This document shows, one piece after another, positions 1-64,000 of a stretch of DNA of 64,000 bases. How positions within the stretch are numbered: position 1 is the stretch's first letter; each line of letters opens with the position of its first letter. The position numbers and the translations under genes were made by a program. Source of the stretch: Aggregatilineales bacterium (lineage in GTDB: Bacteria; Chloroflexota; Anaerolineae; Aggregatilineales; Phototrophicaceae); contig DAIMZF010000002.1 in NCBI GenBank assembly GCA_036734085.1, forward strand, positions 20,404-84,403, written 5' to 3'. The notes beneath the pieces are model-generated. The model saw only the letters and a program-made list of their open reading frames with translations. It did not search any database and had not been told where the DNA came from.

Positions 1-734
1 TAGGGGTTGCCCTGCTGGATGATGAGACAGCCGCGCCAACGACGGAAGCCATGACGGGTAATGAGACCACACCCACTCAGACGGAGCCTGTGCCGGCGAC
101 GGCAACCCAACCCCAAACAACCCAGACAGGCGGAGTGCAATCCAGCGCGACGAATACAACTGTGCCCACAAGCACCACGACTGCGACAGCAACGGATGAA
201 CAACAACCACCCACCCCGACCATACCGCCAACGGCGACTAATCCACCAACGGCACTTCCAAACACGGATGGGGAAGATGCTGGCATAGGCATTATCGACC
301 CTTCACAATATGGCATCAACGCAACCGTGCTGAACGAACCCGCGCTGTTGCTATACTACACGCCGGAACAAATCGTCATCTACAACCGCTCGGCAAGCTC
401 TATCTTGCAGATTGATGTCCGACGTATCAGTTTTGATAACGTCCGCACGGATTCACGCTTTACACCGGAACAATGGACGTTCAATGCTTCGCGTTGGCGG
501 ATGCGTCCGCAGTTAGATTGCTTCCAGATTATTGATAGCGATTTGCCCTTAGCAGAAAAGCCGGACTTCTGTACTTTCTTGCAGGCGTTCGAGCGTCAAC
601 GCGATAAATTTTGGGTGAGTAATACCCGCGATATCACCTTCAGCGTTTTGTGGGATGGCGTGCAAGTTGCGAACTGCCCGGTAGTCTCTACAAACGTTGA
701 TGATGAAGTGCTGTGCTTTGTGGAATTGCCTTAA
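1..734 (+). CDS. Hypothetical Thr/Pro/Gln-rich protein, 5' end probably outside the window
   Basis: The frame is open from nt 3 to the TAA at 732-734, with no in-frame stop upstream of the ATG at 51. The N-terminal ~80 aa are T/P/Q/A low complexity. The C-terminal ~140 aa is a globular region with 4 Cys. No family recognised. Confidence 0.45.
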   Translation, partial: GVALLDDETAAPTTEAMTGNETTPTQTEPVPATATQPQTTQTGGVQSSATNTTVPTSTTTATATDEQQPPTPTIPPTATNPPTALPNTDGEDAGIGIIDPSQYGINATVLNEPALLLYYTPEQIVIYNRSASSILQIDVRRISFDNVRTDSRFTPEQWTFNASRWRMRPQLDCFQIIDSDLPLAEKPDFCTFLQAFERQRDKFWVSNTRDITFSVLWDGVQVANCPVVSTNVDDEVLCFVELP

Positions 735-735
735 G

Positions 736-1989
736 CTAATCCGGCGCGGAAATTGTGGTGGTCGGGATGCTCACAGCCTCCGATGAGGTGCGTGGCGTCC
801 CGGCGATAAACAGAATAAGCATCAGCAAAAGCACAATGCCGACAATACCCATCACGAGTACGGCGGTGTTCGCCTGTTGTGATGGGGCTGTTCCGGGTGC
901 GCCCGGTGACACGCCATCGTGGGTTGTTGCATCCAGCCGGACGTTTTCCAGCATCCATTTTTGTAACAAGCCGGGACGCACACTCAAGCGTTGCGCCGCG
1001 CTCCCTGCGACGAGTTCGCGGTAATCCAGACTACGGATAGCGGCGTGAATGCTGGTTAAATCCAGCAGATAGTCCGTTTCTACCAGCCATGTCTCGATGT
1101 TGCTGGCCGTAACTGCACGCATCGGGTCGGCATAAAGCAGACTGCCGATAGCCGTCAGGATAAGACGCTCATCCAGGCTTAGTTCGTCCCACAATTCCCG
1201 GAATTGATCCTTCACCATTGGATACACCTGCGGCGTAATCCGCTTCACTTCTGCTTCCGTGATGGGGTTTTGTGTTGGCAAGTAGCCTAAAAACATGCTG
1301 ATTAAACCGGGTTGGCCGCCTGTTGCTCTAAAAATGTCCTGTGTAGCGGCAGGGTGTATATCCGGGTTATGTTGATGCAGGGCGTCGGCTGTTTCCGCTT
1401 CGTCTAAATCCCCCAAGCGTGAGAACTGACCATCATCGGTAATCGTATAAAAAAGTTCCAGGCGGTTTTCATAGGCAATACTGATAGTAAACACGACCGC
1501 GCATTGCGGATGCCTTAGCTCGTTAAGATAGCCGAAGTAGTCTTCCGCTAATGTATCGCGCATCATTGTTTGGACGAGAATTTCAGCATCATCAATCAGG
1601 AAGACCACACGCCGCGCCCGGTAAATAATGCGGAAGACCGCCGCCAGATAATTTTCTTTAAACCACTGTTTGAACGGCTCGGCGGTGGTGAAGTCCTCCG
1701 GCGGAGTGATGTTGATATTAAAGCCGTAAGCCGTGAGCGTATCGTGGGTGGCATTATAGAGCGCGGTCAACCAGTGTAGCTCATCCTGTGGTGCGATTTC
1801 TTTACACGGCAGGTAGACGCCGATATGTGTATCCGTTGGCATCCCGGCGAATTGCTGAAGAAGCGCAGTCTTACCAACACTCCGCCTGCCGATAAACGCC
1901 GGGACAGGCGTATGCACCGGGTCGCTGATGTGCTGACGGACGCGGGCAATAGCGGCATGGCGACCTGCGAAAGGCGCGTAGGGTTCCAT
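736..1989 (-). CDS. Tail-anchored P-loop NTPase (AAA_16/ATPase_2, STAND-like)
   Basis: 417-aa ORF. Walker A GRRSVGKT is preceded by an FIGR signature typical of ORC/Cdc6-like STAND NTPases. Walker B is VVFLIDDAE. There is a single C-terminal hydrophobic helix, AVLVMGIVGIVLLLMLILFIAG. Confidence 0.7.
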   Translation of the reverse strand: MEPYAPFAGRHAAIARVRQHISDPVHTPVPAFIGRRSVGKTALLQQFAGMPTDTHIGVYLPCKEIAPQDELHWLTALYNATHDTLTAYGFNINITPPEDFTTAEPFKQWFKENYLAAVFRIIYRARRVVFLIDDAEILVQTMMRDTLAEDYFGYLNELRHPQCAVVFTISIAYENRLELFYTITDDGQFSRLGDLDEAETADALHQHNPDIHPAATQDIFRATGGQPGLISMFLGYLPTQNPITEAEVKRITPQVYPMVKDQFRELWDELSLDERLILTAIGSLLYADPMRAVTASNIETWLVETDYLLDLTSIHAAIRSLDYRELVAGSAAQRLSVRPGLLQKWMLENVRLDATTHDGVSPGAPGTAPSQQANTAVLVMGIVGIVLLLMLILFIAGTPRTSSEAVSIPTTTISAPD

Positions 1990-2001
1990 GTTTGTTAGCC
2001 T

Positions 2002-3774
2002 TTAATCGTCCGCCGGTAGGCTGAGCAAGAAAGCCAGAAGCGCGTCAATATCCTCCGGCGCGACTTCCGCAACTAGCTGGTGCGCGCCCGGCAGGACGAA
2101 CACATCGCGCAGGGTGGCGGCGCGGCCATCGTGCAGGTAAGGGGCGGCAAGCCAAAGCCAGTTGAGCGTGGGTGTATTGAACTCGCCATCTGTCCCCACA
2201 TCATGCAACAGGCCATCAGTATAGGCTGTGCCCATATGACAGGTCGCACACCCTAACGTAGTAAAAATTTCTGAACCACGTGCTATAAGCTCTGTTTGTG
2301 TTGTTGACTGTGTGGTTGGGGTTGGCGGCCCTTCTAATGAGATGAGATAAGCGGCCAGCAGGTCAAGGTCTAGGGATAGGCCGCCATGCGGTTCACCCAA
2401 TGGCGGATTAGGGACACCTTCTAGTAAACCCTGACCGAACTGCAACGCCCGAATTTTTAGCTCTACATCCGCGACTTCATCCCAAGCGCCACGCCATGTA
2501 TAAGGCGCGGTTTCTTCCAGGTTGAATAAATGCGGTGTATTCAAGCGTTCGCCGTCAATGTTGCGCCACACACGCCCGTCGGAGAGACCGTCAAAGTGGC
2601 AACTGGCACAGCTTAACGTCCGTGCGCCCATTTGCGTATCCCGCGCACTGTGGAAGTATTCCGCGCCGAGTAAACGGCCAATCGGCACGCGCAAATCACT
2701 AATCGGCACGATGTCCCGCACGCGGAGCGCTCGTGTATCAATAATAGAGACTGAGCCTTCCAGGACATTATGCACGTAGAGCGAACTGTTATCCGCGCTG
2801 AGGATTACTGCACGCGGATTTGTGCCTACATGCAAATTTGTGACGGCTAACCCGGTGTTCAAGTTGATGATAGAGACATCATTTGTGCCTGCATTAGCGA
2901 CAAACGCCCAATTACGGGCGGTATCTATCGCCACTGCGAACGGCATATTGACCGGACGGTCGGCTACATCCAACGATAACCGCGAGTTGGGCAGAATATC
3001 CAGCGAACGCAGATTAAACGTGTTTAACAAGGGGGTTAACGCGGAATCATAGGTCAGCGCCGGATTGCTGGGATAACTCCGGCTTTGTGGGGCGTAGAGC
3101 GTGCCGTCGTTGCGCGTAATCAACACAGAAAACGACAGCCCCATATCAGTATCGCCGTTAGCCACGCGGACGACGCGCGTCTGCGGCAGATGAATCAAGC
3201 TGATTTCACCCGTCCACAGGTGCGTGACATACAGCATATCCTGCCCCCATAGCGTGAGTCCTGTAGGTAGGGCGGGCGTGCTGATGCGTCGCAGGATTTG
3301 CCCGGTGGTATAGTCTATTTCGATGACTTCATCAGTGGCTTGCAGGCTGATGTAAGCGAGTCTATCGCTGGTGGTCACGACGGCATACGGCAAAATGCCA
3401 ACGCTGTAAGTTGCTTCTACGCTTCGCGTGGTGATGTCGATCACCGAGAGCGTGCCATCTGCCCGGTTAACGACTAAAGCCCGGTTGTCGTCCGGTGTGA
3501 AGCTCACCCCGCGCGGGTCACTGCCGACGGGAATTTCCACGATGAGCGAACGGCCCGGCACATCCACCAATGACACAGTGTTGTTCAGCATATTGGCGGC
3601 CAGCAGAACGCGCCCGTTTGTTGTAATATCCATCGTGCCACCGATTGAAAGTGGCGCGGATGCGGGCGGCAGGACGTATAAATCGCTCTGAGCGCGGGCG
3701 ATGATCCCCCACACGGCCATGCTCATCAACGCGAGTAATATCAAAATGTGTCTGGATGACCTCACAGCTTTCAC
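2002..3774 (-). CDS. Secreted YVTN-type beta-propeller fused to a di-haem cytochrome c peroxidase/MauG-like domain
   Basis: 590-aa ORF with an N-terminal signal/anchor. Repeated propeller strand motifs are VSLVDV, LSVIDI, VIEIDY, VSIINL and VSIIDT. Two CxxCH haem-c sites (SCASCH, GCATCH) sit in the C-terminal third. The GTG start overlaps the upstream stop (GTGA at 3771-3774). Confidence 0.75.
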   Translation of the reverse strand: MKAVRSSRHILILLALMSMAVWGIIARAQSDLYVLPPASAPLSIGGTMDITTNGRVLLAANMLNNTVSLVDVPGRSLIVEIPVGSDPRGVSFTPDDNRALVVNRADGTLSVIDITTRSVEATYSVGILPYAVVTTSDRLAYISLQATDEVIEIDYTTGQILRRISTPALPTGLTLWGQDMLYVTHLWTGEISLIHLPQTRVVRVANGDTDMGLSFSVLITRNDGTLYAPQSRSYPSNPALTYDSALTPLLNTFNLRSLDILPNSRLSLDVADRPVNMPFAVAIDTARNWAFVANAGTNDVSIINLNTGLAVTNLHVGTNPRAVILSADNSSLYVHNVLEGSVSIIDTRALRVRDIVPISDLRVPIGRLLGAEYFHSARDTQMGARTLSCASCHFDGLSDGRVWRNIDGERLNTPHLFNLEETAPYTWRGAWDEVADVELKIRALQFGQGLLEGVPNPPLGEPHGGLSLDLDLLAAYLISLEGPPTPTTQSTTQTELIARGSEIFTTLGCATCHMGTAYTDGLLHDVGTDGEFNTPTLNWLWLAAPYLHDGRAATLRDVFVLPGAHQLVAEVAPEDIDALLAFLLSLPADD

Positions 3775-6700
3775 CCTTCGTCCTGTGTGTTTTGCAGGCT
3801 TAAACCGCCGTTGGCGGCCTGTTCATCAACGGAAACTAATCTATCATGGAAGATGTAAAGACGGCGCACGCCGATAGCGTCATTACCCTCTGCATCAACC
3901 CCGGCGATAATGAACGTCACCGTGACGACATCGCCGCCGCGTGCGCCCGCGCCGCCCCCGCTTACTTCCACCGGGAAGTTATTCGCCAGTACCGACGGGT
4001 CGAACTGATAGGCCGCAGACGCCGCAAAAATCTGGATCGTGTCACTTTCCATCAAATAAGACGCGGTGGTGGTCTCGTAGCGGGCGGTGGTTTGCGTCCA
4101 GCCTTCCGGCACGCTGACGTTAATGTTTAAACGTGAGCCGGGCGCGTAAGTTGTGTCTGTATCCCCATTTAACGACCACGCCAGTACAGGCGCGTCGTCC
4201 GGCATGACATAGAAGTTAAATGTATTCGTCACCGCGCCCAACACACTGCCCGTTGGTAACAGGGTAGTACGCCCGACGGAAGCGGCATTGTCTGGCGTGG
4301 TCGTGATGCGAACCTGCCAGCGCCCGCTTTGCTCCGCGATGACATCCTGCGATGGGTTGTAATAATAGCCGATGCTGTTGGTGCGTCCGGTGTAGCTGGT
4401 GGATGTACCATCTGGCGCGATTAGGGTGATGTCAACAGTGGTGGGCAGTGTCGGCGCGGCTTGCCCGGCTATTGCGATGCGCCCGCCCTGTGTGATGACC
4501 TGACCGGGACGTACCCCTGTTGGATGAAAAAAGGCGTGATAATCTCGCCCGGCGATGCTGACAAGCGGTTGTACGATACGATTCTCGATGCCCTGTAGTG
4601 CCGATGTAACACGGGCGTTTTCCGCATCGGTGATGATGGCAAGTGCGGCATAAGACGCGGTTTCGCGGATGTTGGCTTCCGCGTTTTTGACGACTGCGCC
4701 GCCGAACAGAAACACAAAATCGCCAGGACGATTGCCTGCTAACCCCGCGCCGATTTGCTGATTTAACGGATCGTTGTTATCCCAATGGAGCAGTAACCCA
4801 TCTCCACTCTGACCGAGCACATACTGCCGTATGCTGACATCTGGCCGCACGGCGCTGATATAAGCGTAGGCGCGGTTAACTAAAAAGTCCGGCAATAGCG
4901 CGGCGCCGAAGTCCTCCAGCACACCGCCCAGCACAGGCATGAGCGGTAGTTCGTCGCTGTCGGCGAGTCTGTGTATATCGACACCAAATGGTGATACATA
5001 ACCCGGAATCGCCTGTAGCAACCAGTCACGATATGCTGTCCTCGTGTCTTGCACGTTCAGCACTGGATTTAAGCCGCTTGCAGTCGTATCCGGTAGGAAG
5101 GCCACATCGCCACTAAAGTAAGGGTAGTTGGGGCGTGGCGCGACATCGGCCAGCGCTTCCAGTGGGGGGTATTGGCTGGTATCAAACCACGCGGGGCGGT
5201 AGTCATTGACAAGCCCGTTCACGCCACGCTGACCCCGTGCTACCAGTTCGCCATCCGGTGTAGCGATGATGCCCGCACTACGCAGGCTGGCCGCCCATAA
5301 ACGCCCGTCTGTGCCCATGTAGCGGACGGTATAGTCAATCAGGTATTCACCCGGCTTCTCGAAGATAAACGCGGTGTCTTGCTCCGGCGCAAAGTTGCCG
5401 AAGCGGTCGGCGGTTGTCTGTAATGTAATGTCGATTCGTTCGCCATCCAGCGCATACACACGCACACGCACGCTGACATCTGCCGGGAAGCCGGGTTCAA
5501 TCCGCCCGCCAGTGTACAGCGCATCCCCGACATTAAAGGGCGTGCCGGGCAAGACACCCGGTGTTAAATCCAGCAATTCAGCGATGGTCAAGCGATAAGT
5601 GCCGCCGCCTTGATAGCGATTCCCGCTAACGTCATCCACATTACCCGTTAGCTGGACTTCGTAATCCCCATACTCTGTAAAGGGGTAGCCCTGATACGTT
5701 GGACTGCCTGTCATCAAACGATAAGCGTCAATGGGAGGCTGTGCGCCAAAGAGATCGCGCTCGCTCAACGTTGTGCTGGAAAGCCGACTCTGTATTACGC
5801 TCACGTCTGGCAGGTCATTAATGCTACCATCCGGCGCGGTGATGGTCGCTTTTACCCTTCCACCAGGAAACAACAACGGCAGAAGTGGCGCTAAGGTTAA
5901 ATCAGAGGCATTGGGCATCAAGTTAAGCAGATAAGGCTCTAGCGGGTAATTGCCCGGCGGCAGGACGTAACTCGTACTATTGTAACGCACCCGGTTGGAT
6001 AGCGCGACATGCGCCTCGTCTACATCTGCCAGAATACCGCGTGCGCCGTCGGATGGCATATCATAGAACAGCGTCCATGTCAGCTGAGCGCGTTCCAGCC
6101 CGCCGATATTTAGTGCAAAGGGAAGGCGTGTAATAGGTTGGCGCAGGTTAATTCCGCCATCGCCAAACGCATTAGCAGACCCCCATGTGAAGACCTCACC
6201 ATCAGCGATTTGGCCGTATCCGGTGAACGTGGGCACATAGATGCCATTAGGTAAGCTGGGCGGCACATCCACCACAAAGCGTAACCCTGCCAGTAGCACA
6301 TCCCCCTGCCGGATGACCTGCTGAGAGGGCACGCGCACCGTGCCCAGCGTCATATCCCCCGTGATGTTGTCAATAGCAAGGCCGGAAGGCGTAAGCCAGT
6401 TTGACCAGCCGTTATTGGTGTGCAAGGCCGGGATGTTGCGGTCGCCGTTTACGCCGATGGTGACGGGTTGCAGGCCAATTTCCCCGATGATGCTTAATCC
6501 GGTCTGTGCGTCGGAAAGTCCCGGCACGCGCAGGATGATGTCCATATCAATTTCCAACTGTGCGCCGTCGGTCAGGGTGGTATTCCGCACGCGGCCATTG
6601 GCTGACCAATAGGATGCGCCCGCCGCTAAATCCCCTGCGATGTAAAAGCGTGTAAAGTCGCCATCCATGCGGCCACCGGGATATACAATGCCGTCTGCTT

Positions 6701-7562
6701 CATCTATGCGGTTGATGGCACGGCCAAATGTGCGGGTTCCCTGCGCTTCGTTCCGCACCCGGATGAAGGTCTGCTCCAGGCGGGCGGTCTCAAAACTATT
6801 GTTTGGCAGGCCGCTACGAGGCAGGCGCATCTCTAGCTGTGTGGATTCGTCTGTTTGTGTGGTAGCGACGGCCACTGCCACCGCGATAGGCTCACGCGCA
6901 GTGGGTTCTAATTCCCGCAGGAGCGAGGCTTGCGGCACAATGGGGTCGATAGTCAGTTCATAGGTGATGGTATCCAGGCTGAATACGATGATAAACAGTG
7001 CATTATCCGGCACATCATCTGCAAAGCCGAAGTAAAACGAATCATCATTGAGCAAGCCAAACGCCCCCGCGCCGAGACTGGCCTGTGTGTAGCTATCCCA
7101 ATCACTTAAATCACCATCAACGATGAGGCGCGTTAATCTGCTGGTGTCTGTGCGGGGTTCCGGGTTTGTCCCGTAGATGATTGTCGCCGGGCCACCCGGT
7201 AGTGCGCCCGGTAAATCTCGTAGGACAGTGGGGATGGACGCCGCCGGGCTGATGAGAAAAGGTGTTTGACCTGGCCCATAAAGTTCTGCGCTAAAGCTCC
7301 CGGTAAACCCGGCGCTGGTGTAAACCGTCTGCCCGGTGAATAGATTGCGGACACCCACCTGTGCGTTAGGGAAAATTGACCCTTGTGCGCCTGTAACGGT
7401 GACAAAGCCGCTTTCGTCGGGTGCAGATACGCTGATTAAGGCCGCGATGGGTGGGTCGCCCGGTTGGGGCTGTGTGGCGGATTGTGCTTGTGTGTCGCCA
7501 TTGGTGTGACCGATGACCATAGCAAGAAGCACAATCAGGAAAAGTGATGACAAACGATGCAC
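3771..7562 (-). CDS. Large secreted protein, function unknown
   Basis: Uninterrupted 1263-aa ORF with a signal peptide (SLFLIVLLAMVIGHTNG). No catalytic motif recognised. Translationally coupled to the downstream propeller/haem gene. Confidence 0.7.
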   Translation of the reverse strand: MHRLSSLFLIVLLAMVIGHTNGDTQAQSATQPQPGDPPIAALISVSAPDESGFVTVTGAQGSIFPNAQVGVRNLFTGQTVYTSAGFTGSFSAELYGPGQTPFLISPAASIPTVLRDLPGALPGGPATIIYGTNPEPRTDTSRLTRLIVDGDLSDWDSYTQASLGAGAFGLLNDDSFYFGFADDVPDNALFIIVFSLDTITYELTIDPIVPQASLLRELEPTAREPIAVAVAVATTQTDESTQLEMRLPRSGLPNNSFETARLEQTFIRVRNEAQGTRTFGRAINRIDEADGIVYPGGRMDGDFTRFYIAGDLAAGASYWSANGRVRNTTLTDGAQLEIDMDIILRVPGLSDAQTGLSIIGEIGLQPVTIGVNGDRNIPALHTNNGWSNWLTPSGLAIDNITGDMTLGTVRVPSQQVIRQGDVLLAGLRFVVDVPPSLPNGIYVPTFTGYGQIADGEVFTWGSANAFGDGGINLRQPITRLPFALNIGGLERAQLTWTLFYDMPSDGARGILADVDEAHVALSNRVRYNSTSYVLPPGNYPLEPYLLNLMPNASDLTLAPLLPLLFPGGRVKATITAPDGSINDLPDVSVIQSRLSSTTLSERDLFGAQPPIDAYRLMTGSPTYQGYPFTEYGDYEVQLTGNVDDVSGNRYQGGGTYRLTIAELLDLTPGVLPGTPFNVGDALYTGGRIEPGFPADVSVRVRVYALDGERIDITLQTTADRFGNFAPEQDTAFIFEKPGEYLIDYTVRYMGTDGRLWAASLRSAGIIATPDGELVARGQRGVNGLVNDYRPAWFDTSQYPPLEALADVAPRPNYPYFSGDVAFLPDTTASGLNPVLNVQDTRTAYRDWLLQAIPGYVSPFGVDIHRLADSDELPLMPVLGGVLEDFGAALLPDFLVNRAYAYISAVRPDVSIRQYVLGQSGDGLLLHWDNNDPLNQQIGAGLAGNRPGDFVFLFGGAVVKNAEANIRETASYAALAIITDAENARVTSALQGIENRIVQPLVSIAGRDYHAFFHPTGVRPGQVITQGGRIAIAGQAAPTLPTTVDITLIAPDGTSTSYTGRTNSIGYYYNPSQDVIAEQSGRWQVRITTTPDNAASVGRTTLLPTGSVLGAVTNTFNFYVMPDDAPVLAWSLNGDTDTTYAPGSRLNINVSVPEGWTQTTARYETTTASYLMESDTIQIFAASAAYQFDPSVLANNFPVEVSGGGAGARGGDVVTVTFIIAGVDAEGNDAIGVRRLYIFHDRLVSVDEQAANGGLSLQNTQDEG

Positions 7563-7644
7563 AGCGTTTTCCCTATCATGTTTATACAGGTTTCCAACAG
7601 AATCATAAACTGTTGGTGCGGATATGGCAAGCCGAGTGCCATCA

Positions 7645-8217
7645 CTACGGGTGGATTTTTAATTGATTCAGCAGGGAATCCAATAGATTTAACAGGGTTT
7701 GCGGCTCGACTTCGTTGATTAGCGTGTAATCCGCGAGGGCGATAGGCCCGCCTTTTTCCAGGTTTTCAATCTCTAAGTAGTCGCGTTGTTCCGCTTCTTG
7801 TGGCGTAAGCGGGCGTTCCGCACGTTCTGCTAAACGCTGATAGCGCAATGCACGCGGGCATGTGATGGCAATGACCACAATCGCCCCGCCAAATTCTGGC
7901 CGGAGCAACTTATATTCACTAAAGCTATATAACCCGTCAATCACGATGCTATCGTGTGTATTAAGCGCGGTCTTCAGCAATGGAAGCGCACGACGGGCGA
8001 TGGCGTCCATGCCTTCGTTTGCGCGGATTTCTTCGCGGATGATGCGCTCATTTTCGGGTGTAATCGGCCAGCCACGCCGCGTCACTTCATCGGTGATAAT
8101 CCCGCCAAAGCGGAATTGAAAGAAGCCGCGTGCTTCCAGATGTTTTGCACACAATGTTTTGCCTGCTCCCGGCATCCCGACGAGAGCCACTGCACGCGGC
8201 TGTTCGCTTCTTATCAT
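7645..8217 (-). CDS. P-loop nucleotide kinase-like protein (archaeal UPF0200/dephospho-CoA-kinase-like)
   Basis: 190-aa ORF with an N-terminal P-loop GMPGAGKT. The layout (GMDAIARRA, IVIDG, ALADYTLINE) resembles small nucleotide/dNMP kinases of the UPF0200 type, as recalled from memory. Confidence 0.55.
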   Translation of the reverse strand: MIRSEQPRAVALVGMPGAGKTLCAKHLEARGFFQFRFGGIITDEVTRRGWPITPENERIIREEIRANEGMDAIARRALPLLKTALNTHDSIVIDGLYSFSEYKLLRPEFGGAIVVIAITCPRALRYQRLAERAERPLTPQEAEQRDYLEIENLEKGGPIALADYTLINEVEPQTLLNLLDSLLNQLKIHP

Positions 8218-8343
8218 AACGTGTCGCCTTTTAACTTGAGGGGTTCGCTAAACATGGCAGATTATACCACGCGACTTTGAAACTATCTGCCATCGAATCA
8301 CGTCTTATCCATAGGATGTTTAACACAACGAGAGGATGTAACC

Positions 8344-8445
8344 ATGTTGTTAAATGTTATTGCACTGGTGATGGCGTTGCTCACACTTTTGGTCATGGGT
8401 ATCGCGCCGATATACGCTGGCTATCTTTCCAGACAAGATGACTAA
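8344..8445 (+). CDS. Possible 33-aa single-TM micropeptide
   Basis: ATG preceded by GAGAGGA. Translation is MLLNVIALVMALLTLLVMGIAPIYAGYLSRQDD. It lies in an otherwise empty intergenic gap and is below the ORF-track cutoff. No other support. Confidence 0.25.
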   Translation: MLLNVIALVMALLTLLVMGIAPIYAGYLSRQDD

Positions 8446-8534
8446 CCTGATTTATTCCCCCGACGCCGCGTGAAAATGCGGCGTTTTGTCAGGTCATGCG
8501 CTACAATGAACCTAAAAACCGTGAGGGTTCGCCC

Positions 8535-9884
8535 ATGACCTATAAAAACCTAACAGACGGTATCGATCTTATCCGTGCCGGGCATCATCAGGAAGGTGCG
8601 CGTTTTTTACGCATCGCCCTCAAAGAACCGGATGACATCACACCTGTAGACCTTGCGAAAGGCTGGGTTTGGCTGGCAGAAACAATGCAGGATGTGCAGG
8701 GGAAGCTCAGATGTTACCGTGAGGCACTAAAACTAGACCCAACCAATACATCCATTCAACGCCGTATCCAAAAATACAGCGAACAGATTGTGCCATCCAT
8801 GCCACCGGAGCAGGCCGCGCCCGCTACACCCCCGCCACCGGATTCCGTGCCGCAAGCCACAACACCCAGCCGCGCCGCCCCGATGCAACCGCCGCCCCCC
8901 GCAGAACCAACACCGCCGCAGGCTCCGCCAGTGAGCGCGTCTGCAACTGCACCCGCCGCCACGCAAGCAACGCCAGTGGATTACAATAACTTTAATGCGC
9001 CTGCTCCGGCGCAACCGTCACAGCCCGTATCACAATCGCCAAAGTCCGGGCGGCAAGCCCCGCCGATGGGCACGCCCCCGCCGCCATCCCAGCAACGCCC
9101 CCCCATCCGGCAGACCGCCTCTCTGCACCGCACAGTGGCGATTTTAGGCGGGCCGAATGGCAAAGGCACGGGTTTTTTTATCACGCGGGATGGGCTGATT
9201 GCGACTTCGCGCCATGTCGTTGGCGGGAGCTTGAACATCACGTATGAGCTAAACGGCGGTAGCCGCGCAACGGGGCAGGTCGTCCGCTCGTGGGCGGTTT
9301 ATGATTTAGCCCTCATCTACACCGGGCTAAAGCTACAACAACTTATCCCGCCTTCCAGTTCGCCCATCGTGCCGGATAACACACCGCTTACAGCTATCAC
9401 ACACGGCGGACGAGTGCTGAATGGGCATCGCCGCGCCACGTTAACTGAATTCCATGAGGATTGGTTTCCGACCACGATTGACACACTGGAAGATGCAGGC
9501 GGAAACCCGGTTTTTAACGAGCAAAATCTGCTGATTGGCATGTTGACTGCCAATGCGAACCGGTCTGCGCCGTATGTGTTTGGCCTGCAAATCAGCTTTA
9601 TTTTGGGCTTAGTAGACCAATACACACGGGAGATGCACGGTGGCGGCACGAACATGATGTATTGTGGCGCGTGTGGCAACCTTAGCCGTGCGGTGCAGTA
9701 TGGCGGCTTTTATTGCGAATACTGCGGCACAGTGTTGCCGCACAGCGTCAATGCGGAGCGCTTCCCTATGCCGCAAATGGCCATGCTATACGAGGAGACC
9801 ATGAGCCGCGCTTGCGTCGGTTGTGGTTCTACCGCAGGGTATCACAAAGGAAAATGCCTGCGTTGTGGGCATCTTGTCAGATAG
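8535..9884 (+). CDS. TPR / Pro-rich linker / trypsin-fold (Ser-less) / double zinc-ribbon protein
   Basis: Start moved to ATG 8535, which has a GAGGG SD 8 nt upstream. The N-terminus is TPR-like and is followed by a ~130-aa Pro/Ala-rich linker. The S1-type core has TGFFITRDGLIATSRHVV (His) and YDLALI (Asp), but DAGGNPVF where GNSGGP is expected. The C-terminus has CGACG...CEYCG and CVGCG...CLRCG. Confidence 0.65.
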   Translation: MTYKNLTDGIDLIRAGHHQEGARFLRIALKEPDDITPVDLAKGWVWLAETMQDVQGKLRCYREALKLDPTNTSIQRRIQKYSEQIVPSMPPEQAAPATPPPPDSVPQATTPSRAAPMQPPPPAEPTPPQAPPVSASATAPAATQATPVDYNNFNAPAPAQPSQPVSQSPKSGRQAPPMGTPPPPSQQRPPIRQTASLHRTVAILGGPNGKGTGFFITRDGLIATSRHVVGGSLNITYELNGGSRATGQVVRSWAVYDLALIYTGLKLQQLIPPSSSPIVPDNTPLTAITHGGRVLNGHRRATLTEFHEDWFPTTIDTLEDAGGNPVFNEQNLLIGMLTANANRSAPYVFGLQISFILGLVDQYTREMHGGGTNMMYCGACGNLSRAVQYGGFYCEYCGTVLPHSVNAERFPMPQMAMLYEETMSRACVGCGSTAGYHKGKCLRCGHLVR

Positions 9885-9909
9885 GCTGTATCAAACATAA
9901 GGAGTCGTT

Positions 9910-10365
9910 ATGTTTACTGGACGGGGTAGAGGGGCAAAATCTTTAGCGGATTATGCGCGCATTGTGGAGGCTAGCCTGCACGAACTGGGGATAGACCCCG
10001 GCGCGTCAAATATGACGGTCGATCGGGGTTATGGCTGGCGGTTTAAGCGTGGCTCGGCCATCATAGAAGTCTACACGGCAGACCAGGAAGGGCGCGGCTA
10101 TTTGCAGGTGCTTTCCCCGATTATGCACTTGCCTGCTACCGGACTGTTGCCGCTATACCGCCGCTTGCTGGAATATAACATGCAGTTGACCAACGCGGCA
10201 CTCGGAGTTTATCAGGATGTTGTCTACGTGTTTAGCGAGCGCCCTCTGCAGGATTTAGACAGCAGTGAAGCATCTACCATCATCACAATGGTGGCAGGCT
10301 ACGCCGATGACCTTGATAACGCGCTTGTTAATGAGTACGGCGGGCGACTCTACTCTCAGATTTAA
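9910..10365 (+). CDS. YbjN-like (T3SS-chaperone-like sensory transduction regulator family) protein
   Basis: 151-aa ORF with an AAGGAG SD. The sequence pattern (IIEVYT..., YLQVLSPIMHLP, LYRRLLEYN, acidic C-terminal part) resembles the YbjN family. Recognised from memory only. Confidence 0.5.
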   Translation: MFTGRGRGAKSLADYARIVEASLHELGIDPGASNMTVDRGYGWRFKRGSAIIEVYTADQEGRGYLQVLSPIMHLPATGLLPLYRRLLEYNMQLTNAALGVYQDVVYVFSERPLQDLDSSEASTIITMVAGYADDLDNALVNEYGGRLYSQI

Positions 10366-10367
10366 CT

Positions 10368-10400
10368 AAAAAGCCGGGTACATTGGTTTGTCCCGGCTTT
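10368..10400. terminator. Bidirectional intrinsic terminator
   Basis: AAAAAGCCGGG-N13-CCCGGCTTT hairpin with a 9-bp GC-rich stem. It is flanked by an A-run on one side and T-rich sequence on the other. It sits between the convergent YbjN-like gene and the poly-Asp ORF. Confidence 0.7.
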
Positions 10401-10437
10401 AGTGTTTATCAGGTTAGGTAAGTGACTGACGGACTAA

Positions 10438-10590
10438 CTAATCGTCATCGTCGTCAAAATCATCATCGTCCAAGTCGTCGTCATCATCGAAGTCGTCATC
10501 GTCGTCGAAGTCATCATCATCATAATCATCATCGTCGTCATCATCCGGGCCTAGCCCGTAGATGAGTTCAAGGTCTAAATCAATCATCAT
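10438..10590 (-). CDS. 50-aa poly-aspartate microprotein (not in the ORF track)
   Basis: ATGATG start with AGGAG 4-5 nt upstream and a TAG stop at 10438-10440. The translation is MMIDLDLELIYGLGPDDDDDDDYDDDDFDDDDDFDDDDDLDDDDFDDDDD. A hairpin plus T-run terminator follows on this strand. Confidence 0.55.
   Translation of the reverse strand: MMIDLDLELIYGLGPDDDDDDDYDDDDFDDDDDFDDDDDLDDDDFDDDDD
10441..10545 (-). repeat. Imperfect (GAY)n trinucleotide tract
   Basis: 35 consecutive codons, 30 of them GAT/GAC. Single TAT/TTC/TTG/TTT codons interrupt the run every 5-8 codons. Confidence 0.9.
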
Positions 10591-10705
10591 TCGCTCCTAT
10601 TGTATAGGACTAATTATCCACTACCATCTTATGCATTTTTCGCCACAAAATACCCCCAATTTTTTGGGATGTGTTTTGTAGACAATGGCGTTTTAATTGA
10701 TTCCC

Positions 10706-13405
10706 CTATTCATCATCTGTCGGCGTTGGGGGCTTCTTTAAATCATCAATGCGAATACCTGTGCCGATGTTAACTCGCTTTGATTGGCCTTCGTCCGTGA
10801 CATTTTTTGCCTTACCTAAATTGACATCAAGCTCTGTGGCATTTTCTTCATCCTGAGGGATGCGTGCTTGGGCGGCGTCGATTTCTGTCTTCAGGTTTTG
10901 CGCCTCCGGGATTGTCTCTAGTGTGGTGCTTGCTGTTGACAAAGTGCTGGTGGGGGCACTATATGGCACAACCGGCACACGTTCCAGATACCTTTCGCCC
11001 AGATAACGGGTAAAGGCGCGTAAGTCATCCAGGAATGTAATAAAGTGTCCACCCAACGCGATGAGCAAGGCAAAGGTAATGCCGACTGTGTAAATCTGCT
11101 CCCCATACAACCACTGAAAGCCATCGCTTGTAGAGAACATATTGCCGTAAGGCAGAATAGATTGGCTGAACTCCAACAAATTGCCACTGGGCGATTCTGT
11201 TGGGCGGAATGGCCCGACTTCCGCAAAGCGCCGCCCAACAAAATAAGTGATGTTGATGGGCAAGTAAATCAAGAGTGCCGTTAATGGGATGGCGACATAG
11301 CTCCGTAGATTGAACAGCGCGGTTAGCCAGAAGCCGCCCATCAGCCCTAAGCCGCCGAAGGTCATCACGCGCCAGTCAATCGGTAAATCCTGTAAGTACC
11401 CCCACGTGTACTGATACCAGATGAGCGACCCCCACCACGCGCCAAAGGCGGCGGCCAGCAGGCCGCGCACCCATGACGGCCAAAATCCACGCAGGCGGGC
11501 GGAAAACTCTCCGGTGATGGTGACTAAAATTGACACAGCAAAGCCGAATAGCAAGCCCACCGCCAGCGTATTAATCCACCGTTGCGGCGTAAAGATGCTA
11601 AAGCCGATAAATGTTGTCCAGATGTGTATGCCCATCGCCAGCCCTGCGCCGATGAGCGCCGTTGTAAAGCGCAGGAACAACCCAAGCGGGTCGCCCAACA
11701 TCCGCCGGAAGGTATTCGTCATCCAGGCATAAACCCTGCCGCCACCACTGACGACTTCTGGCAGGGAGGGCGCTTCGTCACGTACAAAAGCCAGTGCCCG
11801 CAAGCTACCGCGTCGCCCTTCGCGCTGTTGGGTGGCGATGTGCCGCACGGCGGAAGTAGAGCGCATCCGCCCGACGACACGCGCCGCAAATTCACTCACA
11901 CGCGGCATTCCCATATCCAGCGCGATTTCCGCGAGCAGTACGTCAATCTCCGGCGTGTAGACGATTTCGCGCCATGTCTGCGGGGCGTGCATGGTCTGTA
12001 ACTCGGCGCGTTCCTTCTTGGTTAACAGACGCCCGGTATAGACGGCAGATGGCGCTAGCCCGGCGAGGCGGTGGCGGGTATCCAGCACTTGCAAGGCCGC
12101 GATGCGTGCGTCTTCGTTGGTTTCTATCTGGAGCATCTGCCCGACGAGTTTGGGGATAACGGCTTTTTCTGCATCTGGCAGGGTTTCCAGCCGATACAGT
12201 GCCCGTACACGGGCGGGGGCACTGCCACTGCGGAGTGCGTGCAAGCATACCCAGCGTTGGTCTGCGATGCTCAGGCGTTGCCACCAATAATTCACCTCAT
12301 GGTCGTATTCCAGCGCACCACGCAGGAGCATCTGCATCCCGGCATTATCTAGTTCCAGGTTATGGTGCGATGCGTTCATATAATAGCCGTTCATGACCAT
12401 ATAATTCGTCACGCCCAGCAGAAAACGCCCGTTGCCGCCCGCCCAGTTGTGCCGTGCTCGTGTGTAGATGTCTACTGCCTCTAAGATTTCGCCTTCTAAG
12501 CCTTCGATGATGGGCAGGGTATAAAGCGGTTGGGCTTCGGTTGCAACAAAATCAGGCATTGTCGCGGAGTCGCTCCCGGCGGCAACACTTATCGACTCCA
12601 GATACGCCGCCTGTAATTCGTCAACCACGTTCATCAGTCTGGCATAACGTTCTGCCGGGTCGATGGCGGTGGCTTTGCGTAAAATAGTGGTAAAGCGTAG
12701 CGGGATTGATGGATTTACTGAGTCCAGGGCGGGCAGGACATCCTGAAATTGCATCTGCTTAAGGGCGAGTGGTGCGCTTCCTTCAAATGGGAGTTGCCCG
12801 GTAAGCATGTGAAACATCACGATGGCAAAGCTGTATAAATCCGCGCGATAGTCGATGATGTCCGAAGTCAGTTGCTCCGGTGCCATATAGAGCAATGTCC
12901 CGCTACCGGGATTAGCCGCCTTGCCTTCCGGGTCTAACACGGTCGCCAGACCAAAATCCGCCAGATAGGGCGAACGGTGACTATCTAATAACACGTTGGG
13001 CGGTTTTAAATCCAGATGCACTATTTTCCCGGCATGGGCATAATCCAGCGCCTGCGCGACGGCCTGCCCTAAGCGTAAAGCCTCTGTGATAGGCAATGGG
13101 CCGCGCCGGAGCAAGTCATCCAGCGAACCGCCCGCCACATAACGCATGACGATATAGAGTTGACCGTCGTACTCGCCAAAGTCATAAATTGGCAGAATAT
13201 GGGGGTGTTCCATCTGCGCGATGGTCTGCGCCTCTTGTTTGAACATATTCACAGGGGTGGCATCTTGCGAAAGCGTGTGCGCGACCGTCTTGATGGCGAC
13301 CATGCGATTGAGCTTACGGTCACGCGCCGACCAAACATCGGCCATGCCCCCCCGCCCGATATGCTCTACAACTTCGTATTGATTAATGATGACGCCAATA
13401 TCCAT
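10706..13405 (-). CDS. Polytopic membrane Ser/Thr protein kinase (non-RD)
   Basis: 899-aa ORF. Hanks motifs are GRGGMADV, VAIKT, HLDLKPPN (Leu in place of the RD Arg), DFGLA and YMAPE. A ~300-aa helical region follows, then at least six hydrophobic TM segments and an acidic tail. Confidence 0.85.
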   Translation of the reverse strand: MDIGVIINQYEVVEHIGRGGMADVWSARDRKLNRMVAIKTVAHTLSQDATPVNMFKQEAQTIAQMEHPHILPIYDFGEYDGQLYIVMRYVAGGSLDDLLRRGPLPITEALRLGQAVAQALDYAHAGKIVHLDLKPPNVLLDSHRSPYLADFGLATVLDPEGKAANPGSGTLLYMAPEQLTSDIIDYRADLYSFAIVMFHMLTGQLPFEGSAPLALKQMQFQDVLPALDSVNPSIPLRFTTILRKATAIDPAERYARLMNVVDELQAAYLESISVAAGSDSATMPDFVATEAQPLYTLPIIEGLEGEILEAVDIYTRARHNWAGGNGRFLLGVTNYMVMNGYYMNASHHNLELDNAGMQMLLRGALEYDHEVNYWWQRLSIADQRWVCLHALRSGSAPARVRALYRLETLPDAEKAVIPKLVGQMLQIETNEDARIAALQVLDTRHRLAGLAPSAVYTGRLLTKKERAELQTMHAPQTWREIVYTPEIDVLLAEIALDMGMPRVSEFAARVVGRMRSTSAVRHIATQQREGRRGSLRALAFVRDEAPSLPEVVSGGGRVYAWMTNTFRRMLGDPLGLFLRFTTALIGAGLAMGIHIWTTFIGFSIFTPQRWINTLAVGLLFGFAVSILVTITGEFSARLRGFWPSWVRGLLAAAFGAWWGSLIWYQYTWGYLQDLPIDWRVMTFGGLGLMGGFWLTALFNLRSYVAIPLTALLIYLPINITYFVGRRFAEVGPFRPTESPSGNLLEFSQSILPYGNMFSTSDGFQWLYGEQIYTVGITFALLIALGGHFITFLDDLRAFTRYLGERYLERVPVVPYSAPTSTLSTASTTLETIPEAQNLKTEIDAAQARIPQDEENATELDVNLGKAKNVTDEGQSKRVNIGTGIRIDDLKKPPTPTDDE

Positions 13406-13481
13406 AATATCTGCACACTTCTCCCTGCCTGTGACTGATTGCTTATATTATAGGGGCGGGGTGTAAATCCCACAATTTGCC

Positions 13482-16400
13482 CTAAAGCACATGCAGATAG
13501 TATCCATAAATAAAGCGCATCAACTCTAGCGCACCTACGGGTGCTTGCTTGTTGGTATCCAGTTTTTTAGCCAGCCCGCCATCCCCAAAGGCTTTTGCAT
13601 CGCTGGTCTCATCTAATAAGATGAGTAAATCTGCCAGGTATTGCCAGTCTCGCGCAATCTCGCGCAGGGTTTCGTCGACGCCCATCATGCCTGCGAAGCT
13701 CTGCATTTCCGTGATGATGACGCGGGCGTTCAGGTCGGGTCGCTTGTTGAGTGGGAGTGTTGTCACCAGTGGATGCAGGATAACGCGCAATTTGGCGAAC
13801 CCGTTCATCACTTCCGCCATAGAAAAATCCTGGAAAGGGTAACGTGTCGCGGCGGGCTTAATCTGTAGGGTCAGGCGGCGGCCTTCTACCAACCCGCCAC
13901 TCATCACACGCACAAAGTCAATCATGCTGGCCGGGTTCACCCTCCCGCTAACAACCTGTTTAGCGTGGGCGGCTTCGCCTGTTGTGCGCCCGGCGCGATA
14001 TTGACGTGCCAGGCGGATGATGCACCGGCCATCATATAAAATGTTTTCCAGGAACTTCTCGCGTTCCTTCGCCCGGACGCCGCCAGCACCAGGAAGCGTG
14101 CCCAAGCCCTCCTGCAAAGCGGACGCGCCGGGACGGTTGTTTTCATCCACATACATGCTGACGAGCTTGTGCAAAAATGCGATGACATCGTGCAACATCT
14201 CGGCGTAATCGTCGAGGTCGTATTGCCCCATGATGCGATGCACAAGATACGTCACTTCTAATGGGCGCTGAATTCCTTTGCCGAATTGCTTAACAAAAAA
14301 GCCAATCGCTTTAAGTGCATTTTCGTCATTTTGCAAGCGTACAGCCGCTCGCAATACATCCAGGCCGACGGCTTGCGCTTCCGCGCTCCAACCACTTTTG
14401 CGGTAGACCTGTGCGGCTAGTTTGACGCCGCCGCCGCCTTTTTCGCGGATGGCCGCCGGGATGATGTTCATGACAGTACGCATACCGTCGATGTCGCGGC
14501 GCAGTGTGTAATGGTCTAGCAGGCTGAAGATGGTCTTGGCCGGGAGTAAATCCGCCAGATTGCGGTTGCGTTCCAGTTCTTCCACCGCCCGCCGGACGAT
14601 AGGCTCTACTTCTACTGCGCCGCGATGAGGTTGCACCGCGCTCACCATTGCGACGACATACGGCGCGGAGCGTACCCCTGCCGCGCCTAGTTCGTCCAAC
14701 ATTGCGCTAAGGCGGCTTAGTGGAACTTGCGTTTCCGTAAAGAGTTCGCGCACCATCAGCAGGTAGGCTTCTTCGCGCTCCCAGGGGAGTTGCTTTAGTT
14801 GGCGTAACATGCCCTTAGCCAATGTTTCGTAATCACCCAATGCCAGATAAATCTGCAAAAGATAGCGCGGGCCGGGTTGGGGCAATGTTTCCAGCGCGTT
14901 GGTTTCCACTGCGCGGGCGATAAGGCGTAATTGGGCGGTATATTCGCGCCCTTCGGAGGAATTCGCCACACCGTACAACGCCCGGAAGACGGACGCATCC
15001 AGCAGATTGTAACGGCTGGTACGTTGTGCCACTTCACAAAAACGCACCAGAATATTTGCCTCCCAGCGTTCACCGTATTCGCGTGCGACACGGAGCAAGG
15101 TCTTCCCGGTGATGTCATCCGCGCCTTCTCCACTGATGAACACCCATGTTTTTGCCAGTTGTGGGTTTAACTTAGCGCGGAAGCGTTCCACGCTCATTAA
15201 TTCCTGGAAGTCCGTGTTGGGCAGGTAGCGCACGCCCAACAAAAACAGATGCTCCGCGATTTGTGCATCCTGATAGCTAAGCGGCAAGACGAGCTTAATA
15301 ACTTTGGGCGCTAAATCGTCTATTTGGAGTGTGATTCCGGCTTCGTGTAACTCTTTTAATATGCCAGCCGTTCCGGTGCTGTCGCCAGAGTAAATGAGCT
15401 TTTGTAGATGTGTCAGCGTTGCCCGGTGGGAGATATCCACCCACCGGAAGCCCTGCGGCCCAAGCGGGTTGTTCATCCACTTGATGAGCGTGCTATAAAT
15501 AAAACGGCTGGATTCATCGTCCAGTACATTATTGAGTTCCGTCAGTACCGCTTTTTCCAGCTTGTCATTACCGCGTAGCAGAATAGCAACAGGCGCGGCA
15601 GGCGTTAAATCGCGCATGGCTAAGCCCAGACGGAGCAGGTGCAGGGCATATTTCACCTGTAAATCCGGCGATAACGTCGGGTCTTCCACCAGAATTTTAG
15701 CAACTTCTTCTTTATTGACGGGCTGATTGTTGTTGAGTGCGGAGTCAATCTTGATGCGTGTGGAAGCATAGCCTAACGACTGCGCGAGGTTATCGCCCTG
15801 GTTCAGTCGCCATCCGGCGATGGCCGCCATCGCAGTATTCCGTTGGATGACGAGTTCTGCATCCAGCCGCAATTGGCTAACAACAAAATGGCTGTAGTCA
15901 TCCTGTGCATCGTGGCCGCCCAGTTTGGCAGACGGCCAATCGAAGGTCATGACGCCCGGCGGGGCGATGTTATCCCCCGTAAAGCGGATTTGCACGTCAA
16001 GTTCCAGCGCGGAAGGTGCATGTAAGGCAAAGGTCACGCCATAGCGGGCAGAACCGGGTAACAGGGCTAATAACCCTTGCAGGAAAGTCACCCGTTGCTC
16101 GATGCTCTCCGGCGCGTATTGCACATAAAGCGGGATGCCCTGCACAACGGCACTCAGCAGTTTTTCAATCGTGCCGACGTTGTTCCGCGTGTACGTCATC
16201 AAATCCAGGATGTGATTCACCTGTGCATCATTGCTGAGGGTGGGCGGGTCAATCAGGTCGATTGTCTTGAGGACACCACCTTTTTCTGTAAAACTAGGGA
16301 AGCTCTCCTGCGTTAGAAAACGCTGGATATTATGCACATTACCCGCGAGCGCCCGCACAACTTCCGGCGGCAGGACGATGTAATGCGACAAGGTATCCCC

Positions 16401-16640
16401 AGCGATGCCCTGCAAAGTCTGTACCAGCATAAAGGGCAGTTCCCGCGTTTTACCACGCACAAGCGCCCACGCACTGCCTTTGGCTTGCGGGGCAGGGGGC
16501 AGGCGCACACGTTCAACGGCTTGCTTGGCGATTTCCGTCGTGATGCCTTTGGATACAGCCACGACGCCGACTTTCGCACCGGGCTGTCCTTCAATCAATG
16601 TATGACCAAAATAAAAATGTTCTAAGCTAAATCTGGACAC
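13482..16640 (-). CDS. Large (1052-aa) cytoplasmic protein of unknown function
   Basis: Uninterrupted ORF with a GTG start and AAGGTG upstream. No signal peptide or TM segment. The sequence is mostly helical-looking with no recognised catalytic motif. The kinase gene lies 76 nt downstream on the same strand. Confidence 0.7.
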   Translation of the reverse strand: MSRFSLEHFYFGHTLIEGQPGAKVGVVAVSKGITTEIAKQAVERVRLPPAPQAKGSAWALVRGKTRELPFMLVQTLQGIAGDTLSHYIVLPPEVVRALAGNVHNIQRFLTQESFPSFTEKGGVLKTIDLIDPPTLSNDAQVNHILDLMTYTRNNVGTIEKLLSAVVQGIPLYVQYAPESIEQRVTFLQGLLALLPGSARYGVTFALHAPSALELDVQIRFTGDNIAPPGVMTFDWPSAKLGGHDAQDDYSHFVVSQLRLDAELVIQRNTAMAAIAGWRLNQGDNLAQSLGYASTRIKIDSALNNNQPVNKEEVAKILVEDPTLSPDLQVKYALHLLRLGLAMRDLTPAAPVAILLRGNDKLEKAVLTELNNVLDDESSRFIYSTLIKWMNNPLGPQGFRWVDISHRATLTHLQKLIYSGDSTGTAGILKELHEAGITLQIDDLAPKVIKLVLPLSYQDAQIAEHLFLLGVRYLPNTDFQELMSVERFRAKLNPQLAKTWVFISGEGADDITGKTLLRVAREYGERWEANILVRFCEVAQRTSRYNLLDASVFRALYGVANSSEGREYTAQLRLIARAVETNALETLPQPGPRYLLQIYLALGDYETLAKGMLRQLKQLPWEREEAYLLMVRELFTETQVPLSRLSAMLDELGAAGVRSAPYVVAMVSAVQPHRGAVEVEPIVRRAVEELERNRNLADLLPAKTIFSLLDHYTLRRDIDGMRTVMNIIPAAIREKGGGGVKLAAQVYRKSGWSAEAQAVGLDVLRAAVRLQNDENALKAIGFFVKQFGKGIQRPLEVTYLVHRIMGQYDLDDYAEMLHDVIAFLHKLVSMYVDENNRPGASALQEGLGTLPGAGGVRAKEREKFLENILYDGRCIIRLARQYRAGRTTGEAAHAKQVVSGRVNPASMIDFVRVMSGGLVEGRRLTLQIKPAATRYPFQDFSMAEVMNGFAKLRVILHPLVTTLPLNKRPDLNARVIITEMQSFAGMMGVDETLREIARDWQYLADLLILLDETSDAKAFGDGGLAKKLDTNKQAPVGALELMRFIYGYYLHVL

Positions 16641-16781
16641 GGCTCAACACCTTGCTTGTCCCCACCAATGATCGGAGTTTCTATCTCATTGATGTTTAAT
16701 CAATGACCCCGTTGCATAAGTATAGCGGTTATATTGCGATTCTGCTCTAATTTCTCTTGATGCAATCTAAGAGTTTACCGC

Positions 16782-16811
16782 TTGCAAATTTGAATTGTAA
16801 CAATGTATTAT
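16782..16811 (+). promoter_or_regulatory. Putative sigma70-type promoter of the DtxR-family gene
   Basis: TTGCAA (16782-16787), an 18-nt spacer, then TATTAT (16806-16811). It lies ~40 nt upstream of the ATG in an AT-rich divergent intergenic region. The spacer contains the palindrome ATTGT-A-ACAAT (16794-16804). Confidence 0.35.
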
Positions 16812-16849
16812 AAAGACGTGCATGATAAAAAATAAGGATAAAAGCAAGC

Positions 16850-17542
16850 ATGGCTGTTAGTCACGCGATGCAGGAATATCTTGCGGAAGCCTATCGCTTG
16901 GCGCATTATCAGGATAATAACCCGTATGTATCCACCTCTGCGCTGGCACGGGTGCTTAAGGTTTCTGCACCGGCAGTTACCCGTATGGTACAACGCCTGA
17001 AAGACGGCGGCTACCTGGAGCATGAGCCGTATCAAGGCATTCGGCTAACTCCGGCGGGGGAGCGCGAGGCTCTGTTGAGCATCCGCCGTCACCGTCTGGT
17101 GGAGCGTTTTCTGGTAGATGTGATGCTCTTCGGCTGGCACGAAGTCCACGAAGCCGCCGATGATTTAGGCGCTGTGGTGACTGACCGCCTTGTAGAGCGT
17201 ATGGAAAAAATGGCCGGACACCCCAAGCGTTGCCCGCACGGAGAGCCGATTCCATCCGCAGAGGGCGTGATGCCCCGTGTGATAGACCACCCGCTAACCG
17301 AAGCACAAGCCGGGCAGGACTATATCATCAGCCGGGCAAATTCTCATGATGAAGAAATGCTCAAATATCTGGATACGCTGGGGCTTAAGCCCGGCGCACG
17401 GATTCACCTGATTGAACAAGCGCCGTTTGAAGGGCCGTTGAAGGTAAATGTTAGCGAGCAGACGCACTTCATCGGCTATGCTATGGCGTCGGTGGTGCGT
17501 GTTTGCCACGAAGATGAATTCGAGTTGGATTACACCGCTTAG
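16850..17542 (+). CDS. DtxR/MntR-family metal-dependent transcriptional regulator with a C-terminal FeoA/SH3-like domain
   Basis: 230-aa ORF. The N-terminal wHTH is STSALARVLKVSAPAVTRMVQRLKDGGYL. Dimerisation and metal-site motifs include RRHRLVERFL, HEVHEAAD and CPHGEPIP. Confidence 0.85.
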   Translation: MAVSHAMQEYLAEAYRLAHYQDNNPYVSTSALARVLKVSAPAVTRMVQRLKDGGYLEHEPYQGIRLTPAGEREALLSIRRHRLVERFLVDVMLFGWHEVHEAADDLGAVVTDRLVERMEKMAGHPKRCPHGEPIPSAEGVMPRVIDHPLTEAQAGQDYIISRANSHDEEMLKYLDTLGLKPGARIHLIEQAPFEGPLKVNVSEQTHFIGYAMASVVRVCHEDEFELDYTA

Positions 17543-17922
17543 TCGCCGCGCTTCCAGCCTGCCAGCAGGATAAGCGCCCAACTGATGACTAACGCTGTAC
17601 CGCCTAATGGCGCAACCGCGCCCATCCAGCCCACGTTAAAAACCGCTAAAATATACAGGCTACCGCAAAAAATAAGCGTGCCGATGAACATGGCATAGCC
17701 CGCCCAAGCCAGCCATTTTTCGGCGCTCCGCTCCGCTAGCACCCCCACCAACAGCAACCCCAACGCATGATACATCTGGTAACGTGACGCCGTGTTGAAC
17801 GTGTCCACGCGCCCATTCGCCTCTAAAATTGCTTGCAGGCCGTGTGCGCCAAACGCGCCCATCGCTACACCAAACATCCCTAAAATTCCACCGGCGATGA
17901 TAAACTGTTTGCTCAGTTTCAT
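17539..17922 (-). CDS. DUF423-family small membrane protein
   Basis: Start set to ATG 17922, which has a GGAGA SD (the ORF-track GTG at 17952 is less likely). Four hydrophobic helices and the GAFGAHGL signature of DUF423/YgdD. Confidence 0.65.
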   Translation of the reverse strand: MKLSKQFIIAGGILGMFGVAMGAFGAHGLQAILEANGRVDTFNTASRYQMYHALGLLLVGVLAERSAEKWLAWAGYAMFIGTLIFCGSLYILAVFNVGWMGAVAPLGGTALVISWALILLAGWKRGD

Positions 17923-17988
17923 GCTGTCTCCAAAATTTGCTGATACTGTCACCCATCATAGCGTAAATGCTAGTTTCGTTAAACGCGC

Positions 17989-17994
17989 TATAAT
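17989..17994 (+). promoter_or_regulatory. Possible -10 element for pfk
   Basis: A perfect TATAAT lies 44 nt upstream of the pfk ATG. No convincing -35 was found. Confidence 0.3.
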
Positions 17995-18037
17995 CAAGGC
18001 TCTGGGCTTGATGTTCGTTTAAGATGAGAGGCACATC

Positions 18038-19159
18038 ATGACAAAATACATTGGAATCCTCACGGCAGGTGGCGATACACCCGGCCTGAATGCCGCGATA
18101 CGGGGTGTCGGCAAGGCCGCGTTGAATACTTACAACATGCAAATCATCGGCTTTCGTGATGGCTTTAGGGGGTTGATGGAAAACCGGATTGTGCGCCTGG
18201 ACAGCGAAGCACTGTCTGGAATTTTGACGATTGGCGGCACAATTTTAGGCACAAGCCGCGACAAGCCTAATAAAATGCCCATCGGCAACAAGCGTTTGGA
18301 TATGACCGATGTCATGCTGGACGTATACCAGAAGCATCATCTGGATGCGTTGGTGTGTCTGGGTGGCGGCGGCACACAGAAGAACGCGCTGTTGCTGTCC
18401 AATAAAGGCATGAATATCATCACACTCCCCAAGACGATTGATAATGACGTGCGTATGACCGATATTACCTTTGGGTATGATACCGCGCTAACCATCGCTA
18501 CCGAAGCCATAGACCGCCTGCACAGCACCGCACACAGTCATCACCGCATCATCGTGGTGGAAGTGATGGGGCATAACACTGGCTGGCTGACATTAGGGGC
18601 GGGGATTGCGGGCGGTGCGGATGTTATCCTCATCCCCGAAATGCCATACGACGCGGAAAAAGTGGCCGCCTCCATCACCGAGCGCAAACAGGGCGGCAAG
18701 CACTTCAGCATCGTGGCAATTTCCGAAGGGGCGATGTCTGTGGCGACCGCTAAGAAGTTGAATCATGTTATCGAAAAAATTAAAAACGCTAAAAATAAAT
18801 CCGAGAAGAAGAAATATAAAGCCAAATTGGTAGAGATTGAAGCCGAACGCGCTAACAGCACACACACACTGACCCGCCAATTAGAAGCGTTAACAGGTCT
18901 GGAATCACGAGTGACTATTTTAGGTCACGTTCAGCGTGGCGGTGTGCCTTCTCCATCAGACCGATTGCTGGCGACGCGATTAGGGACAGCCTGTGCCCGT
19001 GCGATTGAAGATGGCAAGTTCGGTGTGATGATGGCCGTGCAAGGGAGCGATATTGTCCATGTGCCGCTTGAGGAAGTCGCGGGGAACCGTAAGAACGTTC
19101 CGCTAGACCATCCCTGGTTAGAAACAGCGCGGGATTTGGGCGTTAATTTAGGTGATTAA
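18038..19159 (+). CDS. pfkA: 6-phosphofructokinase
   Basis: 373-aa ORF with [40 protein letters not shown] and LGHVQRGG. A Lys-rich stretch ([18 protein letters not shown]) lies between the EGA and LGH motifs. Confidence 0.9.
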
Positions 19160-19184
19160 TATAGAACTAAAGGGAAAGTAACCC

Positions 19185-20042
19185 ATGAGCAACGGGGAAA
19201 AGTACATCTTTATCACAGGTGCGGCTTCCGGCATCGGGTTAGCCAGTGCCCGTCATTTACATCAACTGGGGTTTTCCGTGATTGTGGGTGTTTATCCCGG
19301 TGAGGATGATAGCGGGCTGGATTCCATCACAGGAGAACGCCTGCATAAACTCAGCATCGACATCACCAAGACAGACATGATTGTATCCGCACGGCAAGCG
19401 ATTGAACGCATCACTGGCGGCCATCTGTACGGATTATTCAACAATGCGGGGATGGCGATACCTGGCCCAATTGAATTTGTGCCGATTGAAGCTATTCGTC
19501 AACAACTTGATGTAAACCTCATCGGCCATGTGGAAGTTACCCAGCATCTATTGCCCTTCATCCGTGCCGCGCAAGGGCGGATTGTTAACACAACGTCCAT
19601 ATTAGGCCGTGTGACTACTGTCTTTTCCGCACCATATTGTATGTCAAAATATGCGCTGGAAGCCTTCACGGACGCACTCCGGCAGGAATTAGCGCCTTTT
19701 GGTGTGGCTGTCTCCGCAATAGAACCGGGCAACATCAAAACGGCCATATGGCGCAAGACAGGCGCGGCTACCGAAGAAATAGACGAAGAACTGCCGCCAG
19801 AAGCACGCCCACTATACGGCGATGTGATGCAAGCCTTTAAGAAGAATGTCGCTAAAATATCAGAAGAAGGCATCCCGCCGGAGCGTGTGGCGCAAGCTGT
19901 CGGCCATGCGTTCACGGCCAAGCGCCCTAAAACGCGCTATGTTGTCGGCAGTGATGCAAAACTCATCGCCTTTTTACGTCGCGTTTCCTCTGACCGTTTT
20001 ATTGACGGCCTGCTGGAACGGCGTTACCCCACCAAAAGCTAA
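19185..20042 (+). CDS. Short-chain dehydrogenase/reductase (SDR)
   Basis: 285-aa ORF with TGAASGIGLA (TGxxxGxG), NNAG and YCMSKYA (YxxxK). Confidence 0.85.
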   Translation: MSNGEKYIFITGAASGIGLASARHLHQLGFSVIVGVYPGEDDSGLDSITGERLHKLSIDITKTDMIVSARQAIERITGGHLYGLFNNAGMAIPGPIEFVPIEAIRQQLDVNLIGHVEVTQHLLPFIRAAQGRIVNTTSILGRVTTVFSAPYCMSKYALEAFTDALRQELAPFGVAVSAIEPGNIKTAIWRKTGAATEEIDEELPPEARPLYGDVMQAFKKNVAKISEEGIPPERVAQAVGHAFTAKRPKTRYVVGSDAKLIAFLRRVSSDRFIDGLLERRYPTKS

Positions 20043-20046
20043 TAAA

Positions 20047-20071
20047 AATCCCCCATGTCACGTGGGGGATT
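20047..20071. terminator. Intrinsic terminator between convergent genes
   Basis: AATCCCCCA-N7-TGGGGGATT 9-bp stem. On the minus strand TTTTTAT follows it, so it terminates the 104-aa gene. It may also serve the SDR gene. Confidence 0.65.
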
Positions 20072-20081
20072 AGGATGTTTG

Positions 20082-20396
20082 TTACTCTACTTCCACTTTG
20101 ACCTTTGCCCGGCCAGTGGTAGAAGGTGGTGTGTCGTCGCTTTCGTCGTCTTCACCGTCCTTTTTGGCCTTGCGGAGTTCGTGCATGGCCGCATCGACTA
20201 AAGCACGGAAGCCCTTTGTAAATTCTTTGCTGGCGTTGCTCCCGTGTTTACGGAAGCCTTCCGGCAGTAAGGCTTCCAGCGCGAGGCCGGTTTCCTCTAG
20301 TGCGCGGCGTTGATGATATAAAAATTCCTCAAACGGCGTGCGCGGTGATTCTTCTTCCGGCAGTTCGTTGGTGGGGTTTTCTTCATGCAGAGTCAT
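20082..20396 (-). CDS. Hypothetical charged 104-aa protein
   Basis: ORF with an ATG start and a terminator directly downstream. The sequence is helical-looking with a Glu/Asp/Lys-rich tail. No family recognised. Confidence 0.45.
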   Translation of the reverse strand: MTLHEENPTNELPEEESPRTPFEEFLYHQRRALEETGLALEALLPEGFRKHGSNASKEFTKGFRALVDAAMHELRKAKKDGEDDESDDTPPSTTGRAKVKVEVE

Positions 20397-20499
20397 TCGG
20401 TTATTTTCCTTCTCTCAACTATACGTTGTACTTGTATCATACTTTACGTATATCACGTTGAGAAGTTGTAGCAAGACCAATTATGACCTGTCCATATGG

Positions 20500-21519
20500 C
20501 TAGTATCCGCGTGTGCGCTCTAGTCGATTGAGCAAAGGCCGCTTTTCCACATACCGCCGCAGATTTTCCTCGAACACGGCGGCGGCGCGTTCGTTATAGC
20601 GCGTGTTATTCCCGGCTACGTGCGGGCTAATGATGACATTCTCTAAATTCCACAACGGACTGGAAGATGGCAAAGGTTCTTTCTCGAAGACATCCAGCGC
20701 CGCCCCGCCGATTTTTTCCGCCGCCAGTGCGTTAATGAGCGCGGCTTCATCTATCACACTACCCCGCGCAATGTTGATGAGCAGGGCATTTTTTTTCATC
20801 TGATTTAATATCCCTGCGTTGATGAGGTGATGGGTCTGCGGGGTGAGGGGCACAGTGACCACCAAAAAATCGCATTCCTGCACCATCGTCCCCAGCGCTT
20901 CCGGCGGATACAACCGCTCTGGAATGTCGCCTGTGGGGTCGCCTGTGCCCGGTTCGATAAAACCTTCATCATCCAGCGTGTTCAGCAGATTTCGCTTTGT
21001 GGCGAGTACCTTCATGCCGAATTGGTCAGCTAACCGCGCCAATTCCCGCCCGATACTCCCATAACCCACAATGCCTAGCGTTTGCTCACGTAAAGTTAAT
21101 GGGCGAAAAGTCTGGTGGGGTTTATCCGGCCAGTGGACGCTTTGCTTGTTCCTGAACATCTGCGGTAGTTTATATTCCCATGCCAGCATCATACCCATAC
21201 AGTATTCCGCAATAGGTACGGCATGAATCCCGCTTGCGGAGGTAATCTCAACATCTTCAACCTGGCCGATGCGACTGTCAACCACATTATCCAACCCGGC
21301 ATAATGCAATTGTATCCAGCGCAGATGCGGCGCTTGGACTGGCTCTGGAAAGTTAAACACCGTGTATAGCACTTCCACATCCTTGTAAGCGGAAGCCGGA
21401 ACATCCGGGTAACGCCGCTCGATTTGTAATCTGTCGGAGACTGCCCGCAGGCGTTCAAGGAGTTCCTCGTTAAAATCCATGCACACCAACACGCGGATTT
21501 TATCTTGTGTATCGCTCAT
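20500..21519 (-). CDS. D-isomer-specific 2-hydroxyacid dehydrogenase family protein
   Basis: 339-aa ORF with GIVGYGSIGRELA (NAD GxGxxG), ARGSVIDEAAL, LDVFEKEPL and ISPHVAG. Confidence 0.85.
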   Translation of the reverse strand: MSDTQDKIRVLVCMDFNEELLERLRAVSDRLQIERRYPDVPASAYKDVEVLYTVFNFPEPVQAPHLRWIQLHYAGLDNVVDSRIGQVEDVEITSASGIHAVPIAEYCMGMMLAWEYKLPQMFRNKQSVHWPDKPHQTFRPLTLREQTLGIVGYGSIGRELARLADQFGMKVLATKRNLLNTLDDEGFIEPGTGDPTGDIPERLYPPEALGTMVQECDFLVVTVPLTPQTHHLINAGILNQMKKNALLINIARGSVIDEAALINALAAEKIGGAALDVFEKEPLPSSSPLWNLENVIISPHVAGNNTRYNERAAAVFEENLRRYVEKRPLLNRLERTRGY

Positions 21520-21635
21520 TGTTCTTTCCCTTCTTCGTGGTACGCCTGCTGATTATAACGTAGCTTGGGCGGGTGCGGTGTGTTAGAGTCTGTGCAATTG
21601 GCCTTATTAACGAACCAGACGGAGGACTGTCCACA

Positions 21636-22430
21636 ATGGGGTTACTAGATGGCAAGGTCGCGCTGATTTTTGGTGTGGCGAACAAGAATTCAATCGCTTG
21701 GGGGATTGCACAGGCCTTCCATGCGGAAGGGGCGCAGATTGCACTCAGTTATGCGGGTGAAGTCCTGCAAAAGCGAGTCCTGCCGTTGGCGGCGGAAATT
21801 GGCTGTGATTTTGTGGAAGAGTGTGATGTAACCGACGACGCGCAGATTGATGCACTGTTTGATAAAGTGCGCGAGCGTTACGGGCGGGTGGATGTTCTCG
21901 TCCATGCGATTGCTTATGCCGAGCGCGATGACTTAGGCGGGCGCTTCGTGGATGTATCCCGCAGTGGCTTTAAGCTCGCGTTGGACATCAGCGCCTATAG
22001 CCTGATTGCGCTGGCAAAACGTACAGAGCCGTTGATGCCGGAAGGTGGTAGCATGATGACGTTGACGTACTATGCGGCGGAAAAGGTCATGCCAGCATAT
22101 AACGTAATGGCTGTTGCAAAAGCCGCCCTGGAATCAATTACGCGCTATCTGGCCTTCGACTTAGGCCCCCATAATATCCGTGTGAACGCCATCAGTGCCG
22201 GGCCTATTAAAACACTTTCTGCGGCGGGTGTGCCGGGCTTACGCACGTTCTTGAAATATGTGGAAAGTAGCTCACCACTGGGGCGCGGCGTCACACAAGA
22301 AGATGTTGCGAATACGGCGCTGTATTTAGCGTCCGGGTTGTCTTCTGCGGTGACAGGGGAGATTATTCATGTGGATTCCGGCTATAACATCCTGGGGCTG
22401 ACCGCCCCGCGTGATGAACTGGACTTGTAA
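21636..22430 (+). CDS. fabI: Enoyl-[acyl-carrier-protein] reductase (NADH)
   Basis: Start set to ATG 21636, with a GGAGGA SD 9 nt upstream. Motifs are [25 protein letters not shown], a YxxxxxxK-type region ([12 protein letters not shown]) and ISAGPIKT. Confidence 0.9.
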
Positions 22431-22447
22431 CCTGTTCTCTGTTATCT

Positions 22448-22487
22448 AGCCTGTAGGGGAATAGGCATAGCTTTTCCCCTACAGGCT
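22448..22487. terminator. Bidirectional hairpin between fabI and bioY
   Basis: 13-bp perfect stem, AGCCTGTAGGGGA / TCCCCTACAGGCT, with a 14-nt loop. Confidence 0.65.
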
Positions 22488-22506
22488 GAATCAGATGGAA
22501 GATAAA

Positions 22507-23067
22507 TTAAAAATACCGCTTGATCAACGCCCGCCCGGTTTCCGTGAATCCGGCGGCGGCGATGGCCTTCACAATGTCAAAAGCGATGAATGGCGCAACA
22601 CTCCACGCCCACGCCTGTGACCAATCCACATTAAGTGTGACCTTGAGCACGGGCAATCCGAAGGCATATACAATCGCCACACCCACCAACCCGGCGATAA
22701 AGCGTTGCCAGATACGAGTCGCGCCATGCTCCACCAGATAACCAGCCACAAATGCCGCCGGGATAAAGCCGATGATGTACCCGGCAGTCGCACCCGTCAG
22801 GACGCTCATCCCGCCGGAAGCATCCGCCGCGATAGGTGCGCCGAACGCGATGAGTGCGGTATAGGCAATTTGTGTGATTGCGCCGTCGCGTGCCCCTAAA
22901 ATCATCCCGGAGAGCAGGACGATAAAGACCTGCAAAGTATAAGGCGCAGGGCTGTTCAGATAAAACTTAAATTGAGCAGAGAGCGCCGTCAAGCCGACGA
23001 ATAGCGCAATCAACGCCGCCCGTTGTACCCATGCCAGATTACGTGTTTGTGTTAAAGTACGAAACAT
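22507..23067 (-). CDS. bioY: Biotin transporter BioY (ECF S-component)
   Basis: 186-aa ORF with six hydrophobic helices. BioY-like motifs are PYTLQVFIVLLSGMILG and AGYIIGFIPAAFVAGYL. Confidence 0.8.
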   Translation of the reverse strand: MFRTLTQTRNLAWVQRAALIALFVGLTALSAQFKFYLNSPAPYTLQVFIVLLSGMILGARDGAITQIAYTALIAFGAPIAADASGGMSVLTGATAGYIIGFIPAAFVAGYLVEHGATRIWQRFIAGLVGVAIVYAFGLPVLKVTLNVDWSQAWAWSVAPFIAFDIVKAIAAAGFTETGRALIKRYF

Positions 23068-23165
23068 AATGAATTAAACCCTTTCGTAAAGGTTTGGCTG
23101 TGTGGTCACAGAGCCACCAACTTTAAAAATCTTCTATTGATTTAAAACACCGTGTCGGGCATTGG

Positions 23166-23465
23166 TTACGTGCGGTTTTCCGGCAAGGGTTCCACCGTCA
23201 CGCGCACCAACTCATACGCGGAGTCGTTGCGTACATCGGGCAAGCCACTGTAACCGGATTTCTCCCGTTCAATCAATGTGACCCGCGTGCCCTTGCCAAT
23301 GAGGTCATAACTTGTTACCCATTCGCCGATGTTTTGCACATTGCGGAAGATCGTCAACTTCGATTGGCGATCCATGCGGCGCAGGCGGCGCTTGGCTTGC
23401 ATAAAGTTCATCTGGATTAAATCGTTGAGCAGTTTTTCCCGCTCGCGCTCGTTAAGATATGCCAT
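23166..23465 (-). CDS. Hypothetical 99-aa protein
   Basis: ORF with an ATG start. No recognised motifs. Confidence 0.4.
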   Translation of the reverse strand: MAYLNEREREKLLNDLIQMNFMQAKRRLRRMDRQSKLTIFRNVQNIGEWVTSYDLIGKGTRVTLIEREKSGYSGLPDVRNDSAYELVRVTVEPLPENRT

Positions 23466-23585
23466 CGTCTTACTATCCTTACCCCGATGTAACCATAATC
23501 AACAGGACGGGCATTTTTATCAATTGCCTGCCATCCGCTATTTTAGCGTGTATACTTGAGTGTGGAAATAGCAAAAGAGATTCTG

Positions 23586-24833
23586 ATGTTTGATGACTTT
23601 TTTACACCACAAAGCCTGACGGTTACTCAGCTTACGTCCCACATCGCCAGCTTGTTTGATGAGGACATTGTGCTGAAAGATGCGTGGGTGGCTGGCGAAA
23701 TCTCTAACCTGACGCGCGCGAGTTCCGGCCATTGGTACTTCACACTCAAAGACCAGGAAGCGCAATTGCGCTGTGTGATGTGGCGCAGTTCTGCTACCCG
23801 CCAGCGCTTCACCCCGTCCGACGGCGACGCCGTAGAAGTGCATGGCAAGGTGCAAATCTACTCTCCGCGTGGGGAATATCAGCTTTACGCTGATGTCATC
23901 CGCCCGGTAGGGGTGGGGGATTTATACCAGCAGTTCGAGCGCCTTAAAGTCAGGCTAGAGGCCGATGGGCTGTTCGACGCTGACCGCAAACGCGAGACTC
24001 CGCTTTTACCCCTCAAAATTGGTATCGTCACTTCGCCGACTGCCGCCGCTTTTCAGGATGTTTTAAATATATTGCATCGCCGCTTCCCGTTGGCGGAGGT
24101 CATACTCAGCCCGACGATGGTGCAGGGGACAGAAGCCCCCCCGCAGATTATCCGGGCATTAGAGCGCCTGAACGATTACGGCGATTTAGATGTGATTTTA
24201 CTGTGTCGGGGTGGCGGCAGTATCGAGGATTTGTGGGCGTTTAATGATGAAGGGGTGGCGCGGGCAGTGGCCGCCAGTCGCATCCCGGTGATTACCGGCG
24301 TTGGGCACGAGACAGACTTCACGATTGTGGATTTTGTGAGTGATTTACGCGCTCCCACACCGTCTGCGGCGGCAGAATTGGCGACGCCGGATATTGAAGA
24401 ATTACGTCAAACGCTGGATGACCACGCCGCGCTGATTGCCGCGCTGATGGATGACCGCATCGCCGCATCGCGCCGAGATTTAGAGGTCGCCTTGCGCGGC
24501 TTACGCTATGGCTCACCGGAGGGTGTCATCCGCACGAACCGCCAACGCATGGATGATTTAAACGGGCGGCTAGTTCGGGCACAACGCGGACGCATTACGC
24601 TATTACGAGAGCGATTAGCGGCACGCGCAAGTGCGCTCATCGTAGCCGACCCCAAAGCGATTTTATCGCGGGGGTACGCCATCGTGACGCGCACCACAGA
24701 TGGCAGGCGCGTGTTGACGGGGGCAGACGCGCCACCCGGTACAGCAATTACACTTCAGCTTGCGGATGATGAATTGAAGGCACGAGTAGAGGATAAAGAC
24801 CAGCATGAGCGATACCAACGCAAACTCTTTTAA
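23586..24833 (+). CDS. xseA: Exodeoxyribonuclease VII large subunit
   Basis: An OB-fold N-terminus (VAGEISNLTRASSGHWYFTLKD) is followed by the catalytic core (IGIVTSPTAAA, CRGGGSIEDLWAFN, GVGHETDFTI). ATG 23586 is preferred over the TTG at 23556. Confidence 0.9.
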   Translation: MFDDFFTPQSLTVTQLTSHIASLFDEDIVLKDAWVAGEISNLTRASSGHWYFTLKDQEAQLRCVMWRSSATRQRFTPSDGDAVEVHGKVQIYSPRGEYQLYADVIRPVGVGDLYQQFERLKVRLEADGLFDADRKRETPLLPLKIGIVTSPTAAAFQDVLNILHRRFPLAEVILSPTMVQGTEAPPQIIRALERLNDYGDLDVILLCRGGGSIEDLWAFNDEGVARAVAASRIPVITGVGHETDFTIVDFVSDLRAPTPSAAAELATPDIEELRQTLDDHAALIAALMDDRIAASRRDLEVALRGLRYGSPEGVIRTNRQRMDDLNGRLVRAQRGRITLLRERLAARASALIVADPKAILSRGYAIVTRTTDGRRVLTGADAPPGTAITLQLADDELKARVEDKDQHERYQRKLF

Positions 24834-25035
24834 TGGCGTATCATTCGAGGAAGCCCACACGGAACTGGAGCGTATTGTAACGCGGCTGGAATCCGGTGAG
24901 TTATCATTGGAAGAATCGGTCAAATTATTTGAGCGCGGGCGTAAGTTGGCGGTGTATTGTCAATCCGTGTTAGATGCGGCGGAATTGCGCGTTAACCAGA
25001 TTGCGGATGATGGAAGTGTGTCACCGTTACGTTAA
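24805..25035 (+). CDS. xseB: Exodeoxyribonuclease VII small subunit
   Basis: 76-aa ORF overlapping the xseA 3' end, with FEEAHTELERIVTRLESGELSLEESVKLFERG. Confidence 0.9.
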   Translation: MSDTNANSFNGVSFEEAHTELERIVTRLESGELSLEESVKLFERGRKLAVYCQSVLDAAELRVNQIADDGSVSPLR

Positions 25036-26636
25036 CCGCGCCGCAGTCGCCGCGTGATGATGCTCACTTCATCCATGCGGAGTAAGACCGCTAGCACGAA
25101 GAAGCACATCACACCCACGCTTGCACCCAAAAATAGAATCACCATCTGCGGGGCGTTAGCTAACGCGGATGCCAACACCCACACGGCCAACCCCATGCCG
25201 CCTGCCGCCAGCAATCCACGCTGAATTGTGGCGAAAATCTGTTTATCGCCTAAATCCCCAATCCGCCGCCGCAATAGCCACCACAGCACGCCCGCCTCAA
25301 TTAAAGTGGTCAGGCTATTAGCAAGTGCCAGACCTGCGAACGGCCCACGCACAAGCGAACCGGGCACGCCAATAAATTGGATAAAAACGATGCTCAAGAT
25401 AATATTGCCGATAATCGCGCCGATGCCAATTTTTACCGGCGTCCACGTATCTGCTAGCGCGTAAAAAGCACGCGAGAGAAGCTCTAACAAGCCGTGCCCG
25501 GCCATGCCTAGCGCGAAGAAAGCCAGCGCCCATGCTGTTGCCTGCGTGCTTTCGCGTGTCCATTCGCCGCGCTCAAAAATTGCCACCAGTGGCTCGCCCA
25601 GGAGGATAAGCCCAACACTCGCCGGAATCCCTAAAAATAGTACGCCCCGCATTGCGGAAGATAACCGCGCTTTGTAGCCCTCCATGTCCCCCTCAGCCAC
25701 GAGTGCGCTTAAAGTCGGGAATACCGACGTTCCTACACTCTGCGCTAGGATGCCCAGAATAAAGAACGCTAAAAACCACGCGACCTGTAGCGCGGTCTGG
25801 CTACCTGTCACCATCGTAGAGGCGAAAGCGACATTAACGATAAAATTAATCTGTACGACAGCCAGTCCCAACACACGTGGGAGCATCAGCGCGAGGACTT
25901 CGCGTGTGCCTTCAATACGCCAATTGAGGTTAAAACGCAGGCGTGCGCGTATCTTATAAAGCCCGGGCACTTGCACCAGCAAATGCAACGTTGCACCCAA
26001 TATCGCGCCATAAGCCAGGCCGTACACGTTTGCGCTAGGGCCGCCTTCTGTCAAACTAAGTGGCTCTAGCATCCGTGTGATGACTAACGCGCCAAAAATC
26101 TGCCCCAGGTTGTACATGCTGGCCGCTAACGCCGGGAATAAAAAGTTCTGATGGGCGTTGAGGATGCCCATAGACAGGCCACTGGCGGCGAAAATCACGG
26201 TTGTTAGTAACAAGATGCGTGTCAGGTCAACGGTTAGGGCTTGTTCGGCGGCAGTCCTGCCGGGCACGAGGATAATAGGCACGATGACCGGTGCAAATAT
26301 CGCCAGAATAAGTGCCATCAATCCTGCCGCCAATGTGGAGAGTGTCATCACGCTACTGGCGAGCTTCCAGGCGTGGGACTGGCTTTCCGGCTTAAGGTAA
26401 CGCGCAAATACAGGCACAAAGGACGAGCCAAGCGCCCCGCCTGCCACCACCACGAAAAGCAATTCCGGGATGCGTTGCGCGGCGTAGAAGGCGTCTAACT
26501 CCGCACTGGTGCCGAACATCGCGCTAAATGCGCCCGTTCGTACAAGCCCCAATAGGCCACTTGCCAAAAAGCCGAAGGAGACAACGACGGCGGCGCGTAA
26601 AATCTGTCTGTTAGTCAGTGCGCGTGAATTACTCAT
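25032..26636 (-). CDS. murJ: Lipid II flippase MurJ
   Basis: 534-aa polytopic ORF. MurJ/MviN-like motifs are FGTSAELDAFYAAQRIPE, LMLPRVLGLAVVQINF and FYALADTWTPV. Confidence 0.85.
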   Translation of the reverse strand: MSNSRALTNRQILRAAVVVSFGFLASGLLGLVRTGAFSAMFGTSAELDAFYAAQRIPELLFVVVAGGALGSSFVPVFARYLKPESQSHAWKLASSVMTLSTLAAGLMALILAIFAPVIVPIILVPGRTAAEQALTVDLTRILLLTTVIFAASGLSMGILNAHQNFLFPALAASMYNLGQIFGALVITRMLEPLSLTEGGPSANVYGLAYGAILGATLHLLVQVPGLYKIRARLRFNLNWRIEGTREVLALMLPRVLGLAVVQINFIVNVAFASTMVTGSQTALQVAWFLAFFILGILAQSVGTSVFPTLSALVAEGDMEGYKARLSSAMRGVLFLGIPASVGLILLGEPLVAIFERGEWTRESTQATAWALAFFALGMAGHGLLELLSRAFYALADTWTPVKIGIGAIIGNIILSIVFIQFIGVPGSLVRGPFAGLALANSLTTLIEAGVLWWLLRRRIGDLGDKQIFATIQRGLLAAGGMGLAVWVLASALANAPQMVILFLGASVGVMCFFVLAVLLRMDEVSIITRRLRRG

Positions 26637-26642
26637 CGGGGG

Positions 26643-27152
26643 TCACCATACTTTATATGTGTCGAGTTCACGCTCACGTTTGGCATAGTCCGGCAGGTAT
26701 TCCGCCAATTGAGTCCAAAACGCCGCGCTATGGTTAAAAACAATCATGTGGACAAGTTCATGCACCACAACATATTCCGCCAGATGCACGGGGACATAAA
26801 ATAGCGCCGTATTCAGCGTGATGTTGCCCTTGCTGGAACAAGACCCCCATTTGCGCGTCATGGCGCGGAACTGCACACGCTGGGGCTGTACGCCGATTTT
26901 AAGCGCCCATGCCTCAACCCATGCGCGGAGTGTGCATTCATCGGATAGCGGCTTTTTGGGTATAGGGGGCGCGACAGCTTCCAGCTTTTTTAGGGCTTGC
27001 CGCAAAAACTTCTTCACCTGCGGATGATCAACCGGGAGCCAATGCGGTAGACGCAGAACGGGTTTTCCGGCAGGGCTTAACGAGAGCGTCATGGATTTTC
27101 TGTTTTGCCGTTTAACTTGCACCTGTGGGAATTGAGGGTGAAATTCCGGCAT
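26643..27152 (-). CDS. YgjP-like (DUF45/M48-related) metal-dependent hydrolase
   Basis: 169-aa ORF with RKWGSCSSKGNITLN and an HEXXH site (VVHELVHMIVFNHS). Confidence 0.75.
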   Translation of the reverse strand: MPEFHPQFPQVQVKRQNRKSMTLSLSPAGKPVLRLPHWLPVDHPQVKKFLRQALKKLEAVAPPIPKKPLSDECTLRAWVEAWALKIGVQPQRVQFRAMTRKWGSCSSKGNITLNTALFYVPVHLAEYVVVHELVHMIVFNHSAAFWTQLAEYLPDYAKRERELDTYKVW

Positions 27153-27154
27153 GG

Positions 27155-27631
27155 TTAACGGGTCACTCTATCAAACGGAATGAGGTTAAACTTAATCGCT
27201 ACGCGGATGTTGGCGAGGGCGGCTTCTACCCCTGCTTGTTCCTCATGGCTTAAGTCGAGCGCGTTATAGTCATCTTCGTCTAATAGATGCAAACTGCCAT
27301 CCGGCATGACGACAACATCCAACGCTAAGTCATCGGCGGCGATAGCCTCCGTGCTGATTTCCGCCGGGCGTGTTATGTTGCAGTACCAGCCTTTAATCGT
27401 GTTAGTATCCCCATCATGGACGCGGAAAACGTTATAGTAGCGGTCTGTATAGAACCATTCCACCATGCGATCACCGATGTTAAACGTAAAAAAGCCGATG
27501 TCCACACTTTCACGGCTGAACCATGCTTCTACACACATCGAGGTGTCATCACGACTGAGGACTTTAGCGGGATAGTTGAGGATAGGCTGGCTGTTATAGT
27601 CGCGCTTGATGACGGTGATCACTTCGCTCAT
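27155..27631 (-). CDS. DUF402-domain protein (nucleoside di/triphosphatase-like)
   Basis: 158-aa ORF. The pattern WFYTDRYYNVF...GWYCNITRP...DLALDVVV is typical of DUF402. Confidence 0.6.
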   Translation of the reverse strand: MSEVITVIKRDYNSQPILNYPAKVLSRDDTSMCVEAWFSRESVDIGFFTFNIGDRMVEWFYTDRYYNVFRVHDGDTNTIKGWYCNITRPAEISTEAIAADDLALDVVVMPDGSLHLLDEDDYNALDLSHEEQAGVEAALANIRVAIKFNLIPFDRVTR

Positions 27632-28284
27632 CAGGCGCGGCCTTTCGTGTGGATGACTAACAAAACGCCTTCCTCCGTGCTGACGGTTGCTTGCGCTTGT
27701 GTGAGTACGTTACTAATGCCGCGTGCCGGGCCAAAGGCTAATGTTTCCCCGTGTAGCGGATAGTATAAGCCCTGTGTGCGGATGCCATGCACAGCACCCC
27801 CTAATGGAATTAAGGAAATTGTATCCCCTTCATCACCCCGTACGGTATGTGTGCCAGGATGCACCAACCATACCGCCTGATTTCCGGCGAGTAGGCGTAC
27901 ATCACACCCTTCTAACTCCGGCAAGGCCAGCAGATACATATTGCCAATCGTTTGATCCAGGCGATTGCCTGCCCCGCCGATAATGCGTATCCAATCTGCG
28001 CCGCGCTCACGGGCTAACTTCAAGGCCAGTTCCAGGTCGGTGTAATCTTTTTCCGGCGGGAAGTTGATAAACTCGGTATCATCGGCGTGGAGTTCTGCCT
28101 GTTCCTCTGCGCTTAATGAATCAAAATCACCGACGACAGTCTGCACCCGCCAACCATAATAGGTGGCTACCCGTGCGCCGCCGTCTGCCGCGATAACGTG
28201 AGGGGCGGAAGCCTTGCGGAGCGCATCGCGCACCATTGAGCCGTCGTAAACGTCTCCATTTGCAAAGATAAGGGCCTGTGACAT
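27631..28284 (-). CDS. thiN: Thiamine pyrophosphokinase
   Basis: 217-aa ORF with IAADGGA, VGDFDS, EKDYTDLELAL and GGAGNRLDQ. Confidence 0.8.
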   Translation of the reverse strand: MSQALIFANGDVYDGSMVRDALRKASAPHVIAADGGARVATYYGWRVQTVVGDFDSLSAEEQAELHADDTEFINFPPEKDYTDLELALKLARERGADWIRIIGGAGNRLDQTIGNMYLLALPELEGCDVRLLAGNQAVWLVHPGTHTVRGDEGDTISLIPLGGAVHGIRTQGLYYPLHGETLAFGPARGISNVLTQAQATVSTEEGVLLVIHTKGRA

Positions 28285-28296
28285 GGGCGATAAATT

Positions 28297-29448
28297 CTAG
28301 CGGGAGCGCCGCCGCCAGCGTTCTTTAAGTTCAATTTTGCTGATGTCGGGTAATTCCAGGAACATCCCTACCAACCTCTGGAATGTATCATGCTCCAACA
28401 TCGGGAAGTGACGCACACCCGCCAATGGCACAGGCAACAGTTTGTCTTCTTTGTCTTCCGTGATGTAATTCCAGATGGCTTCTTGCGGGGACGGAATCAC
28501 CGGGTCTTGGTCGCCGTGTAGCACAACGACTGGCATTGCTAACCCCCGCAGGGTGTCCAGCGTATATCCTGCATCAAAATCCTGCGCGGCATATTCCAGC
28601 ACTTTGGAGTCACTCTTGGCGACATCCTGCTGAAGTTTTTCGTATTCCGGGTCGGACTTTTTAAAGCAATTGCCTAGCAGGGCTTCCATATCATTAGACA
28701 GCACCGCCTTAAGCGGGTTATGGCCGTTGCTCTTGGGGGTGGGTGCGTCTTCCGGTGCTGGCTGTGGCAGGGTAGGTGCAGGGATGCTGATAGACGCAGG
28801 CTGGTTTTCTGCCGCTTTGCGTTGCTCGGCTAAAAAAGCCGCCGCCCGCCGCAGGGCGTCCCGGTCAATTGTGCTGGGGTTGCGTAGGGTCTCGCGCAGG
28901 GCGCTAGGCAATGTCTTATCATCATCCGCGATGACTTGTAAGTCCGCCTCTTTTTTGCGGCGGTTATCCATCCCGGCGGGGATTGTCTTCTCTACCGCTG
29001 TGTTGACCACTGGCGCGGCGGTGGCATTGGTCAGGTAAACCTGTTTACCCGGCGGGATGCGATTCTCTAAATCACCGGGATCAAACAATGGCACACTGAC
29101 AAGCAACATTCGGGCGACGCGATCGGGGTATTGACGGGCGAATTCTATTGCCACCTGCGCGCCATAACCATGTGCCAGTACCGCGACTTTGGGGATGCCT
29201 AACTGCTCCATAAATTCATCCAGCAAGCGCACCTGAGACTTCAGCGCGTACTTTTGTGGGTTCTTGCCGGAATCCCCATAGCCGAACAAATCGAGCGCGT
29301 ACACGCGATATTTTAGCTGAAGCTGGCGCATTGTGGGAATCCAATAGCGCCAGGAGCCAATCCAGCCATGTAATAAAACGACCGGGCGTCCGCCGCGTCC
29401 TAATACTTCGTAATGAACCAAGTCTCCGTCTACAGTGATGGCACTCAT
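28297..29448 (-). CDS. Alpha/beta-hydrolase-fold protein lacking the nucleophile Ser, with a long Pro/Ala-rich insertion
   Basis: 383-aa ORF. The N-terminus is paralogous to the 41234-42022 product (VHYEVLGRGGRPVVLLHGWIGSWRYW). The elbow is AHGYGA (29158-29172) where GHSMGG is expected. Asp (HGDQDPV) and His (VRHFP) are retained. An insert of ~130 aa lies between core strands. Confidence 0.7.
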   Translation of the reverse strand: MSAITVDGDLVHYEVLGRGGRPVVLLHGWIGSWRYWIPTMRQLQLKYRVYALDLFGYGDSGKNPQKYALKSQVRLLDEFMEQLGIPKVAVLAHGYGAQVAIEFARQYPDRVARMLLVSVPLFDPGDLENRIPPGKQVYLTNATAAPVVNTAVEKTIPAGMDNRRKKEADLQVIADDDKTLPSALRETLRNPSTIDRDALRRAAAFLAEQRKAAENQPASISIPAPTLPQPAPEDAPTPKSNGHNPLKAVLSNDMEALLGNCFKKSDPEYEKLQQDVAKSDSKVLEYAAQDFDAGYTLDTLRGLAMPVVVLHGDQDPVIPSPQEAIWNYITEDKEDKLLPVPLAGVRHFPMLEHDTFQRLVGMFLELPDISKIELKERWRRRSR

Positions 29449-29479
29449 GAAACTTTATTTTCCCCATTTATGGCAATCA

Positions 29480-29857
29480 TCATAACGCGCCGATTTGCCC
29501 TAGAATTTCATTAACACGCTGGGTCAATTCATCGGGCGCGAAGGGCTTGAGTAAGTAAGCATAGGCCCCAACCTCTGCGCCTTTTTCGATTTCTTCGTCC
29601 TGGCCTTTGGCCGTTAAAAACACGACAGGCACATCTTTTAAATGCTCAATGGCTTTGATGCGTCTGCACGCTTCGTAGCCTGTTAGTTTGGGCATTCGCA
29701 CATCCATCATAATCAAATCAGGTGTGACTTCCTGTGCTTTTTCTACCGCTTCTTCGCCATTGGCCGCCAACGTGACCTGATGCCCGGCAAAGGTCAGCAT
29801 GATGTTGATGAGTTCGCGGATGTCGCGCTCGTCTTCCGCAATGAGGATATGTGCCAT
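29480..29857 (-). CDS. Single-domain CheY-like response regulator
   Basis: 125-aa ORF with ILIAEDERD, DLIMMDVRMPKLTG and LLKPF. It starts 5 nt downstream of the kinase stop. Confidence 0.9.
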   Translation of the reverse strand: MAHILIAEDERDIRELINIMLTFAGHQVTLAANGEEAVEKAQEVTPDLIMMDVRMPKLTGYEACRRIKAIEHLKDVPVVFLTAKGQDEEIEKGAEVGAYAYLLKPFAPDELTQRVNEILGQIGAL

Positions 29858-29862
29858 GATGT

Positions 29863-32800
29863 CTAATTATTCCCACTATTGGGTGATGATGAATACAGAT
29901 ATTCTGGCTGGTAGTAGGGCAAGGCAACATAGAAAGTTGTGCCTACGCCTGTTTCGGATTCAAACCAGACTTCACCGTGATGCATCTCAACCAATTCTTT
30001 AACAATCGATAACCCCAGTCCTGTACCGGCGACTTCCAATGTTACTGCTGTGTCATCGTCGCGTTTAAAGCGTTCCCACACGCTATCGCGGAAGCCTTCC
30101 GGCACGCCGACGCCTGTATCCGCCACACTCACAAGCAGACGGTTACGGTCATCCTGCGGCGTTAACTCCACTGATATAGTACCATTGGCGGGGGTGTAGT
30201 TAAAGGCGTTGTCTACTAAATTATTGATAACTTGCGTCAGTTTGTCCGCGTCGCCCTGGATCAATGGCAGGTCGCCGATGGGGTCAAACTGCACATCCAA
30301 CCGTTTGCTTTGATGTTGTGGGCGCGATTGGATATGCTCCAACACTTGCTCTACAATCGTATTCATATCAACCATCTGCACGCTCAGGCGCTCCCGCCCG
30401 GAGTCAATCTTGGAGATGTTCAACACGTCTTCCACGAGTGCGGCCAGGCGCGTGATGTTATCTTTGATGGTGGTCAGCATCATTTTTTGCTGGTCACCGA
30501 CTTCGCCAAATGCACCCATCAGTAGCAAATCATTGTAGCCCTTAATGGATGTTAGCGGCGTGCGGAACTCGTGCGATACGTTCGCCACAAACTCCGCCTT
30601 GCTTTGCTCCGCGAGGACTTCGCGTGTTACGTCACGGAACACCGAGACCGTGCCCAAGAACTTTTCGCCCGTGTAAACAGGGGATAGATGCACGCTGACG
30701 GTTCTATTGCCCAGCGTAATACGCTCATCCAGGAATTCTTCGCGCATGTAATCTGGGTTACGCAATTTTTCTTCCAGTGTTTCCGCCCAGGAAGCGGCTG
30801 TCGCGCCATACACACCGGTGATTTGACTCAGTGGTTGGCCGATAGCCTCATTACGTGGCATACGGAAGATGCGCTCTGCGGCATTGTTAAATAGCAGAAT
30901 TCGTCCTTCGGAGTCTGCCAACACCACACCATCCGCGATGCCTTCCAGAATGGCTTTGTTCTTGTCGGCTTCTTCCTGCTCTGCGCGGAGCAGTGTACCC
31001 AGACGTTCCGCTTGCTCACGGATCATCTTATAAAGTTCCGCGTTATTGATAGAGGATGCAACCTGATTCGCCGCCGCAACCATCAAACGGACGTGTGACT
31101 CGTGGAAGGCGTTCTCGTCACGGCTGAGTAGCACCATTACGCCGAGCAGTTCTTCGTTAGTCTCCAGCAAAACACCGATGGCACTACGCCAGTCTTTGCC
31201 GCCGGGCATGTCTAAATCCCAGTATTCTTCGGTATGCAGGTTGTTCACCAGCCGCACATGCTCATCTTCCATGATAATCCAGCGTGCGATGCGCTCCGCC
31301 GGATGCAGAGGACGCTCACCTGTGGGATTTTCGTAGAGTGAATTCGGGTTCATCGTCGCACGACTGTAAAGTTGGTCTGTGATGGGGTCTAATTGCATGA
31401 TCACCCCATCTTGTGCGCCGACGGCCTTCGCCACCATACCCAACGCGCGCGGCATTAACCTGTCCATATCCAGCGTCCGCGCTAATTCCGACGTGATTTG
31501 ATACAGTTTGTCGATGCGGTCGCGTTCTTCTTCCAACTCGCGGGTACGCTCCGCGACTTCGCGCTCCATATCATCGGCAAAACTGCTCACCTGACGGAAC
31601 AGACGTGCGTTCTGGATGGCCGCGCCCAACTGAGAGCCGACGATGGTGAGAATACGTTGCTCATTGATGGTAAAAGCGCGGGTGCGCTTGGTATCTCGCA
31701 CGGCCAACACACCGTAGACCTCATCCCCTGCGATGAGCGGAACACCGAGATAGCTCCGTGCTTCGCCTTCGCCATTGGTGATGCCCAAACTCTTGCGTAG
31801 TTCATCCGGGCTGTAATAATCCGCCCCTAAGTTCAACGGACGGCGGTGCTTGATGATAAACGATACTTCATCGTTAGAGAGCTTACGCGGTGGGATGCCG
31901 TAAGTTTCGCCATAGCGCACCGCTAATGGGAATGTGATTGATTCCGTCGCGCTATCATACAATGCCAGATACAGTTCGCTTGCACCTGTCACACTCGGCA
32001 ATTGCTCGCGCACGACCTCGAACATATCTTCCACGTCCAGCGTGCTAGAGATAGCGCGGCTGAGGTCGTTAATCATCAACGATTCTTCAAAGTGGGCGGT
32101 TGTCTCTGCGGATAGTCGGGCGTTTTCAATGGCGACCGCCACCTGTGCGCCCAATGCCCGCGCCAACCGGACTTTCTGCTGTGTAATCGCCTCACCAGAT
32201 TTTGTGCCCAGCACAATCAATCCGCGTGAGGTTTCGCTGACAACCAACGGCACAAGCATTCGGGCCGCATCGCCTACTTGCTGGATGCTTTCAACCTCTC
32301 TGGGGTAGGGTGTGTTTTCGTCTTCGCGCATGATGACGACCACTTCGCGGTCTTTAAGCGCACGCAGACGGGCGGGGTATTGGCTGAGGTCATAGTGTGT
32401 GCCGGACGGCGCCATAAGCGATGTGTCGCCTTCACGGTTCATATCAAGCTGGACTTCCAGCAGATTATCGACTTCGTCCCAAATCATGATGGCGCAGTTG
32501 TCCATCTCTAACGCGCTGAACATTAATTCCACCACTGTCTGGAACACAGATGCAAGGTCTGTGGTGAGCGATGTGGCTTGTGCGGCCTCTAACAATGTGC
32601 CCAGTTCGTTGGTGCGGTCAAACGTCTGCTCGAACAAATCCGCATTCGCCAACGCAATCGCTACCTGACTGGCAAACGCAAACGCGATATTCTGGTCGGA
32701 ACGGCTATCGTAGGTAAAGGGCTTATCGTTGACAATCATCATCAAGCCCACCACATGCCCCTGATTCACCAGAGGGACGCTCATCCAGCTTTTGAAGTCT

Positions 32801-35800
32801 TTGTGAGGCACGGCATCCGGCAATTGCACGTCGCCACTTGCCACTACCACACGCTGAGATTCCACCACCTGCCGGATCATCTCGTAATCGCTGAATAAAA
32901 AGCGGATGTTGGGCGCGGTATCGTGGTTGGTGGTACGTTCCAACACCATGTAAGAGCCATTGCGCCGCCATAGTGAAACCGATGTGTGCGGGATAAGCCA
33001 GACCATTTCTTCTAAGGCTAAATCCACCACTTCTTCGCGTTCCAATGATGATGTGATGCGCGTGGAAACATCCGTCAGTGCGGCCAACTGGTTCGCGCGC
33101 GATTCCATCGCTTGCTCCAGGCGGGAGCGTTCGGTAACGTCTTCTACCAAGACCACCGCACCGCGTACTGTCGTGCCAAAACGCAAGGGGTAGATGTAGA
33201 AGTTGGTTGTCACGATTTCATCAGAGGCGATATTCACGGCCTGATTAGTAATGCTTTCCGGCGTGCCTTGCGTCAGCGTGATGGTCAGCTTTTCGGCCAG
33301 GATTGCCGCAACTTCCGGCAGATAGTCCGCAAGGTTTTGTCCGCTTGTGGTATAACCCCACTGGTAACGCTCCACCAGGAAGCCATTAACGCTGATGAGC
33401 TTGCCCAGATTATCCAGCACCATAATCCCCTGTTGGATAGACTGCACAACGGACTCATTCAGGATTTGCAGGTTCACTGCTTGGTCGAACAAGCGCGCAT
33501 TTTGCACGGAACTGGCGACAAACTGCGCCATACGCCGTAATAATTGCCGGAATTCGCGTAGTTCGGCGGTGTGCGAGGCGGTGACGCCAATATGGACAAC
33601 CCCTAATGACTCGCCGCCTGTTTGTAGCGGCAAGATGAGTGTGGCCGCATCGCCGTTTGTATGCCATTCGCGCAGGTCGCTATATTTTTCCAGTTCGACA
33701 TCGTCGGCTGTGTAGAGGTAATCGCGGCTTTCGGTCAGGGTGCGGTGGATGGCCGTATCGCCTAAGTGCTGACGTAGATCGTGCAGAACATCAAAATCGC
33801 CGTCACTGCGGCTGATGACATGCGAAAAATCGAAGGCGTCGTCCGGTGTACGCAGAACAAATGTCATGCGTGCAAACGGCAATATCTGGACAATGCCGCG
33901 TGCCACTGCACGTACAATGCCATCAATGTCCAACGTGCTGGAAACAGCCTCCAGGATGTCGTTCAACTGCGCTTCTTGTTCCGCGCTGGCTAAACTGGAT
34001 AGATACAAACGTGTATTTTCAATCGTGGAAGCCGCTTGATTGGCGAAAATCTCCAGTACTTCTACCGTGCCTCTATCCGGGCGCATGTTGGTATGAGGCC
34101 GGTCAAGGCACATCAGGCCGATGAGCGCCCCTGATGGCCCGGTCATCCGCACGACGAATAAATCGCCATCGTGCCAACTCTCTTTATCGGACATATCCAA
34201 CGTGCGATTACCGTCGAAATGGGCGCTGAGAGATTGCACACCCTCGACGAACCAATCCTTGACTTGCTCCACCGGGAAGAAGTACGACTCGCTGATGCGG
34301 AAATCCGGCTTAAATAAGTTCTCTAGCGCCTCCACAGGCAGGGTATTATGGCGGCTCTGGTTAAAGGTATCTAACGGTAGCCCTGCATGAGCCACCCGGC
34401 GCAGGGTATTGGTATCAGCGTCCATCAGCAACATAACAATCGCGTCAAAACCGACGGACTGTTGCACGCTGTAGGCGATAGCTTCCAGGATGCTGGCTGG
34501 GTCTGCGTTGCTCTGCACCATATGGCCTAGCTCGAAGATACGGTTAAGCTGGTCAACACGGCGACGCAGATTTTCGCTCCGGTCAAGCTGTTCCTGGTAA
34601 CGCACAGCATTCCCGTAGCCCAGAGATGCTTTAACCGCCATCGTCATCATAAAGGCGCTGGCGCGGTCATCAAAGTGGTTGGCACGCTCGTGGAATAAGT
34701 GAATTGTGCCGACGATTTCTTCGATGTGCAAAATGGGCACAACCAGCGCGGAACGTGCCTCTGCTGGAATGGGCGTCATTGTGCTGAGGTCGTAGTCCGT
34801 GACGTTGACGGGGGAACCGTTGGTATGTAGTGCCTCGCGCTCTGCGTCGGTGAGGCCTTTAATCTCTTTCTGTAGGCCGATGCGTTGCGTCACACGCTCC
34901 TCACCCGGCACAATCAATGCGATGGTGCATCCGGTGGCGCTTGTTGCGCGGATGGATTCCTCTGCGATGACCTTCAAAATAGGTTCTAAGTCCAGCGTGG
35001 CCGTTAACTCGTTGCTGACGCGAGAAACAGCGTCCAGTTCTTCGATACGACGGCTGAGGTTTTCACCCGTTGCTTCGTACAACAGCAGGCGGTCAAGCGC
35101 GGCGGCAATCTGCGCGGCCACGACTTGCATAACTTCCAGGTCTTCACGGGTGAAGGGCGTATCCGTATAGCGATTGCCGATGCCTAACTCTCCCAGTTGA
35201 CGTTCACCGAAGACCAATGGAACAATCAAGCCGTTGTGCAGGTTCAGCCGTTGTGCAACTTGCCGGTAGCTGATGTTCACGGTGTCTCCGTCTTCGCCTT
35301 CATTCAATATCATCGGCTTTTGGGAGGATGTGACACTTTTATCAAAACCGGCGGCGTATATATCCTGATACAAGGGTTCGCTAAGTTCCGCACCGTAAAC
35401 CCAACGCGGATACGTGACTAAGTTGCCACTATCCACTACACTGACGAACACCGTTTCCACTTCATTGAGCAGGGCAATCTCGGCCAGCACAGGCGTGAAT
35501 GATTCTTGTGATGTTAATACGTTGCCTGCAAGTTCTGCCACGCGGCGCAGATTCTGTGCTTGCTCTGCGCGGCGTTGTGCTTCGCGGAACAGGCGCGCAT
35601 TTTCAATAATGGCGGCGGCTTGTGTGGCGAAGATGAGCAAGAGCCGGGCGTCATTGTTGGTGAAGTCTTCCCCGTTGCGCTTGTTGGCCGCTTGCACCAG
35701 GCCTAAGCGCCGCCCACTGGCCTGCATCACGCCGAACATCGTCTTCTGGATGCCCATTTGTGCCATTGTTTCGTCCAACTTAGCGGCGAAGAACAATGTA

Positions 35801-37563
35801 TCGGCCTGAACACGGTTACTGTACCAATAACGCTCTTCCTCCCATAGTTGCCGCATAATTGTATTCGGCAACACCGGGATTTGATATCGCCCGGAAAGTG
35901 TGTCGTCCACACCATAGAACGGTAATTGGCAGACGAGGCGCTCGTTGGCTTCGTCATAGAGCAAAATTCCGGCGATTTCAATATTCATTAAGTTGGCGAT
36001 ACGCTCGGTGATGTCGCCGTAGAATTCCGCTTCGTGGCTTAATGAGCCGATGGCGTTGGTGATTTCCTGCAAGCCGATGAGTTCAGCATCCATCTGTTGC
36101 TCACGCTCGAACAAGCGCAGGTTTTCAATCACGACGGCGACCTGCACCGCGAGGATGGTTAAATTCTGGATGTCGGAGTTATTAAAGCCGCCTTCAGCGC
36201 GTTTATTGCTGACGGCAATGACACCGATGCGCGACCCGCCAAGCGTTAGCGGCATCCATACCGTGTTGATGATACCCGATAGGCTGACGATGGGAGCCAA
36301 GCCTAAAGACTCGACTAACGGCTCGTCCTGCACATCATTGGAAATCCAGTATTGTTGATTATTCCAGATGCCCGCTTGGGGTGTGCCTTTGGTAAGCGGA
36401 ATGAAAATATTGCGGACGAGGGCTTCCGGCAAGCCCTGTACAGGGGATTGCATGACCAGCCCGTTACGCTCACTGTCATACAGCAGGATGCCGCACATAT
36501 CTGCATCCAGCAGATGCGCGATGCGCTCGTTGAGTGTGGCATAGACGTTTTCTATGCCTTCGTTTTGCGTGTTAGCGGCTTCCATAGATTGCTGGAACAT
36601 CGCAATATCGCTAATGCGCCGCGTCTGTTGGGAATAAACATCTGTGTTATAGATGGTCACGGCGGCGGGTTTGGAGATAGCTTGTAATAGCGCCATATCG
36701 CCGGGCGTAAAGGCTCCCGGCAGGCGGCTGGCAAGCTCCATTGTGCCGATGAGCTTATCGCCTAAAACAATGGGTGTAGCGACGAAGCTCTGATATTCTG
36801 TAGGGAGTTTGGTCTGGATGGCGGCGGTGGCCTGTGTCTCGATGAGAACAGGCTGGCGGTTTTCCGCAATCCACCCCGTGATGCCTTCGCCCATCTGGTA
36901 AAAACCGCCAGCTTCCGCCAGTGCTAACAGGTAGGTGGTATCCCCCGCCCATCCGCGCTGGTTGAGCACTTGTTCATTTTCATCCCATAGGCTGATTTCC
37001 GCCGCATCAAAGCGGATATATTTGCCTATGATGGTCAAAATGGCTTGCAGGGCTGGTTCCAGGCTGAGTGTGACGTTTACCGTATCGCCTATCTCGTTGA
37101 TAATCGCCATCGCCCGCCCCATGTCAAGTACATCGGGGTTGCTGGTATTGCTGGCAAGCTCCCGCAGGACGACAACTGTCCGCATCTCCGTACCTGCCGG
37201 GATGCGGTGCGACGAACCTTCCACCCAACGTTGCTCTAGCTGGAAGGACGCCTGTCCTTCCCCCGCGAACAACCCTAGAAAAGTATTTGTCGGCTCTGCC
37301 ATGCGTGCCAATTGCTCCAGGTGCGGTTGTCCACCGTTGAGCTTGAGCATCCGCCGGGCAGGGGCGTTCAGATAGATAAGTTTGCCGTGTTCATGGGCGA
37401 CAATCACCGCGTCCCCGTGTCCTACCGTAGGCACGGTGTGTGGGGCAATCATGTCGTCAAGGTCAAAGTCCGCGTCGGCCTGTACCTCCCGCGAACGTGC
37501 CCAAAAGTAAATCCATGCGATGGTAACCAGACCACCCAAAAATAACACAAGCGCCAAATTCAT
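29863..37563 (-). CDS. Giant membrane-anchored multi-GAF/PAS sensor histidine kinase
   Basis: 2566-aa ORF with one N-terminal TM helix. About 10-11 GAF-like modules each end in an (I/V)(E/Q)NARL(F/Y)-type helix. There are at least two PAS-like modules (IQQGIMVLDNLGKLISVN, ILEGIADGVVLADSEGRILLFN). Kinase motifs are H-box SHEFRTPLTSI, N-box NLVDNAFNYT and G-boxes DTGVGV / GTGLGLSI. Confidence 0.9.
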   Translation of the reverse strand: MNLALVLFLGGLVTIAWIYFWARSREVQADADFDLDDMIAPHTVPTVGHGDAVIVAHEHGKLIYLNAPARRMLKLNGGQPHLEQLARMAEPTNTFLGLFAGEGQASFQLEQRWVEGSSHRIPAGTEMRTVVVLRELASNTSNPDVLDMGRAMAIINEIGDTVNVTLSLEPALQAILTIIGKYIRFDAAEISLWDENEQVLNQRGWAGDTTYLLALAEAGGFYQMGEGITGWIAENRQPVLIETQATAAIQTKLPTEYQSFVATPIVLGDKLIGTMELASRLPGAFTPGDMALLQAISKPAAVTIYNTDVYSQQTRRISDIAMFQQSMEAANTQNEGIENVYATLNERIAHLLDADMCGILLYDSERNGLVMQSPVQGLPEALVRNIFIPLTKGTPQAGIWNNQQYWISNDVQDEPLVESLGLAPIVSLSGIINTVWMPLTLGGSRIGVIAVSNKRAEGGFNNSDIQNLTILAVQVAVVIENLRLFEREQQMDAELIGLQEITNAIGSLSHEAEFYGDITERIANLMNIEIAGILLYDEANERLVCQLPFYGVDDTLSGRYQIPVLPNTIMRQLWEEERYWYSNRVQADTLFFAAKLDETMAQMGIQKTMFGVMQASGRRLGLVQAANKRNGEDFTNNDARLLLIFATQAAAIIENARLFREAQRRAEQAQNLRRVAELAGNVLTSQESFTPVLAEIALLNEVETVFVSVVDSGNLVTYPRWVYGAELSEPLYQDIYAAGFDKSVTSSQKPMILNEGEDGDTVNISYRQVAQRLNLHNGLIVPLVFGERQLGELGIGNRYTDTPFTREDLEVMQVVAAQIAAALDRLLLYEATGENLSRRIEELDAVSRVSNELTATLDLEPILKVIAEESIRATSATGCTIALIVPGEERVTQRIGLQKEIKGLTDAEREALHTNGSPVNVTDYDLSTMTPIPAEARSALVVPILHIEEIVGTIHLFHERANHFDDRASAFMMTMAVKASLGYGNAVRYQEQLDRSENLRRRVDQLNRIFELGHMVQSNADPASILEAIAYSVQQSVGFDAIVMLLMDADTNTLRRVAHAGLPLDTFNQSRHNTLPVEALENLFKPDFRISESYFFPVEQVKDWFVEGVQSLSAHFDGNRTLDMSDKESWHDGDLFVVRMTGPSGALIGLMCLDRPHTNMRPDRGTVEVLEIFANQAASTIENTRLYLSSLASAEQEAQLNDILEAVSSTLDIDGIVRAVARGIVQILPFARMTFVLRTPDDAFDFSHVISRSDGDFDVLHDLRQHLGDTAIHRTLTESRDYLYTADDVELEKYSDLREWHTNGDAATLILPLQTGGESLGVVHIGVTASHTAELREFRQLLRRMAQFVASSVQNARLFDQAVNLQILNESVVQSIQQGIMVLDNLGKLISVNGFLVERYQWGYTTSGQNLADYLPEVAAILAEKLTITLTQGTPESITNQAVNIASDEIVTTNFYIYPLRFGTTVRGAVVLVEDVTERSRLEQAMESRANQLAALTDVSTRITSSLEREEVVDLALEEMVWLIPHTSVSLWRRNGSYMVLERTTNHDTAPNIRFLFSDYEMIRQVVESQRVVVASGDVQLPDAVPHKDFKSWMSVPLVNQGHVVGLMMIVNDKPFTYDSRSDQNIAFAFASQVAIALANADLFEQTFDRTNELGTLLEAAQATSLTTDLASVFQTVVELMFSALEMDNCAIMIWDEVDNLLEVQLDMNREGDTSLMAPSGTHYDLSQYPARLRALKDREVVVIMREDENTPYPREVESIQQVGDAARMLVPLVVSETSRGLIVLGTKSGEAITQQKVRLARALGAQVAVAIENARLSAETTAHFEESLMINDLSRAISSTLDVEDMFEVVREQLPSVTGASELYLALYDSATESITFPLAVRYGETYGIPPRKLSNDEVSFIIKHRRPLNLGADYYSPDELRKSLGITNGEGEARSYLGVPLIAGDEVYGVLAVRDTKRTRAFTINEQRILTIVGSQLGAAIQNARLFRQVSSFADDMEREVAERTRELEEERDRIDKLYQITSELARTLDMDRLMPRALGMVAKAVGAQDGVIMQLDPITDQLYSRATMNPNSLYENPTGERPLHPAERIARWIIMEDEHVRLVNNLHTEEYWDLDMPGGKDWRSAIGVLLETNEELLGVMVLLSRDENAFHESHVRLMVAAANQVASSINNAELYKMIREQAERLGTLLRAEQEEADKNKAILEGIADGVVLADSEGRILLFNNAAERIFRMPRNEAIGQPLSQITGVYGATAASWAETLEEKLRNPDYMREEFLDERITLGNRTVSVHLSPVYTGEKFLGTVSVFRDVTREVLAEQSKAEFVANVSHEFRTPLTSIKGYNDLLLMGAFGEVGDQQKMMLTTIKDNITRLAALVEDVLNISKIDSGRERLSVQMVDMNTIVEQVLEHIQSRPQHQSKRLDVQFDPIGDLPLIQGDADKLTQVINNLVDNAFNYTPANGTISVELTPQDDRNRLLVSVADTGVGVPEGFRDSVWERFKRDDDTAVTLEVAGTGLGLSIVKELVEMHHGEVWFESETGVGTTFYVALPYYQPEYLYSSSPNSGNN

Positions 37564-37630
37564 AGCATAAACCTCACGTCACACACAAAATGCACCAAGC
37601 AACGGGATACCGGCGCTATCGGCGCATTGA

Positions 37631-38566
37631 TTACCAGGAGGTCGGGATAGGGGTGCTGGCGTCACCGCTTTCGCTTTCGCCCCGCCGCCGGTTGTCGGCG
37701 GCTAGTTCGGTAATTTCGCGGATGTCGGAGAATTGATGGGTCTGGGTAGAAACAACACCGACAGCCAGCGACATAAGTTCTACCTGTTTTTCACTCGCCC
37801 CGTTGCCATCCGGCACAAGGATATAACCACGTTCACGGTCAATAAACGAATAATGCTGTTTAATGCCGTCGTCAAAGCGCTCACTCATGCGGGCTTGCAC
37901 TTTTTTAGCATCTTCTACATGGGTGATGATGATAAAATTATCGCTACCCGGATGCCCGATGAAGTCGTCCGGCGTGCCGATGTCGTCCACCACTTCCCGT
38001 AAGACCATCGCCATAAAACGGATGACCTCATCGCCCGCCACAAAGCCGTAAACTTCGCGGAATTGGTCAAATGTATTGATTTTGATGTCGAGGTATGTCC
38101 AGGTCTGGCCTTCACGCATCAAATTACGCAGATGGTCTTCGATGAGCGTGCCAGTCGGCAACTGTGATTTTGGGTCTAGGTTCACCTGCCGTTTGGCGGC
38201 GGTGATGGCGTTTTGCACACGCAGTTTAAGCTCTTCAATGTCGAAGGGCTTGGTCACATAATCATCCGCGCCTAGTTCCAGCCCGATGATTTTGTCACTG
38301 CGTTCGTCACGTTGCGTCAGGAAGATAATCGGTACGTGCTTGGTGCGCGTCGTCGTGCGGAGTTCGCGGCACACGTCGTATCCGTTCATATCCGGTAGCA
38401 TAATATCCAGCATGATGAGGTCGGGCAATTGCTTGCGTGTCATGGAGAGCGCATCCCCGCCACGCGGCGCGACCTGCACTTCATAACCCTGCCCGCTAAA
38501 GTAAATCCTCAGCATGTTTGAGATGTCGAAGTCGTCTTCAACGACCAGAATCCTGCCTTTACTCAT
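37631..38566 (-). CDS. Response regulator with a degenerate GGDEF output domain
   Basis: Start set to ATG 38566 (MSKGRILVVEDD, with an AGAGGGG SD). REC motifs are DLIMLDIMLPDMNG and TKPF. The GGDEF-fold region is INTFDQFREVYGFVAGDEVI, but the signature reads GSDNF (37934-37948). Confidence 0.85.
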   Translation of the reverse strand: MSKGRILVVEDDFDISNMLRIYFSGQGYEVQVAPRGGDALSMTRKQLPDLIMLDIMLPDMNGYDVCRELRTTTRTKHVPIIFLTQRDERSDKIIGLELGADDYVTKPFDIEELKLRVQNAITAAKRQVNLDPKSQLPTGTLIEDHLRNLMREGQTWTYLDIKINTFDQFREVYGFVAGDEVIRFMAMVLREVVDDIGTPDDFIGHPGSDNFIIITHVEDAKKVQARMSERFDDGIKQHYSFIDRERGYILVPDGNGASEKQVELMSLAVGVVSTQTHQFSDIREITELAADNRRRGESESGDASTPIPTSW

Positions 38567-38704
38567 GGTATGAGCCCCTCTTAGTTTTGGGATTAAGCTC
38601 AAAACGAAGAAATGATAACGTACATTAACTATACACGATATGCGCCGAACCTGCACAAAATTGGCAAGGCTTTGTTAGAGATTACTAACACAGCCTCTTA
38701 TAGT

Positions 38705-39802
38705 TTACAAACTCGGCGACCAAGCTCCGCGCTTCGTGTGGGCGCGTTCCCGGACTGCGTTGATATGCTCCACACTCACGGGCTTCTCGAAACTGCGGAA
38801 ACCGGATAGCCGGAAGCCGTGTCGATGCGCGATTTCGCCGATTTCCAACGCTTGTTCAATGCTGATTTCTTTACCCAGCGTGTAATCTTCGTAACGGCCT
38901 TCCAGCGCCAGCGCCATTGTCTCTGCCATGCACGCAAACGCTTTGGTCGGCGGAAAGCCAAAATCAAAATTAAAGTTTACCGCGCCGGGCACTTCCACCA
39001 TGCCACCTTCAATCACCAGCACATCGTCGCGTTGTTCCGCCACCAACCGGGAAACATCACGCGGGCGGGCGACATCGCACACCACCGCGCCGGGCTTCAG
39101 GTGTTGCGGATGAATAATTGTATCAATCGCACTCGTAACCGTCAGTACCAAATCTGCGGTATACATGGCGCTCATCTCCGTGCTGACTGTGAACTGGGCG
39201 ACCTGGCCTTCGCATCGCTCGCGGACGGCGTGCAATGCCTCCGCTCGGCGTCCAATGAGCACCAATTCGCCCACTTGCCGGGCGAGTAACTCCGCACAGG
39301 TTTTGCCGATAGCCCCTGTCGCGCCGACGACGGCCACTGTCGCAGAAGCTAAATCAATGCCCATCTGCCGTGCCGCCTCCGCGATGGCGTCTACGGCGAT
39401 AACGACGGTGTAACTATCGCCCGTTGTCACCGGAATATCAAGGTGCTTGGCGATGGTGACGCCGGCATCACCAACGACTGCCGTAAACGCGCCGAGTCCT
39501 AAAATCTTTGCTCCCAGTTTTTCCGCCATGCGCCCGGTGGCAATAATCTTGTTATATACGACTTCCTCTGGCAGAGACAGCATCCGCTTGGGTGTGAGAG
39601 GGCAAGCCAACAGCCACCCCGTAAGGTCATTCCCTGTTGCCGTAGATTGTGCGCCTTCCACCTGAGATAAATACACCGGAGGGAAGAAGCGGGATAACCA
39701 GTTAATCATGCCTTCGCTGGCATACTGAAAAATCGGATATTTCCGCGCCACATCGCGCTTGATGTCGATGGGGTGGATGATAAAAGCGAAAGAATTAGTC
39801 AT
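38705..39802 (-). CDS. Acyl-ACP reductase (AAR)-like NAD(P)-dependent oxidoreductase (COG5322-type)
   Basis: 365-aa ORF. GIDLASATVAVVGATGAIGKTCAELL, FACMAETMALALEG (Cys codon 38930-38932) and IEQALEIGEIAHRHGF closely parallel the cyanobacterial AAR motifs as I recall them: GIDITQATVAVVGATGDIGSAV, FACFAEAMLLEFEG and IEKMEAIGEASVRHGF. Confidence 0.7.
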   Translation of the reverse strand: MTNSFAFIIHPIDIKRDVARKYPIFQYASEGMINWLSRFFPPVYLSQVEGAQSTATGNDLTGWLLACPLTPKRMLSLPEEVVYNKIIATGRMAEKLGAKILGLGAFTAVVGDAGVTIAKHLDIPVTTGDSYTVVIAVDAIAEAARQMGIDLASATVAVVGATGAIGKTCAELLARQVGELVLIGRRAEALHAVRERCEGQVAQFTVSTEMSAMYTADLVLTVTSAIDTIIHPQHLKPGAVVCDVARPRDVSRLVAEQRDDVLVIEGGMVEVPGAVNFNFDFGFPPTKAFACMAETMALALEGRYEDYTLGKEISIEQALEIGEIAHRHGFRLSGFRSFEKPVSVEHINAVRERAHTKRGAWSPSL

Positions 39803-39807
39803 TATAT

Positions 39808-41130
39808 TTACCAGTTATCCCATGTGCTTTCTGGCTCGCGGACTTCATCATGACGCGGATAAAACCGTTTGTGTACGTCCCCATGCTGGATGAAGTGATG
39901 GTCGCTTTCTTCATAAGACACATTGCGCGAGATGACGCGGCGCTGTGGGGATGCCACCAGCACCACATCGGACTCAATCATGCGACCTGGAAAAACGACC
40001 ATCCCGGAACCGATGCGGCAGTTGTGACCGATCGCACTGCCCAGCACAATCTGGCTGACCGTCTGAAGTTCGCCGTCAATGTTGGCGGCGCGGATGGGCT
40101 TCTGCGCGATGAGGTTAAAATCCGTAAAAGTACTGCCCGCGCCAACGAAGCTATTACGCCCGATGACGCACATCTGCAAGCAGGTATTCTGCGCGATAAT
40201 CGTATTTTCCATAACGTGCGTCAGGTAAAGCGATGCACGGAAGGGCAAGAAGCAACTATCCGCGACAGTGCTCATCATCAGCACACATCCGGCGTCAATG
40301 GTTACATTATTGCCGATGGTGCAGTTGTCAAGCACAACACCCGCCCCGATGTTGCAGTTATCGCCAATCACCGCCGGGCCGGTGATAATAGCAGAGGGGT
40401 CGATGGTGCAATTTTTGCCGATTTTGACCGCACCTGATGCGCTGAGTATCTGCTTTTGCTCCAGCACTGCCCGCCACAGGAGTTTTAATTGGGTGAATAC
40501 ACTGGTCTTGATGAGTGCATCCAGGCGGCCTGCCCGCGCAAAGTTGCCGAAGATAATCGACGCGAAGTAGACGTGTACCCAACTCTCGATGGAGATAATC
40601 GCCCGTTGCGGCGCATAGTGGGTCAGGTCGCCCTGTTGCATGGTCATAAAGTCCGGCACGGAGTAGAAGCCTATCTCGTGGCTGTCGCTGGGCACGACAA
40701 CGGCCTGTATGTTGGCGTCGTAGCCATCCGGAAAGTACCATAAATCTGCCAGAAACAGAATTTTATTGTCACTTCCCAACGTAGCCTCAAAGCCTTTGGT
40801 CAGGGGGATAGTGTAAGTGTGGAAGGCTTTATCGCTGGCGGGGAAGGCCGCCCGACACGCTTTTCCCAGCTTGCGTGCGGCTTCGATAAAATATTCAAAA
40901 AATGGCTTATCAAACCACAGGCTATCGCGGTAAACAACCGCTTCGCCCTGCACTTTATGCAGTTCATCGCGGCTATGGAACACACCGTTCAGGTCGATAT
41001 TTTCCTGCAAGACTTCAATAAATAAGTTCTCTTGATGAATTTTTAGTGGCTCTAAGCCGACTGTCAACAAGCTTGCCGGTTCGTTGAACGGCGGTACGTG
41101 TCGGGTGTCTTCGATAACATAGCGATACAT
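39808..41130 (-). CDS. Left-handed beta-helix (hexapeptide-repeat) protein with a nucleotidyltransferase-like N-terminal region
   Basis: 440-aa ORF. The C-terminal ~200 aa contain tandem hexapeptide repeats (IGKNCTIDPSAIITGPAVIGDNCNIGAGVVLDNCTIGNNVTIDAG...). The N-terminal half lacks the canonical GxGTR loop. It lies 5 nt upstream of the AAR-like gene. Confidence 0.7.
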   Translation of the reverse strand: MYRYVIEDTRHVPPFNEPASLLTVGLEPLKIHQENLFIEVLQENIDLNGVFHSRDELHKVQGEAVVYRDSLWFDKPFFEYFIEAARKLGKACRAAFPASDKAFHTYTIPLTKGFEATLGSDNKILFLADLWYFPDGYDANIQAVVVPSDSHEIGFYSVPDFMTMQQGDLTHYAPQRAIISIESWVHVYFASIIFGNFARAGRLDALIKTSVFTQLKLLWRAVLEQKQILSASGAVKIGKNCTIDPSAIITGPAVIGDNCNIGAGVVLDNCTIGNNVTIDAGCVLMMSTVADSCFLPFRASLYLTHVMENTIIAQNTCLQMCVIGRNSFVGAGSTFTDFNLIAQKPIRAANIDGELQTVSQIVLGSAIGHNCRIGSGMVVFPGRMIESDVVLVASPQRRVISRNVSYEESDHHFIQHGDVHKRFYPRHDEVREPESTWDNW

Positions 41131-41233
41131 AATGCGCTCCGGTGATGGTTAGCCGTGCGTTTGAATAATACAGTCATTATATCCTAGAATGACGATGCAA
41201 AGCATGGGGTTTACCCACAGGCAAAACTTGCAT

Positions 41234-42022
41234 CTAACTATTATAGAGGAAGTCGCGGATTGTATCATGAAAACGCCCTGGCTCGTCCATCATCGGGAAG
41301 TGCCCCGACCCCTCGAACCATGCGATCTTGCTTTGGGGCGCGCTGTGCTGTAAGACCTTCCACTGGTTAGGGCTAACGATACGGTCATACTTGCCGTAGA
41401 TGCCCAGCACAGGCATAGGTAACGCCGCCAGTTGGTTGCGTAAATCTGTCTGGCGTAGTGTGCCGATACTCTGGAAGAAAGATTCCGTTGAAATTTTGGA
41501 CATATCTTCAACAATCATCTTACCTACACGTTTGCCGTCCTTGGCGATGAAGTGTGCATAACCCCGCATGAACAACTTGAGCAGGGTAGGCGTTGTCCAG
41601 ATGATGCGGGCAATGCCCCGATATCCCGACAGTTTGAGCAGTAGATTTAGCGAACTGCCGACGATGGGCGAGCCGATGACGACAGTCTTGACGATTTTTT
41701 CCGGGAAGCGGACAGAAGCCGCCAGTGAAACCGTGCCGCCCATCGAATGCCCGATAAGCGGCGCTTTGGCGATGCCCAATCTATCCATAAATTGGTAGAC
41801 AGAGGTCACATAATTATCAACGGAGAAGTTTGCTTGATGGTCTACGGATTCACCGAAGCCGAAGAAGTCCAGCGCATAAGTCTTAAACTCTTTGCCGAGT
41901 ATTTCGATTGTATCGCGCCATAGCGCCCACGATCCAAGCCACCCATGTAATAGCAGAACAGGGCGTCCTCTACCGTAGGTTTCGTAATGGACGATTCCCT
42001 GTTCGGTCACCAATGTGGGCAC
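41234..42022 (-). CDS. Alpha/beta hydrolase (canonical Ser-Asp-His)
   Basis: 262-aa ORF with LLLHGWLGSW, the nucleophile elbow GHSMGG, YGKYDRIV (Asp) and GSGHFPMMD (His). Confidence 0.85.
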   Translation of the reverse strand: MPTLVTEQGIVHYETYGRGRPVLLLHGWLGSWALWRDTIEILGKEFKTYALDFFGFGESVDHQANFSVDNYVTSVYQFMDRLGIAKAPLIGHSMGGTVSLAASVRFPEKIVKTVVIGSPIVGSSLNLLLKLSGYRGIARIIWTTPTLLKLFMRGYAHFIAKDGKRVGKMIVEDMSKISTESFFQSIGTLRQTDLRNQLAALPMPVLGIYGKYDRIVSPNQWKVLQHSAPQSKIAWFEGSGHFPMMDEPGRFHDTIRDFLYNS

Positions 42023-42046
42023 GGTGTTTTCGCCTTGACGTTTCCG

Positions 42047-42577
42047 CTAATCCATCTCTTCGAGAATGGTATACAGTAATTCCAGCAAAACATCGCGCAC
42101 GCTATCACGCTCCTTAGCCACACACGGCAATAGCTTCACTTCCGGCTCAATACGGAGCGCAATCCGCATATCATCGGGGTTCCATGCGTCCGGGTGGTCT
42201 TGCTTGTTGGCGGCCACAACATAGGGCGTGGGCGCATAAGCGCGGAAGGTTTCTAGGATGCTTTTGGCTTCGCGGAAGGTCTCTGGCTTGGCACTATCCA
42301 CCATGACGATGAACCCCAACATGCCTTCGGCCAGGATTTCCCACATGAAGTCAAAACGGCGTTGCCCGGGTGTACCGAACAGATACAGCACCAAGTCATC
42401 ATCCACCGTGATACGTCCGAAGTCCATCGCTACCGTTGTTTGTTCTTTCTCTTCGCGCTCTGCCGCGCTGGAGATTTCTCTATCGGTAGTTACCACGTCA
42501 ATCTCACTGATTGCCCGGATGAACTCCGTTTTACCGGAGCTAAACGGCCCGGTGATCACCATTTTCACAGTTTGCAT
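42047..42577 (-). CDS. Small Ras-like GTPase of the COG2229/CvnD-MglA-like type
   Basis: 176-aa ORF with G1 GPFSSGKT, G3 FGTPGQ and G4 NKQD. Confidence 0.85.
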   Translation of the reverse strand: MQTVKMVITGPFSSGKTEFIRAISEIDVVTTDREISSAAEREEKEQTTVAMDFGRITVDDDLVLYLFGTPGQRRFDFMWEILAEGMLGFIVMVDSAKPETFREAKSILETFRAYAPTPYVVAANKQDHPDAWNPDDMRIALRIEPEVKLLPCVAKERDSVRDVLLELLYTILEEMD

Positions 42578-42618
42578 AATCTGTCCTGCTTCCCGTAATG
42601 ATGTCGAATAAACGGAAC

Positions 42619-43506
42619 TTAAATCGACTTAATGCGGTCGATTAATCTTGTTACCACGTCTTTGGAAGGCCCCGGTTGCTGGCGGCTACGCCGCTTGCTG
42701 TTGAGCGTTCCAGTACGCGGTAGTTGAGCTTTTTCTTCGGTCAATGGCTTAACCACATCCACCAACCCGGCCTGCTGTAACCCATACACTACACGCCGAA
42801 TTTCCATGTCGGACATATTATTCGCCTTAGCAATCTGGCGAATAGTATTCTTCGGGTTGACATAAGATACCACGCGCCATGCTTCTACGCTAAGGTGAAT
42901 CCCCTTAAACTTCTCTTTGGGATTTTCCGGGAACTGCAACGCCATATCCAGGTTAGGGATGCTGTCGCGCAACATCTCATCATCTTCGATGCGCCGTGCC
43001 CCTTCCAGGATGACATTTTCCAGGTCGATGGGTACTAAAATCCGATTGCTGTCCGGCATATTGGTTTCATCGAAGCGGAACGGCCCTTCGCGCCATGTCA
43101 TCAGGTTATACACGGCATCGAGTGTATATTGTTGGATGCTAACGACAATATCTTTTTGGGAAACATAATTCGCCCCGATGAGCCGCATAGCCAGTGCTTT
43201 GTCGCTGGCCCCTTTTGCACGGTCACGGATGATATTTGCTTGTTGGTCGTTGAGCTTGCCGGCTTTGTTCAGCACGGCGATTAAATCACCCTTTTGACCT
43301 GCCATGACTGCCTGTACAAGCTTTCCCTCTTTGAAGACCACGCGGGCACGTTCATCACCGGGCGCCATCTTCTCTTTGTCCATAGCATCTTTTTCGCCCG
43401 TCGGGATGCCTTCGTGGATGAACAACGTCCCCGTACGGCGCGACAGGTTCATGAGGTTTAGTAGTTGTGTTGGTGTAAAATCTCTTAGATTACCTTGAAG
43501 TGGCAT
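42619..43506 (-). CDS. DUF4388 (PatA-N-like) domain protein with a C-terminal wHTH-like segment
   Basis: 295-aa ORF. The N-terminal LQGNLRDFTPTQLLNLMNLSRRTGTL is the DUF4388 signature. The C-terminal IRQIAKANNMSDMEIRRVVYGLQQAGLVDVV resembles the DUF742-type wHTH. A basic tail follows. Confidence 0.7.
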   Translation of the reverse strand: MPLQGNLRDFTPTQLLNLMNLSRRTGTLFIHEGIPTGEKDAMDKEKMAPGDERARVVFKEGKLVQAVMAGQKGDLIAVLNKAGKLNDQQANIIRDRAKGASDKALAMRLIGANYVSQKDIVVSIQQYTLDAVYNLMTWREGPFRFDETNMPDSNRILVPIDLENVILEGARRIEDDEMLRDSIPNLDMALQFPENPKEKFKGIHLSVEAWRVVSYVNPKNTIRQIAKANNMSDMEIRRVVYGLQQAGLVDVVKPLTEEKAQLPRTGTLNSKRRSRQQPGPSKDVVTRLIDRIKSI

Positions 43507-43547
43507 CGAAACTCCCTACATCCCATCCACGCTATGAATCTGACATG

Positions 43548-43576
43548 ATTATAACGGGGTGGTATAGTCAAGTCAA
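43548..43576 (-). promoter_or_regulatory. Near-consensus sigma70 promoter of the DUF4388/GTPase block
   Basis: On the minus strand: TTGACT (43576-43571), a 17-nt spacer, then TATAAT (43553-43548). It is ~40 nt upstream of the ATG at 43506, which has a GGGAG SD. Confidence 0.7.
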
Positions 43577-43630
43577 CTGAACCGCGCTAATATGCTATCA
43601 TGAATTGCTGTAGTTAATGGTTTTAGACCT

Positions 43631-44791
43631 ATGACAATCCGTATTGTAGCACTCTTCCTGACCGTTTTAACCGCCTGTACCTTTGGCAGTCAATCAGCCT
43701 CTCAACAGCATAACCCAGACTTGGGGATTTCAAACCTTGAGATACCGCCCGATTTTGCACAATTCCCGCCGGATGTTAACCCCTTAACCGGGTTACAGGT
43801 GGCGGATGTCCAGGTTTTGGAACGTCGCCCGATGATTGTGAAAGTATCAAACGCGCCTGCGCTGGTGCGCCCACAGGCGGGCTTATCCCAGGCGGACATT
43901 GTGTTTGAGCATTATGTAGAAGGTGGCCTAACGCGCATCTCTGCTGTGTTTTATAGCCAATCACCGGAACGTGTCGGCTCTATCCGCAGTGCGCGTTTAA
44001 TTGACCATGAACTTGTCCCCATGTTTGATGGCATGTTGGCGTTCTCCGGTGGGTCACTCGGTGTGGAAAAATACATCTTCGGTAGTGAATATGTGAATAA
44101 CTTCTATGCGGGCATCGACGGCATCGAAGACGTGTTTCCCGGTGCGCCTCAGCCACCCTCAGAATATGCTGACCGTGCTTATAAGGGGGTATTGTACGGC
44201 AATCCGTATTTCTGGCGCGAGGAAGAAATTCTTGTTCCGCATAATATGTTTGTGAATCCGGCGGCCTTGTGGGAGCTATCCGCCCGACAGGGGCACAACG
44301 TCCGCCCGCGTTTGGTTGGCTTAGCTTTTGCGGATGAAGCACCGCCCGATGAGACACGCCCGGCGGAGCGCATCGATGTGCGCTATCGGGCAACGCGCGT
44401 TGTCTGGACTTACGATGCGGCGCAGGGTGTTTATGCGCGTCAAGCGGATGGCATGCCACATGGCGACTCCAACGGAGAGGCGGTGATTACCGCCGCTAAC
44501 GTAATTATTCTTCACGCGGAACATAGCGATACGCTGGTGGTGGAAAGCATGAACAACGGTCAACCTGTGTGGAGTACACAGATTGCCGTGTGGGGGAGCA
44601 ATGACGCGGTTTTGTTCCGCGATGGACGGCGTTATGATGGCGTTTGGGTGCGTACAGAGCGCGAAAATATTTTTGCGTTTTATACGGCCTCTGGTGAAGT
44701 GTTACCCTTAAAACCCGGTAATACGTGGGTTCAGGTTATGCCAGATGAAGCTCAGTTAGTGCCAGAAGTTGAATGGGTGCGCGATGATTAG
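43631..44791 (+). CDS. DUF3048-family lipoprotein (YerB-like)
   Basis: 386-aa ORF with a lipobox LTAC. NPLTGL...RPMIVKVSNAP...QAGLSQADIVFEHYVEGGLTRISAVF matches my memory of DUF3048. Confidence 0.6.
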   Translation: MTIRIVALFLTVLTACTFGSQSASQQHNPDLGISNLEIPPDFAQFPPDVNPLTGLQVADVQVLERRPMIVKVSNAPALVRPQAGLSQADIVFEHYVEGGLTRISAVFYSQSPERVGSIRSARLIDHELVPMFDGMLAFSGGSLGVEKYIFGSEYVNNFYAGIDGIEDVFPGAPQPPSEYADRAYKGVLYGNPYFWREEEILVPHNMFVNPAALWELSARQGHNVRPRLVGLAFADEAPPDETRPAERIDVRYRATRVVWTYDAAQGVYARQADGMPHGDSNGEAVITAANVIILHAEHSDTLVVESMNNGQPVWSTQIAVWGSNDAVLFRDGRRYDGVWVRTERENIFAFYTASGEVLPLKPGNTWVQVMPDEAQLVPEVEWVRDD

Positions 44792-44814
44792 GCCGTGCAT
44801 CTATCCGCACGGCC
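44791..44814. terminator. Hairpin between convergent genes
   Basis: GGCCGTGC-N8-GCACGGCC stem starting at the last base of the TAG stop codon (44789-44791). Confidence 0.5.
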
Positions 44815-44841
44815 TAATTCTCTATCGACAGCCTAACGTTT

Positions 44842-45975
44842 TTACTGCAACACCCGTTGACGTAACGCATCCAGCACTTGCAAGGCCGTTAAATTACGCA
44901 TGACATAGCCATAGCGCAGGTATTCATCCGTGAAGTTGGCGGCATCCCCAAAGCCGAAGGGCGGCGCGGATGGATGCAGGCCGTCACTACTCAGGCCGCC
45001 ATCCGGCAAGCCTTGCATAACGGTGTAATAATCCCACAGGGATGCGCCATGCTCGTTTGCAGTATTGATAATGATTTGATTGTAAACTTCAACCTGCGCT
45101 TCGTAGTCGCGCCGGGGCGGGATAGTGCTTAACACCGGGATAACCCCGTTTTCAATGCTGATTTGCACAATAACGCGCAGATTATTGGCGAATTCCTCCG
45201 CCGGGACACGCGCAACATCGTTACTGCCTAGCATGATGAGCGCGACTGCCGGACGTGTCGTGCGGTATTCGCAAACGAGAGGAATTTCACCGGATTGGCA
45301 AACCTGCGGATTAGCGAACTGCGGGTTCAGCACGGTGGCGGTTGTCCAACCATTGCCTGCCGCTAATGATGTGTTATTAAAGCTGTTGTTATCCCGTGCT
45401 TGCTCCCTCATGAAGAAATCAATGGTGGTCTGTAGGGATGTGTAGCCGCCTAAGGTGTATGCTCGATACCCGATGGGGTAGTACATCACTTCGGCAACGG
45501 TGATGCTATCTCCCACTTTAGAGAAAACATTACGCCGATTGCCTATACGTTGTCCCGCCGCGAACACCGTCCGCGCATTGTTATTTAGTGTGAATAAACT
45601 GGTCGGTGTGGCGCTGTTAGGTGCTGAATCGCTTACCGCGACGGCATCCGGTGTGAGGATGGGCAGGCTGTCTAACTCCACGCGGAGCAGTTCCACATAG
45701 CCACTTGCAACCCATCCTTGTTGTGCTTGTAAAGTCTGTACGGCGTACCATGCGTTATTGGACGTGCGCCCGGTAACAATGAGGGGTGTACCGCCCGGTA
45801 ATTCCCCGATGATAGCCCCTGCTCGTGATGGCGCTTGCCGTAAATTCAGCACCCCCCACATATCAATGACCTGCGCGTTTGGCTCTTGGGCGTGGGCGGG
45901 CATGATAAACACAATACACAACAACATTGACAGCAAAAATAGTTTCATTGTTTTGCTTTTGTTACCCTTCATCAT
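44842..45975 (-). CDS. Secreted SH3b-domain SGNH/GDSL hydrolase
   Basis: 377-aa ORF with a signal peptide and an SH3b-like region (VLNLRQAPSRAGAIIGELPGGTPLIV...GWVASGYV). SGNH blocks are GDSIT, LGSNDV and DGLHPS. The start may be an internal Met. Confidence 0.8.
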   Translation of the reverse strand: MMKGNKSKTMKLFLLSMLLCIVFIMPAHAQEPNAQVIDMWGVLNLRQAPSRAGAIIGELPGGTPLIVTGRTSNNAWYAVQTLQAQQGWVASGYVELLRVELDSLPILTPDAVAVSDSAPNSATPTSLFTLNNNARTVFAAGQRIGNRRNVFSKVGDSITVAEVMYYPIGYRAYTLGGYTSLQTTIDFFMREQARDNNSFNNTSLAAGNGWTTATVLNPQFANPQVCQSGEIPLVCEYRTTRPAVALIMLGSNDVARVPAEEFANNLRVIVQISIENGVIPVLSTIPPRRDYEAQVEVYNQIIINTANEHGASLWDYYTVMQGLPDGGLSSDGLHPSAPPFGFGDAANFTDEYLRYGYVMRNLTALQVLDALRQRVLQ

Positions 45976-46933
45976 GGGGTTCCTCTCGGATTGTCTCTAT
46001 CTTACGGGCGTGTTCGCCACGCCGCATCCTGAAATGGTCAAAATCGCGGGCGACATAACTATCCGGGAAGATGCTCCGTGCTTCGCGGATAATGTCATGC
46101 TCACGGTAACGGCGCGAAACATGGTTCAAAATCAGTGTTTTGACGTTAGCGGCAATGGCCAGTTCCGCCGCTTGGCGGGCGGTGATGTGCCCAAAAGCAT
46201 TGGCTTCCTCCACTTCGCTGTCTAAAAATGTCGCTTCGATGACCAGCACATCTGCATCCTGAGCATGGGGGAGCAGGTTGTCCGTGCGTGCGGTATCCCC
46301 GACATACACCAGCTTACACCCCTGAACCTCCTCACCAAGCACCATATCCGGCGTGATGCGCCTGCCATCCTCCAGTGTGACGGCTTCTCCGCGTACTAAC
46401 TGCCCGCGTTCCGGGCCAGCAGGCAGGCCAATTGCCTGCGCTTTTTCTACCAGAAAAGGACGATGATGATGCTCCTGGAAGATGTAGCCAAAGCATCCGC
46501 CGCCGCGATGATGTACCGGGAAGGCATCCAGCGTGAATTGCTTGGTATTGACGAAGCGACCCGGCTTGAGGTCTATCAGGTGGATGGGGATAGGCACACG
46601 CTCATTGCGCAATACCACGCCGAAGATAAGCGCCTCCACACGGTCTAGTGCGGGCTTACCGCCCCATATCTCAATCTGCTCAATGCCGCCCTCCCACCGG
46701 ATGAAGGTAGACAGCAAGCCCCCTAAGCCCAAAATATGATCCAGGTGAGCGTGCGTCAGCAGGATTTTGTTCAGCTTCTTAAAGCCGATTCCACTTTTAA
46801 GTAATTGTCGTTGTGTGCCTTCACCACAATCCAGCAGAAAGCGGTGTTCACCTGCCAGGATGACGTTGGCAGTTAAGCCGCGATGGATGGATGGCGCGGC
46901 GGCGGATGTCCCTAAAAACAAGATTTCAAACAT
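45962..46933 (-). CDS. rnz: Ribonuclease Z
   Basis: 323-aa ORF with FLGTSAAAP, LLDCGEGTQRQL and THAHLDHILG (HxHxDH). Confidence 0.85.
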   Translation of the reverse strand: MFEILFLGTSAAAPSIHRGLTANVILAGEHRFLLDCGEGTQRQLLKSGIGFKKLNKILLTHAHLDHILGLGGLLSTFIRWEGGIEQIEIWGGKPALDRVEALIFGVVLRNERVPIPIHLIDLKPGRFVNTKQFTLDAFPVHHRGGGCFGYIFQEHHHRPFLVEKAQAIGLPAGPERGQLVRGEAVTLEDGRRITPDMVLGEEVQGCKLVYVGDTARTDNLLPHAQDADVLVIEATFLDSEVEEANAFGHITARQAAELAIAANVKTLILNHVSRRYREHDIIREARSIFPDSYVARDFDHFRMRRGEHARKIETIREEPHDEG

Positions 46934-46935
46934 GG

Positions 46936-49059
46936 CTATTGCGCTTCTGTCTGTACGGTGATGTTATCCAAAAAGAGTCGCGTCCCGCGTGGTTGGCCTT
47001 CTGCCAGCACATCCAGACGAATTTCGCTTGTATCCTGATACGCCCCGATAGACACATAATACACGCCATCCGGCAATGAGGGCGGCAACTGTACGCCTGT
47101 AGCCTGTACGACAATATCTCTATCCCGCAAAAAGCGCGGATTTACATAGGTAATATCCGTGTTGGCGGCGGGGCTGGTGCTGGGGTCATACAGAATATGC
47201 GTGAATAACCGTAAATCCGGAGGTACACGTCCTTGTATACGCCAATAGGACACAACAGCAAATTGCTGGTTGGGTTGATAAGTCTCTGATTCTGATGTGG
47301 TGTAACCGAGCAACGTCAGATTCCCACCAAAGCTAATGGGTGTATTCATACGCTCCGTTAAGCTCCCGCCGACTTCCGGCGCATAGCTGATGGTCTCGCC
47401 TGTGGTTAGCTGGCCGCCCCAATCCGCCAGGGCTTGCTCTACGTTCATCATCAAGACACTATCGGGCGGCAAATCCATCCGTTGCAGGGGAACGCCCATC
47501 GTTAGCCAGCGCAGAATAGCCGGGTGTACTTGCGCTAACATATTTGGGTTTGGGATGATAACTTGTTGCTGTGCGCCGCCATTGGTTAGCACTAGCCCGT
47601 TACGGCAATCTGCATAACGCAGGTTCTCCCGCGCATTGGTGTTGAGCAACAGCGCGATGAACTGCGCTTCCGTCAGGCGACGGCTACCGGGAGATTGGTC
47701 TGCACGCCAACCACAAATCACCGTTGGGGTGTCATGGGCGGTGCGGTCAATATAGGCGGCTAGCTGGCTAAGTGGGCTGTTGTGCGCGGTCTGTACGTCC
47801 GGGTGTGCCCGCCATTGACTGAGTTCGTTTGTCGTCCACGAGACATTGAACACCAACAAAGTGAGCAGTGCAAACTCTCCTGCGCGTTTGCCGAACTTAG
47901 GCAGATTATCATACAACGCAGTCGTGCCAACGCCGAAGAAAAGCGCCAGCAATGGGAGCATTGCCGCGTAATTATCAAAGTTGGGCGCGTTGGCGGAAAA
48001 TAAAAATGTCGGGCTGATGACCAACGCGGCCACCAGTAATAGCGTATAACGTGTCTCCCGTGCTTTTGAAATTGCCCAACCTACACCGCCCAATAGTAAT
48101 AATGCGCTGAATGGGTCGAACAATGGGCGCTGGGGGAGGTTGCGGGTGGGGTTTTCATCACCTGTGAAGATAAGACCGCTTAAACTGTTCAGTGTATCCT
48201 GCGGAGTATAGTTGGTGGTATTTTCGCCTGCAAATCTCTGGAAGCCACTTGTGGCCGGGCTACGAAGTGTGGAAATAATGTATGGCACACTAAACACCAC
48301 GACGATAAACGCCATCAGTGTGAGATAGCTATTACGCCGACGTGAAACCTGTAAGGGTGCGCCGCGCCGCACGCGGAGCATATATCCGATGAATCCCAGG
48401 CTAAAAATCAGTACCAGTAAGCCCGCCGGATGAATATAAATACCAATGCCTAAGCAGATGCCCAGCGCGGTGGCTGCTCCGGTCATGTTACCGCGCCGCC
48501 ACCGCCGCCGATACACGGGTAAAATCTGCGTGAGTAGCACAAGCGCGGTTGCGACCAGTAGCGGTAAAGCAACATTTGGCGTAATTTGTCGAGATAGTAG
48601 CACAGGCCAGAAGCTAACCGCTATCAATCCGGCGGCACACACCGCGCCGAAGTAGCCGAGTAACCGTCTTCCGGCGGCATAAGTCATGGCAACGGTGAGC
48701 AACCCCAACCACACAGAAACCATCCGGTAAGTGAGCGACCCCGTGCCGATAACGCCTGTGGTGATAGCTTGTACGCTATGGTATAGCCCTTCACGCCCGA
48801 TAACCACATCTTGGCCGCCGATGTCATAAAATATCTCGATATTCCCGGCGCGGATGGTCTCGATAAGGCGAATGTTAATCATCTCATCCGTATGGAAGCC
48901 ACTGGGCAGGGTGCTTAAATCCCATACACGCAGGCTCGCCGCGATGATGAGCAGTGTGATTGCGATGAGAAAACTAACGCGATTTGATAAAATGGTGAAA
49001 TACCTTTCATCTGCCTTAAAAGACCCCCACAGGATAACGTAGCGCGGGCAGGGCGTCAA
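46936..49059 (-). CDS. GT-C fold glycosyltransferase (GT39/ArnT-PMT_2-like) with a C-terminal extracytoplasmic domain
   Basis: 707-aa polytopic ORF. The first-loop motif FHTDEM (a DE motif) follows TM1, then about 10 further hydrophobic helices and a ~230-aa soluble C-terminus. The TTG start is uncertain. Confidence 0.65.
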   Translation of the reverse strand: MTPCPRYVILWGSFKADERYFTILSNRVSFLIAITLLIIAASLRVWDLSTLPSGFHTDEMINIRLIETIRAGNIEIFYDIGGQDVVIGREGLYHSVQAITTGVIGTGSLTYRMVSVWLGLLTVAMTYAAGRRLLGYFGAVCAAGLIAVSFWPVLLSRQITPNVALPLLVATALVLLTQILPVYRRRWRRGNMTGAATALGICLGIGIYIHPAGLLVLIFSLGFIGYMLRVRRGAPLQVSRRRNSYLTLMAFIVVVFSVPYIISTLRSPATSGFQRFAGENTTNYTPQDTLNSLSGLIFTGDENPTRNLPQRPLFDPFSALLLLGGVGWAISKARETRYTLLLVAALVISPTFLFSANAPNFDNYAAMLPLLALFFGVGTTALYDNLPKFGKRAGEFALLTLLVFNVSWTTNELSQWRAHPDVQTAHNSPLSQLAAYIDRTAHDTPTVICGWRADQSPGSRRLTEAQFIALLLNTNARENLRYADCRNGLVLTNGGAQQQVIIPNPNMLAQVHPAILRWLTMGVPLQRMDLPPDSVLMMNVEQALADWGGQLTTGETISYAPEVGGSLTERMNTPISFGGNLTLLGYTTSESETYQPNQQFAVVSYWRIQGRVPPDLRLFTHILYDPSTSPAANTDITYVNPRFLRDRDIVVQATGVQLPPSLPDGVYYVSIGAYQDTSEIRLDVLAEGQPRGTRLFLDNITVQTEAQ

Positions 49060-49068
49060 TGCGAGTTG

Positions 49069-49578
49069 TTACAGCGACCCCGCCCACGCGCTAAAGCCCA
49101 ATACCAGCACGCCGAGCGCGGTGTTTAACCACGTCAGGCGGATCTCGCGGCGGCGCAGGCGTTGCCATGTGGCCTTATCCTCTTTGTCGCGCTCTAACAG
49201 AAGGCTGGTACGTTCCAGAGCAGGGGCGATACCATATTGCAGAATCGCGCCACAGAGCACCATCCCAATGATGGCGATATGCTTTACGAAGATAACCACA
49301 CTCCACTGATTGCTGAAATCCAGAAAACCCTGATAGTTCTCATTAAGTGACATTTGAACCAAACCGGTAAAGACCAGTACGACAAGGCTTAAGTTGGCAT
49401 ACGGCGCGAAGCGCCGACGCAGGCGTGTAAGCAACGTATAAAGCGCGGGCGATTCCTGCAAAGTGCGTTTGGCTTCCGGCCAGATTAAAATGGTTGTGAT
49501 GATGAGGCCGCCCACCCATACCGCCGTCGCCAGCAGATGAAAGAACAGGCTAATCGCAAGGATTGTACTCTGGGGCAT
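49069..49578 (-). CDS. CopD-like small membrane protein
   Basis: Start set to the Met of MPQSTILAISLFFHLLATAVWVGG, which removes most of the overlap with the upstream gene. Four hydrophobic helices. The family call is tentative. Confidence 0.35.
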   Translation of the reverse strand: MPQSTILAISLFFHLLATAVWVGGLIITTILIWPEAKRTLQESPALYTLLTRLRRRFAPYANLSLVVLVFTGLVQMSLNENYQGFLDFSNQWSVVIFVKHIAIIGMVLCGAILQYGIAPALERTSLLLERDKEDKATWQRLRRREIRLTWLNTALGVLVLGFSAWAGSL

Positions 49579-50779
49579 AAGCGGATTCCCTATCATCACG
49601 GGCGGGTAGCACTGCATCCCCGCAGAATTTGGGCATTTGCGCCAAACCTGCAAAGACTGGACGGATGCGGCCCGTCTGCGGGTCATTGAGCGACCACCAA
49701 AATTCCTCGTTTTCTGGCGTCCACACCGGGTTAGCAAGGAAGATAGCCGACATCAACCCGACCCAAGGCCGCCAATTCTGCGCCGCATATTCATACGCCG
49801 CGACCAGATACTCCCGTTGTGTCTGCTCATCAACGGCGTGCCATTGATAGTCCGGGTTTTGCTGGTCGGTGGTATATCCAACCTCTAAAATCGCCATCTG
49901 ACGGGCGGCATCCCCGTTACGAATCATGATTTTACGCAGGTCTTCCACCCGGCGGAAGGTCGCCCAGCGCCCGCGTCCATCGCGCTCGGCGTCATCCGGC
50001 CCATAGGAAGGGGGTACACCCCAACCAGGTGCATTAACACCCACAACATCCACGTAAGCCTGAAAACCATGATCATACATCGTCTGCAAGTATATATCGT
50101 CCCGGTGCGCGTTATCATCGTGTGTGCCAGTGGGGGAAAGCCCGGCAGAAATAATAATGGCTTGCGGGTCTGCTGTGCGGATGGCTTCGCTACAACCCTG
50201 TAGCAAATCTACATAAGCCGCCGCATCCGGCGGTGCGCCGCCCCATTCCCGCGTGAGGTTCGGCTCATTCCAGACCTGATACGCCATAATGCGTCCGCGA
50301 TACCGCTCTGCCAGGATGCCGCAATAGTTCGCAAAATCTGCATAATCATCCGGCGGTGCATCGACAAAATCACCCGTAACCGTGCCAGACCTTGCCCATG
50401 CTGGGGCATTGGTCAGCCGGGCAACAAGTTCAACATTCCGCGCTTCTGCCAGGCTGACAATCTCATCTGCTAGGCTGAAATCCCACACACCACGCGCTGT
50501 TTCTAAGTCTTCCCACGCAAAGGTCTGCTTGGCATGGGTGAACCCTAACAGGCGCACCCAATCCAGATGCAACCCGGCGGTGATGGCTGTATCCCACCAG
50601 ACAAAGGTCTGCACGCTATAGGTGAGGGGGGGGAAGGGCGGGTTGATGATGGCATGGGCGGCGAAGGGGTCTTCTTCACGGCTGGTAAGCGCGATATAAG
50701 CATAACCACCCACAACGATTGTTAGAATCAGCAAGGCCAGAGCAAACGCCCTGACCTTGCCCCTAAAAAATTGTCTCAT
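49550..50779 (-). CDS. Membrane-anchored clan GH-A-like glycoside hydrolase (paralogue 1)
   Basis: 409-aa ORF with an N-terminal TM helix, YQVWNEPNLTREW (acid/base NEP) and AILEVGY (candidate nucleophile Glu). Confidence 0.65.
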   Translation of the reverse strand: MRQFFRGKVRAFALALLILTIVVGGYAYIALTSREEDPFAAHAIINPPFPPLTYSVQTFVWWDTAITAGLHLDWVRLLGFTHAKQTFAWEDLETARGVWDFSLADEIVSLAEARNVELVARLTNAPAWARSGTVTGDFVDAPPDDYADFANYCGILAERYRGRIMAYQVWNEPNLTREWGGAPPDAAAYVDLLQGCSEAIRTADPQAIIISAGLSPTGTHDDNAHRDDIYLQTMYDHGFQAYVDVVGVNAPGWGVPPSYGPDDAERDGRGRWATFRRVEDLRKIMIRNGDAARQMAILEVGYTTDQQNPDYQWHAVDEQTQREYLVAAYEYAAQNWRPWVGLMSAIFLANPVWTPENEEFWWSLNDPQTGRIRPVFAGLAQMPKFCGDAVLPARDDRESAYAPEYNPCD

Positions 50780-50781
50780 AT

Positions 50782-52191
50782 TTAGTTTCCGGCGCGGTCT
50801 GCTACCCAGTCGCGCACAGCTTCATAGGCAGGACGTTTGCTGTAATCCGGGCTGATAAGCGAATAGGGCACATTGTCGCTCTCGGTACTCCATCCTGCTT
50901 GCGGCGCATAGTTTAAGTTCCAGATGACGGCAATCCATACATAGCCCCATTCTTCCATCAGGTCAAGGGCTTGGATGGTATAATCGCGCTGGTTGGCGAG
51001 TGTATTGTCCACCGCGAATTCAAAGTTCTCCGGGTAGCCGTCTAATTCTTCTACAGACGCCCAGCCAAACTCCGTAATACATAGCTTCATGTCTGGGCGG
51101 CCTGCAACTGCGATTTTGTTGTAATAGGTTTCCAGCGTACTGCGGAAGCTCCAACTATGGTGAGGGTTATCAAACGGCCCACGAAAGAGCGCGGTGGGGT
51201 TGGGCGGAATTTCGTTCCAACGGTATAACGGTGAAACATTATAACCATTGTGATGCACGCCGAAGCAGTCGATGTAATTGAGGACACCGGCGGCAATCAT
51301 CTGGTCTACATAGTCAAAGTCGTTCATGGCACGCAAGACGCCCGCGCCATCTACAAAGCCCCCAGTAGGGGAAGGCGCACCGCTAATAACGATGATGCCC
51401 GGGTCTACGTTTTTGATAGCCTGCGAAGCGACACGGACTAAGTTCACGAAGTTAGCCGCGCTCACGCCTTGGTTGGACATCCATTCGCGGTCAATATTCG
51501 GCTCATTCCAGACTTCAATCGCATGGATTTGCCCAGGATAACGTTGCAACATCAGCGTAAGGAAGTTCACAAAATCCTGATAGTTGGCAGGCGGGCCTTC
51601 GGATTCAAGGTCTACGCCCGGCTCACGCGCCCAATCTGGTGAGGCAACGACGGACAGTACGACGTTCATGCCGAACTCGTTAGCAATCGGCAAGGTCAGG
51701 TCGAGTGAACTCCAATCATACACACCCCGTTGTGGTTCAATCTCATCCCAGCGGGTTTGTTGTTTATACCAGTTCAGGTTCATATCTGCGACATCATTCA
51801 TCCATGCACGTTGAATGCCCTCATCACCGCCGATGGTGCGCTGAACCTGGATGGCTACAATGAATTCATCGCTGGTGTTCACGGGGAGTGGTGTCGGTGC
51901 GGCGGCAGGGGGTTGGGCGGCGAAGTCCGATAGGGAAATGGTCGCTATCGGTGATGCCTGTGCCACTTCCGGCGCGCTGAAGACCTGTGCGGCGGCGTCC
52001 TGATTATTATTGGGTGCTTCGCGTTCTGGTAACGTTACATCGGAGCTACTGGCGGCTAATGCCGGGTTACTCTCTGCATCATAGGTTAAATAGATGGCAA
52101 AGAAAACCATCATGCCGATCAAAAATGTAACGAACGTCCATACAAATGCAAAGCTACGTATCTGGTTATTCATGGTTGATTTTGAGGCCAT
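50782..52191 (-). CDS. Membrane-anchored clan GH-A-like glycoside hydrolase (paralogue 2)
   Basis: 469-aa ORF with a TM helix, an Ala/Pro-rich linker, IEVWNEPNIDREW and LCITEFGW. Confidence 0.65.
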   Translation of the reverse strand: MASKSTMNNQIRSFAFVWTFVTFLIGMMVFFAIYLTYDAESNPALAASSSDVTLPEREAPNNNQDAAAQVFSAPEVAQASPIATISLSDFAAQPPAAAPTPLPVNTSDEFIVAIQVQRTIGGDEGIQRAWMNDVADMNLNWYKQQTRWDEIEPQRGVYDWSSLDLTLPIANEFGMNVVLSVVASPDWAREPGVDLESEGPPANYQDFVNFLTLMLQRYPGQIHAIEVWNEPNIDREWMSNQGVSAANFVNLVRVASQAIKNVDPGIIVISGAPSPTGGFVDGAGVLRAMNDFDYVDQMIAAGVLNYIDCFGVHHNGYNVSPLYRWNEIPPNPTALFRGPFDNPHHSWSFRSTLETYYNKIAVAGRPDMKLCITEFGWASVEELDGYPENFEFAVDNTLANQRDYTIQALDLMEEWGYVWIAVIWNLNYAPQAGWSTESDNVPYSLISPDYSKRPAYEAVRDWVADRAGN

Positions 52192-52230
52192 AATCTCTTA
52201 TATCACTCCTTATTATTCGATGTTGACTAC

Positions 52231-55200
52231 CTAGCGCGCTCCGGCAATTGTCGCGCAAGCCGGGCAACTCCCATCTGGCCGGATTATAGCATATCCGCCC
52301 ATTGGGTCACTATCATAACGGGTAAAGTCGATATTCCACACAATGACCATGCGTACATAGCCTAGTTGGGAAGCATAACTGATGGCCTCCGCAAGATAGG
52401 CAGAATGGCGGGCATTGTTCATGCTACTCGCCCACGCAAACGACAATGGAAGCGAGCCGAACCCCTCCGGCGACAGATACCCTAACTCCGTGATGCACAT
52501 AGGCCGCCGTCCGCCTGTGATGGCATTATAACGATTTAATAAGCTGGGCAGATAGCGTGTGTAATAGTTATCGCCGCGTGGGTCGCCACTGGTGGCTGTG
52601 GGCGAGACAACGCCCTCATTGTAATGAACGCCCAGGCAATCCATAAAGTTCAACGCGCCCGCGTTGACCATCTCCGTGAGGAACACATCATCATTGACCA
52701 CATCACCCGGAAACGCCGCCTGAGCGCCGGTAGGGGCAGGTGCGCCGCTAATGACAATCACATTGGGGTTCACGGATTTTATCGCGTTGAAGGTTTGAGC
52801 CAGTAATGCGGTGTAGTTCGCGCCACTGATGGCCCCACTCGGCCATTCGCGCCCAAGATTTGGCTCGTTCCATACTTCGATGGCGTCCGCGCCCAGCGCC
52901 GCGACACCTGCCGCAAAATCCGCGAAGCCGCGTATATACCCCTCACCGCCATTGATGACATCACGCGGATTGCCCACCAAACCGATGAGCGTTTTAAACC
53001 CATTGCGCCGTCCGGACTCAATCTGCCGTCGGGCGTTATCAAGGTTAGCATTGGGGCTGTAGCGCACCTGCACCTTAATCCATTGCATCCCGGCGGAGCG
53101 CATCGCGTTGATAGCGCGTTCGTTGCCCATATCTGTGACATGCCCACCATACTCAAACCCACTGAGGTTGATGCTTCCTGCCACTGGGTTGCCCGGCGCG
53201 CCGAACAGCGCCAATGGGGTAACTCCCACGACGCCCGGCCCGGTGTTATCCGCAGTGGGGATAACTGGAATCAGCGTTGGCGTGAGTGTTGCGGGTGGGC
53301 GCTGGGTGGCAAACGGTAGCGGCGTGGGTGGATTGGTTGGTGCGGCCAGGGCGACAGCCACACTATCGCGCCTCCCGACGTTCTCCCCGTCGATGACCTC
53401 TACATTGACCGCGTAATTCCCGACAGGGGCTTGCAGAGTTACCACGATTTCGTCATTAAACCCGGTGATGAGTTCACTCACAAGGCCTTCCGCGCCTTCA
53501 ATACGCCAGCGCAGGCGTAAATCCTGAGTGATGAGTGTATCTTGAGGCAATTGGGCGCGGTAGCTGAGGATTTCTTCTGCGATGCCTTCGGCTAAATCCG
53601 GCTGGAGCAGGTCGTTAAACGCGATACCGCCGATGCCGAACATACTCAGGCTATCCAGCCGGAATCGTAAGGCGCGGCGTGTCGTCAGCCACACCCGCGA
53701 TTCAAGCGCGCCATTCGCATTGAAGTAATCAATAAATGGCGTTTGGATAATCTCATCGTTGCCCGGTAGCGCATTCAGCCCATCCAGCCGAAAGCGAATC
53801 TCACTGCCGGGCAAAAGGTTATTAAGCGCGTTGTTATCGCTGGCGTTCACACGGAGCGCACCGAGTGCGCCCAGTGCTTCCCCATAACCTACAAGAGAGA
53901 ACACGCCGTCGCGCTCTCGCGTGGATTGTGCGGGTAACAATACAATCAGCTTGTAACGTTCAACCGCACTGACCGCCCACCGGAGCATCGCTTCTGTATA
54001 GCGGTCTGCACCGGGCGTAAAGAGTGTGGGGTCAAGGGCATGGTTAATTTGCAGATAGTCCGCAGATTGACCGATTTCACGCCAATCATACGCGCCTGTT
54101 TCCCAACGGCCTTCGATATTCTGCGGGGCGGGCAGGACGACGCCTAGCCGTGCCCCGATGTTATCTAGGGCTGACCCCAACGCCTGCACAAACGCGCTGA
54201 AGCTCTCGCGCTGTTCTGCAGGGATGTCCTGATAGTCGATGAACACGCCTGTGTATCCGCCTGCGCCTGTAAATGCCACAATTTGCTGGATGTGGTCGCG
54301 TCGCAGGGCGTCATCATTGAGCAGACGCACAATAGTATCACTATCTATCAACGTTGCATCATTAGCGCGTGGGTCTTGATAATTACGGATAACAGGCATC
54401 ACTCGGTAGCCTGCGCCACTGTCGAAGCCGGGTGCTAAATTCCCGGTGAGCGTTTGTCCATCCCCGCCGGGTAGCACCGGGCGCATCCCCACAGGGGTGA
54501 CTATCGTTACCACCTGTCGCACGTCCGGACTGATGCTCTGGTTAAACCCCAGTCGCGTGATGACCGTCGGCTCTGGCGCCTCGGCGCGGAACAAAGCCAC
54601 GCCGTCCAGCAGGGCGTTCGTCCGCACGGTGATTTGCCGCCCATCTGCGCTAAGGCTGAAAGGCAGAAAACGCCATTGCCCGGCGTCATTATCCCAGCCG
54701 TATACATCCAGCAAATCGCGCGTTTGGGCGGGTTGTTCCAGGTTAAACGACAGCAGGACAGTTTCCGGCGGTGTGCCCTGTGCGCTGATGATGTACAGTG
54801 AAGTCTCTGGTGTGAGATAGGTGTGCAGGCGGTCATGCGCACGCGGAACCCAATCGGCGGCACGGGTATTTCCATCGGCCAGTTCTTCCCGGCTGACGAC
54901 ATCCAGTGCCACCGCAAAGCGCCCTGCTGTAAGGTCTTGCGGCTCTGCGCTGATTGTAAATTCCGGCTCGCTGGTCAGTGCGCCTAGTCGCTCAACGGCA
55001 CGCATCACGGCGATAGCGTTATTTTCCGGTGAAAGGGTGGTGTAGGTCTTGCCAGGGGTAAAAATACCTAACTGCCATGCCGCACCCGCACTGATGAGCG
55101 CAACCAGCAGGACGCCCACGCCTAACCAACAGCCTAGTCTGCCGCGTTTTTTTACCTGTTGTGCTTCGCCGGGATAGGTGTGATAAGGCTGGGGTTGATT

Positions 55201-55239
55201 CTTTGGATTGGGCATTCCTTTGCCTTGAGTCTCTCTCAT
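52231..55239 (-). CDS. Membrane-anchored 1002-aa protein: large N-terminal region plus a C-terminal clan GH-A-like domain (paralogue 3)
   Basis: It has a TM helix. The mid region contains a GH18-like strand, GGYTGVFIDYQDI (54223-54249), with Gln where the catalytic Glu is expected. A Pro-rich linker follows. The C-terminus has IEVWNEPNLGREW and MCITELGY, clearly paralogous to the 55288-56610 product. Confidence 0.65.
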   Translation of the reverse strand: MRETQGKGMPNPKNQPQPYHTYPGEAQQVKKRGRLGCWLGVGVLLVALISAGAAWQLGIFTPGKTYTTLSPENNAIAVMRAVERLGALTSEPEFTISAEPQDLTAGRFAVALDVVSREELADGNTRAADWVPRAHDRLHTYLTPETSLYIISAQGTPPETVLLSFNLEQPAQTRDLLDVYGWDNDAGQWRFLPFSLSADGRQITVRTNALLDGVALFRAEAPEPTVITRLGFNQSISPDVRQVVTIVTPVGMRPVLPGGDGQTLTGNLAPGFDSGAGYRVMPVIRNYQDPRANDATLIDSDTIVRLLNDDALRRDHIQQIVAFTGAGGYTGVFIDYQDIPAEQRESFSAFVQALGSALDNIGARLGVVLPAPQNIEGRWETGAYDWREIGQSADYLQINHALDPTLFTPGADRYTEAMLRWAVSAVERYKLIVLLPAQSTRERDGVFSLVGYGEALGALGALRVNASDNNALNNLLPGSEIRFRLDGLNALPGNDEIIQTPFIDYFNANGALESRVWLTTRRALRFRLDSLSMFGIGGIAFNDLLQPDLAEGIAEEILSYRAQLPQDTLITQDLRLRWRIEGAEGLVSELITGFNDEIVVTLQAPVGNYAVNVEVIDGENVGRRDSVAVALAAPTNPPTPLPFATQRPPATLTPTLIPVIPTADNTGPGVVGVTPLALFGAPGNPVAGSINLSGFEYGGHVTDMGNERAINAMRSAGMQWIKVQVRYSPNANLDNARRQIESGRRNGFKTLIGLVGNPRDVINGGEGYIRGFADFAAGVAALGADAIEVWNEPNLGREWPSGAISGANYTALLAQTFNAIKSVNPNVIVISGAPAPTGAQAAFPGDVVNDDVFLTEMVNAGALNFMDCLGVHYNEGVVSPTATSGDPRGDNYYTRYLPSLLNRYNAITGGRRPMCITELGYLSPEGFGSLPLSFAWASSMNNARHSAYLAEAISYASQLGYVRMVIVWNIDFTRYDSDPMGGYAIIRPDGSCPACATIAGAR

Positions 55240-55287
55240 TAAAACGCGCCCCAGTATATAACGGGGCGCGTACCTTGCAAAGATGAT

Positions 55288-56610
55288 TTAGCGGTTTGCC
55301 AGCGCATCACAGGCTGGGCAGACGTTGCCCGGTCGGATCATCGCATAACCCGCCATCGGGTCTGCGCCGTAATTGCTGAAGTTAATGTTCCACACGATGA
55401 GCAAGCGCACCCGCCCGGAGCGTTGGGCGTAGTTCACCGCGCCTGCTAACCACGAGGCTTGTTGTGCCACTGTGACGTTAGACGCCCAACCGAAATTAGG
55501 TGACAAAGGCCCGAAGCCTTCCGGCGTTAAGTAGCCTAGTTCCGTGAAGCATAGCGGTCTGCGTCCGCCGAAGGCATTATGATACACGTCAATCATGCCG
55601 GGCAGATAGCGCGTGTAATAGTTATCGCCGCGTGGGTCGCCACTGCGGGCGGTAGGCGGGACGATGCCTTCGTTGTAATGCACGCCGATGCAATCCATAT
55701 AATTTGCCGCACCCGCATTCGCCATACCCCGAATAAAATTATCGTCGTTCATCACCCGTCCGGGAAAAGCCGCTTCCGCGCCGGTGGGGGCAGGTGCGGC
55801 ACTGATAACCATTGTGGATGAATTCGCGGCTTTGATAGCGTTATAAGAGACGCGCAAAAGCTCAGTATAGCGCACCGGGTCAATCTGTCCGGCAGGCCAT
55901 TCATGGTCGATATTTGGCTCGTTCCACACTTCGATCGCATCTGCGCCGAGTGCGGCTAGTTGTGCTACAAAGCCCGCGTAACGGTCAAAATAACCGGGAT
56001 TGTTGATGTCGTTGCGGTTACCCACTACACCCAGCAAGATGTTAAAACCGTTGTTGTGTGCAATGTTGATCCAGTCCGCATACCCCCCTACGCCTTGCCC
56101 ATCCGAGTAGCGCACTTGCTTCTTAATCCATGTCATGCCGGAATAGCGCATAAAGTCAAACGCACTGGATTCAAACCCTGCCATGTGTCCGCCATAAGCA
56201 AAGCCGCGTGTATTCGCTGTGCTGGCGGCTGACTGCCCACCTGTGTTGGCGGCGGGACGCGGTGCGCCTTGTGGCGGCGCCAGGTTGAACGGTGCGCTGG
56301 GGGAGACAATGGGTAAGGCGCTGATTTGCCCGATGGTTAAGCCTGTTGGTCCGTTGACCATCCAGCCGACAAAGCTGTTATCCGTGATGCCGCGTACCCA
56401 TTCACCGCTTTCTGTGCGGCCATCAATCCTAAAAGCTGTGCCAGCACGGACGAGCGTTATCAGTTCCGCATCGGCACTTGGTTGTGCCCGTAGGTTCACG
56501 TTCTGCGTGATGCTGACATCCACACCGGATTGGGCGGCTACCGGCCAAACGCCGATGATTCCCAACAGCACCACGATGATGAGAAAGAATCTTTTTTGTA
56601 TCACGGTCAA
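55288..56610 (-). CDS. Secreted SH3b-domain clan GH-A-like glycoside hydrolase (paralogue 4)
   Basis: 440-aa ORF with a signal peptide, an SH3b-like region (VNLRAQPSADAELITLVRAGTAFRIDG...GWM), IEVWNEPNIDHEW and LCFTELGY. Confidence 0.7.
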   Translation of the reverse strand: MTVIQKRFFLIIVVLLGIIGVWPVAAQSGVDVSITQNVNLRAQPSADAELITLVRAGTAFRIDGRTESGEWVRGITDNSFVGWMVNGPTGLTIGQISALPIVSPSAPFNLAPPQGAPRPAANTGGQSAASTANTRGFAYGGHMAGFESSAFDFMRYSGMTWIKKQVRYSDGQGVGGYADWINIAHNNGFNILLGVVGNRNDINNPGYFDRYAGFVAQLAALGADAIEVWNEPNIDHEWPAGQIDPVRYTELLRVSYNAIKAANSSTMVISAAPAPTGAEAAFPGRVMNDDNFIRGMANAGAANYMDCIGVHYNEGIVPPTARSGDPRGDNYYTRYLPGMIDVYHNAFGGRRPLCFTELGYLTPEGFGPLSPNFGWASNVTVAQQASWLAGAVNYAQRSGRVRLLIVWNINFSNYGADPMAGYAMIRPGNVCPACDALANR

Positions 56611-56712
56611 CTCCCAGTCTCATATTTTCTTAATGCTTTTATGCCGATTGTATCAAACGCTGATAACGGACGCAATTGACGCCTAGCCTACGTTTCCGTT
56701 ACACTTCTGCGT

Positions 56713-57516
56713 ATGAATGAACCAATCCAACTCAATTATGCCCATCACGGCAAAATCGCCACAGTGATTTTTAACCGTCCAAAAGTGCTGAACGCACTCA
56801 ACCGGGCGGCGATGGAGCAATTCGCCGTGATTGTCGACGAACTCCAACAAAATGACACAATCGCCGTCGTGATACTCACAGGGGCGGAACCACAGGCGTT
56901 TTGCAGTGGGGGTGACCTCAACGAACTGAGCAAGCTCACGACACAGGAAGACGCGCTGGACTTCATCACGCTGATGGGGGATGCTCTGCATCAGCTAGAG
57001 ACCCTGCCCGTACCCGTGATAGCCGCCATCAATGGCTATGCACTCGGCGGCGGTAGCGAGATAGCGATGGCGTGCGACATGCGTATTGTCGATCGTGCGG
57101 TGCGTATGGGCTTTGTGCAGGCTCGGTTGGCACTCACGCCTGGTTGGGGTGCGGGACAACGTTTACTAGGCATTGTGGGTTATGCACGGGCGATGGAGTT
57201 ATTGCTCCGTGCGGAAGCTATCGGCGCGGAAGAACTGCTGGCGCTTTATCTCGCCAATCAAATCGCCGCCGAAGGCGAAGCATATCTAGTGGCGCTTGAA
57301 CTGGCACAGCGCATTTCTGGATGGGATGCGGATGTTGTTAAAGGCATTAAGCGTCTGCTTCGGGCGGGCATCACCCATCCCTATGCACAAGCGCATCGTA
57401 TCGAACGCGACATATTCCCGCCATTGTGGGCGGCACAACCTCATCTGGATGCTGTAGCCGAATTCCTGAAACAACAACGCCATAAACAGGCACAGAAGGG
57501 TAATGACCAGCCATGA
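56713..57516 (+). CDS. Enoyl-CoA hydratase/isomerase (crotonase) family protein
   Basis: 267-aa ORF with FCSGGDL and INGYALGGGSEIAMACD. Confidence 0.85.
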   Translation: MNEPIQLNYAHHGKIATVIFNRPKVLNALNRAAMEQFAVIVDELQQNDTIAVVILTGAEPQAFCSGGDLNELSKLTTQEDALDFITLMGDALHQLETLPVPVIAAINGYALGGGSEIAMACDMRIVDRAVRMGFVQARLALTPGWGAGQRLLGIVGYARAMELLLRAEAIGAEELLALYLANQIAAEGEAYLVALELAQRISGWDADVVKGIKRLLRAGITHPYAQAHRIERDIFPPLWAAQPHLDAVAEFLKQQRHKQAQKGNDQP

Positions 57517-58283
57517 ATAGTTTTTATCACACCATCGCCCACTATTATGATGCAGAAAATAAGGGGAAGGACGATGACACTGCGCTTTACCTGGAACTTG
57601 CGGAGCAAGAAGGCGCACAGCGCATCATGGATATTGGCTGTGGCACAGGCCGCGTGATGGTTCCATTGGCGGATAAGGGATATACCGTACATGGCATTGA
57701 TAGCGAATCCGCGATGCTGGAAATTGCGGAACGCTACCGCGCACAATCGCCCGCCCGCCAGCATAATATGGTTCTGCATCTGGGCGATGTACGCAATTAC
57801 ACGTTAGACGAAAAATTTGACCTGATGCTGATTCCGTATAACGGGCTGATGCACTTCCACACACAGGAGGAGCAAATCGGCGTGTTAAAGCGTGTACGCG
57901 CATGGACGGCGGACGATGGCTTAATGGTGTTGGATTTACCCAACGCGGGCGAAGTCTTCGCCACGCCGGAGACAAGCGCCTTGACGTTCGAGCGTACATT
58001 TTTAGAGCCGGACTCCGGCCATCTGGTGATGCAGATGTCTTACAGTTATCTGGATCGCACTTCACAGACCTTCCGCGTGACGTGGATTTATGATGAGGTT
58101 ACCGCCGATGGCACAGTCAAGCGCACGTCCGCGCCGCTTGTCTTGCATTATTACTTCTACCCGGAAGTGAAGTTGTTGTTGGAGCGTAGCGGCTTTGAAG
58201 TTGAGGCCGTCTATGGTGATACGGAGTACAACCCATTTGAGGATGGTTGCGAACGCATGATTGTTTTCGCCCGCCCGGTTTAA
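57513..58283 (+). CDS. Class I SAM-dependent methyltransferase
   Basis: 256-aa ORF with an ATGA overlap onto the upstream gene and motif I IMDIGCGTGR. Confidence 0.8.
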   Translation: MNSFYHTIAHYYDAENKGKDDDTALYLELAEQEGAQRIMDIGCGTGRVMVPLADKGYTVHGIDSESAMLEIAERYRAQSPARQHNMVLHLGDVRNYTLDEKFDLMLIPYNGLMHFHTQEEQIGVLKRVRAWTADDGLMVLDLPNAGEVFATPETSALTFERTFLEPDSGHLVMQMSYSYLDRTSQTFRVTWIYDEVTADGTVKRTSAPLVLHYYFYPEVKLLLERSGFEVEAVYGDTEYNPFEDGCERMIVFARPV

Positions 58284-58289
58284 TTGCCT

Positions 58290-59294
58290 ATGACAAAAAC
58301 CCTGATTTTTTTGCTTTGTTTGGTTGTGCTGGCCGGATGCGATTCGCTTGAATTGGAAGACGATGCCGAGCCGACATGGTTCTTCACCGGCCCGACGATC
58401 CAACCCACACGTTCCCCCGTTATTGCATTGGCGACAAATCCGGCAGAAAGCCCACTGACCGGGCCGGGACAGAATGACCCGACGGCGGCGGCACTCCCGG
58501 CGAATAGTAGCCTGCCGCCTGTGGTCATGGGAGAACTTCAGCCGGGTGTGCGGATGGTACAGATTTCATTGACGGCTGGCAGAACGGCACTAGGCTATCT
58601 TTATGAGAGTGTCCCGTTAGACATTGAAGGTTTCATCATCCCGGCACGCTATCCCGGTGTGCTACTGCTGGGCGCGACCCGTGAGGCATGGGGCGGCTTC
58701 CCGCAACGCCTGCTCAATAGTGGGAATTCTGTGCTGTTGGTTGAAACAGAGAATCTGTTTGTAGAAGATTTCCAGGATATTTTTATATCCTTGCAGGAGG
58801 CAGGCACAGTCGATGCGGGTGCAATGGCCGTTATCGGCGCGGAAGCTGGCGCGGATTTAGCGATTGCTGGCTGTGCTTTGGTGTTGGGGTGCGATGCGGT
58901 GGTTCTGCTCAGTCCATCTGGTAGTGATGCCGTGCTCAACGCGATGCGGAACTATACGCCGCGCCCGGCGTTTTTAGCCGCCAGCAATACAGACACCGCC
59001 TCTTATCAGGCGGTTCAAACGTTATATCAGGCATCCGTGACGGAAAATACCGAATTGGCGATGTTGCTCAACGCCGGGCGCGGGGCGGAGATTTTTACCA
59101 ATAGTGAGCAATTCACGGTACAAGTCATCAACTGGCTGAGCGATATTCTGTTAGAGGAGCTTACACCCTTGCCTCCTGAGGATATTATCGCGCCTGGTTT
59201 TGACCTCAACCTCATTAACCCGGATTTAGATGCCCCGTTTGACCCTGGCTTTGGCCTTGAATTTGAATTTAATTTTGATGATGAGGATTTTTAA
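58290..59294 (+). CDS. Lipoprotein with a degenerate alpha/beta-fold-like core and an acidic/aromatic tail
   Basis: ATG 58290 is preferred over TTG 58284. The lipobox is LAGC. The strand/elbow pattern is PGVLLLG...VLLVE...AVIGAEAGADLA...AVVLLSPSG. The C-terminus ends in FEFNFDDEDF. Confidence 0.5.
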   Translation: MTKTLIFLLCLVVLAGCDSLELEDDAEPTWFFTGPTIQPTRSPVIALATNPAESPLTGPGQNDPTAAALPANSSLPPVVMGELQPGVRMVQISLTAGRTALGYLYESVPLDIEGFIIPARYPGVLLLGATREAWGGFPQRLLNSGNSVLLVETENLFVEDFQDIFISLQEAGTVDAGAMAVIGAEAGADLAIAGCALVLGCDAVVLLSPSGSDAVLNAMRNYTPRPAFLAASNTDTASYQAVQTLYQASVTENTELAMLLNAGRGAEIFTNSEQFTVQVINWLSDILLEELTPLPPEDIIAPGFDLNLINPDLDAPFDPGFGLEFEFNFDDEDF

Positions 59295-59356
59295 AGGGAT
59301 GGCACAGGCAACTAGGCCAAAACAGACCATCCCCTAAGTAAACTCAGTGCGCTGGT

Positions 59357-61927
59357 TTAACTGCGTAACTGTGCGCCGAGTCGCTTCTCCGCCGCCTTGA
59401 CGATTTTATTCCGCAAGCTGGCGACTTCTTTATCTTTCAGTGTGCGTTCGTCTGTCTGATAGGTCAGGCTGTAGGCAAGGCTCTTTGTGCCTTCCGGGAT
59501 GGACTTGCCGCGATACACGTCGAAAAGTGTCACATCCTTCAGCAAATCGCCGCCCGCCTCCTGGATTACGCGCAGAACATCATCGGCAGGTGTCGCCTCC
59601 GCCACCACCAGCGCAATATCTTCATAAATAGCAGGCGTGATGGGCAATGCGCGCAAGCGGAAGTCTCCCTGTGCTTTGTCCAGCAGGGCGTCCAGGTCAA
59701 TCTCCGCAACGAGCGTGACGTTCTTAAGGTCAAATGCGCGTGCGACAAGTGGGTGCAACTCCCCGAATGTGCCGAGCTTGCGCTTGCCACTTTTGATTAA
59801 GGCGGAACGTCCCGGATGAAAACTCGGATGCTCCGCACGGGCGTAATGGACATCCGGGATGTGCAGGCCATTGACCAGCCCTTCGATGATGCCCTTCAAA
59901 TCGTAGAAGTCAAAATCGCCCTGTGCGCTGTCGCCCATCCATTCCGGCAAATCACGCGGGCCGCTGATGAGAATTCCCAATCGACGCGGCTCATCGGGCA
60001 GGGGTTGCCCATCTTTCTTGAAATATACACTGCCGATTTCAAATACCTGTTGGCGCTGGTTGTAACGCTGGTTGTTGGCCGCATTCTCTAACAAGCTGGT
60101 CAAAATACTATGGCGAAGCACGGTTTTATCACTAGAGATAGGATTCGCCATTTCCACATAACCGTGTGCTTGCCAGTTCGCCTGACCGGACGGTACGAGT
60201 TCTGCTTCCCGCGCAGGTGTAGTAAAGCGATAGCTGATTGTCTCCCGCAAGCCGAGTGCAACCAGTAAATCGCGGGTGCGTTCTTCCTGTTGAAGCGCGA
60301 CATTCTCCCATTGGGGCGGCATTGCGTCGTCCATGATGGTATTCGGGATGGCATCGTAGCCATGAATACGCGCAATTTCTTCGATGAGGTCAGCCTGGCC
60401 GATAACCGGGTCTGCGCTGATGTCCATGCGGTGTTCGGGCACAACCACGCGCACCATGTCACCGCTAATAGTCACATCACACTGTAAGCGCGTCAAAATG
60501 TCTGCAATGTCTTCCACTTTGAAGTCCATCCCCAACAGGCGCTGAACTTCCGACGTGTATAAATCCACACGCACGGTTTCCGGCTGATTCGGATACGAAT
60601 CAATCGTGCCTTGCGCCACTTGTCCGCCACCGCTCCGGCGCATCATTTCAATGCCACGCCCGACACCTAAAATCGCCTGGCTGGGATGCACACCGCGACT
60701 AAAGCGCGTACCCGCATCTGTGAAGACCTTCTGTGATTGCATCGTGCGGCGGATGTTGATGAAGTTCCAGTTCGCGGCTTCCAGCAGGACATTGGTTGTC
60801 TCATCACTTATTTCAGTCTCCGCACCGCCGATGATGCCGCCCATGCTTAACACACCCGCCGTATCACATACAAGGATGTTATGCGGCTCCAGTTTGCGCG
60901 TAACTTCGTCCAGTGTTGCCAGCGTTTCCCCGCTATGGGGCAGGCGCGTGATGATGGTCGGCGCTTTGCCACCTGCGCGGGCTTTGAGCTTGTCATAGTC
61001 GAAGGCGTGCAACGGCTGACCGATTTCAAACGTGATGTAGTTGGTCACATCCACAATGTTATTGATAGGGCGTTGGCCGACGAGCTTCAGGCGGCGTTGC
61101 ATCCACTCCGGCGAAGGCTGAATTTTTGTATCGCGCAGGAGTGCCAGCGTAAAACGTGGGTTAAGCGTCGGCTCCTGGATTTCGATTGTGGCTGTGCCTT
61201 CGATGCTTGCGCCTTCCGCAAGGAAGTCATAAGCGGGTTCTTTGATGGGCTTATCCAGCAACGCGGCGATCTCTCGTGCAACGCCTAACACACTAAAGCA
61301 CCGCGCTAAATTCGGCGTCAGTTCAATATCCAGTATCACATCGCCCAACACATCCTGAAGCGGCGTGCCGGGTGCATAGGGCGTGCCGCCATCAGGCGCG
61401 ATAGGGGCTTCGAACATCAGAATGACGCCGTCGTGTTCATCGCTGATGCCTAACTCTTTATCGGAACACACCATGCTTTTGTTGAACACCCCCCGCAGAT
61501 TACGCCCCTTCAAAATCATGCGTTTGGGTTCTTCGCTGTGGCCGTCCCACACTTCCGCGCCTTCCAAAGCGAGCGCCGTCCATAAGGGCGGGTTTAGTTC
61601 ACCCTTGCCTTTGTATTCAAATAAATTCGGCGCACCCGTGACACATTCTTCTAATTCCGCGCCGCCGAAGTCCACGACAGCCAACACCAGCCTGTCCGCG
61701 TCCGGGTGCGGTTTAACCTCCCGGATAGCGCCGAGCAGTAATTTTTCTCTGTCCCACACCAGATGCTCACTGTTCGGCCAGCGCACCCCTTCCACAAAGC
61801 CCTGCGGCACACCGACATAATTCAGGTGGGCGACTTCCAACCCGGCTACAGTCAGCTTTTCTGCTAACAATTCCACCGGAACATCAATCTCGACAAATTC
61901 TCGTAACCATGAAAGCGGTATGAGCAT
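59357..61927 (-). CDS. pheT: Phenylalanine--tRNA ligase beta subunit
   Basis: 856-aa ORF. The N-terminus MLIPLSWLREFV is typical of PheT. B3/4, B5 and FDX-ACB-like regions are present. It lies 15 nt downstream of pheS. Confidence 0.9.
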   Translation of the reverse strand: MLIPLSWLREFVEIDVPVELLAEKLTVAGLEVAHLNYVGVPQGFVEGVRWPNSEHLVWDREKLLLGAIREVKPHPDADRLVLAVVDFGGAELEECVTGAPNLFEYKGKGELNPPLWTALALEGAEVWDGHSEEPKRMILKGRNLRGVFNKSMVCSDKELGISDEHDGVILMFEAPIAPDGGTPYAPGTPLQDVLGDVILDIELTPNLARCFSVLGVAREIAALLDKPIKEPAYDFLAEGASIEGTATIEIQEPTLNPRFTLALLRDTKIQPSPEWMQRRLKLVGQRPINNIVDVTNYITFEIGQPLHAFDYDKLKARAGGKAPTIITRLPHSGETLATLDEVTRKLEPHNILVCDTAGVLSMGGIIGGAETEISDETTNVLLEAANWNFINIRRTMQSQKVFTDAGTRFSRGVHPSQAILGVGRGIEMMRRSGGGQVAQGTIDSYPNQPETVRVDLYTSEVQRLLGMDFKVEDIADILTRLQCDVTISGDMVRVVVPEHRMDISADPVIGQADLIEEIARIHGYDAIPNTIMDDAMPPQWENVALQQEERTRDLLVALGLRETISYRFTTPAREAELVPSGQANWQAHGYVEMANPISSDKTVLRHSILTSLLENAANNQRYNQRQQVFEIGSVYFKKDGQPLPDEPRRLGILISGPRDLPEWMGDSAQGDFDFYDLKGIIEGLVNGLHIPDVHYARAEHPSFHPGRSALIKSGKRKLGTFGELHPLVARAFDLKNVTLVAEIDLDALLDKAQGDFRLRALPITPAIYEDIALVVAEATPADDVLRVIQEAGGDLLKDVTLFDVYRGKSIPEGTKSLAYSLTYQTDERTLKDKEVASLRNKIVKAAEKRLGAQLRS

Positions 61928-61942
61928 CTGAAATTTTCTCCC

Positions 61943-62977
61943 TTAAAACTGGCTCAAGAAGCGTAAATCGTTACCCCAGAAGTAGCGAATGTCGGTGATG
62001 CCATGTTTCAGCATCGTGACGCGCTCCGGCCCCATGCCAAACGCGAACCCGCTCCATTCGCTGGGGTCGTAACCCCCGTTACGCAGAACTACCGGATGCA
62101 CCATACCGCTCCCTGCGACCTCTAACCATCCGGTATATTTGCACACACTACAGCCTTGTCCCCCGCACAGGAAGCACTCCACATCCACTTCCATGCTCGG
62201 CTCGGTGAATGGGAAGTACGACGCCCGAAAGCGTACCGCCGCATCCGGGCTGAACATCCGCTTCGCAAATTCCGTGATAGTGCCTTTGAGGTCACTCATG
62301 CGGATGTTGCGCCCAACGACCAACCCCTCCACCTGATGAAACTGTACTTCGCTCCGGTTGGTGATTTGCTCGAAGCGGTAGCACATGCCCGGCAAAATCA
62401 CGCGGATAGGCTGTGTGCCATCCGCCCCCAGTTCCTTCATTGCATGGATTTGTCCCGGTGAGGTGTGCGTGCGTAGGATGACGCCCTCATCTTTCGTGTA
62501 GAACGTATCCTGCATATCCCGTGCGGGGTGGTGGGGTGGGATGTTTAAGGCCGTGAAGTTGATGTCATCCAGTTCAACATCGCGGCTACGATAGACCTGA
62601 AAGCCCATATCCCCCCAGATTTCGTAGAAGCGGCGTAAAGTCTGGGTGGAAGGGTGTAGCCCGCCGCTTTGCCGTGTGCGTCCCGGCAGGGTTACGTCAA
62701 TTTCACCTTCTTCAAGGTCTTGTGCCAATAACGCGGCTTCTACGGCTTCGCGCCGTGCTTCGTAGGCGTCTTCCAGCTTAACCTTCACATCGTTGGCGGC
62801 CTTACCAAATGCCGGGCGTTCCTCTGCGGAAAGTGCGCCCATGCCACGCAACAACTGTGTAATTTCACCTTTTTTGCCGATAAAGCGACTCGACCACGCC
62901 TGTAAGCCTTCCGCATCCTGGACGGCCTCTAGCGCCGTTAGTGCCTCTTGCTCGATCGTTTGCAATTTGTCCAGCAT
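61943..62977 (-). CDS. pheS: Phenylalanine--tRNA ligase alpha subunit
   Basis: 344-aa ORF with class II motifs HPARDMQDTFY, YRFEQITNRSEVQFHQVEG and GFAFGMGPERV. Confidence 0.92.
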   Translation of the reverse strand: MLDKLQTIEQEALTALEAVQDAEGLQAWSSRFIGKKGEITQLLRGMGALSAEERPAFGKAANDVKVKLEDAYEARREAVEAALLAQDLEEGEIDVTLPGRTRQSGGLHPSTQTLRRFYEIWGDMGFQVYRSRDVELDDINFTALNIPPHHPARDMQDTFYTKDEGVILRTHTSPGQIHAMKELGADGTQPIRVILPGMCYRFEQITNRSEVQFHQVEGLVVGRNIRMSDLKGTITEFAKRMFSPDAAVRFRASYFPFTEPSMEVDVECFLCGGQGCSVCKYTGWLEVAGSGMVHPVVLRNGGYDPSEWSGFAFGMGPERVTMLKHGITDIRYFWGNDLRFLSQF

Positions 62978-63000
62978 ATTGACTCTTTACCCCCATCAAC

Positions 63001-63072
63001 TAAAAAACGCTTTCATCCATGAAGGACACACCATGCACATTGCACAATGTCTCGTTCAGGGACGAAAGCGTT
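63001..63072 (-). terminator. T-box-controlled intrinsic terminator
   Basis: 13-bp stem, AACGCUUUCGUCC / GGAUGAAAGCGUU, with one G-U pair, followed by UUUUUUA. It lies immediately upstream of the pheS start region. Confidence 0.8.
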
Positions 63073-63336
63073 ATAAACGGTCACTTTCGCGGTACCACCC
63101 TGATTGATGGCACATTTCCATAGGCCATCCACTTAGCCCCGACAATCATCGGGCGTGCCTGTGACGTTGGCACAATAACGGGCAAGACTACTAAGCTAGC
63201 GGTTTTTCCGCCCAGCCGTTCACCCCCCAACTCCAGAGGGAATTCCGCGTTTGTGCTTGCCACAGCTTGCAGTCTGGGGCTGTTGGCTCCCTGTTAGCAC
63301 ACATTCTCGCGGACTGTCTCTATCATCGCTTTTATA
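63001..63336 (-). promoter_or_regulatory. T-box riboswitch leader (Phe specifier) of pheST
   Basis: On the minus-strand RNA, GAUGA/AGAGA elements lie near the 5' end. A UUC codon (63240-63242) sits on the 3' side of stem I just below a CCGCG/CGCGG helix. The F-box CCGUUA is present. The T-box core is GGGUGGUACCGCGAAAG (about 63081-63100). The CGAAAG of the T-box can pair with the CUUUCG of the terminator 5' arm to form the antiterminator. The 5' boundary is approximate. Confidence 0.85.
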
Positions 63337-63342
63337 CGCGGT

Positions 63343-63372
63343 ATTATGCGGCAGGGCTAGCGGGGTTGTCAA
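63343..63372 (-). promoter_or_regulatory. Sigma70-type promoter of the pheST T-box leader
   Basis: On the minus strand: TTGACA (63372-63367), an 18-nt spacer, then CATAAT (63348-63343). Confidence 0.6.
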
Positions 63373-63424
63373 CCCTTTTGCCCCGCTTGACCCCTTGAGG
63401 TCATTTAAGGGTTGATTAAATCTC

Positions 63425-63453
63425 TTGACGACCGCTATACTATATGATAATGT
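63425..63453 (+). promoter_or_regulatory. Possible promoter of the HTH gene
   Basis: TTGACG (63425-63430) is followed by an AT-rich TATGATAATGT region. The -10 phasing is ambiguous: GATAAT with a 15-nt spacer or TAATGT with a 17-nt spacer. Confidence 0.3.
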
Positions 63454-63481
63454 GAGCATTAGTAGAAAAGGAATTAACATC

Positions 63482-63688
63482 ATGGAAAAGCCACGCATTG
63501 AAACAGGCGCGGTCTACTCTCGACAAGAAGCGGCAGAGGCACTGGGCATCAGCCTGAGTACCCTTAAGCGCCTCATCAAGAAAGGCCACCTGCGTGTGAG
63601 CAAACCGGACGGAATGCGCCGTGTGTTCATCACAGGCGAGAGTATCCTGGCGATGTTAAATTCAACATCTATCGAAAAAGGTGCATAA
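63482..63688 (+). CDS. Excisionase/MerR-superfamily-like HTH DNA-binding protein
   Basis: Start set to ATG 63482, with AAAGGAA upstream. YSRQEAAEALGISLSTLKRLIKKGHLRVSK resembles the HTH_17/excisionase-type helix-turn-helix. Confidence 0.55.
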   Translation: MEKPRIETGAVYSRQEAAEALGISLSTLKRLIKKGHLRVSKPDGMRRVFITGESILAMLNSTSIEKGA

Positions 63689-63698
63689 GGTAATCTAA

Positions 63699-63878
63699 AT
63701 GATTAATCAACGACTGCTACGAAATTACATATTCACACATACACCACCACTTAGTGGCGGTATTGTAGCCTCATATGCTGACGATATAGCGTCCGATATG
63801 AGTAGTGCGATTATGTTAGAACGTAGCTCCGTCGTGCGCCAGTCTGGTTATGTGGTGGAAGGAGGTCTGTACCTGTAA
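63699..63878 (+). CDS. Hypothetical 59-aa protein
   Basis: The ATG lies 10 nt after the HTH gene stop. The ORF is just under the track cutoff (MINQRLLRNYIFTHTPPLSGG...). A hairpin terminator follows. No family recognised. Confidence 0.3.
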   Translation: MINQRLLRNYIFTHTPPLSGGIVASYADDIASDMSSAIMLERSSVVRQSGYVVEGGLYL

Positions 63879-63929
63879 CAGGGATAGTACCGGCCACAAC
63901 CACATAGCCTGTCCTTATGGATGAAACAA

Positions 63930-63976
63930 AGGACGCGAGACTGCTAAGACCAAAAAAGCTGACTCGCGTCCTTTTT
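63930..63976 (+). terminator. Intrinsic terminator
   Basis: AGGACGCGAG / CTCGCGTCCT 10-bp stem with a 23-nt loop, followed by TTTT. Confidence 0.55.
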
Positions 63977-64000
63977 CATTAAATTAACAACCGAAACAAG

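Follow-up and report, generated by a model that had tools for sequence, protein, structure and literature searches.

A modular signalling neighbourhood of GTPase, thioester reductase and phosphorelay genes in Anaerolineae

Anaerolineae are a class of filamentous bacteria. In a Chloroflexota genome of this class, a 64,000-nucleotide stretch of DNA (the window) contains nine consecutive minus-strand genes that an earlier note had proposed to form one composite system. The question raised by this locus is whether these genes are functionally linked or are simply neighbours. Our analysis indicates that the nine-gene cluster is a real, undescribed signalling neighbourhood of Anaerolineae that may work as one system.

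Results

Gene content and organization of the cluster

Recomputation of the open reading frames recovered all nine minus-strand genes in the order previously described, with intergenic gaps of 41, 24, 103, 5, 138, 67, 5 and 31 nt, and the run extends beyond gene 9 with spacings of 12, -1, 2 and 6 nt into genes for TPK (thiN), a DUF402 protein, a YgjP-like (DUF45) protein and MurJ. The domain assignments were borne out by Pfam and NCBIfam, which gave, in gene order, PatA_N/DUF4388 (PF14332), a small GTPase (ATP_bind_1/Ras/Arf), Abhydrolase_1, Hexapep/LbH, an AAR/PigE-N-like reductase, REC with GGDEF, at least 10 GAF domains with PAS, HisKA and HATPase, REC, and Abhydrolase_1. Public contigs of this organism, on which genes had been called independently, show the same set, the 311-aa REC-GGDEF gene among them. 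Comparison of loci from 80 species-level genomes, which were all anchored on the reductase gene and in which any association among modules is conditional on that gene, divides the cluster into three modules: M1 (PATAN, GTPase and ABH1), M2 (LbH and reductase) and M3 (REC-GGDEF, kinase, REC and ABH2).

Module M1 is composed of the following genes.
42619..43506, minus strand: gene 1, PATAN (PatA_N/DUF4388) protein of 295 aa that ends in a MarR-like wHTH and lacks a REC (PF14332 and profile match)
42047..42577, minus strand: gene 2, MglA-family small GTPase of 176 aa (Pfam ATP_bind_1/Ras/Arf and PDB matches)
41234..42022, minus strand: gene 3, alpha/beta hydrolase ABH1 of 262 aa with an intact nucleophile elbow, GHSMGG (Abhydrolase_1, E 5e-28)

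In the PATAN protein, PF14332 spans residues 4–175 (E 6.8e-21) and a profile built from 28 orthologues matched a MarR-family chain over residues 191–285 (E 1.6e-4). PatA-type (PATAN-REC) regulators of cyanobacteria likewise begin with a PATAN domain that has the helical insertion, a domain implicated in protein–protein control of spatial machinery such as PilB1, but they carry a REC rather than the MarR-like wHTH and are paired with a chemotaxis-type kinase rather than a GTPase. The GTPase contains the motifs GPFSSGKT (G1), TT (G2), GTPGQ (G3) and NKQD (G4) as well as a G1–G2 insert, and in the PDB it matches Arf-like GTPases as well as T. thermophilus MglA. LFGTPGQ and NKQD are kept by 40/40 orthologues; GTPGQ is the hallmark of MglA groups 2–5 (PMC4316618), and the protein is probably a group 5 candidate. 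No other gene of the cluster is as well conserved: identity is 75–93% across the 80 species loci and reaches 98% in the nearest public contig. The ABH1 elbow is retained as GHS[ML]GG in 41 of 42 orthologues. The trio is close to all-or-none in the 80 loci (all three genes in 39, none in 38, a partial set in 3). M1 consists, as judged by its sequences, of a GTPGQ-type MglA-family GTPase, its PATAN-wHTH partner and a Ser hydrolase whose active site is intact, encoded behind a near-consensus promoter that is strongly conserved.

Module M2 contains two genes.
39808..41130, minus strand: gene 4, protein of 440 aa with an NTase-like N-domain, two long helices and a left-handed beta-helix (Hexapep/LbH_EIF2B matches and AF2 model)
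38705..39802, minus strand: gene 5, AAR/PigE-N-type NAD(P)H thioester reductase of 365 aa with the catalytic Cys kept (profile searches)

The Hexapep and LbH_EIF2B matches of the gene 4 protein lie over residues 233–295, the LbH_EIF2B score falling just under the Pfam cut-off. Its AF2 model has a mean pLDDT of 64.8 (mostly 74–94 for residues 1–150), and Foldseek matched it to GMPPA/B, ST0452, RmlA and CobY with E values of 3e-5 to 1e-3 and low TM scores of 0.23–0.36. The N-terminus reads MYRYVIEDTRHV where GxGTR is expected, and the G-rich signature is absent. Gene 4 thus appears to encode a nucleotidyltransferase+LbH protein whose N-domain is degenerate. A predicted GT-A-like N-domain followed by a left-handed beta-helix, and the loss of the glycine-rich NTP-binding signature, are shared with the non-catalytic NTase+LbH proteins GMPPA and eIF2B gamma/epsilon, but the ~10% identity and TM scores of just 0.27–0.36 on a medium-confidence model give no secure functional inference, and the long helical linker and His/Cys-rich conserved C-terminus are unique to the gene 4 protein.

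The reductase matches the PigE N-domain with an E value of 1.5e-63 and TIGR04058 (AAR) with an E value of 2e-35, scoring far below the curated cut-offs of both. In a PDB profile its [YF]ACMAE stretch, which is found in 77 of 80 orthologues, aligns with FACFAE of AAR (6JZU) and with PigE (4PPM). By profile the PigE N-domain is its nearer relative, with cyanobacterial AAR further off. Both belong to the same fold family, their GATGxIG Rossmann and [YF]ACxAE Cys motifs align with the cluster enzyme over its full length, and the chemistry expected is conversion of an acyl-thioester to an aldehyde. Unlike AAR, the cluster reductase has no neighbouring aldehyde-deformylating oxygenase (ADO) and, unlike PigE, no fused aminotransferase, and no ADO or aminotransferase partner was found; its conserved partner is instead the NTase-like/LbH protein, the gene for which lies upstream in 60 of 71 loci and in many overlaps the reductase gene or ends 0–30 nt from it. 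By sequence, M2 comprises a thioester reductase of the AAR/PigE type that keeps its catalytic Cys and, upstream of it, an NTase-like/LbH protein. The previously suggested lipid aldehyde/alcohol pathway is weaker than claimed, given the closeness to PigE, the two failed cut-offs, the lack of an ADO or aminotransferase and the NTase-like character of the LbH protein.

The affinity to PigE, which converts a thioester into an aldehyde on the route to prodigiosin (PMC8341465), raises the alternative that the cluster is a biosynthetic locus for a secondary metabolite or signal, in which ABH1, an LbH acyltransferase and the thioester reductase give a product derived from an aldehyde, under the dedicated control of the GTPase and two-component genes. 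The nearest characterised relatives of the reductase do serve natural-product pathways, COG5322 fusions are found in alkaloid clusters and conservons control specialised metabolism in Streptomyces. However, no conserved PKS, NRPS, FAS, aminotransferase or transporter core is present in the cluster on annotated public contigs, the class-wide vertical conservation (~65–90% identity) is atypical for secondary-metabolite loci and regulator sequence far exceeds enzyme sequence. We regard this alternative as improbable.

Module M3 consists of four genes.
37631..38566, minus strand: gene 6, response regulator of 311 aa in which REC is intact and GGDEF degenerate (Response_reg, E 4e-29; GGDEF, E 4e-9)
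29863..37563, minus strand: gene 7, histidine kinase of 2566 aa with an N-terminal TM anchor, 12 GAF, PAS, HisKA (SHEFRTPL) and HATPase (Pfam)
29480..29857, minus strand: gene 8, single-domain CheY-like receiver of 125 aa, 5 nt past the kinase gene (Response_reg, E 6e-31)
28297..29448, minus strand: gene 9, Ser-less alpha/beta-hydrolase ABH2 of 383 aa with a low-complexity insert of ~170 residues (Abhydrolase_1, E 3e-26)

The open reading frame of gene 6 spans 37631–38656, and the true start is the ATG at 38566, which is backed by an SD sequence, orthologue length and public gene calls. Its GGDEF motif is GSDNF, in agreement with the degeneracy noted earlier; in aligned orthologues the site is G[RSGN]DNF, the I-site Arg is missing and the phospho-acceptor motif LDIMLPD is kept. 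The kinase has a hydrophobic stretch at residues 1–22, and a Jackhmmer self-search placed 12 GAF units within residues 166–2172 and the PAS at 2203–2332; its orthologues are 2574–2779 aa long. The CheY-like receiver gene directly follows the kinase gene in 21/21 loci with coverage, and ABH2 follows the receiver gene in 15 of 16. ABH2 and ABH1 share 35% identity over 121 aa, where AHGYGA aligns to GHSMGG and Gly takes the place of the nucleophile Ser, in line with the Ser-less hydrolase of the earlier note; in orthologues the elbow is GHGLG[AG], with Gly for Ser in all 11 covered. The conservation of these degenerate sites (GxDNF and GHGLGA) implies selected non-catalytic roles. Neither the CheY-like receiver nor REC-GGDEF has a DNA-binding output. 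M3 is, by sequence, a two-component phosphorelay, with a membrane-anchored 12-GAF/PAS kinase and two receivers, one of which has a catalytically dead GGDEF.

Promoters and transcription units

The following transcription signals were located.
43548..43576, minus strand: TTGACT-17-TATAAT, sigma-70-type near-consensus promoter before the PATAN gene (sequence scan and conservation)
41176..41181, minus strand: TATAAT box, possible internal promoter ~45 nt upstream of the LbH start (sequence)
38628..38633, minus strand: TATAGT box (gtgTATAGTt), possible M3 promoter upstream of REC-GGDEF (sequence)

The promoter before the first gene is the sole 11/12 match in a 19-kb scan, and 35 of 41 related loci keep TTGAC[TG]-17-TATAAT at 11/12 even as the spacer and 5'UTR diverge. 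Retention of these hexamers amid diverging sequence, together with recurrence of the gene order across 80 species, places the features of the locus beyond chance. In line with the earlier note, which saw no strong internal terminator, terminator-like hairpins are not enriched (18 found versus 20.7±5.0 expected), and those on the minus strand are short stems within coding sequence. The isolated TATAAT before the LbH gene was likewise confirmed; it recurs at a similar distance in near relatives (L001, L003/L004 and L005), overall in just 7 of 46 loci. The gtgTATAGTt motif precedes the orthologous REC-GGDEF gene in ~20 loci. These recurrent -10 boxes suggest separate transcription units. A single long transcript need not be formed, given the internal boxes and the genes inserted between modules in relatives.

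Conservation of gene order

Gene order was counted in the 41 loci with enough flanking sequence. Of these, 21 keep genes 1–7 in colinear order, 33 have M3 adjacent to the reductase and 26 have M1 adjacent; 20 lack at least one of M1, LbH and M3 beside the reductase. M3 genes occur together throughout, and breakpoints fall at module borders only. The break-up of the order in close relatives, named beforehand as refuting the composite, was not seen: order persists across the class, with reductase identity of 64–72%. It persists well past most other flanking genes of the window (GDSL in 0/80 loci, an RNase-Z-like gene in 2/80); TPK was detected in 1 locus, few loci reaching that far downstream. 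For the nine-gene composite, then, recurrent linkage is upheld and a monolithic set is not, the cluster being modular.

A quite possible, though less than probable, explanation is that the modules are functionally independent (a polarity/motility GTPase switch, a housekeeping envelope/lipid enzyme pair and an orphan phosphorelay) and that their association is a synteny artefact of a little-rearranged segment. The separation of modules in those 20 loci agrees with this, as do the candidate internal promoters and the unrelated genes lying between modules in relatives (trypsin, methyltransferase, UDG, FGE-sulfatase, an ABC transporter and one opposite-strand MFS). The species-genome scan gave reductase matches in at least 586 stretches, and identity is ~65–70% class-wide, which fits a core enzyme. 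Blocks that look unlinked are about as syntenic as the cluster: an unrelated Ser/Thr-kinase (Pkinase)/TY-Chap1/Trypsin_2 block lies next to M1 in 17 of 28 loci, a CopD/PMT_2/Lactamase_B block recurs in L001, L006, L010 and L012, and one further gene is a frequent divergent neighbour that was not assigned to the cluster.
43631..44791, plus strand: DUF3048 gene (PF11258 and PF17479)
In 18 of 29 loci it is no more than 1 kb away from the PATAN gene, and in the L033 inversion it moved with M1. The synteny of the kinase/protease block means that synteny alone is no proof of a single system, and together with DUF3048 it indicates that inherited long-range synteny is high in the class, which could explain adjacency without shared function. 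Against independence, breaks are confined to module borders, order or proximity outlasts independent insertions and local inversions (L033, L084 and L076), other window flanks are quickly lost, and both signalling modules end in paralogous hydrolases, M1 in ABH1 and M3 in ABH2. Moreover, the reductase and REC-GGDEF genes show operon-type spacing in at least one other lineage, separated merely by an SD-bearing gap of ~15–25 nt, in addition to the LbH/reductase overlaps.

The same tight spacing, and the greater adjacency of M3 than of M1 to the reductase, also bear on a narrower reading, that the system is the reductase (± LbH) with M3, the phosphorelay sensing or post-translationally controlling the acyl-thioester reductase, and that M1 is a separate, strongly expressed switch for other machinery, type IV pili or cell polarity for example, that merely lies upstream. 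In a whole sub-clade without M1 the unit begins at LbH, with divergent genes upstream; M1 owns the conserved promoter; and PATAN binds the pilus motor PilB1 in cyanobacteria while MglA sorts PilB and PilT in Myxococcus. Yet M1, where present, is almost always directly upstream and co-directional, 16–130 nt from LbH in most loci, no pilus genes are found among the called genes of annotated public contigs, and the hydrolase paralogy ties M1 to M3. We consider this narrower reading unlikely.

Possible mode of action and relation to known systems

Our tentatively favored reading, which we put somewhat below an even chance, is that the three modules form a G-protein and phosphorelay network tied to an acyl-thioester-derived metabolite, analogous to MglA-Frz/RomR or to conservons. 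A linked composite is reasonable because the order persists class-wide and because a G-protein switch beside a kinase has precedent in both of those systems. We infer that the reductase–M3 pairing is the tightest functional link and M1 a frequent yet separable partner. In such a network the GAF/PAS array of the kinase would integrate small-molecule inputs and the kinase would phosphorylate both receivers, which may act through protein–protein contacts; plausible targets are the GTPase cycle, on which RomR and FrzX/Z act in the case of MglA, or the enzymes of the cluster. A regulator or effector role, held elsewhere by MglB/Roadblock, may fall to the PATAN protein. The reductase, LbH protein and ABH1 could make or use an acyl-thioester-derived aldehyde-type metabolite, as output or cue, and the Ser-less ABH2 may serve as a non-catalytic binder or adaptor of the kinase branch.

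MglA modules (MglA/MglB with Frz and RomR in Myxococcus; groups 2–5, Wuichet & Søgaard-Andersen 2014) share with the cluster a single-domain Ras-superfamily GTPase with the GTPGQ G3, Thr-Thr G2 and G1–G2 insert, and a nearby phosphorelay with receiver-only proteins, comparable to Frz/RomR control of MglA. The adjoining PATAN gene also has precedent, as PATAN genes adjoin mglA/mglB and are known occasional neighbours of group 1 and group 5 mglA. The cluster differs in that no MglB/Roadblock gene is found among the called genes of annotated public contigs, no motility genes are nearby, its PATAN protein has a wHTH and no REC, a Ser hydrolase is an obligate third member, and it is linked to a thioester reductase and a 12-GAF kinase. 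The actinobacterial conservons (CvnA kinase, CvnB Roadblock, CvnC, CvnD GTPase and accessory CvnE/F) likewise bring together, in a locus conserved across a lineage, genes for an MglA-family GTPase, a sensor histidine kinase and accessory proteins. Unlike them, the cluster has no Roadblock or DUF742 genes, and its kinase lacks the C-terminal LPxR motif and carries 12 GAF domains, not HAMP/NIT. It also encodes two receivers where conservons have none, has NKQD rather than NxFD at G4, and lies in Chloroflexota with separable modules.

Gene organization of the block

The ORF map reproduced nine minus-strand open reading frames in the order that the earlier note had given: a PATAN (PatA_N/DUF4388) protein, an MglA-family GTPase, a Ser hydrolase (ABH1), an NTase-like/LbH protein, a thioester reductase of the AAR/PigE type, a REC-GGDEF protein, a 12-GAF histidine kinase, a CheY-like receiver (REC) and a Ser-less hydrolase (ABH2). 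The domain label of each of the nine is backed by Pfam and NCBIfam searches. The intergenic gaps, recomputed as 41, 24, 103, 5, 138, 67, 5 and 31 nt, are identical to those first reported, as are the spacings of 12, −1, 2 and 6 nt with which the run continues into TPK/thiN, DUF402, YgjP-like/DUF45 and MurJ. The 138-nt gap presupposes ATG 38566 as the start of the REC-GGDEF gene, a start that is backed by a Shine-Dalgarno sequence, the orthologue length of 310–311 aa and public gene calls from the same organism.

The block had also been described as free of strong terminators, and this agrees with our scan, in which 18 terminator-like hairpins against 20.7 ± 5 expected represent no enrichment; those on the minus strand are 5–6-bp stems within coding sequence. 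Rfam returned zero matches across the whole window, including the 5′UTR and the 103- and 138-nt gaps, and on this basis a riboswitch or leader RNA at these positions was rejected.

Conservation and modular structure of the cluster

Close homologues of the reductase number in the thousands, and the named ones are assigned to Anaerolineae, Anaerolineaceae, Phototrophicales or Aggregatilineales. When one genome per GTDB species was scanned with sequence patterns, at least 586 confirmed reductase relatives were obtained. Our synteny sample consists of the best 80 of these at least 586 loci, which are Anaerolineae-type MAGs with reductase identities of 64–72%, and all synteny counts were obtained by tblastn of the window proteins against these 80 species loci. 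The same gene order was found in gene-called public contigs at 84%, 72%, 70% and 67% identity, one of them a 6-Mb genome, and, by a GTPase-anchored look-up, in the cultured Phototrophicus methaneseepsis (CP062983.1, about 4.939–4.960 Mb). Such GTPase-anchored look-ups returned close relatives only (≥85% identity), each carrying the full cluster. A metagenome scan anchored on the REC-GGDEF protein, with patterns lying in the generic REC domain, returned unrelated response regulators at 77/80 loci; the only three orthologous loci (L096, L097 and L100) have the reductase directly upstream in each case, too small a sample to serve as a frequency.

Within the synteny sample, the LbH gene lies upstream of and co-directional with the reductase in 60/71 loci, and downstream of the reductase are the REC-GGDEF gene (54/69 loci) and the kinase (48/63). 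The sample also has the GTPase and ABH1 in 34/55 loci and PATAN in 30/48. The PATAN, GTPase and ABH1 genes behave as an all-or-none set, with all three in 39 of the 80 loci, none in 38 and a partial set in 3, which sit at or near contig ends. The REC gene directly follows the kinase in 21/21 loci and is itself followed by ABH2 in 15/16. Thus, the all-or-none sets and fixed neighbours divide the cluster into three modules: M1 (PATAN, GTPase, ABH1), M2 (LbH protein, reductase) and M3 (REC-GGDEF, kinase, REC, ABH2).

Gene patterns around the reductase in the 41 loci whose flanks reach ≥6 kb upstream and ≥5 kb downstream
Genes 1–7 colinear: 21/41 loci
PATAN-GTPase-ABH1 only missing beside the reductase: 7/41 loci
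PATAN-GTPase-ABH1 and LbH missing beside the reductase: 5/41 loci
REC-GGDEF and kinase missing beside the reductase: 5/41 loci
Reductase alone: 2/41 loci
LbH-reductase only: 1/41 loci

The earlier note had read the nine genes as one composite system. Genes 1–7 keep their order in 21/41 loci; the other 20/41 lack at least one module beside the reductase. The cluster order breaks at module borders only. In relatives, genes for a trypsin, a methyltransferase, UDG, an FGE-sulfatase, an ABC transporter or an opposite-strand MFS protein are inserted between modules, and at three loci with local inversions (L033, L084 and L076) the modules remain nearby.

Three loci (L027, L058 and L085) carry an Anaerolineae-type cluster although their MAG records name Pleurocapsa sp. 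or Candidatus Nitrotoga sp. as the organism; an error in binning or labelling is the probable cause, rather than horizontal transfer.

Transcription signals

The near-perfect promoter TTGACT-17-TATAAT reported ahead of the first gene (43576–43548, minus strand) proved to be the sole 11/12 match in the 19 kb scanned, and its form TTGAC[TG]-17-TATAAT (11/12) is kept before PATAN in 35/41 loci. The hexamers are retained, whereas spacer, UTR and start-codon distance all differ among loci, a pattern that marks a promoter under selection. The regions upstream of the LbH, reductase, REC-GGDEF and kinase genes have background promoter scores, mostly 7–8/12. Two candidate secondary elements were considered. 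The isolated TATAAT at 41176–41181, proposed earlier as a possible internal promoter, is matched by similar boxes in the closest relatives, yet just 7/46 loci overall have one. The second recurs more widely:

38628–38633, gtgTATAGTt box upstream of REC-GGDEF, found in about 20 loci including the window

There are thus signs of internal promoters in the sequence. Gene spacing also differs among relatives: in one lineage resembling Anaerolineales, a gap of only ~15–25 nt bearing a Shine-Dalgarno sequence separates the reductase gene from that for REC-GGDEF, and the LbH and reductase genes overlap in some loci. On sequence grounds, the best reading is a strong constitutive M1 promoter, from which transcription may read through, together with secondary promoters that differ by lineage. 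One long transcript as an obligatory unit is unlikely.

On the plus strand, a promoter-like CTGACA-17-TATAGT site with an upstream TG (43540–43568) overlaps the minus-strand consensus promoter. The PATAN and DUF3048 genes may therefore be transcribed divergently from one region of overlapping promoters.

The GTPase, PATAN and ABH1 proteins of M1

With a median identity of 85.5%, the GTPase is the most conserved of the cluster genes. It contains the motifs G1 (GPFSSGKT), G2 (TT), G3 (LFGTPGQ) and G4 (NKQD) and a G1–G2 insert, and GTPGQ and NKQD are invariant in 40/40 orthologues. Its PDB relatives are Arf-like GTPases and Thermus thermophilus MglA. About 30 residues separate the GKT of G1 from the TT of G2; in Ras the spacing is ~18 residues. 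In the MglA family, groups 2–5 are defined by GTPGQ at G3 together with a Thr at the Arg-finger position, the corresponding G3 being TVPGQ in group 1 and DxxGQ in eukaryotic Ras; group 5 is found in Chloroflexi, now and then beside PATAN genes (PMC4316618). The window protein and 40/40 orthologues have LFGTPGQ, and a Thr lies next to the G2 Thr (...EQTTVAMDF), both as in groups 2–5. Since its G4 is NKQD, the GTPase probably falls outside group 2 (NxFD). No MglB or Roadblock-LC7 gene was found among the called genes within ±10 kb at ten related loci (L001–L007, L088, L092 and L093).

The PATAN protein consists of a PF14332 domain (residues 4–175) and a MarR-like wHTH (residues 191–285). PDB sequence and profile searches with residues 1–190 revealed no structural relative, the only match being the C-terminal MarR-like one, and the single-sequence AlphaFold model has a mean pLDDT of 34.9, too low to be informative on a Roadblock/longin-like fold.

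In ABH1, the nucleophile elbow GHSMGG, a G-x-S-x-G motif, is kept in 41/42 orthologues, and an Asp and a His can be read at the usual triad positions. The PDB entries that match it best are meta-cleavage-product hydrolases, esterases, epoxide hydrolases and BioH. A signalling hydrolase of the RsbQ/KAI2/D14 type was considered and rejected, as none of these receptors is among the best 60 PDB matches; the likeness would be conceptual only.

The reductase and LbH protein of M2

The reductase (365 aa) can be aligned over its full length to the PigE N-domain (4PPM) and AAR (6JZU), and contains the catalytic Cys motif [FY]AC[FM]AE, present in 77/80 orthologues, and a Rossmann NAD(P)H site. In particular, C291 and G160-A161-x-G163 are invariant across 16 orthologues. 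The PigE N-domain reduces a thioester to an aldehyde (PMC8341465), and by its sequence the window enzyme is likewise probably of the aldehyde-forming type. Against the AAR profile TIGR04058 it scores 122.7 bits (E 2e-35), below the curated cut-off of 449.7, and against the PigE profile NF053554 it scores 215 bits over profile positions 45–360 of 837, below the cut-off of 850. It has no PLP aminotransferase domain. No aldehyde-deformylating oxygenase (ADO) was found in the window cluster or the annotated loci, and on this and the TIGR04058 score a true cyanobacterial AAR/alkane pathway was rejected.

Hexapeptide matches in the LbH protein (gene at 39808–41130) are confined to residues 233–295. 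The AF2 model has a mean pLDDT of 64.8 with a well predicted N-domain, and Foldseek relates it to GMPPA/B, ST0452, RmlA and CobY (E 3e-5), with low TM-scores of 0.27–0.36. The model points to a nucleotidyltransferase plus LbH architecture at these low TM-scores. The GxGTR(L/M) NTP-binding signature is absent and YVIEDTRHV stands instead, with E7 and D8 invariant. Residues 400–440, where the model is of low confidence, hold a conserved His/Arg-rich C-terminal stretch (YEESDHHFIxxGDVHKRFYPR), and several Cys of the beta-helix are invariant; these residues could form a metal or cofactor site.

The kinase, receivers and ABH2 of M3

The kinase (gene at 29863–37563) is composed of an N-terminal hydrophobic anchor, 12 GAF domains, a PAS domain, a HisKA domain (SHEFRTPL, E 4e-19) and a HATPase domain (E 4e-27). 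The GAF domains are highly divergent from each other, with phmmer E-values of ~0.005–0.65 for GAF1 against the others, and the domain count is kept in orthologues of 2574–2779 aa. It follows that the array is ancient, its domains being maintained individually, and did not arise by recent tandem expansion. Both REC domains, that of the REC-GGDEF protein and that of the CheY-like protein, pass their cut-offs, and both receivers are without a DNA-binding output. The REC of the REC-GGDEF protein is intact with a conserved LDIMLPD phospho-acceptor motif. With a phospho-His box, a HATPase and a REC phospho-acceptor Asp all present, phosphotransfer is predicted.

The GGDEF domain departs from that of a diguanylate cyclase, with GSDNF at the active site of the window protein and G[RSGN]DNF at that of almost every one of the 58 aligned orthologues, and its I-site (TPDD) contains no Arg. 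ABH2 and ABH1 are paralogues, sharing 35% identity over 121 aa, and ABH2 carries a long low-complexity insert. It has no G-x-S-x-G: the window protein reads AHGYGA and the 11/11 orthologues covered read GHGLG[AG], with Gly for Ser.

Comparison with known systems

The component families are already known, namely the MglA-family GTPase, PATAN, the two-component system and the AAR/PigE-type reductase. Full-text literature searches on DUF4388, on PATAN with GTPases, on small GTPases or acyl-ACP reductases of Anaerolineae and on COG5322 turned up no account of the cluster, in keeping with the earlier suggestion that the combination is not a described system. The conservon/AGPS core comprises the CvnA kinase, CvnB Roadblock, CvnC (DUF742) and CvnD GTPase, whereas only a kinase and a GTPase occur here; Roadblock and DUF742 are absent from every annotated locus. 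The C-terminal LPxR of the conservon kinase is also missing from the window kinase, which ends ...YYQPEYLYSSSPNSGNN, and two REC proteins are encoded here. The MglB partner that defines the canonical MglA/MglB pair was not seen within ±10 kb. The cluster differs from the cyanobacterial AAR-ADO pair in profile score and ADO and from PigE in profile score and the fused aminotransferase. PATAN is shared with PatA-type regulators, but the window protein lacks their REC fusion. An anti-phage defence system was rejected, as the PADLOC matches are to generic REC domains only.

Flanking genes and possible joint function

The sequences show a two-receiver phosphorelay, a GTPase of the MglA type accompanied by a PATAN-wHTH protein, and a reductase of the aldehyde-forming type, and the locus is a lineage-wide conserved signalling neighbourhood of inferred function. 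The composite system proposed earlier holds up in so far as the order recurs across the class, but the modules are separable, inserts occur and synteny of the flanks is also high. Genes of one flanking block, which in the window has been moved to 8496–16640, ~27 kb away from M1, are:

13482–16640, minus strand, unknown protein of 1052 aa
10706–13405, minus strand, Ser/Thr protein kinase of 899 aa
8496–9884, plus strand, Trypsin_2 protease

This kinase/protease block (~1050-aa protein, Ser/Thr kinase, TY-Chap1, Trypsin_2) lies directly upstream of M1/PATAN in 17/28 loci and may be a member of a larger signalling neighbourhood. In 18/29 loci, the PATAN gene has DUF3048 (43631–44791, plus strand) as its divergent neighbour. 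That such genes also stay near M1 is what one would expect if the modules were independent and their adjacency came purely from inherited synteny, an explanation we regard as only a little less likely than joint function. Against it, some of the window's other flanks are quickly lost, GDSL being found in 0/80 loci and the RNase-Z-like gene in 2/80. TPK was detected in 1 locus only, few loci reaching so far downstream. Synteny of the cluster is thus partly above background, and adjacency alone is limited as proof because inherited long-range synteny is considerable in the class.

Joint function of the modules is, in our judgement, quite possible if short of probable, and the link between the reductase and M3 is its firmest part. 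Under joint function, the GAF/PAS array of the kinase would integrate ligands, and the phosphorylated receivers would act on the GTPase cycle or the enzymes through protein-protein contact, by analogy with Frz/RomR-MglA and the kinase-GTPase coupling of conservons. PATAN would stand in for MglB-type regulators or serve as an effector, the enzymes would supply a metabolite output or cue, and ABH2 would be a non-catalytic adaptor. We consider it unlikely that the nine genes, possibly with the Ser/Thr-kinase block, form one undescribed Anaerolineae-wide signalling machine combining a G-protein and a lipid signal. Such a machine would have the GTPase and PATAN wired to the 12-GAF phosphorelay, a fatty-aldehyde-type cue produced by the reductase, LbH protein and hydrolase, the Ser-less hydrolase as its receptor or adaptor, and filament or envelope development as the controlled process.

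Anaerolineae are abundant filamentous bacteria of sludge, sediments and hot springs; to our knowledge, hardly any work exists on their cell biology, and cultured members are few. A class-wide conserved, strongly promoted cluster that unites the lineage's most conserved small GTPase, a giant multi-GAF kinase and a putative aldehyde-forming reductase offers a concrete entry point to filament sensing and organisation. The bacterial systems of "G-protein plus histidine kinase" signalling that we know of are conservons and MglA-Frz. If the modules cooperate, such signalling would extend beyond Actinomycetota and Myxococcota, with PATAN proteins and pseudo-hydrolases as new small-GTPase partners; if they are independent, the locus would exemplify inherited synteny mimicking an operon.

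Upstream of the cluster lies a further block:

45962–55239, co-directional genes for a Lactamase_B/RNase-Z-like protein, a PMT_2 glycosyltransferase, CopD and unknown proteins of 469 and 1002 aa

In three Aggregatilineales loci (L006, L010 and L012) the CopD/PMT_2/Lactamase_B block abuts the reductase and M1 and LbH are missing, suggesting that this lineage has either lost M1 and LbH or moved them elsewhere. The block is again upstream of the cluster in L001, a related locus, and the DUF3048 gene was relocated along with M1 in the L033 inversion. Between the kinase/protease block and xseA, 16850–22430 encodes an iron-dependent repressor with a FeoA domain, a phosphofructokinase, two SDR/enoyl-ACP-reductase-like proteins and a D-2-hydroxyacid dehydrogenase, which looks like ordinary housekeeping content.
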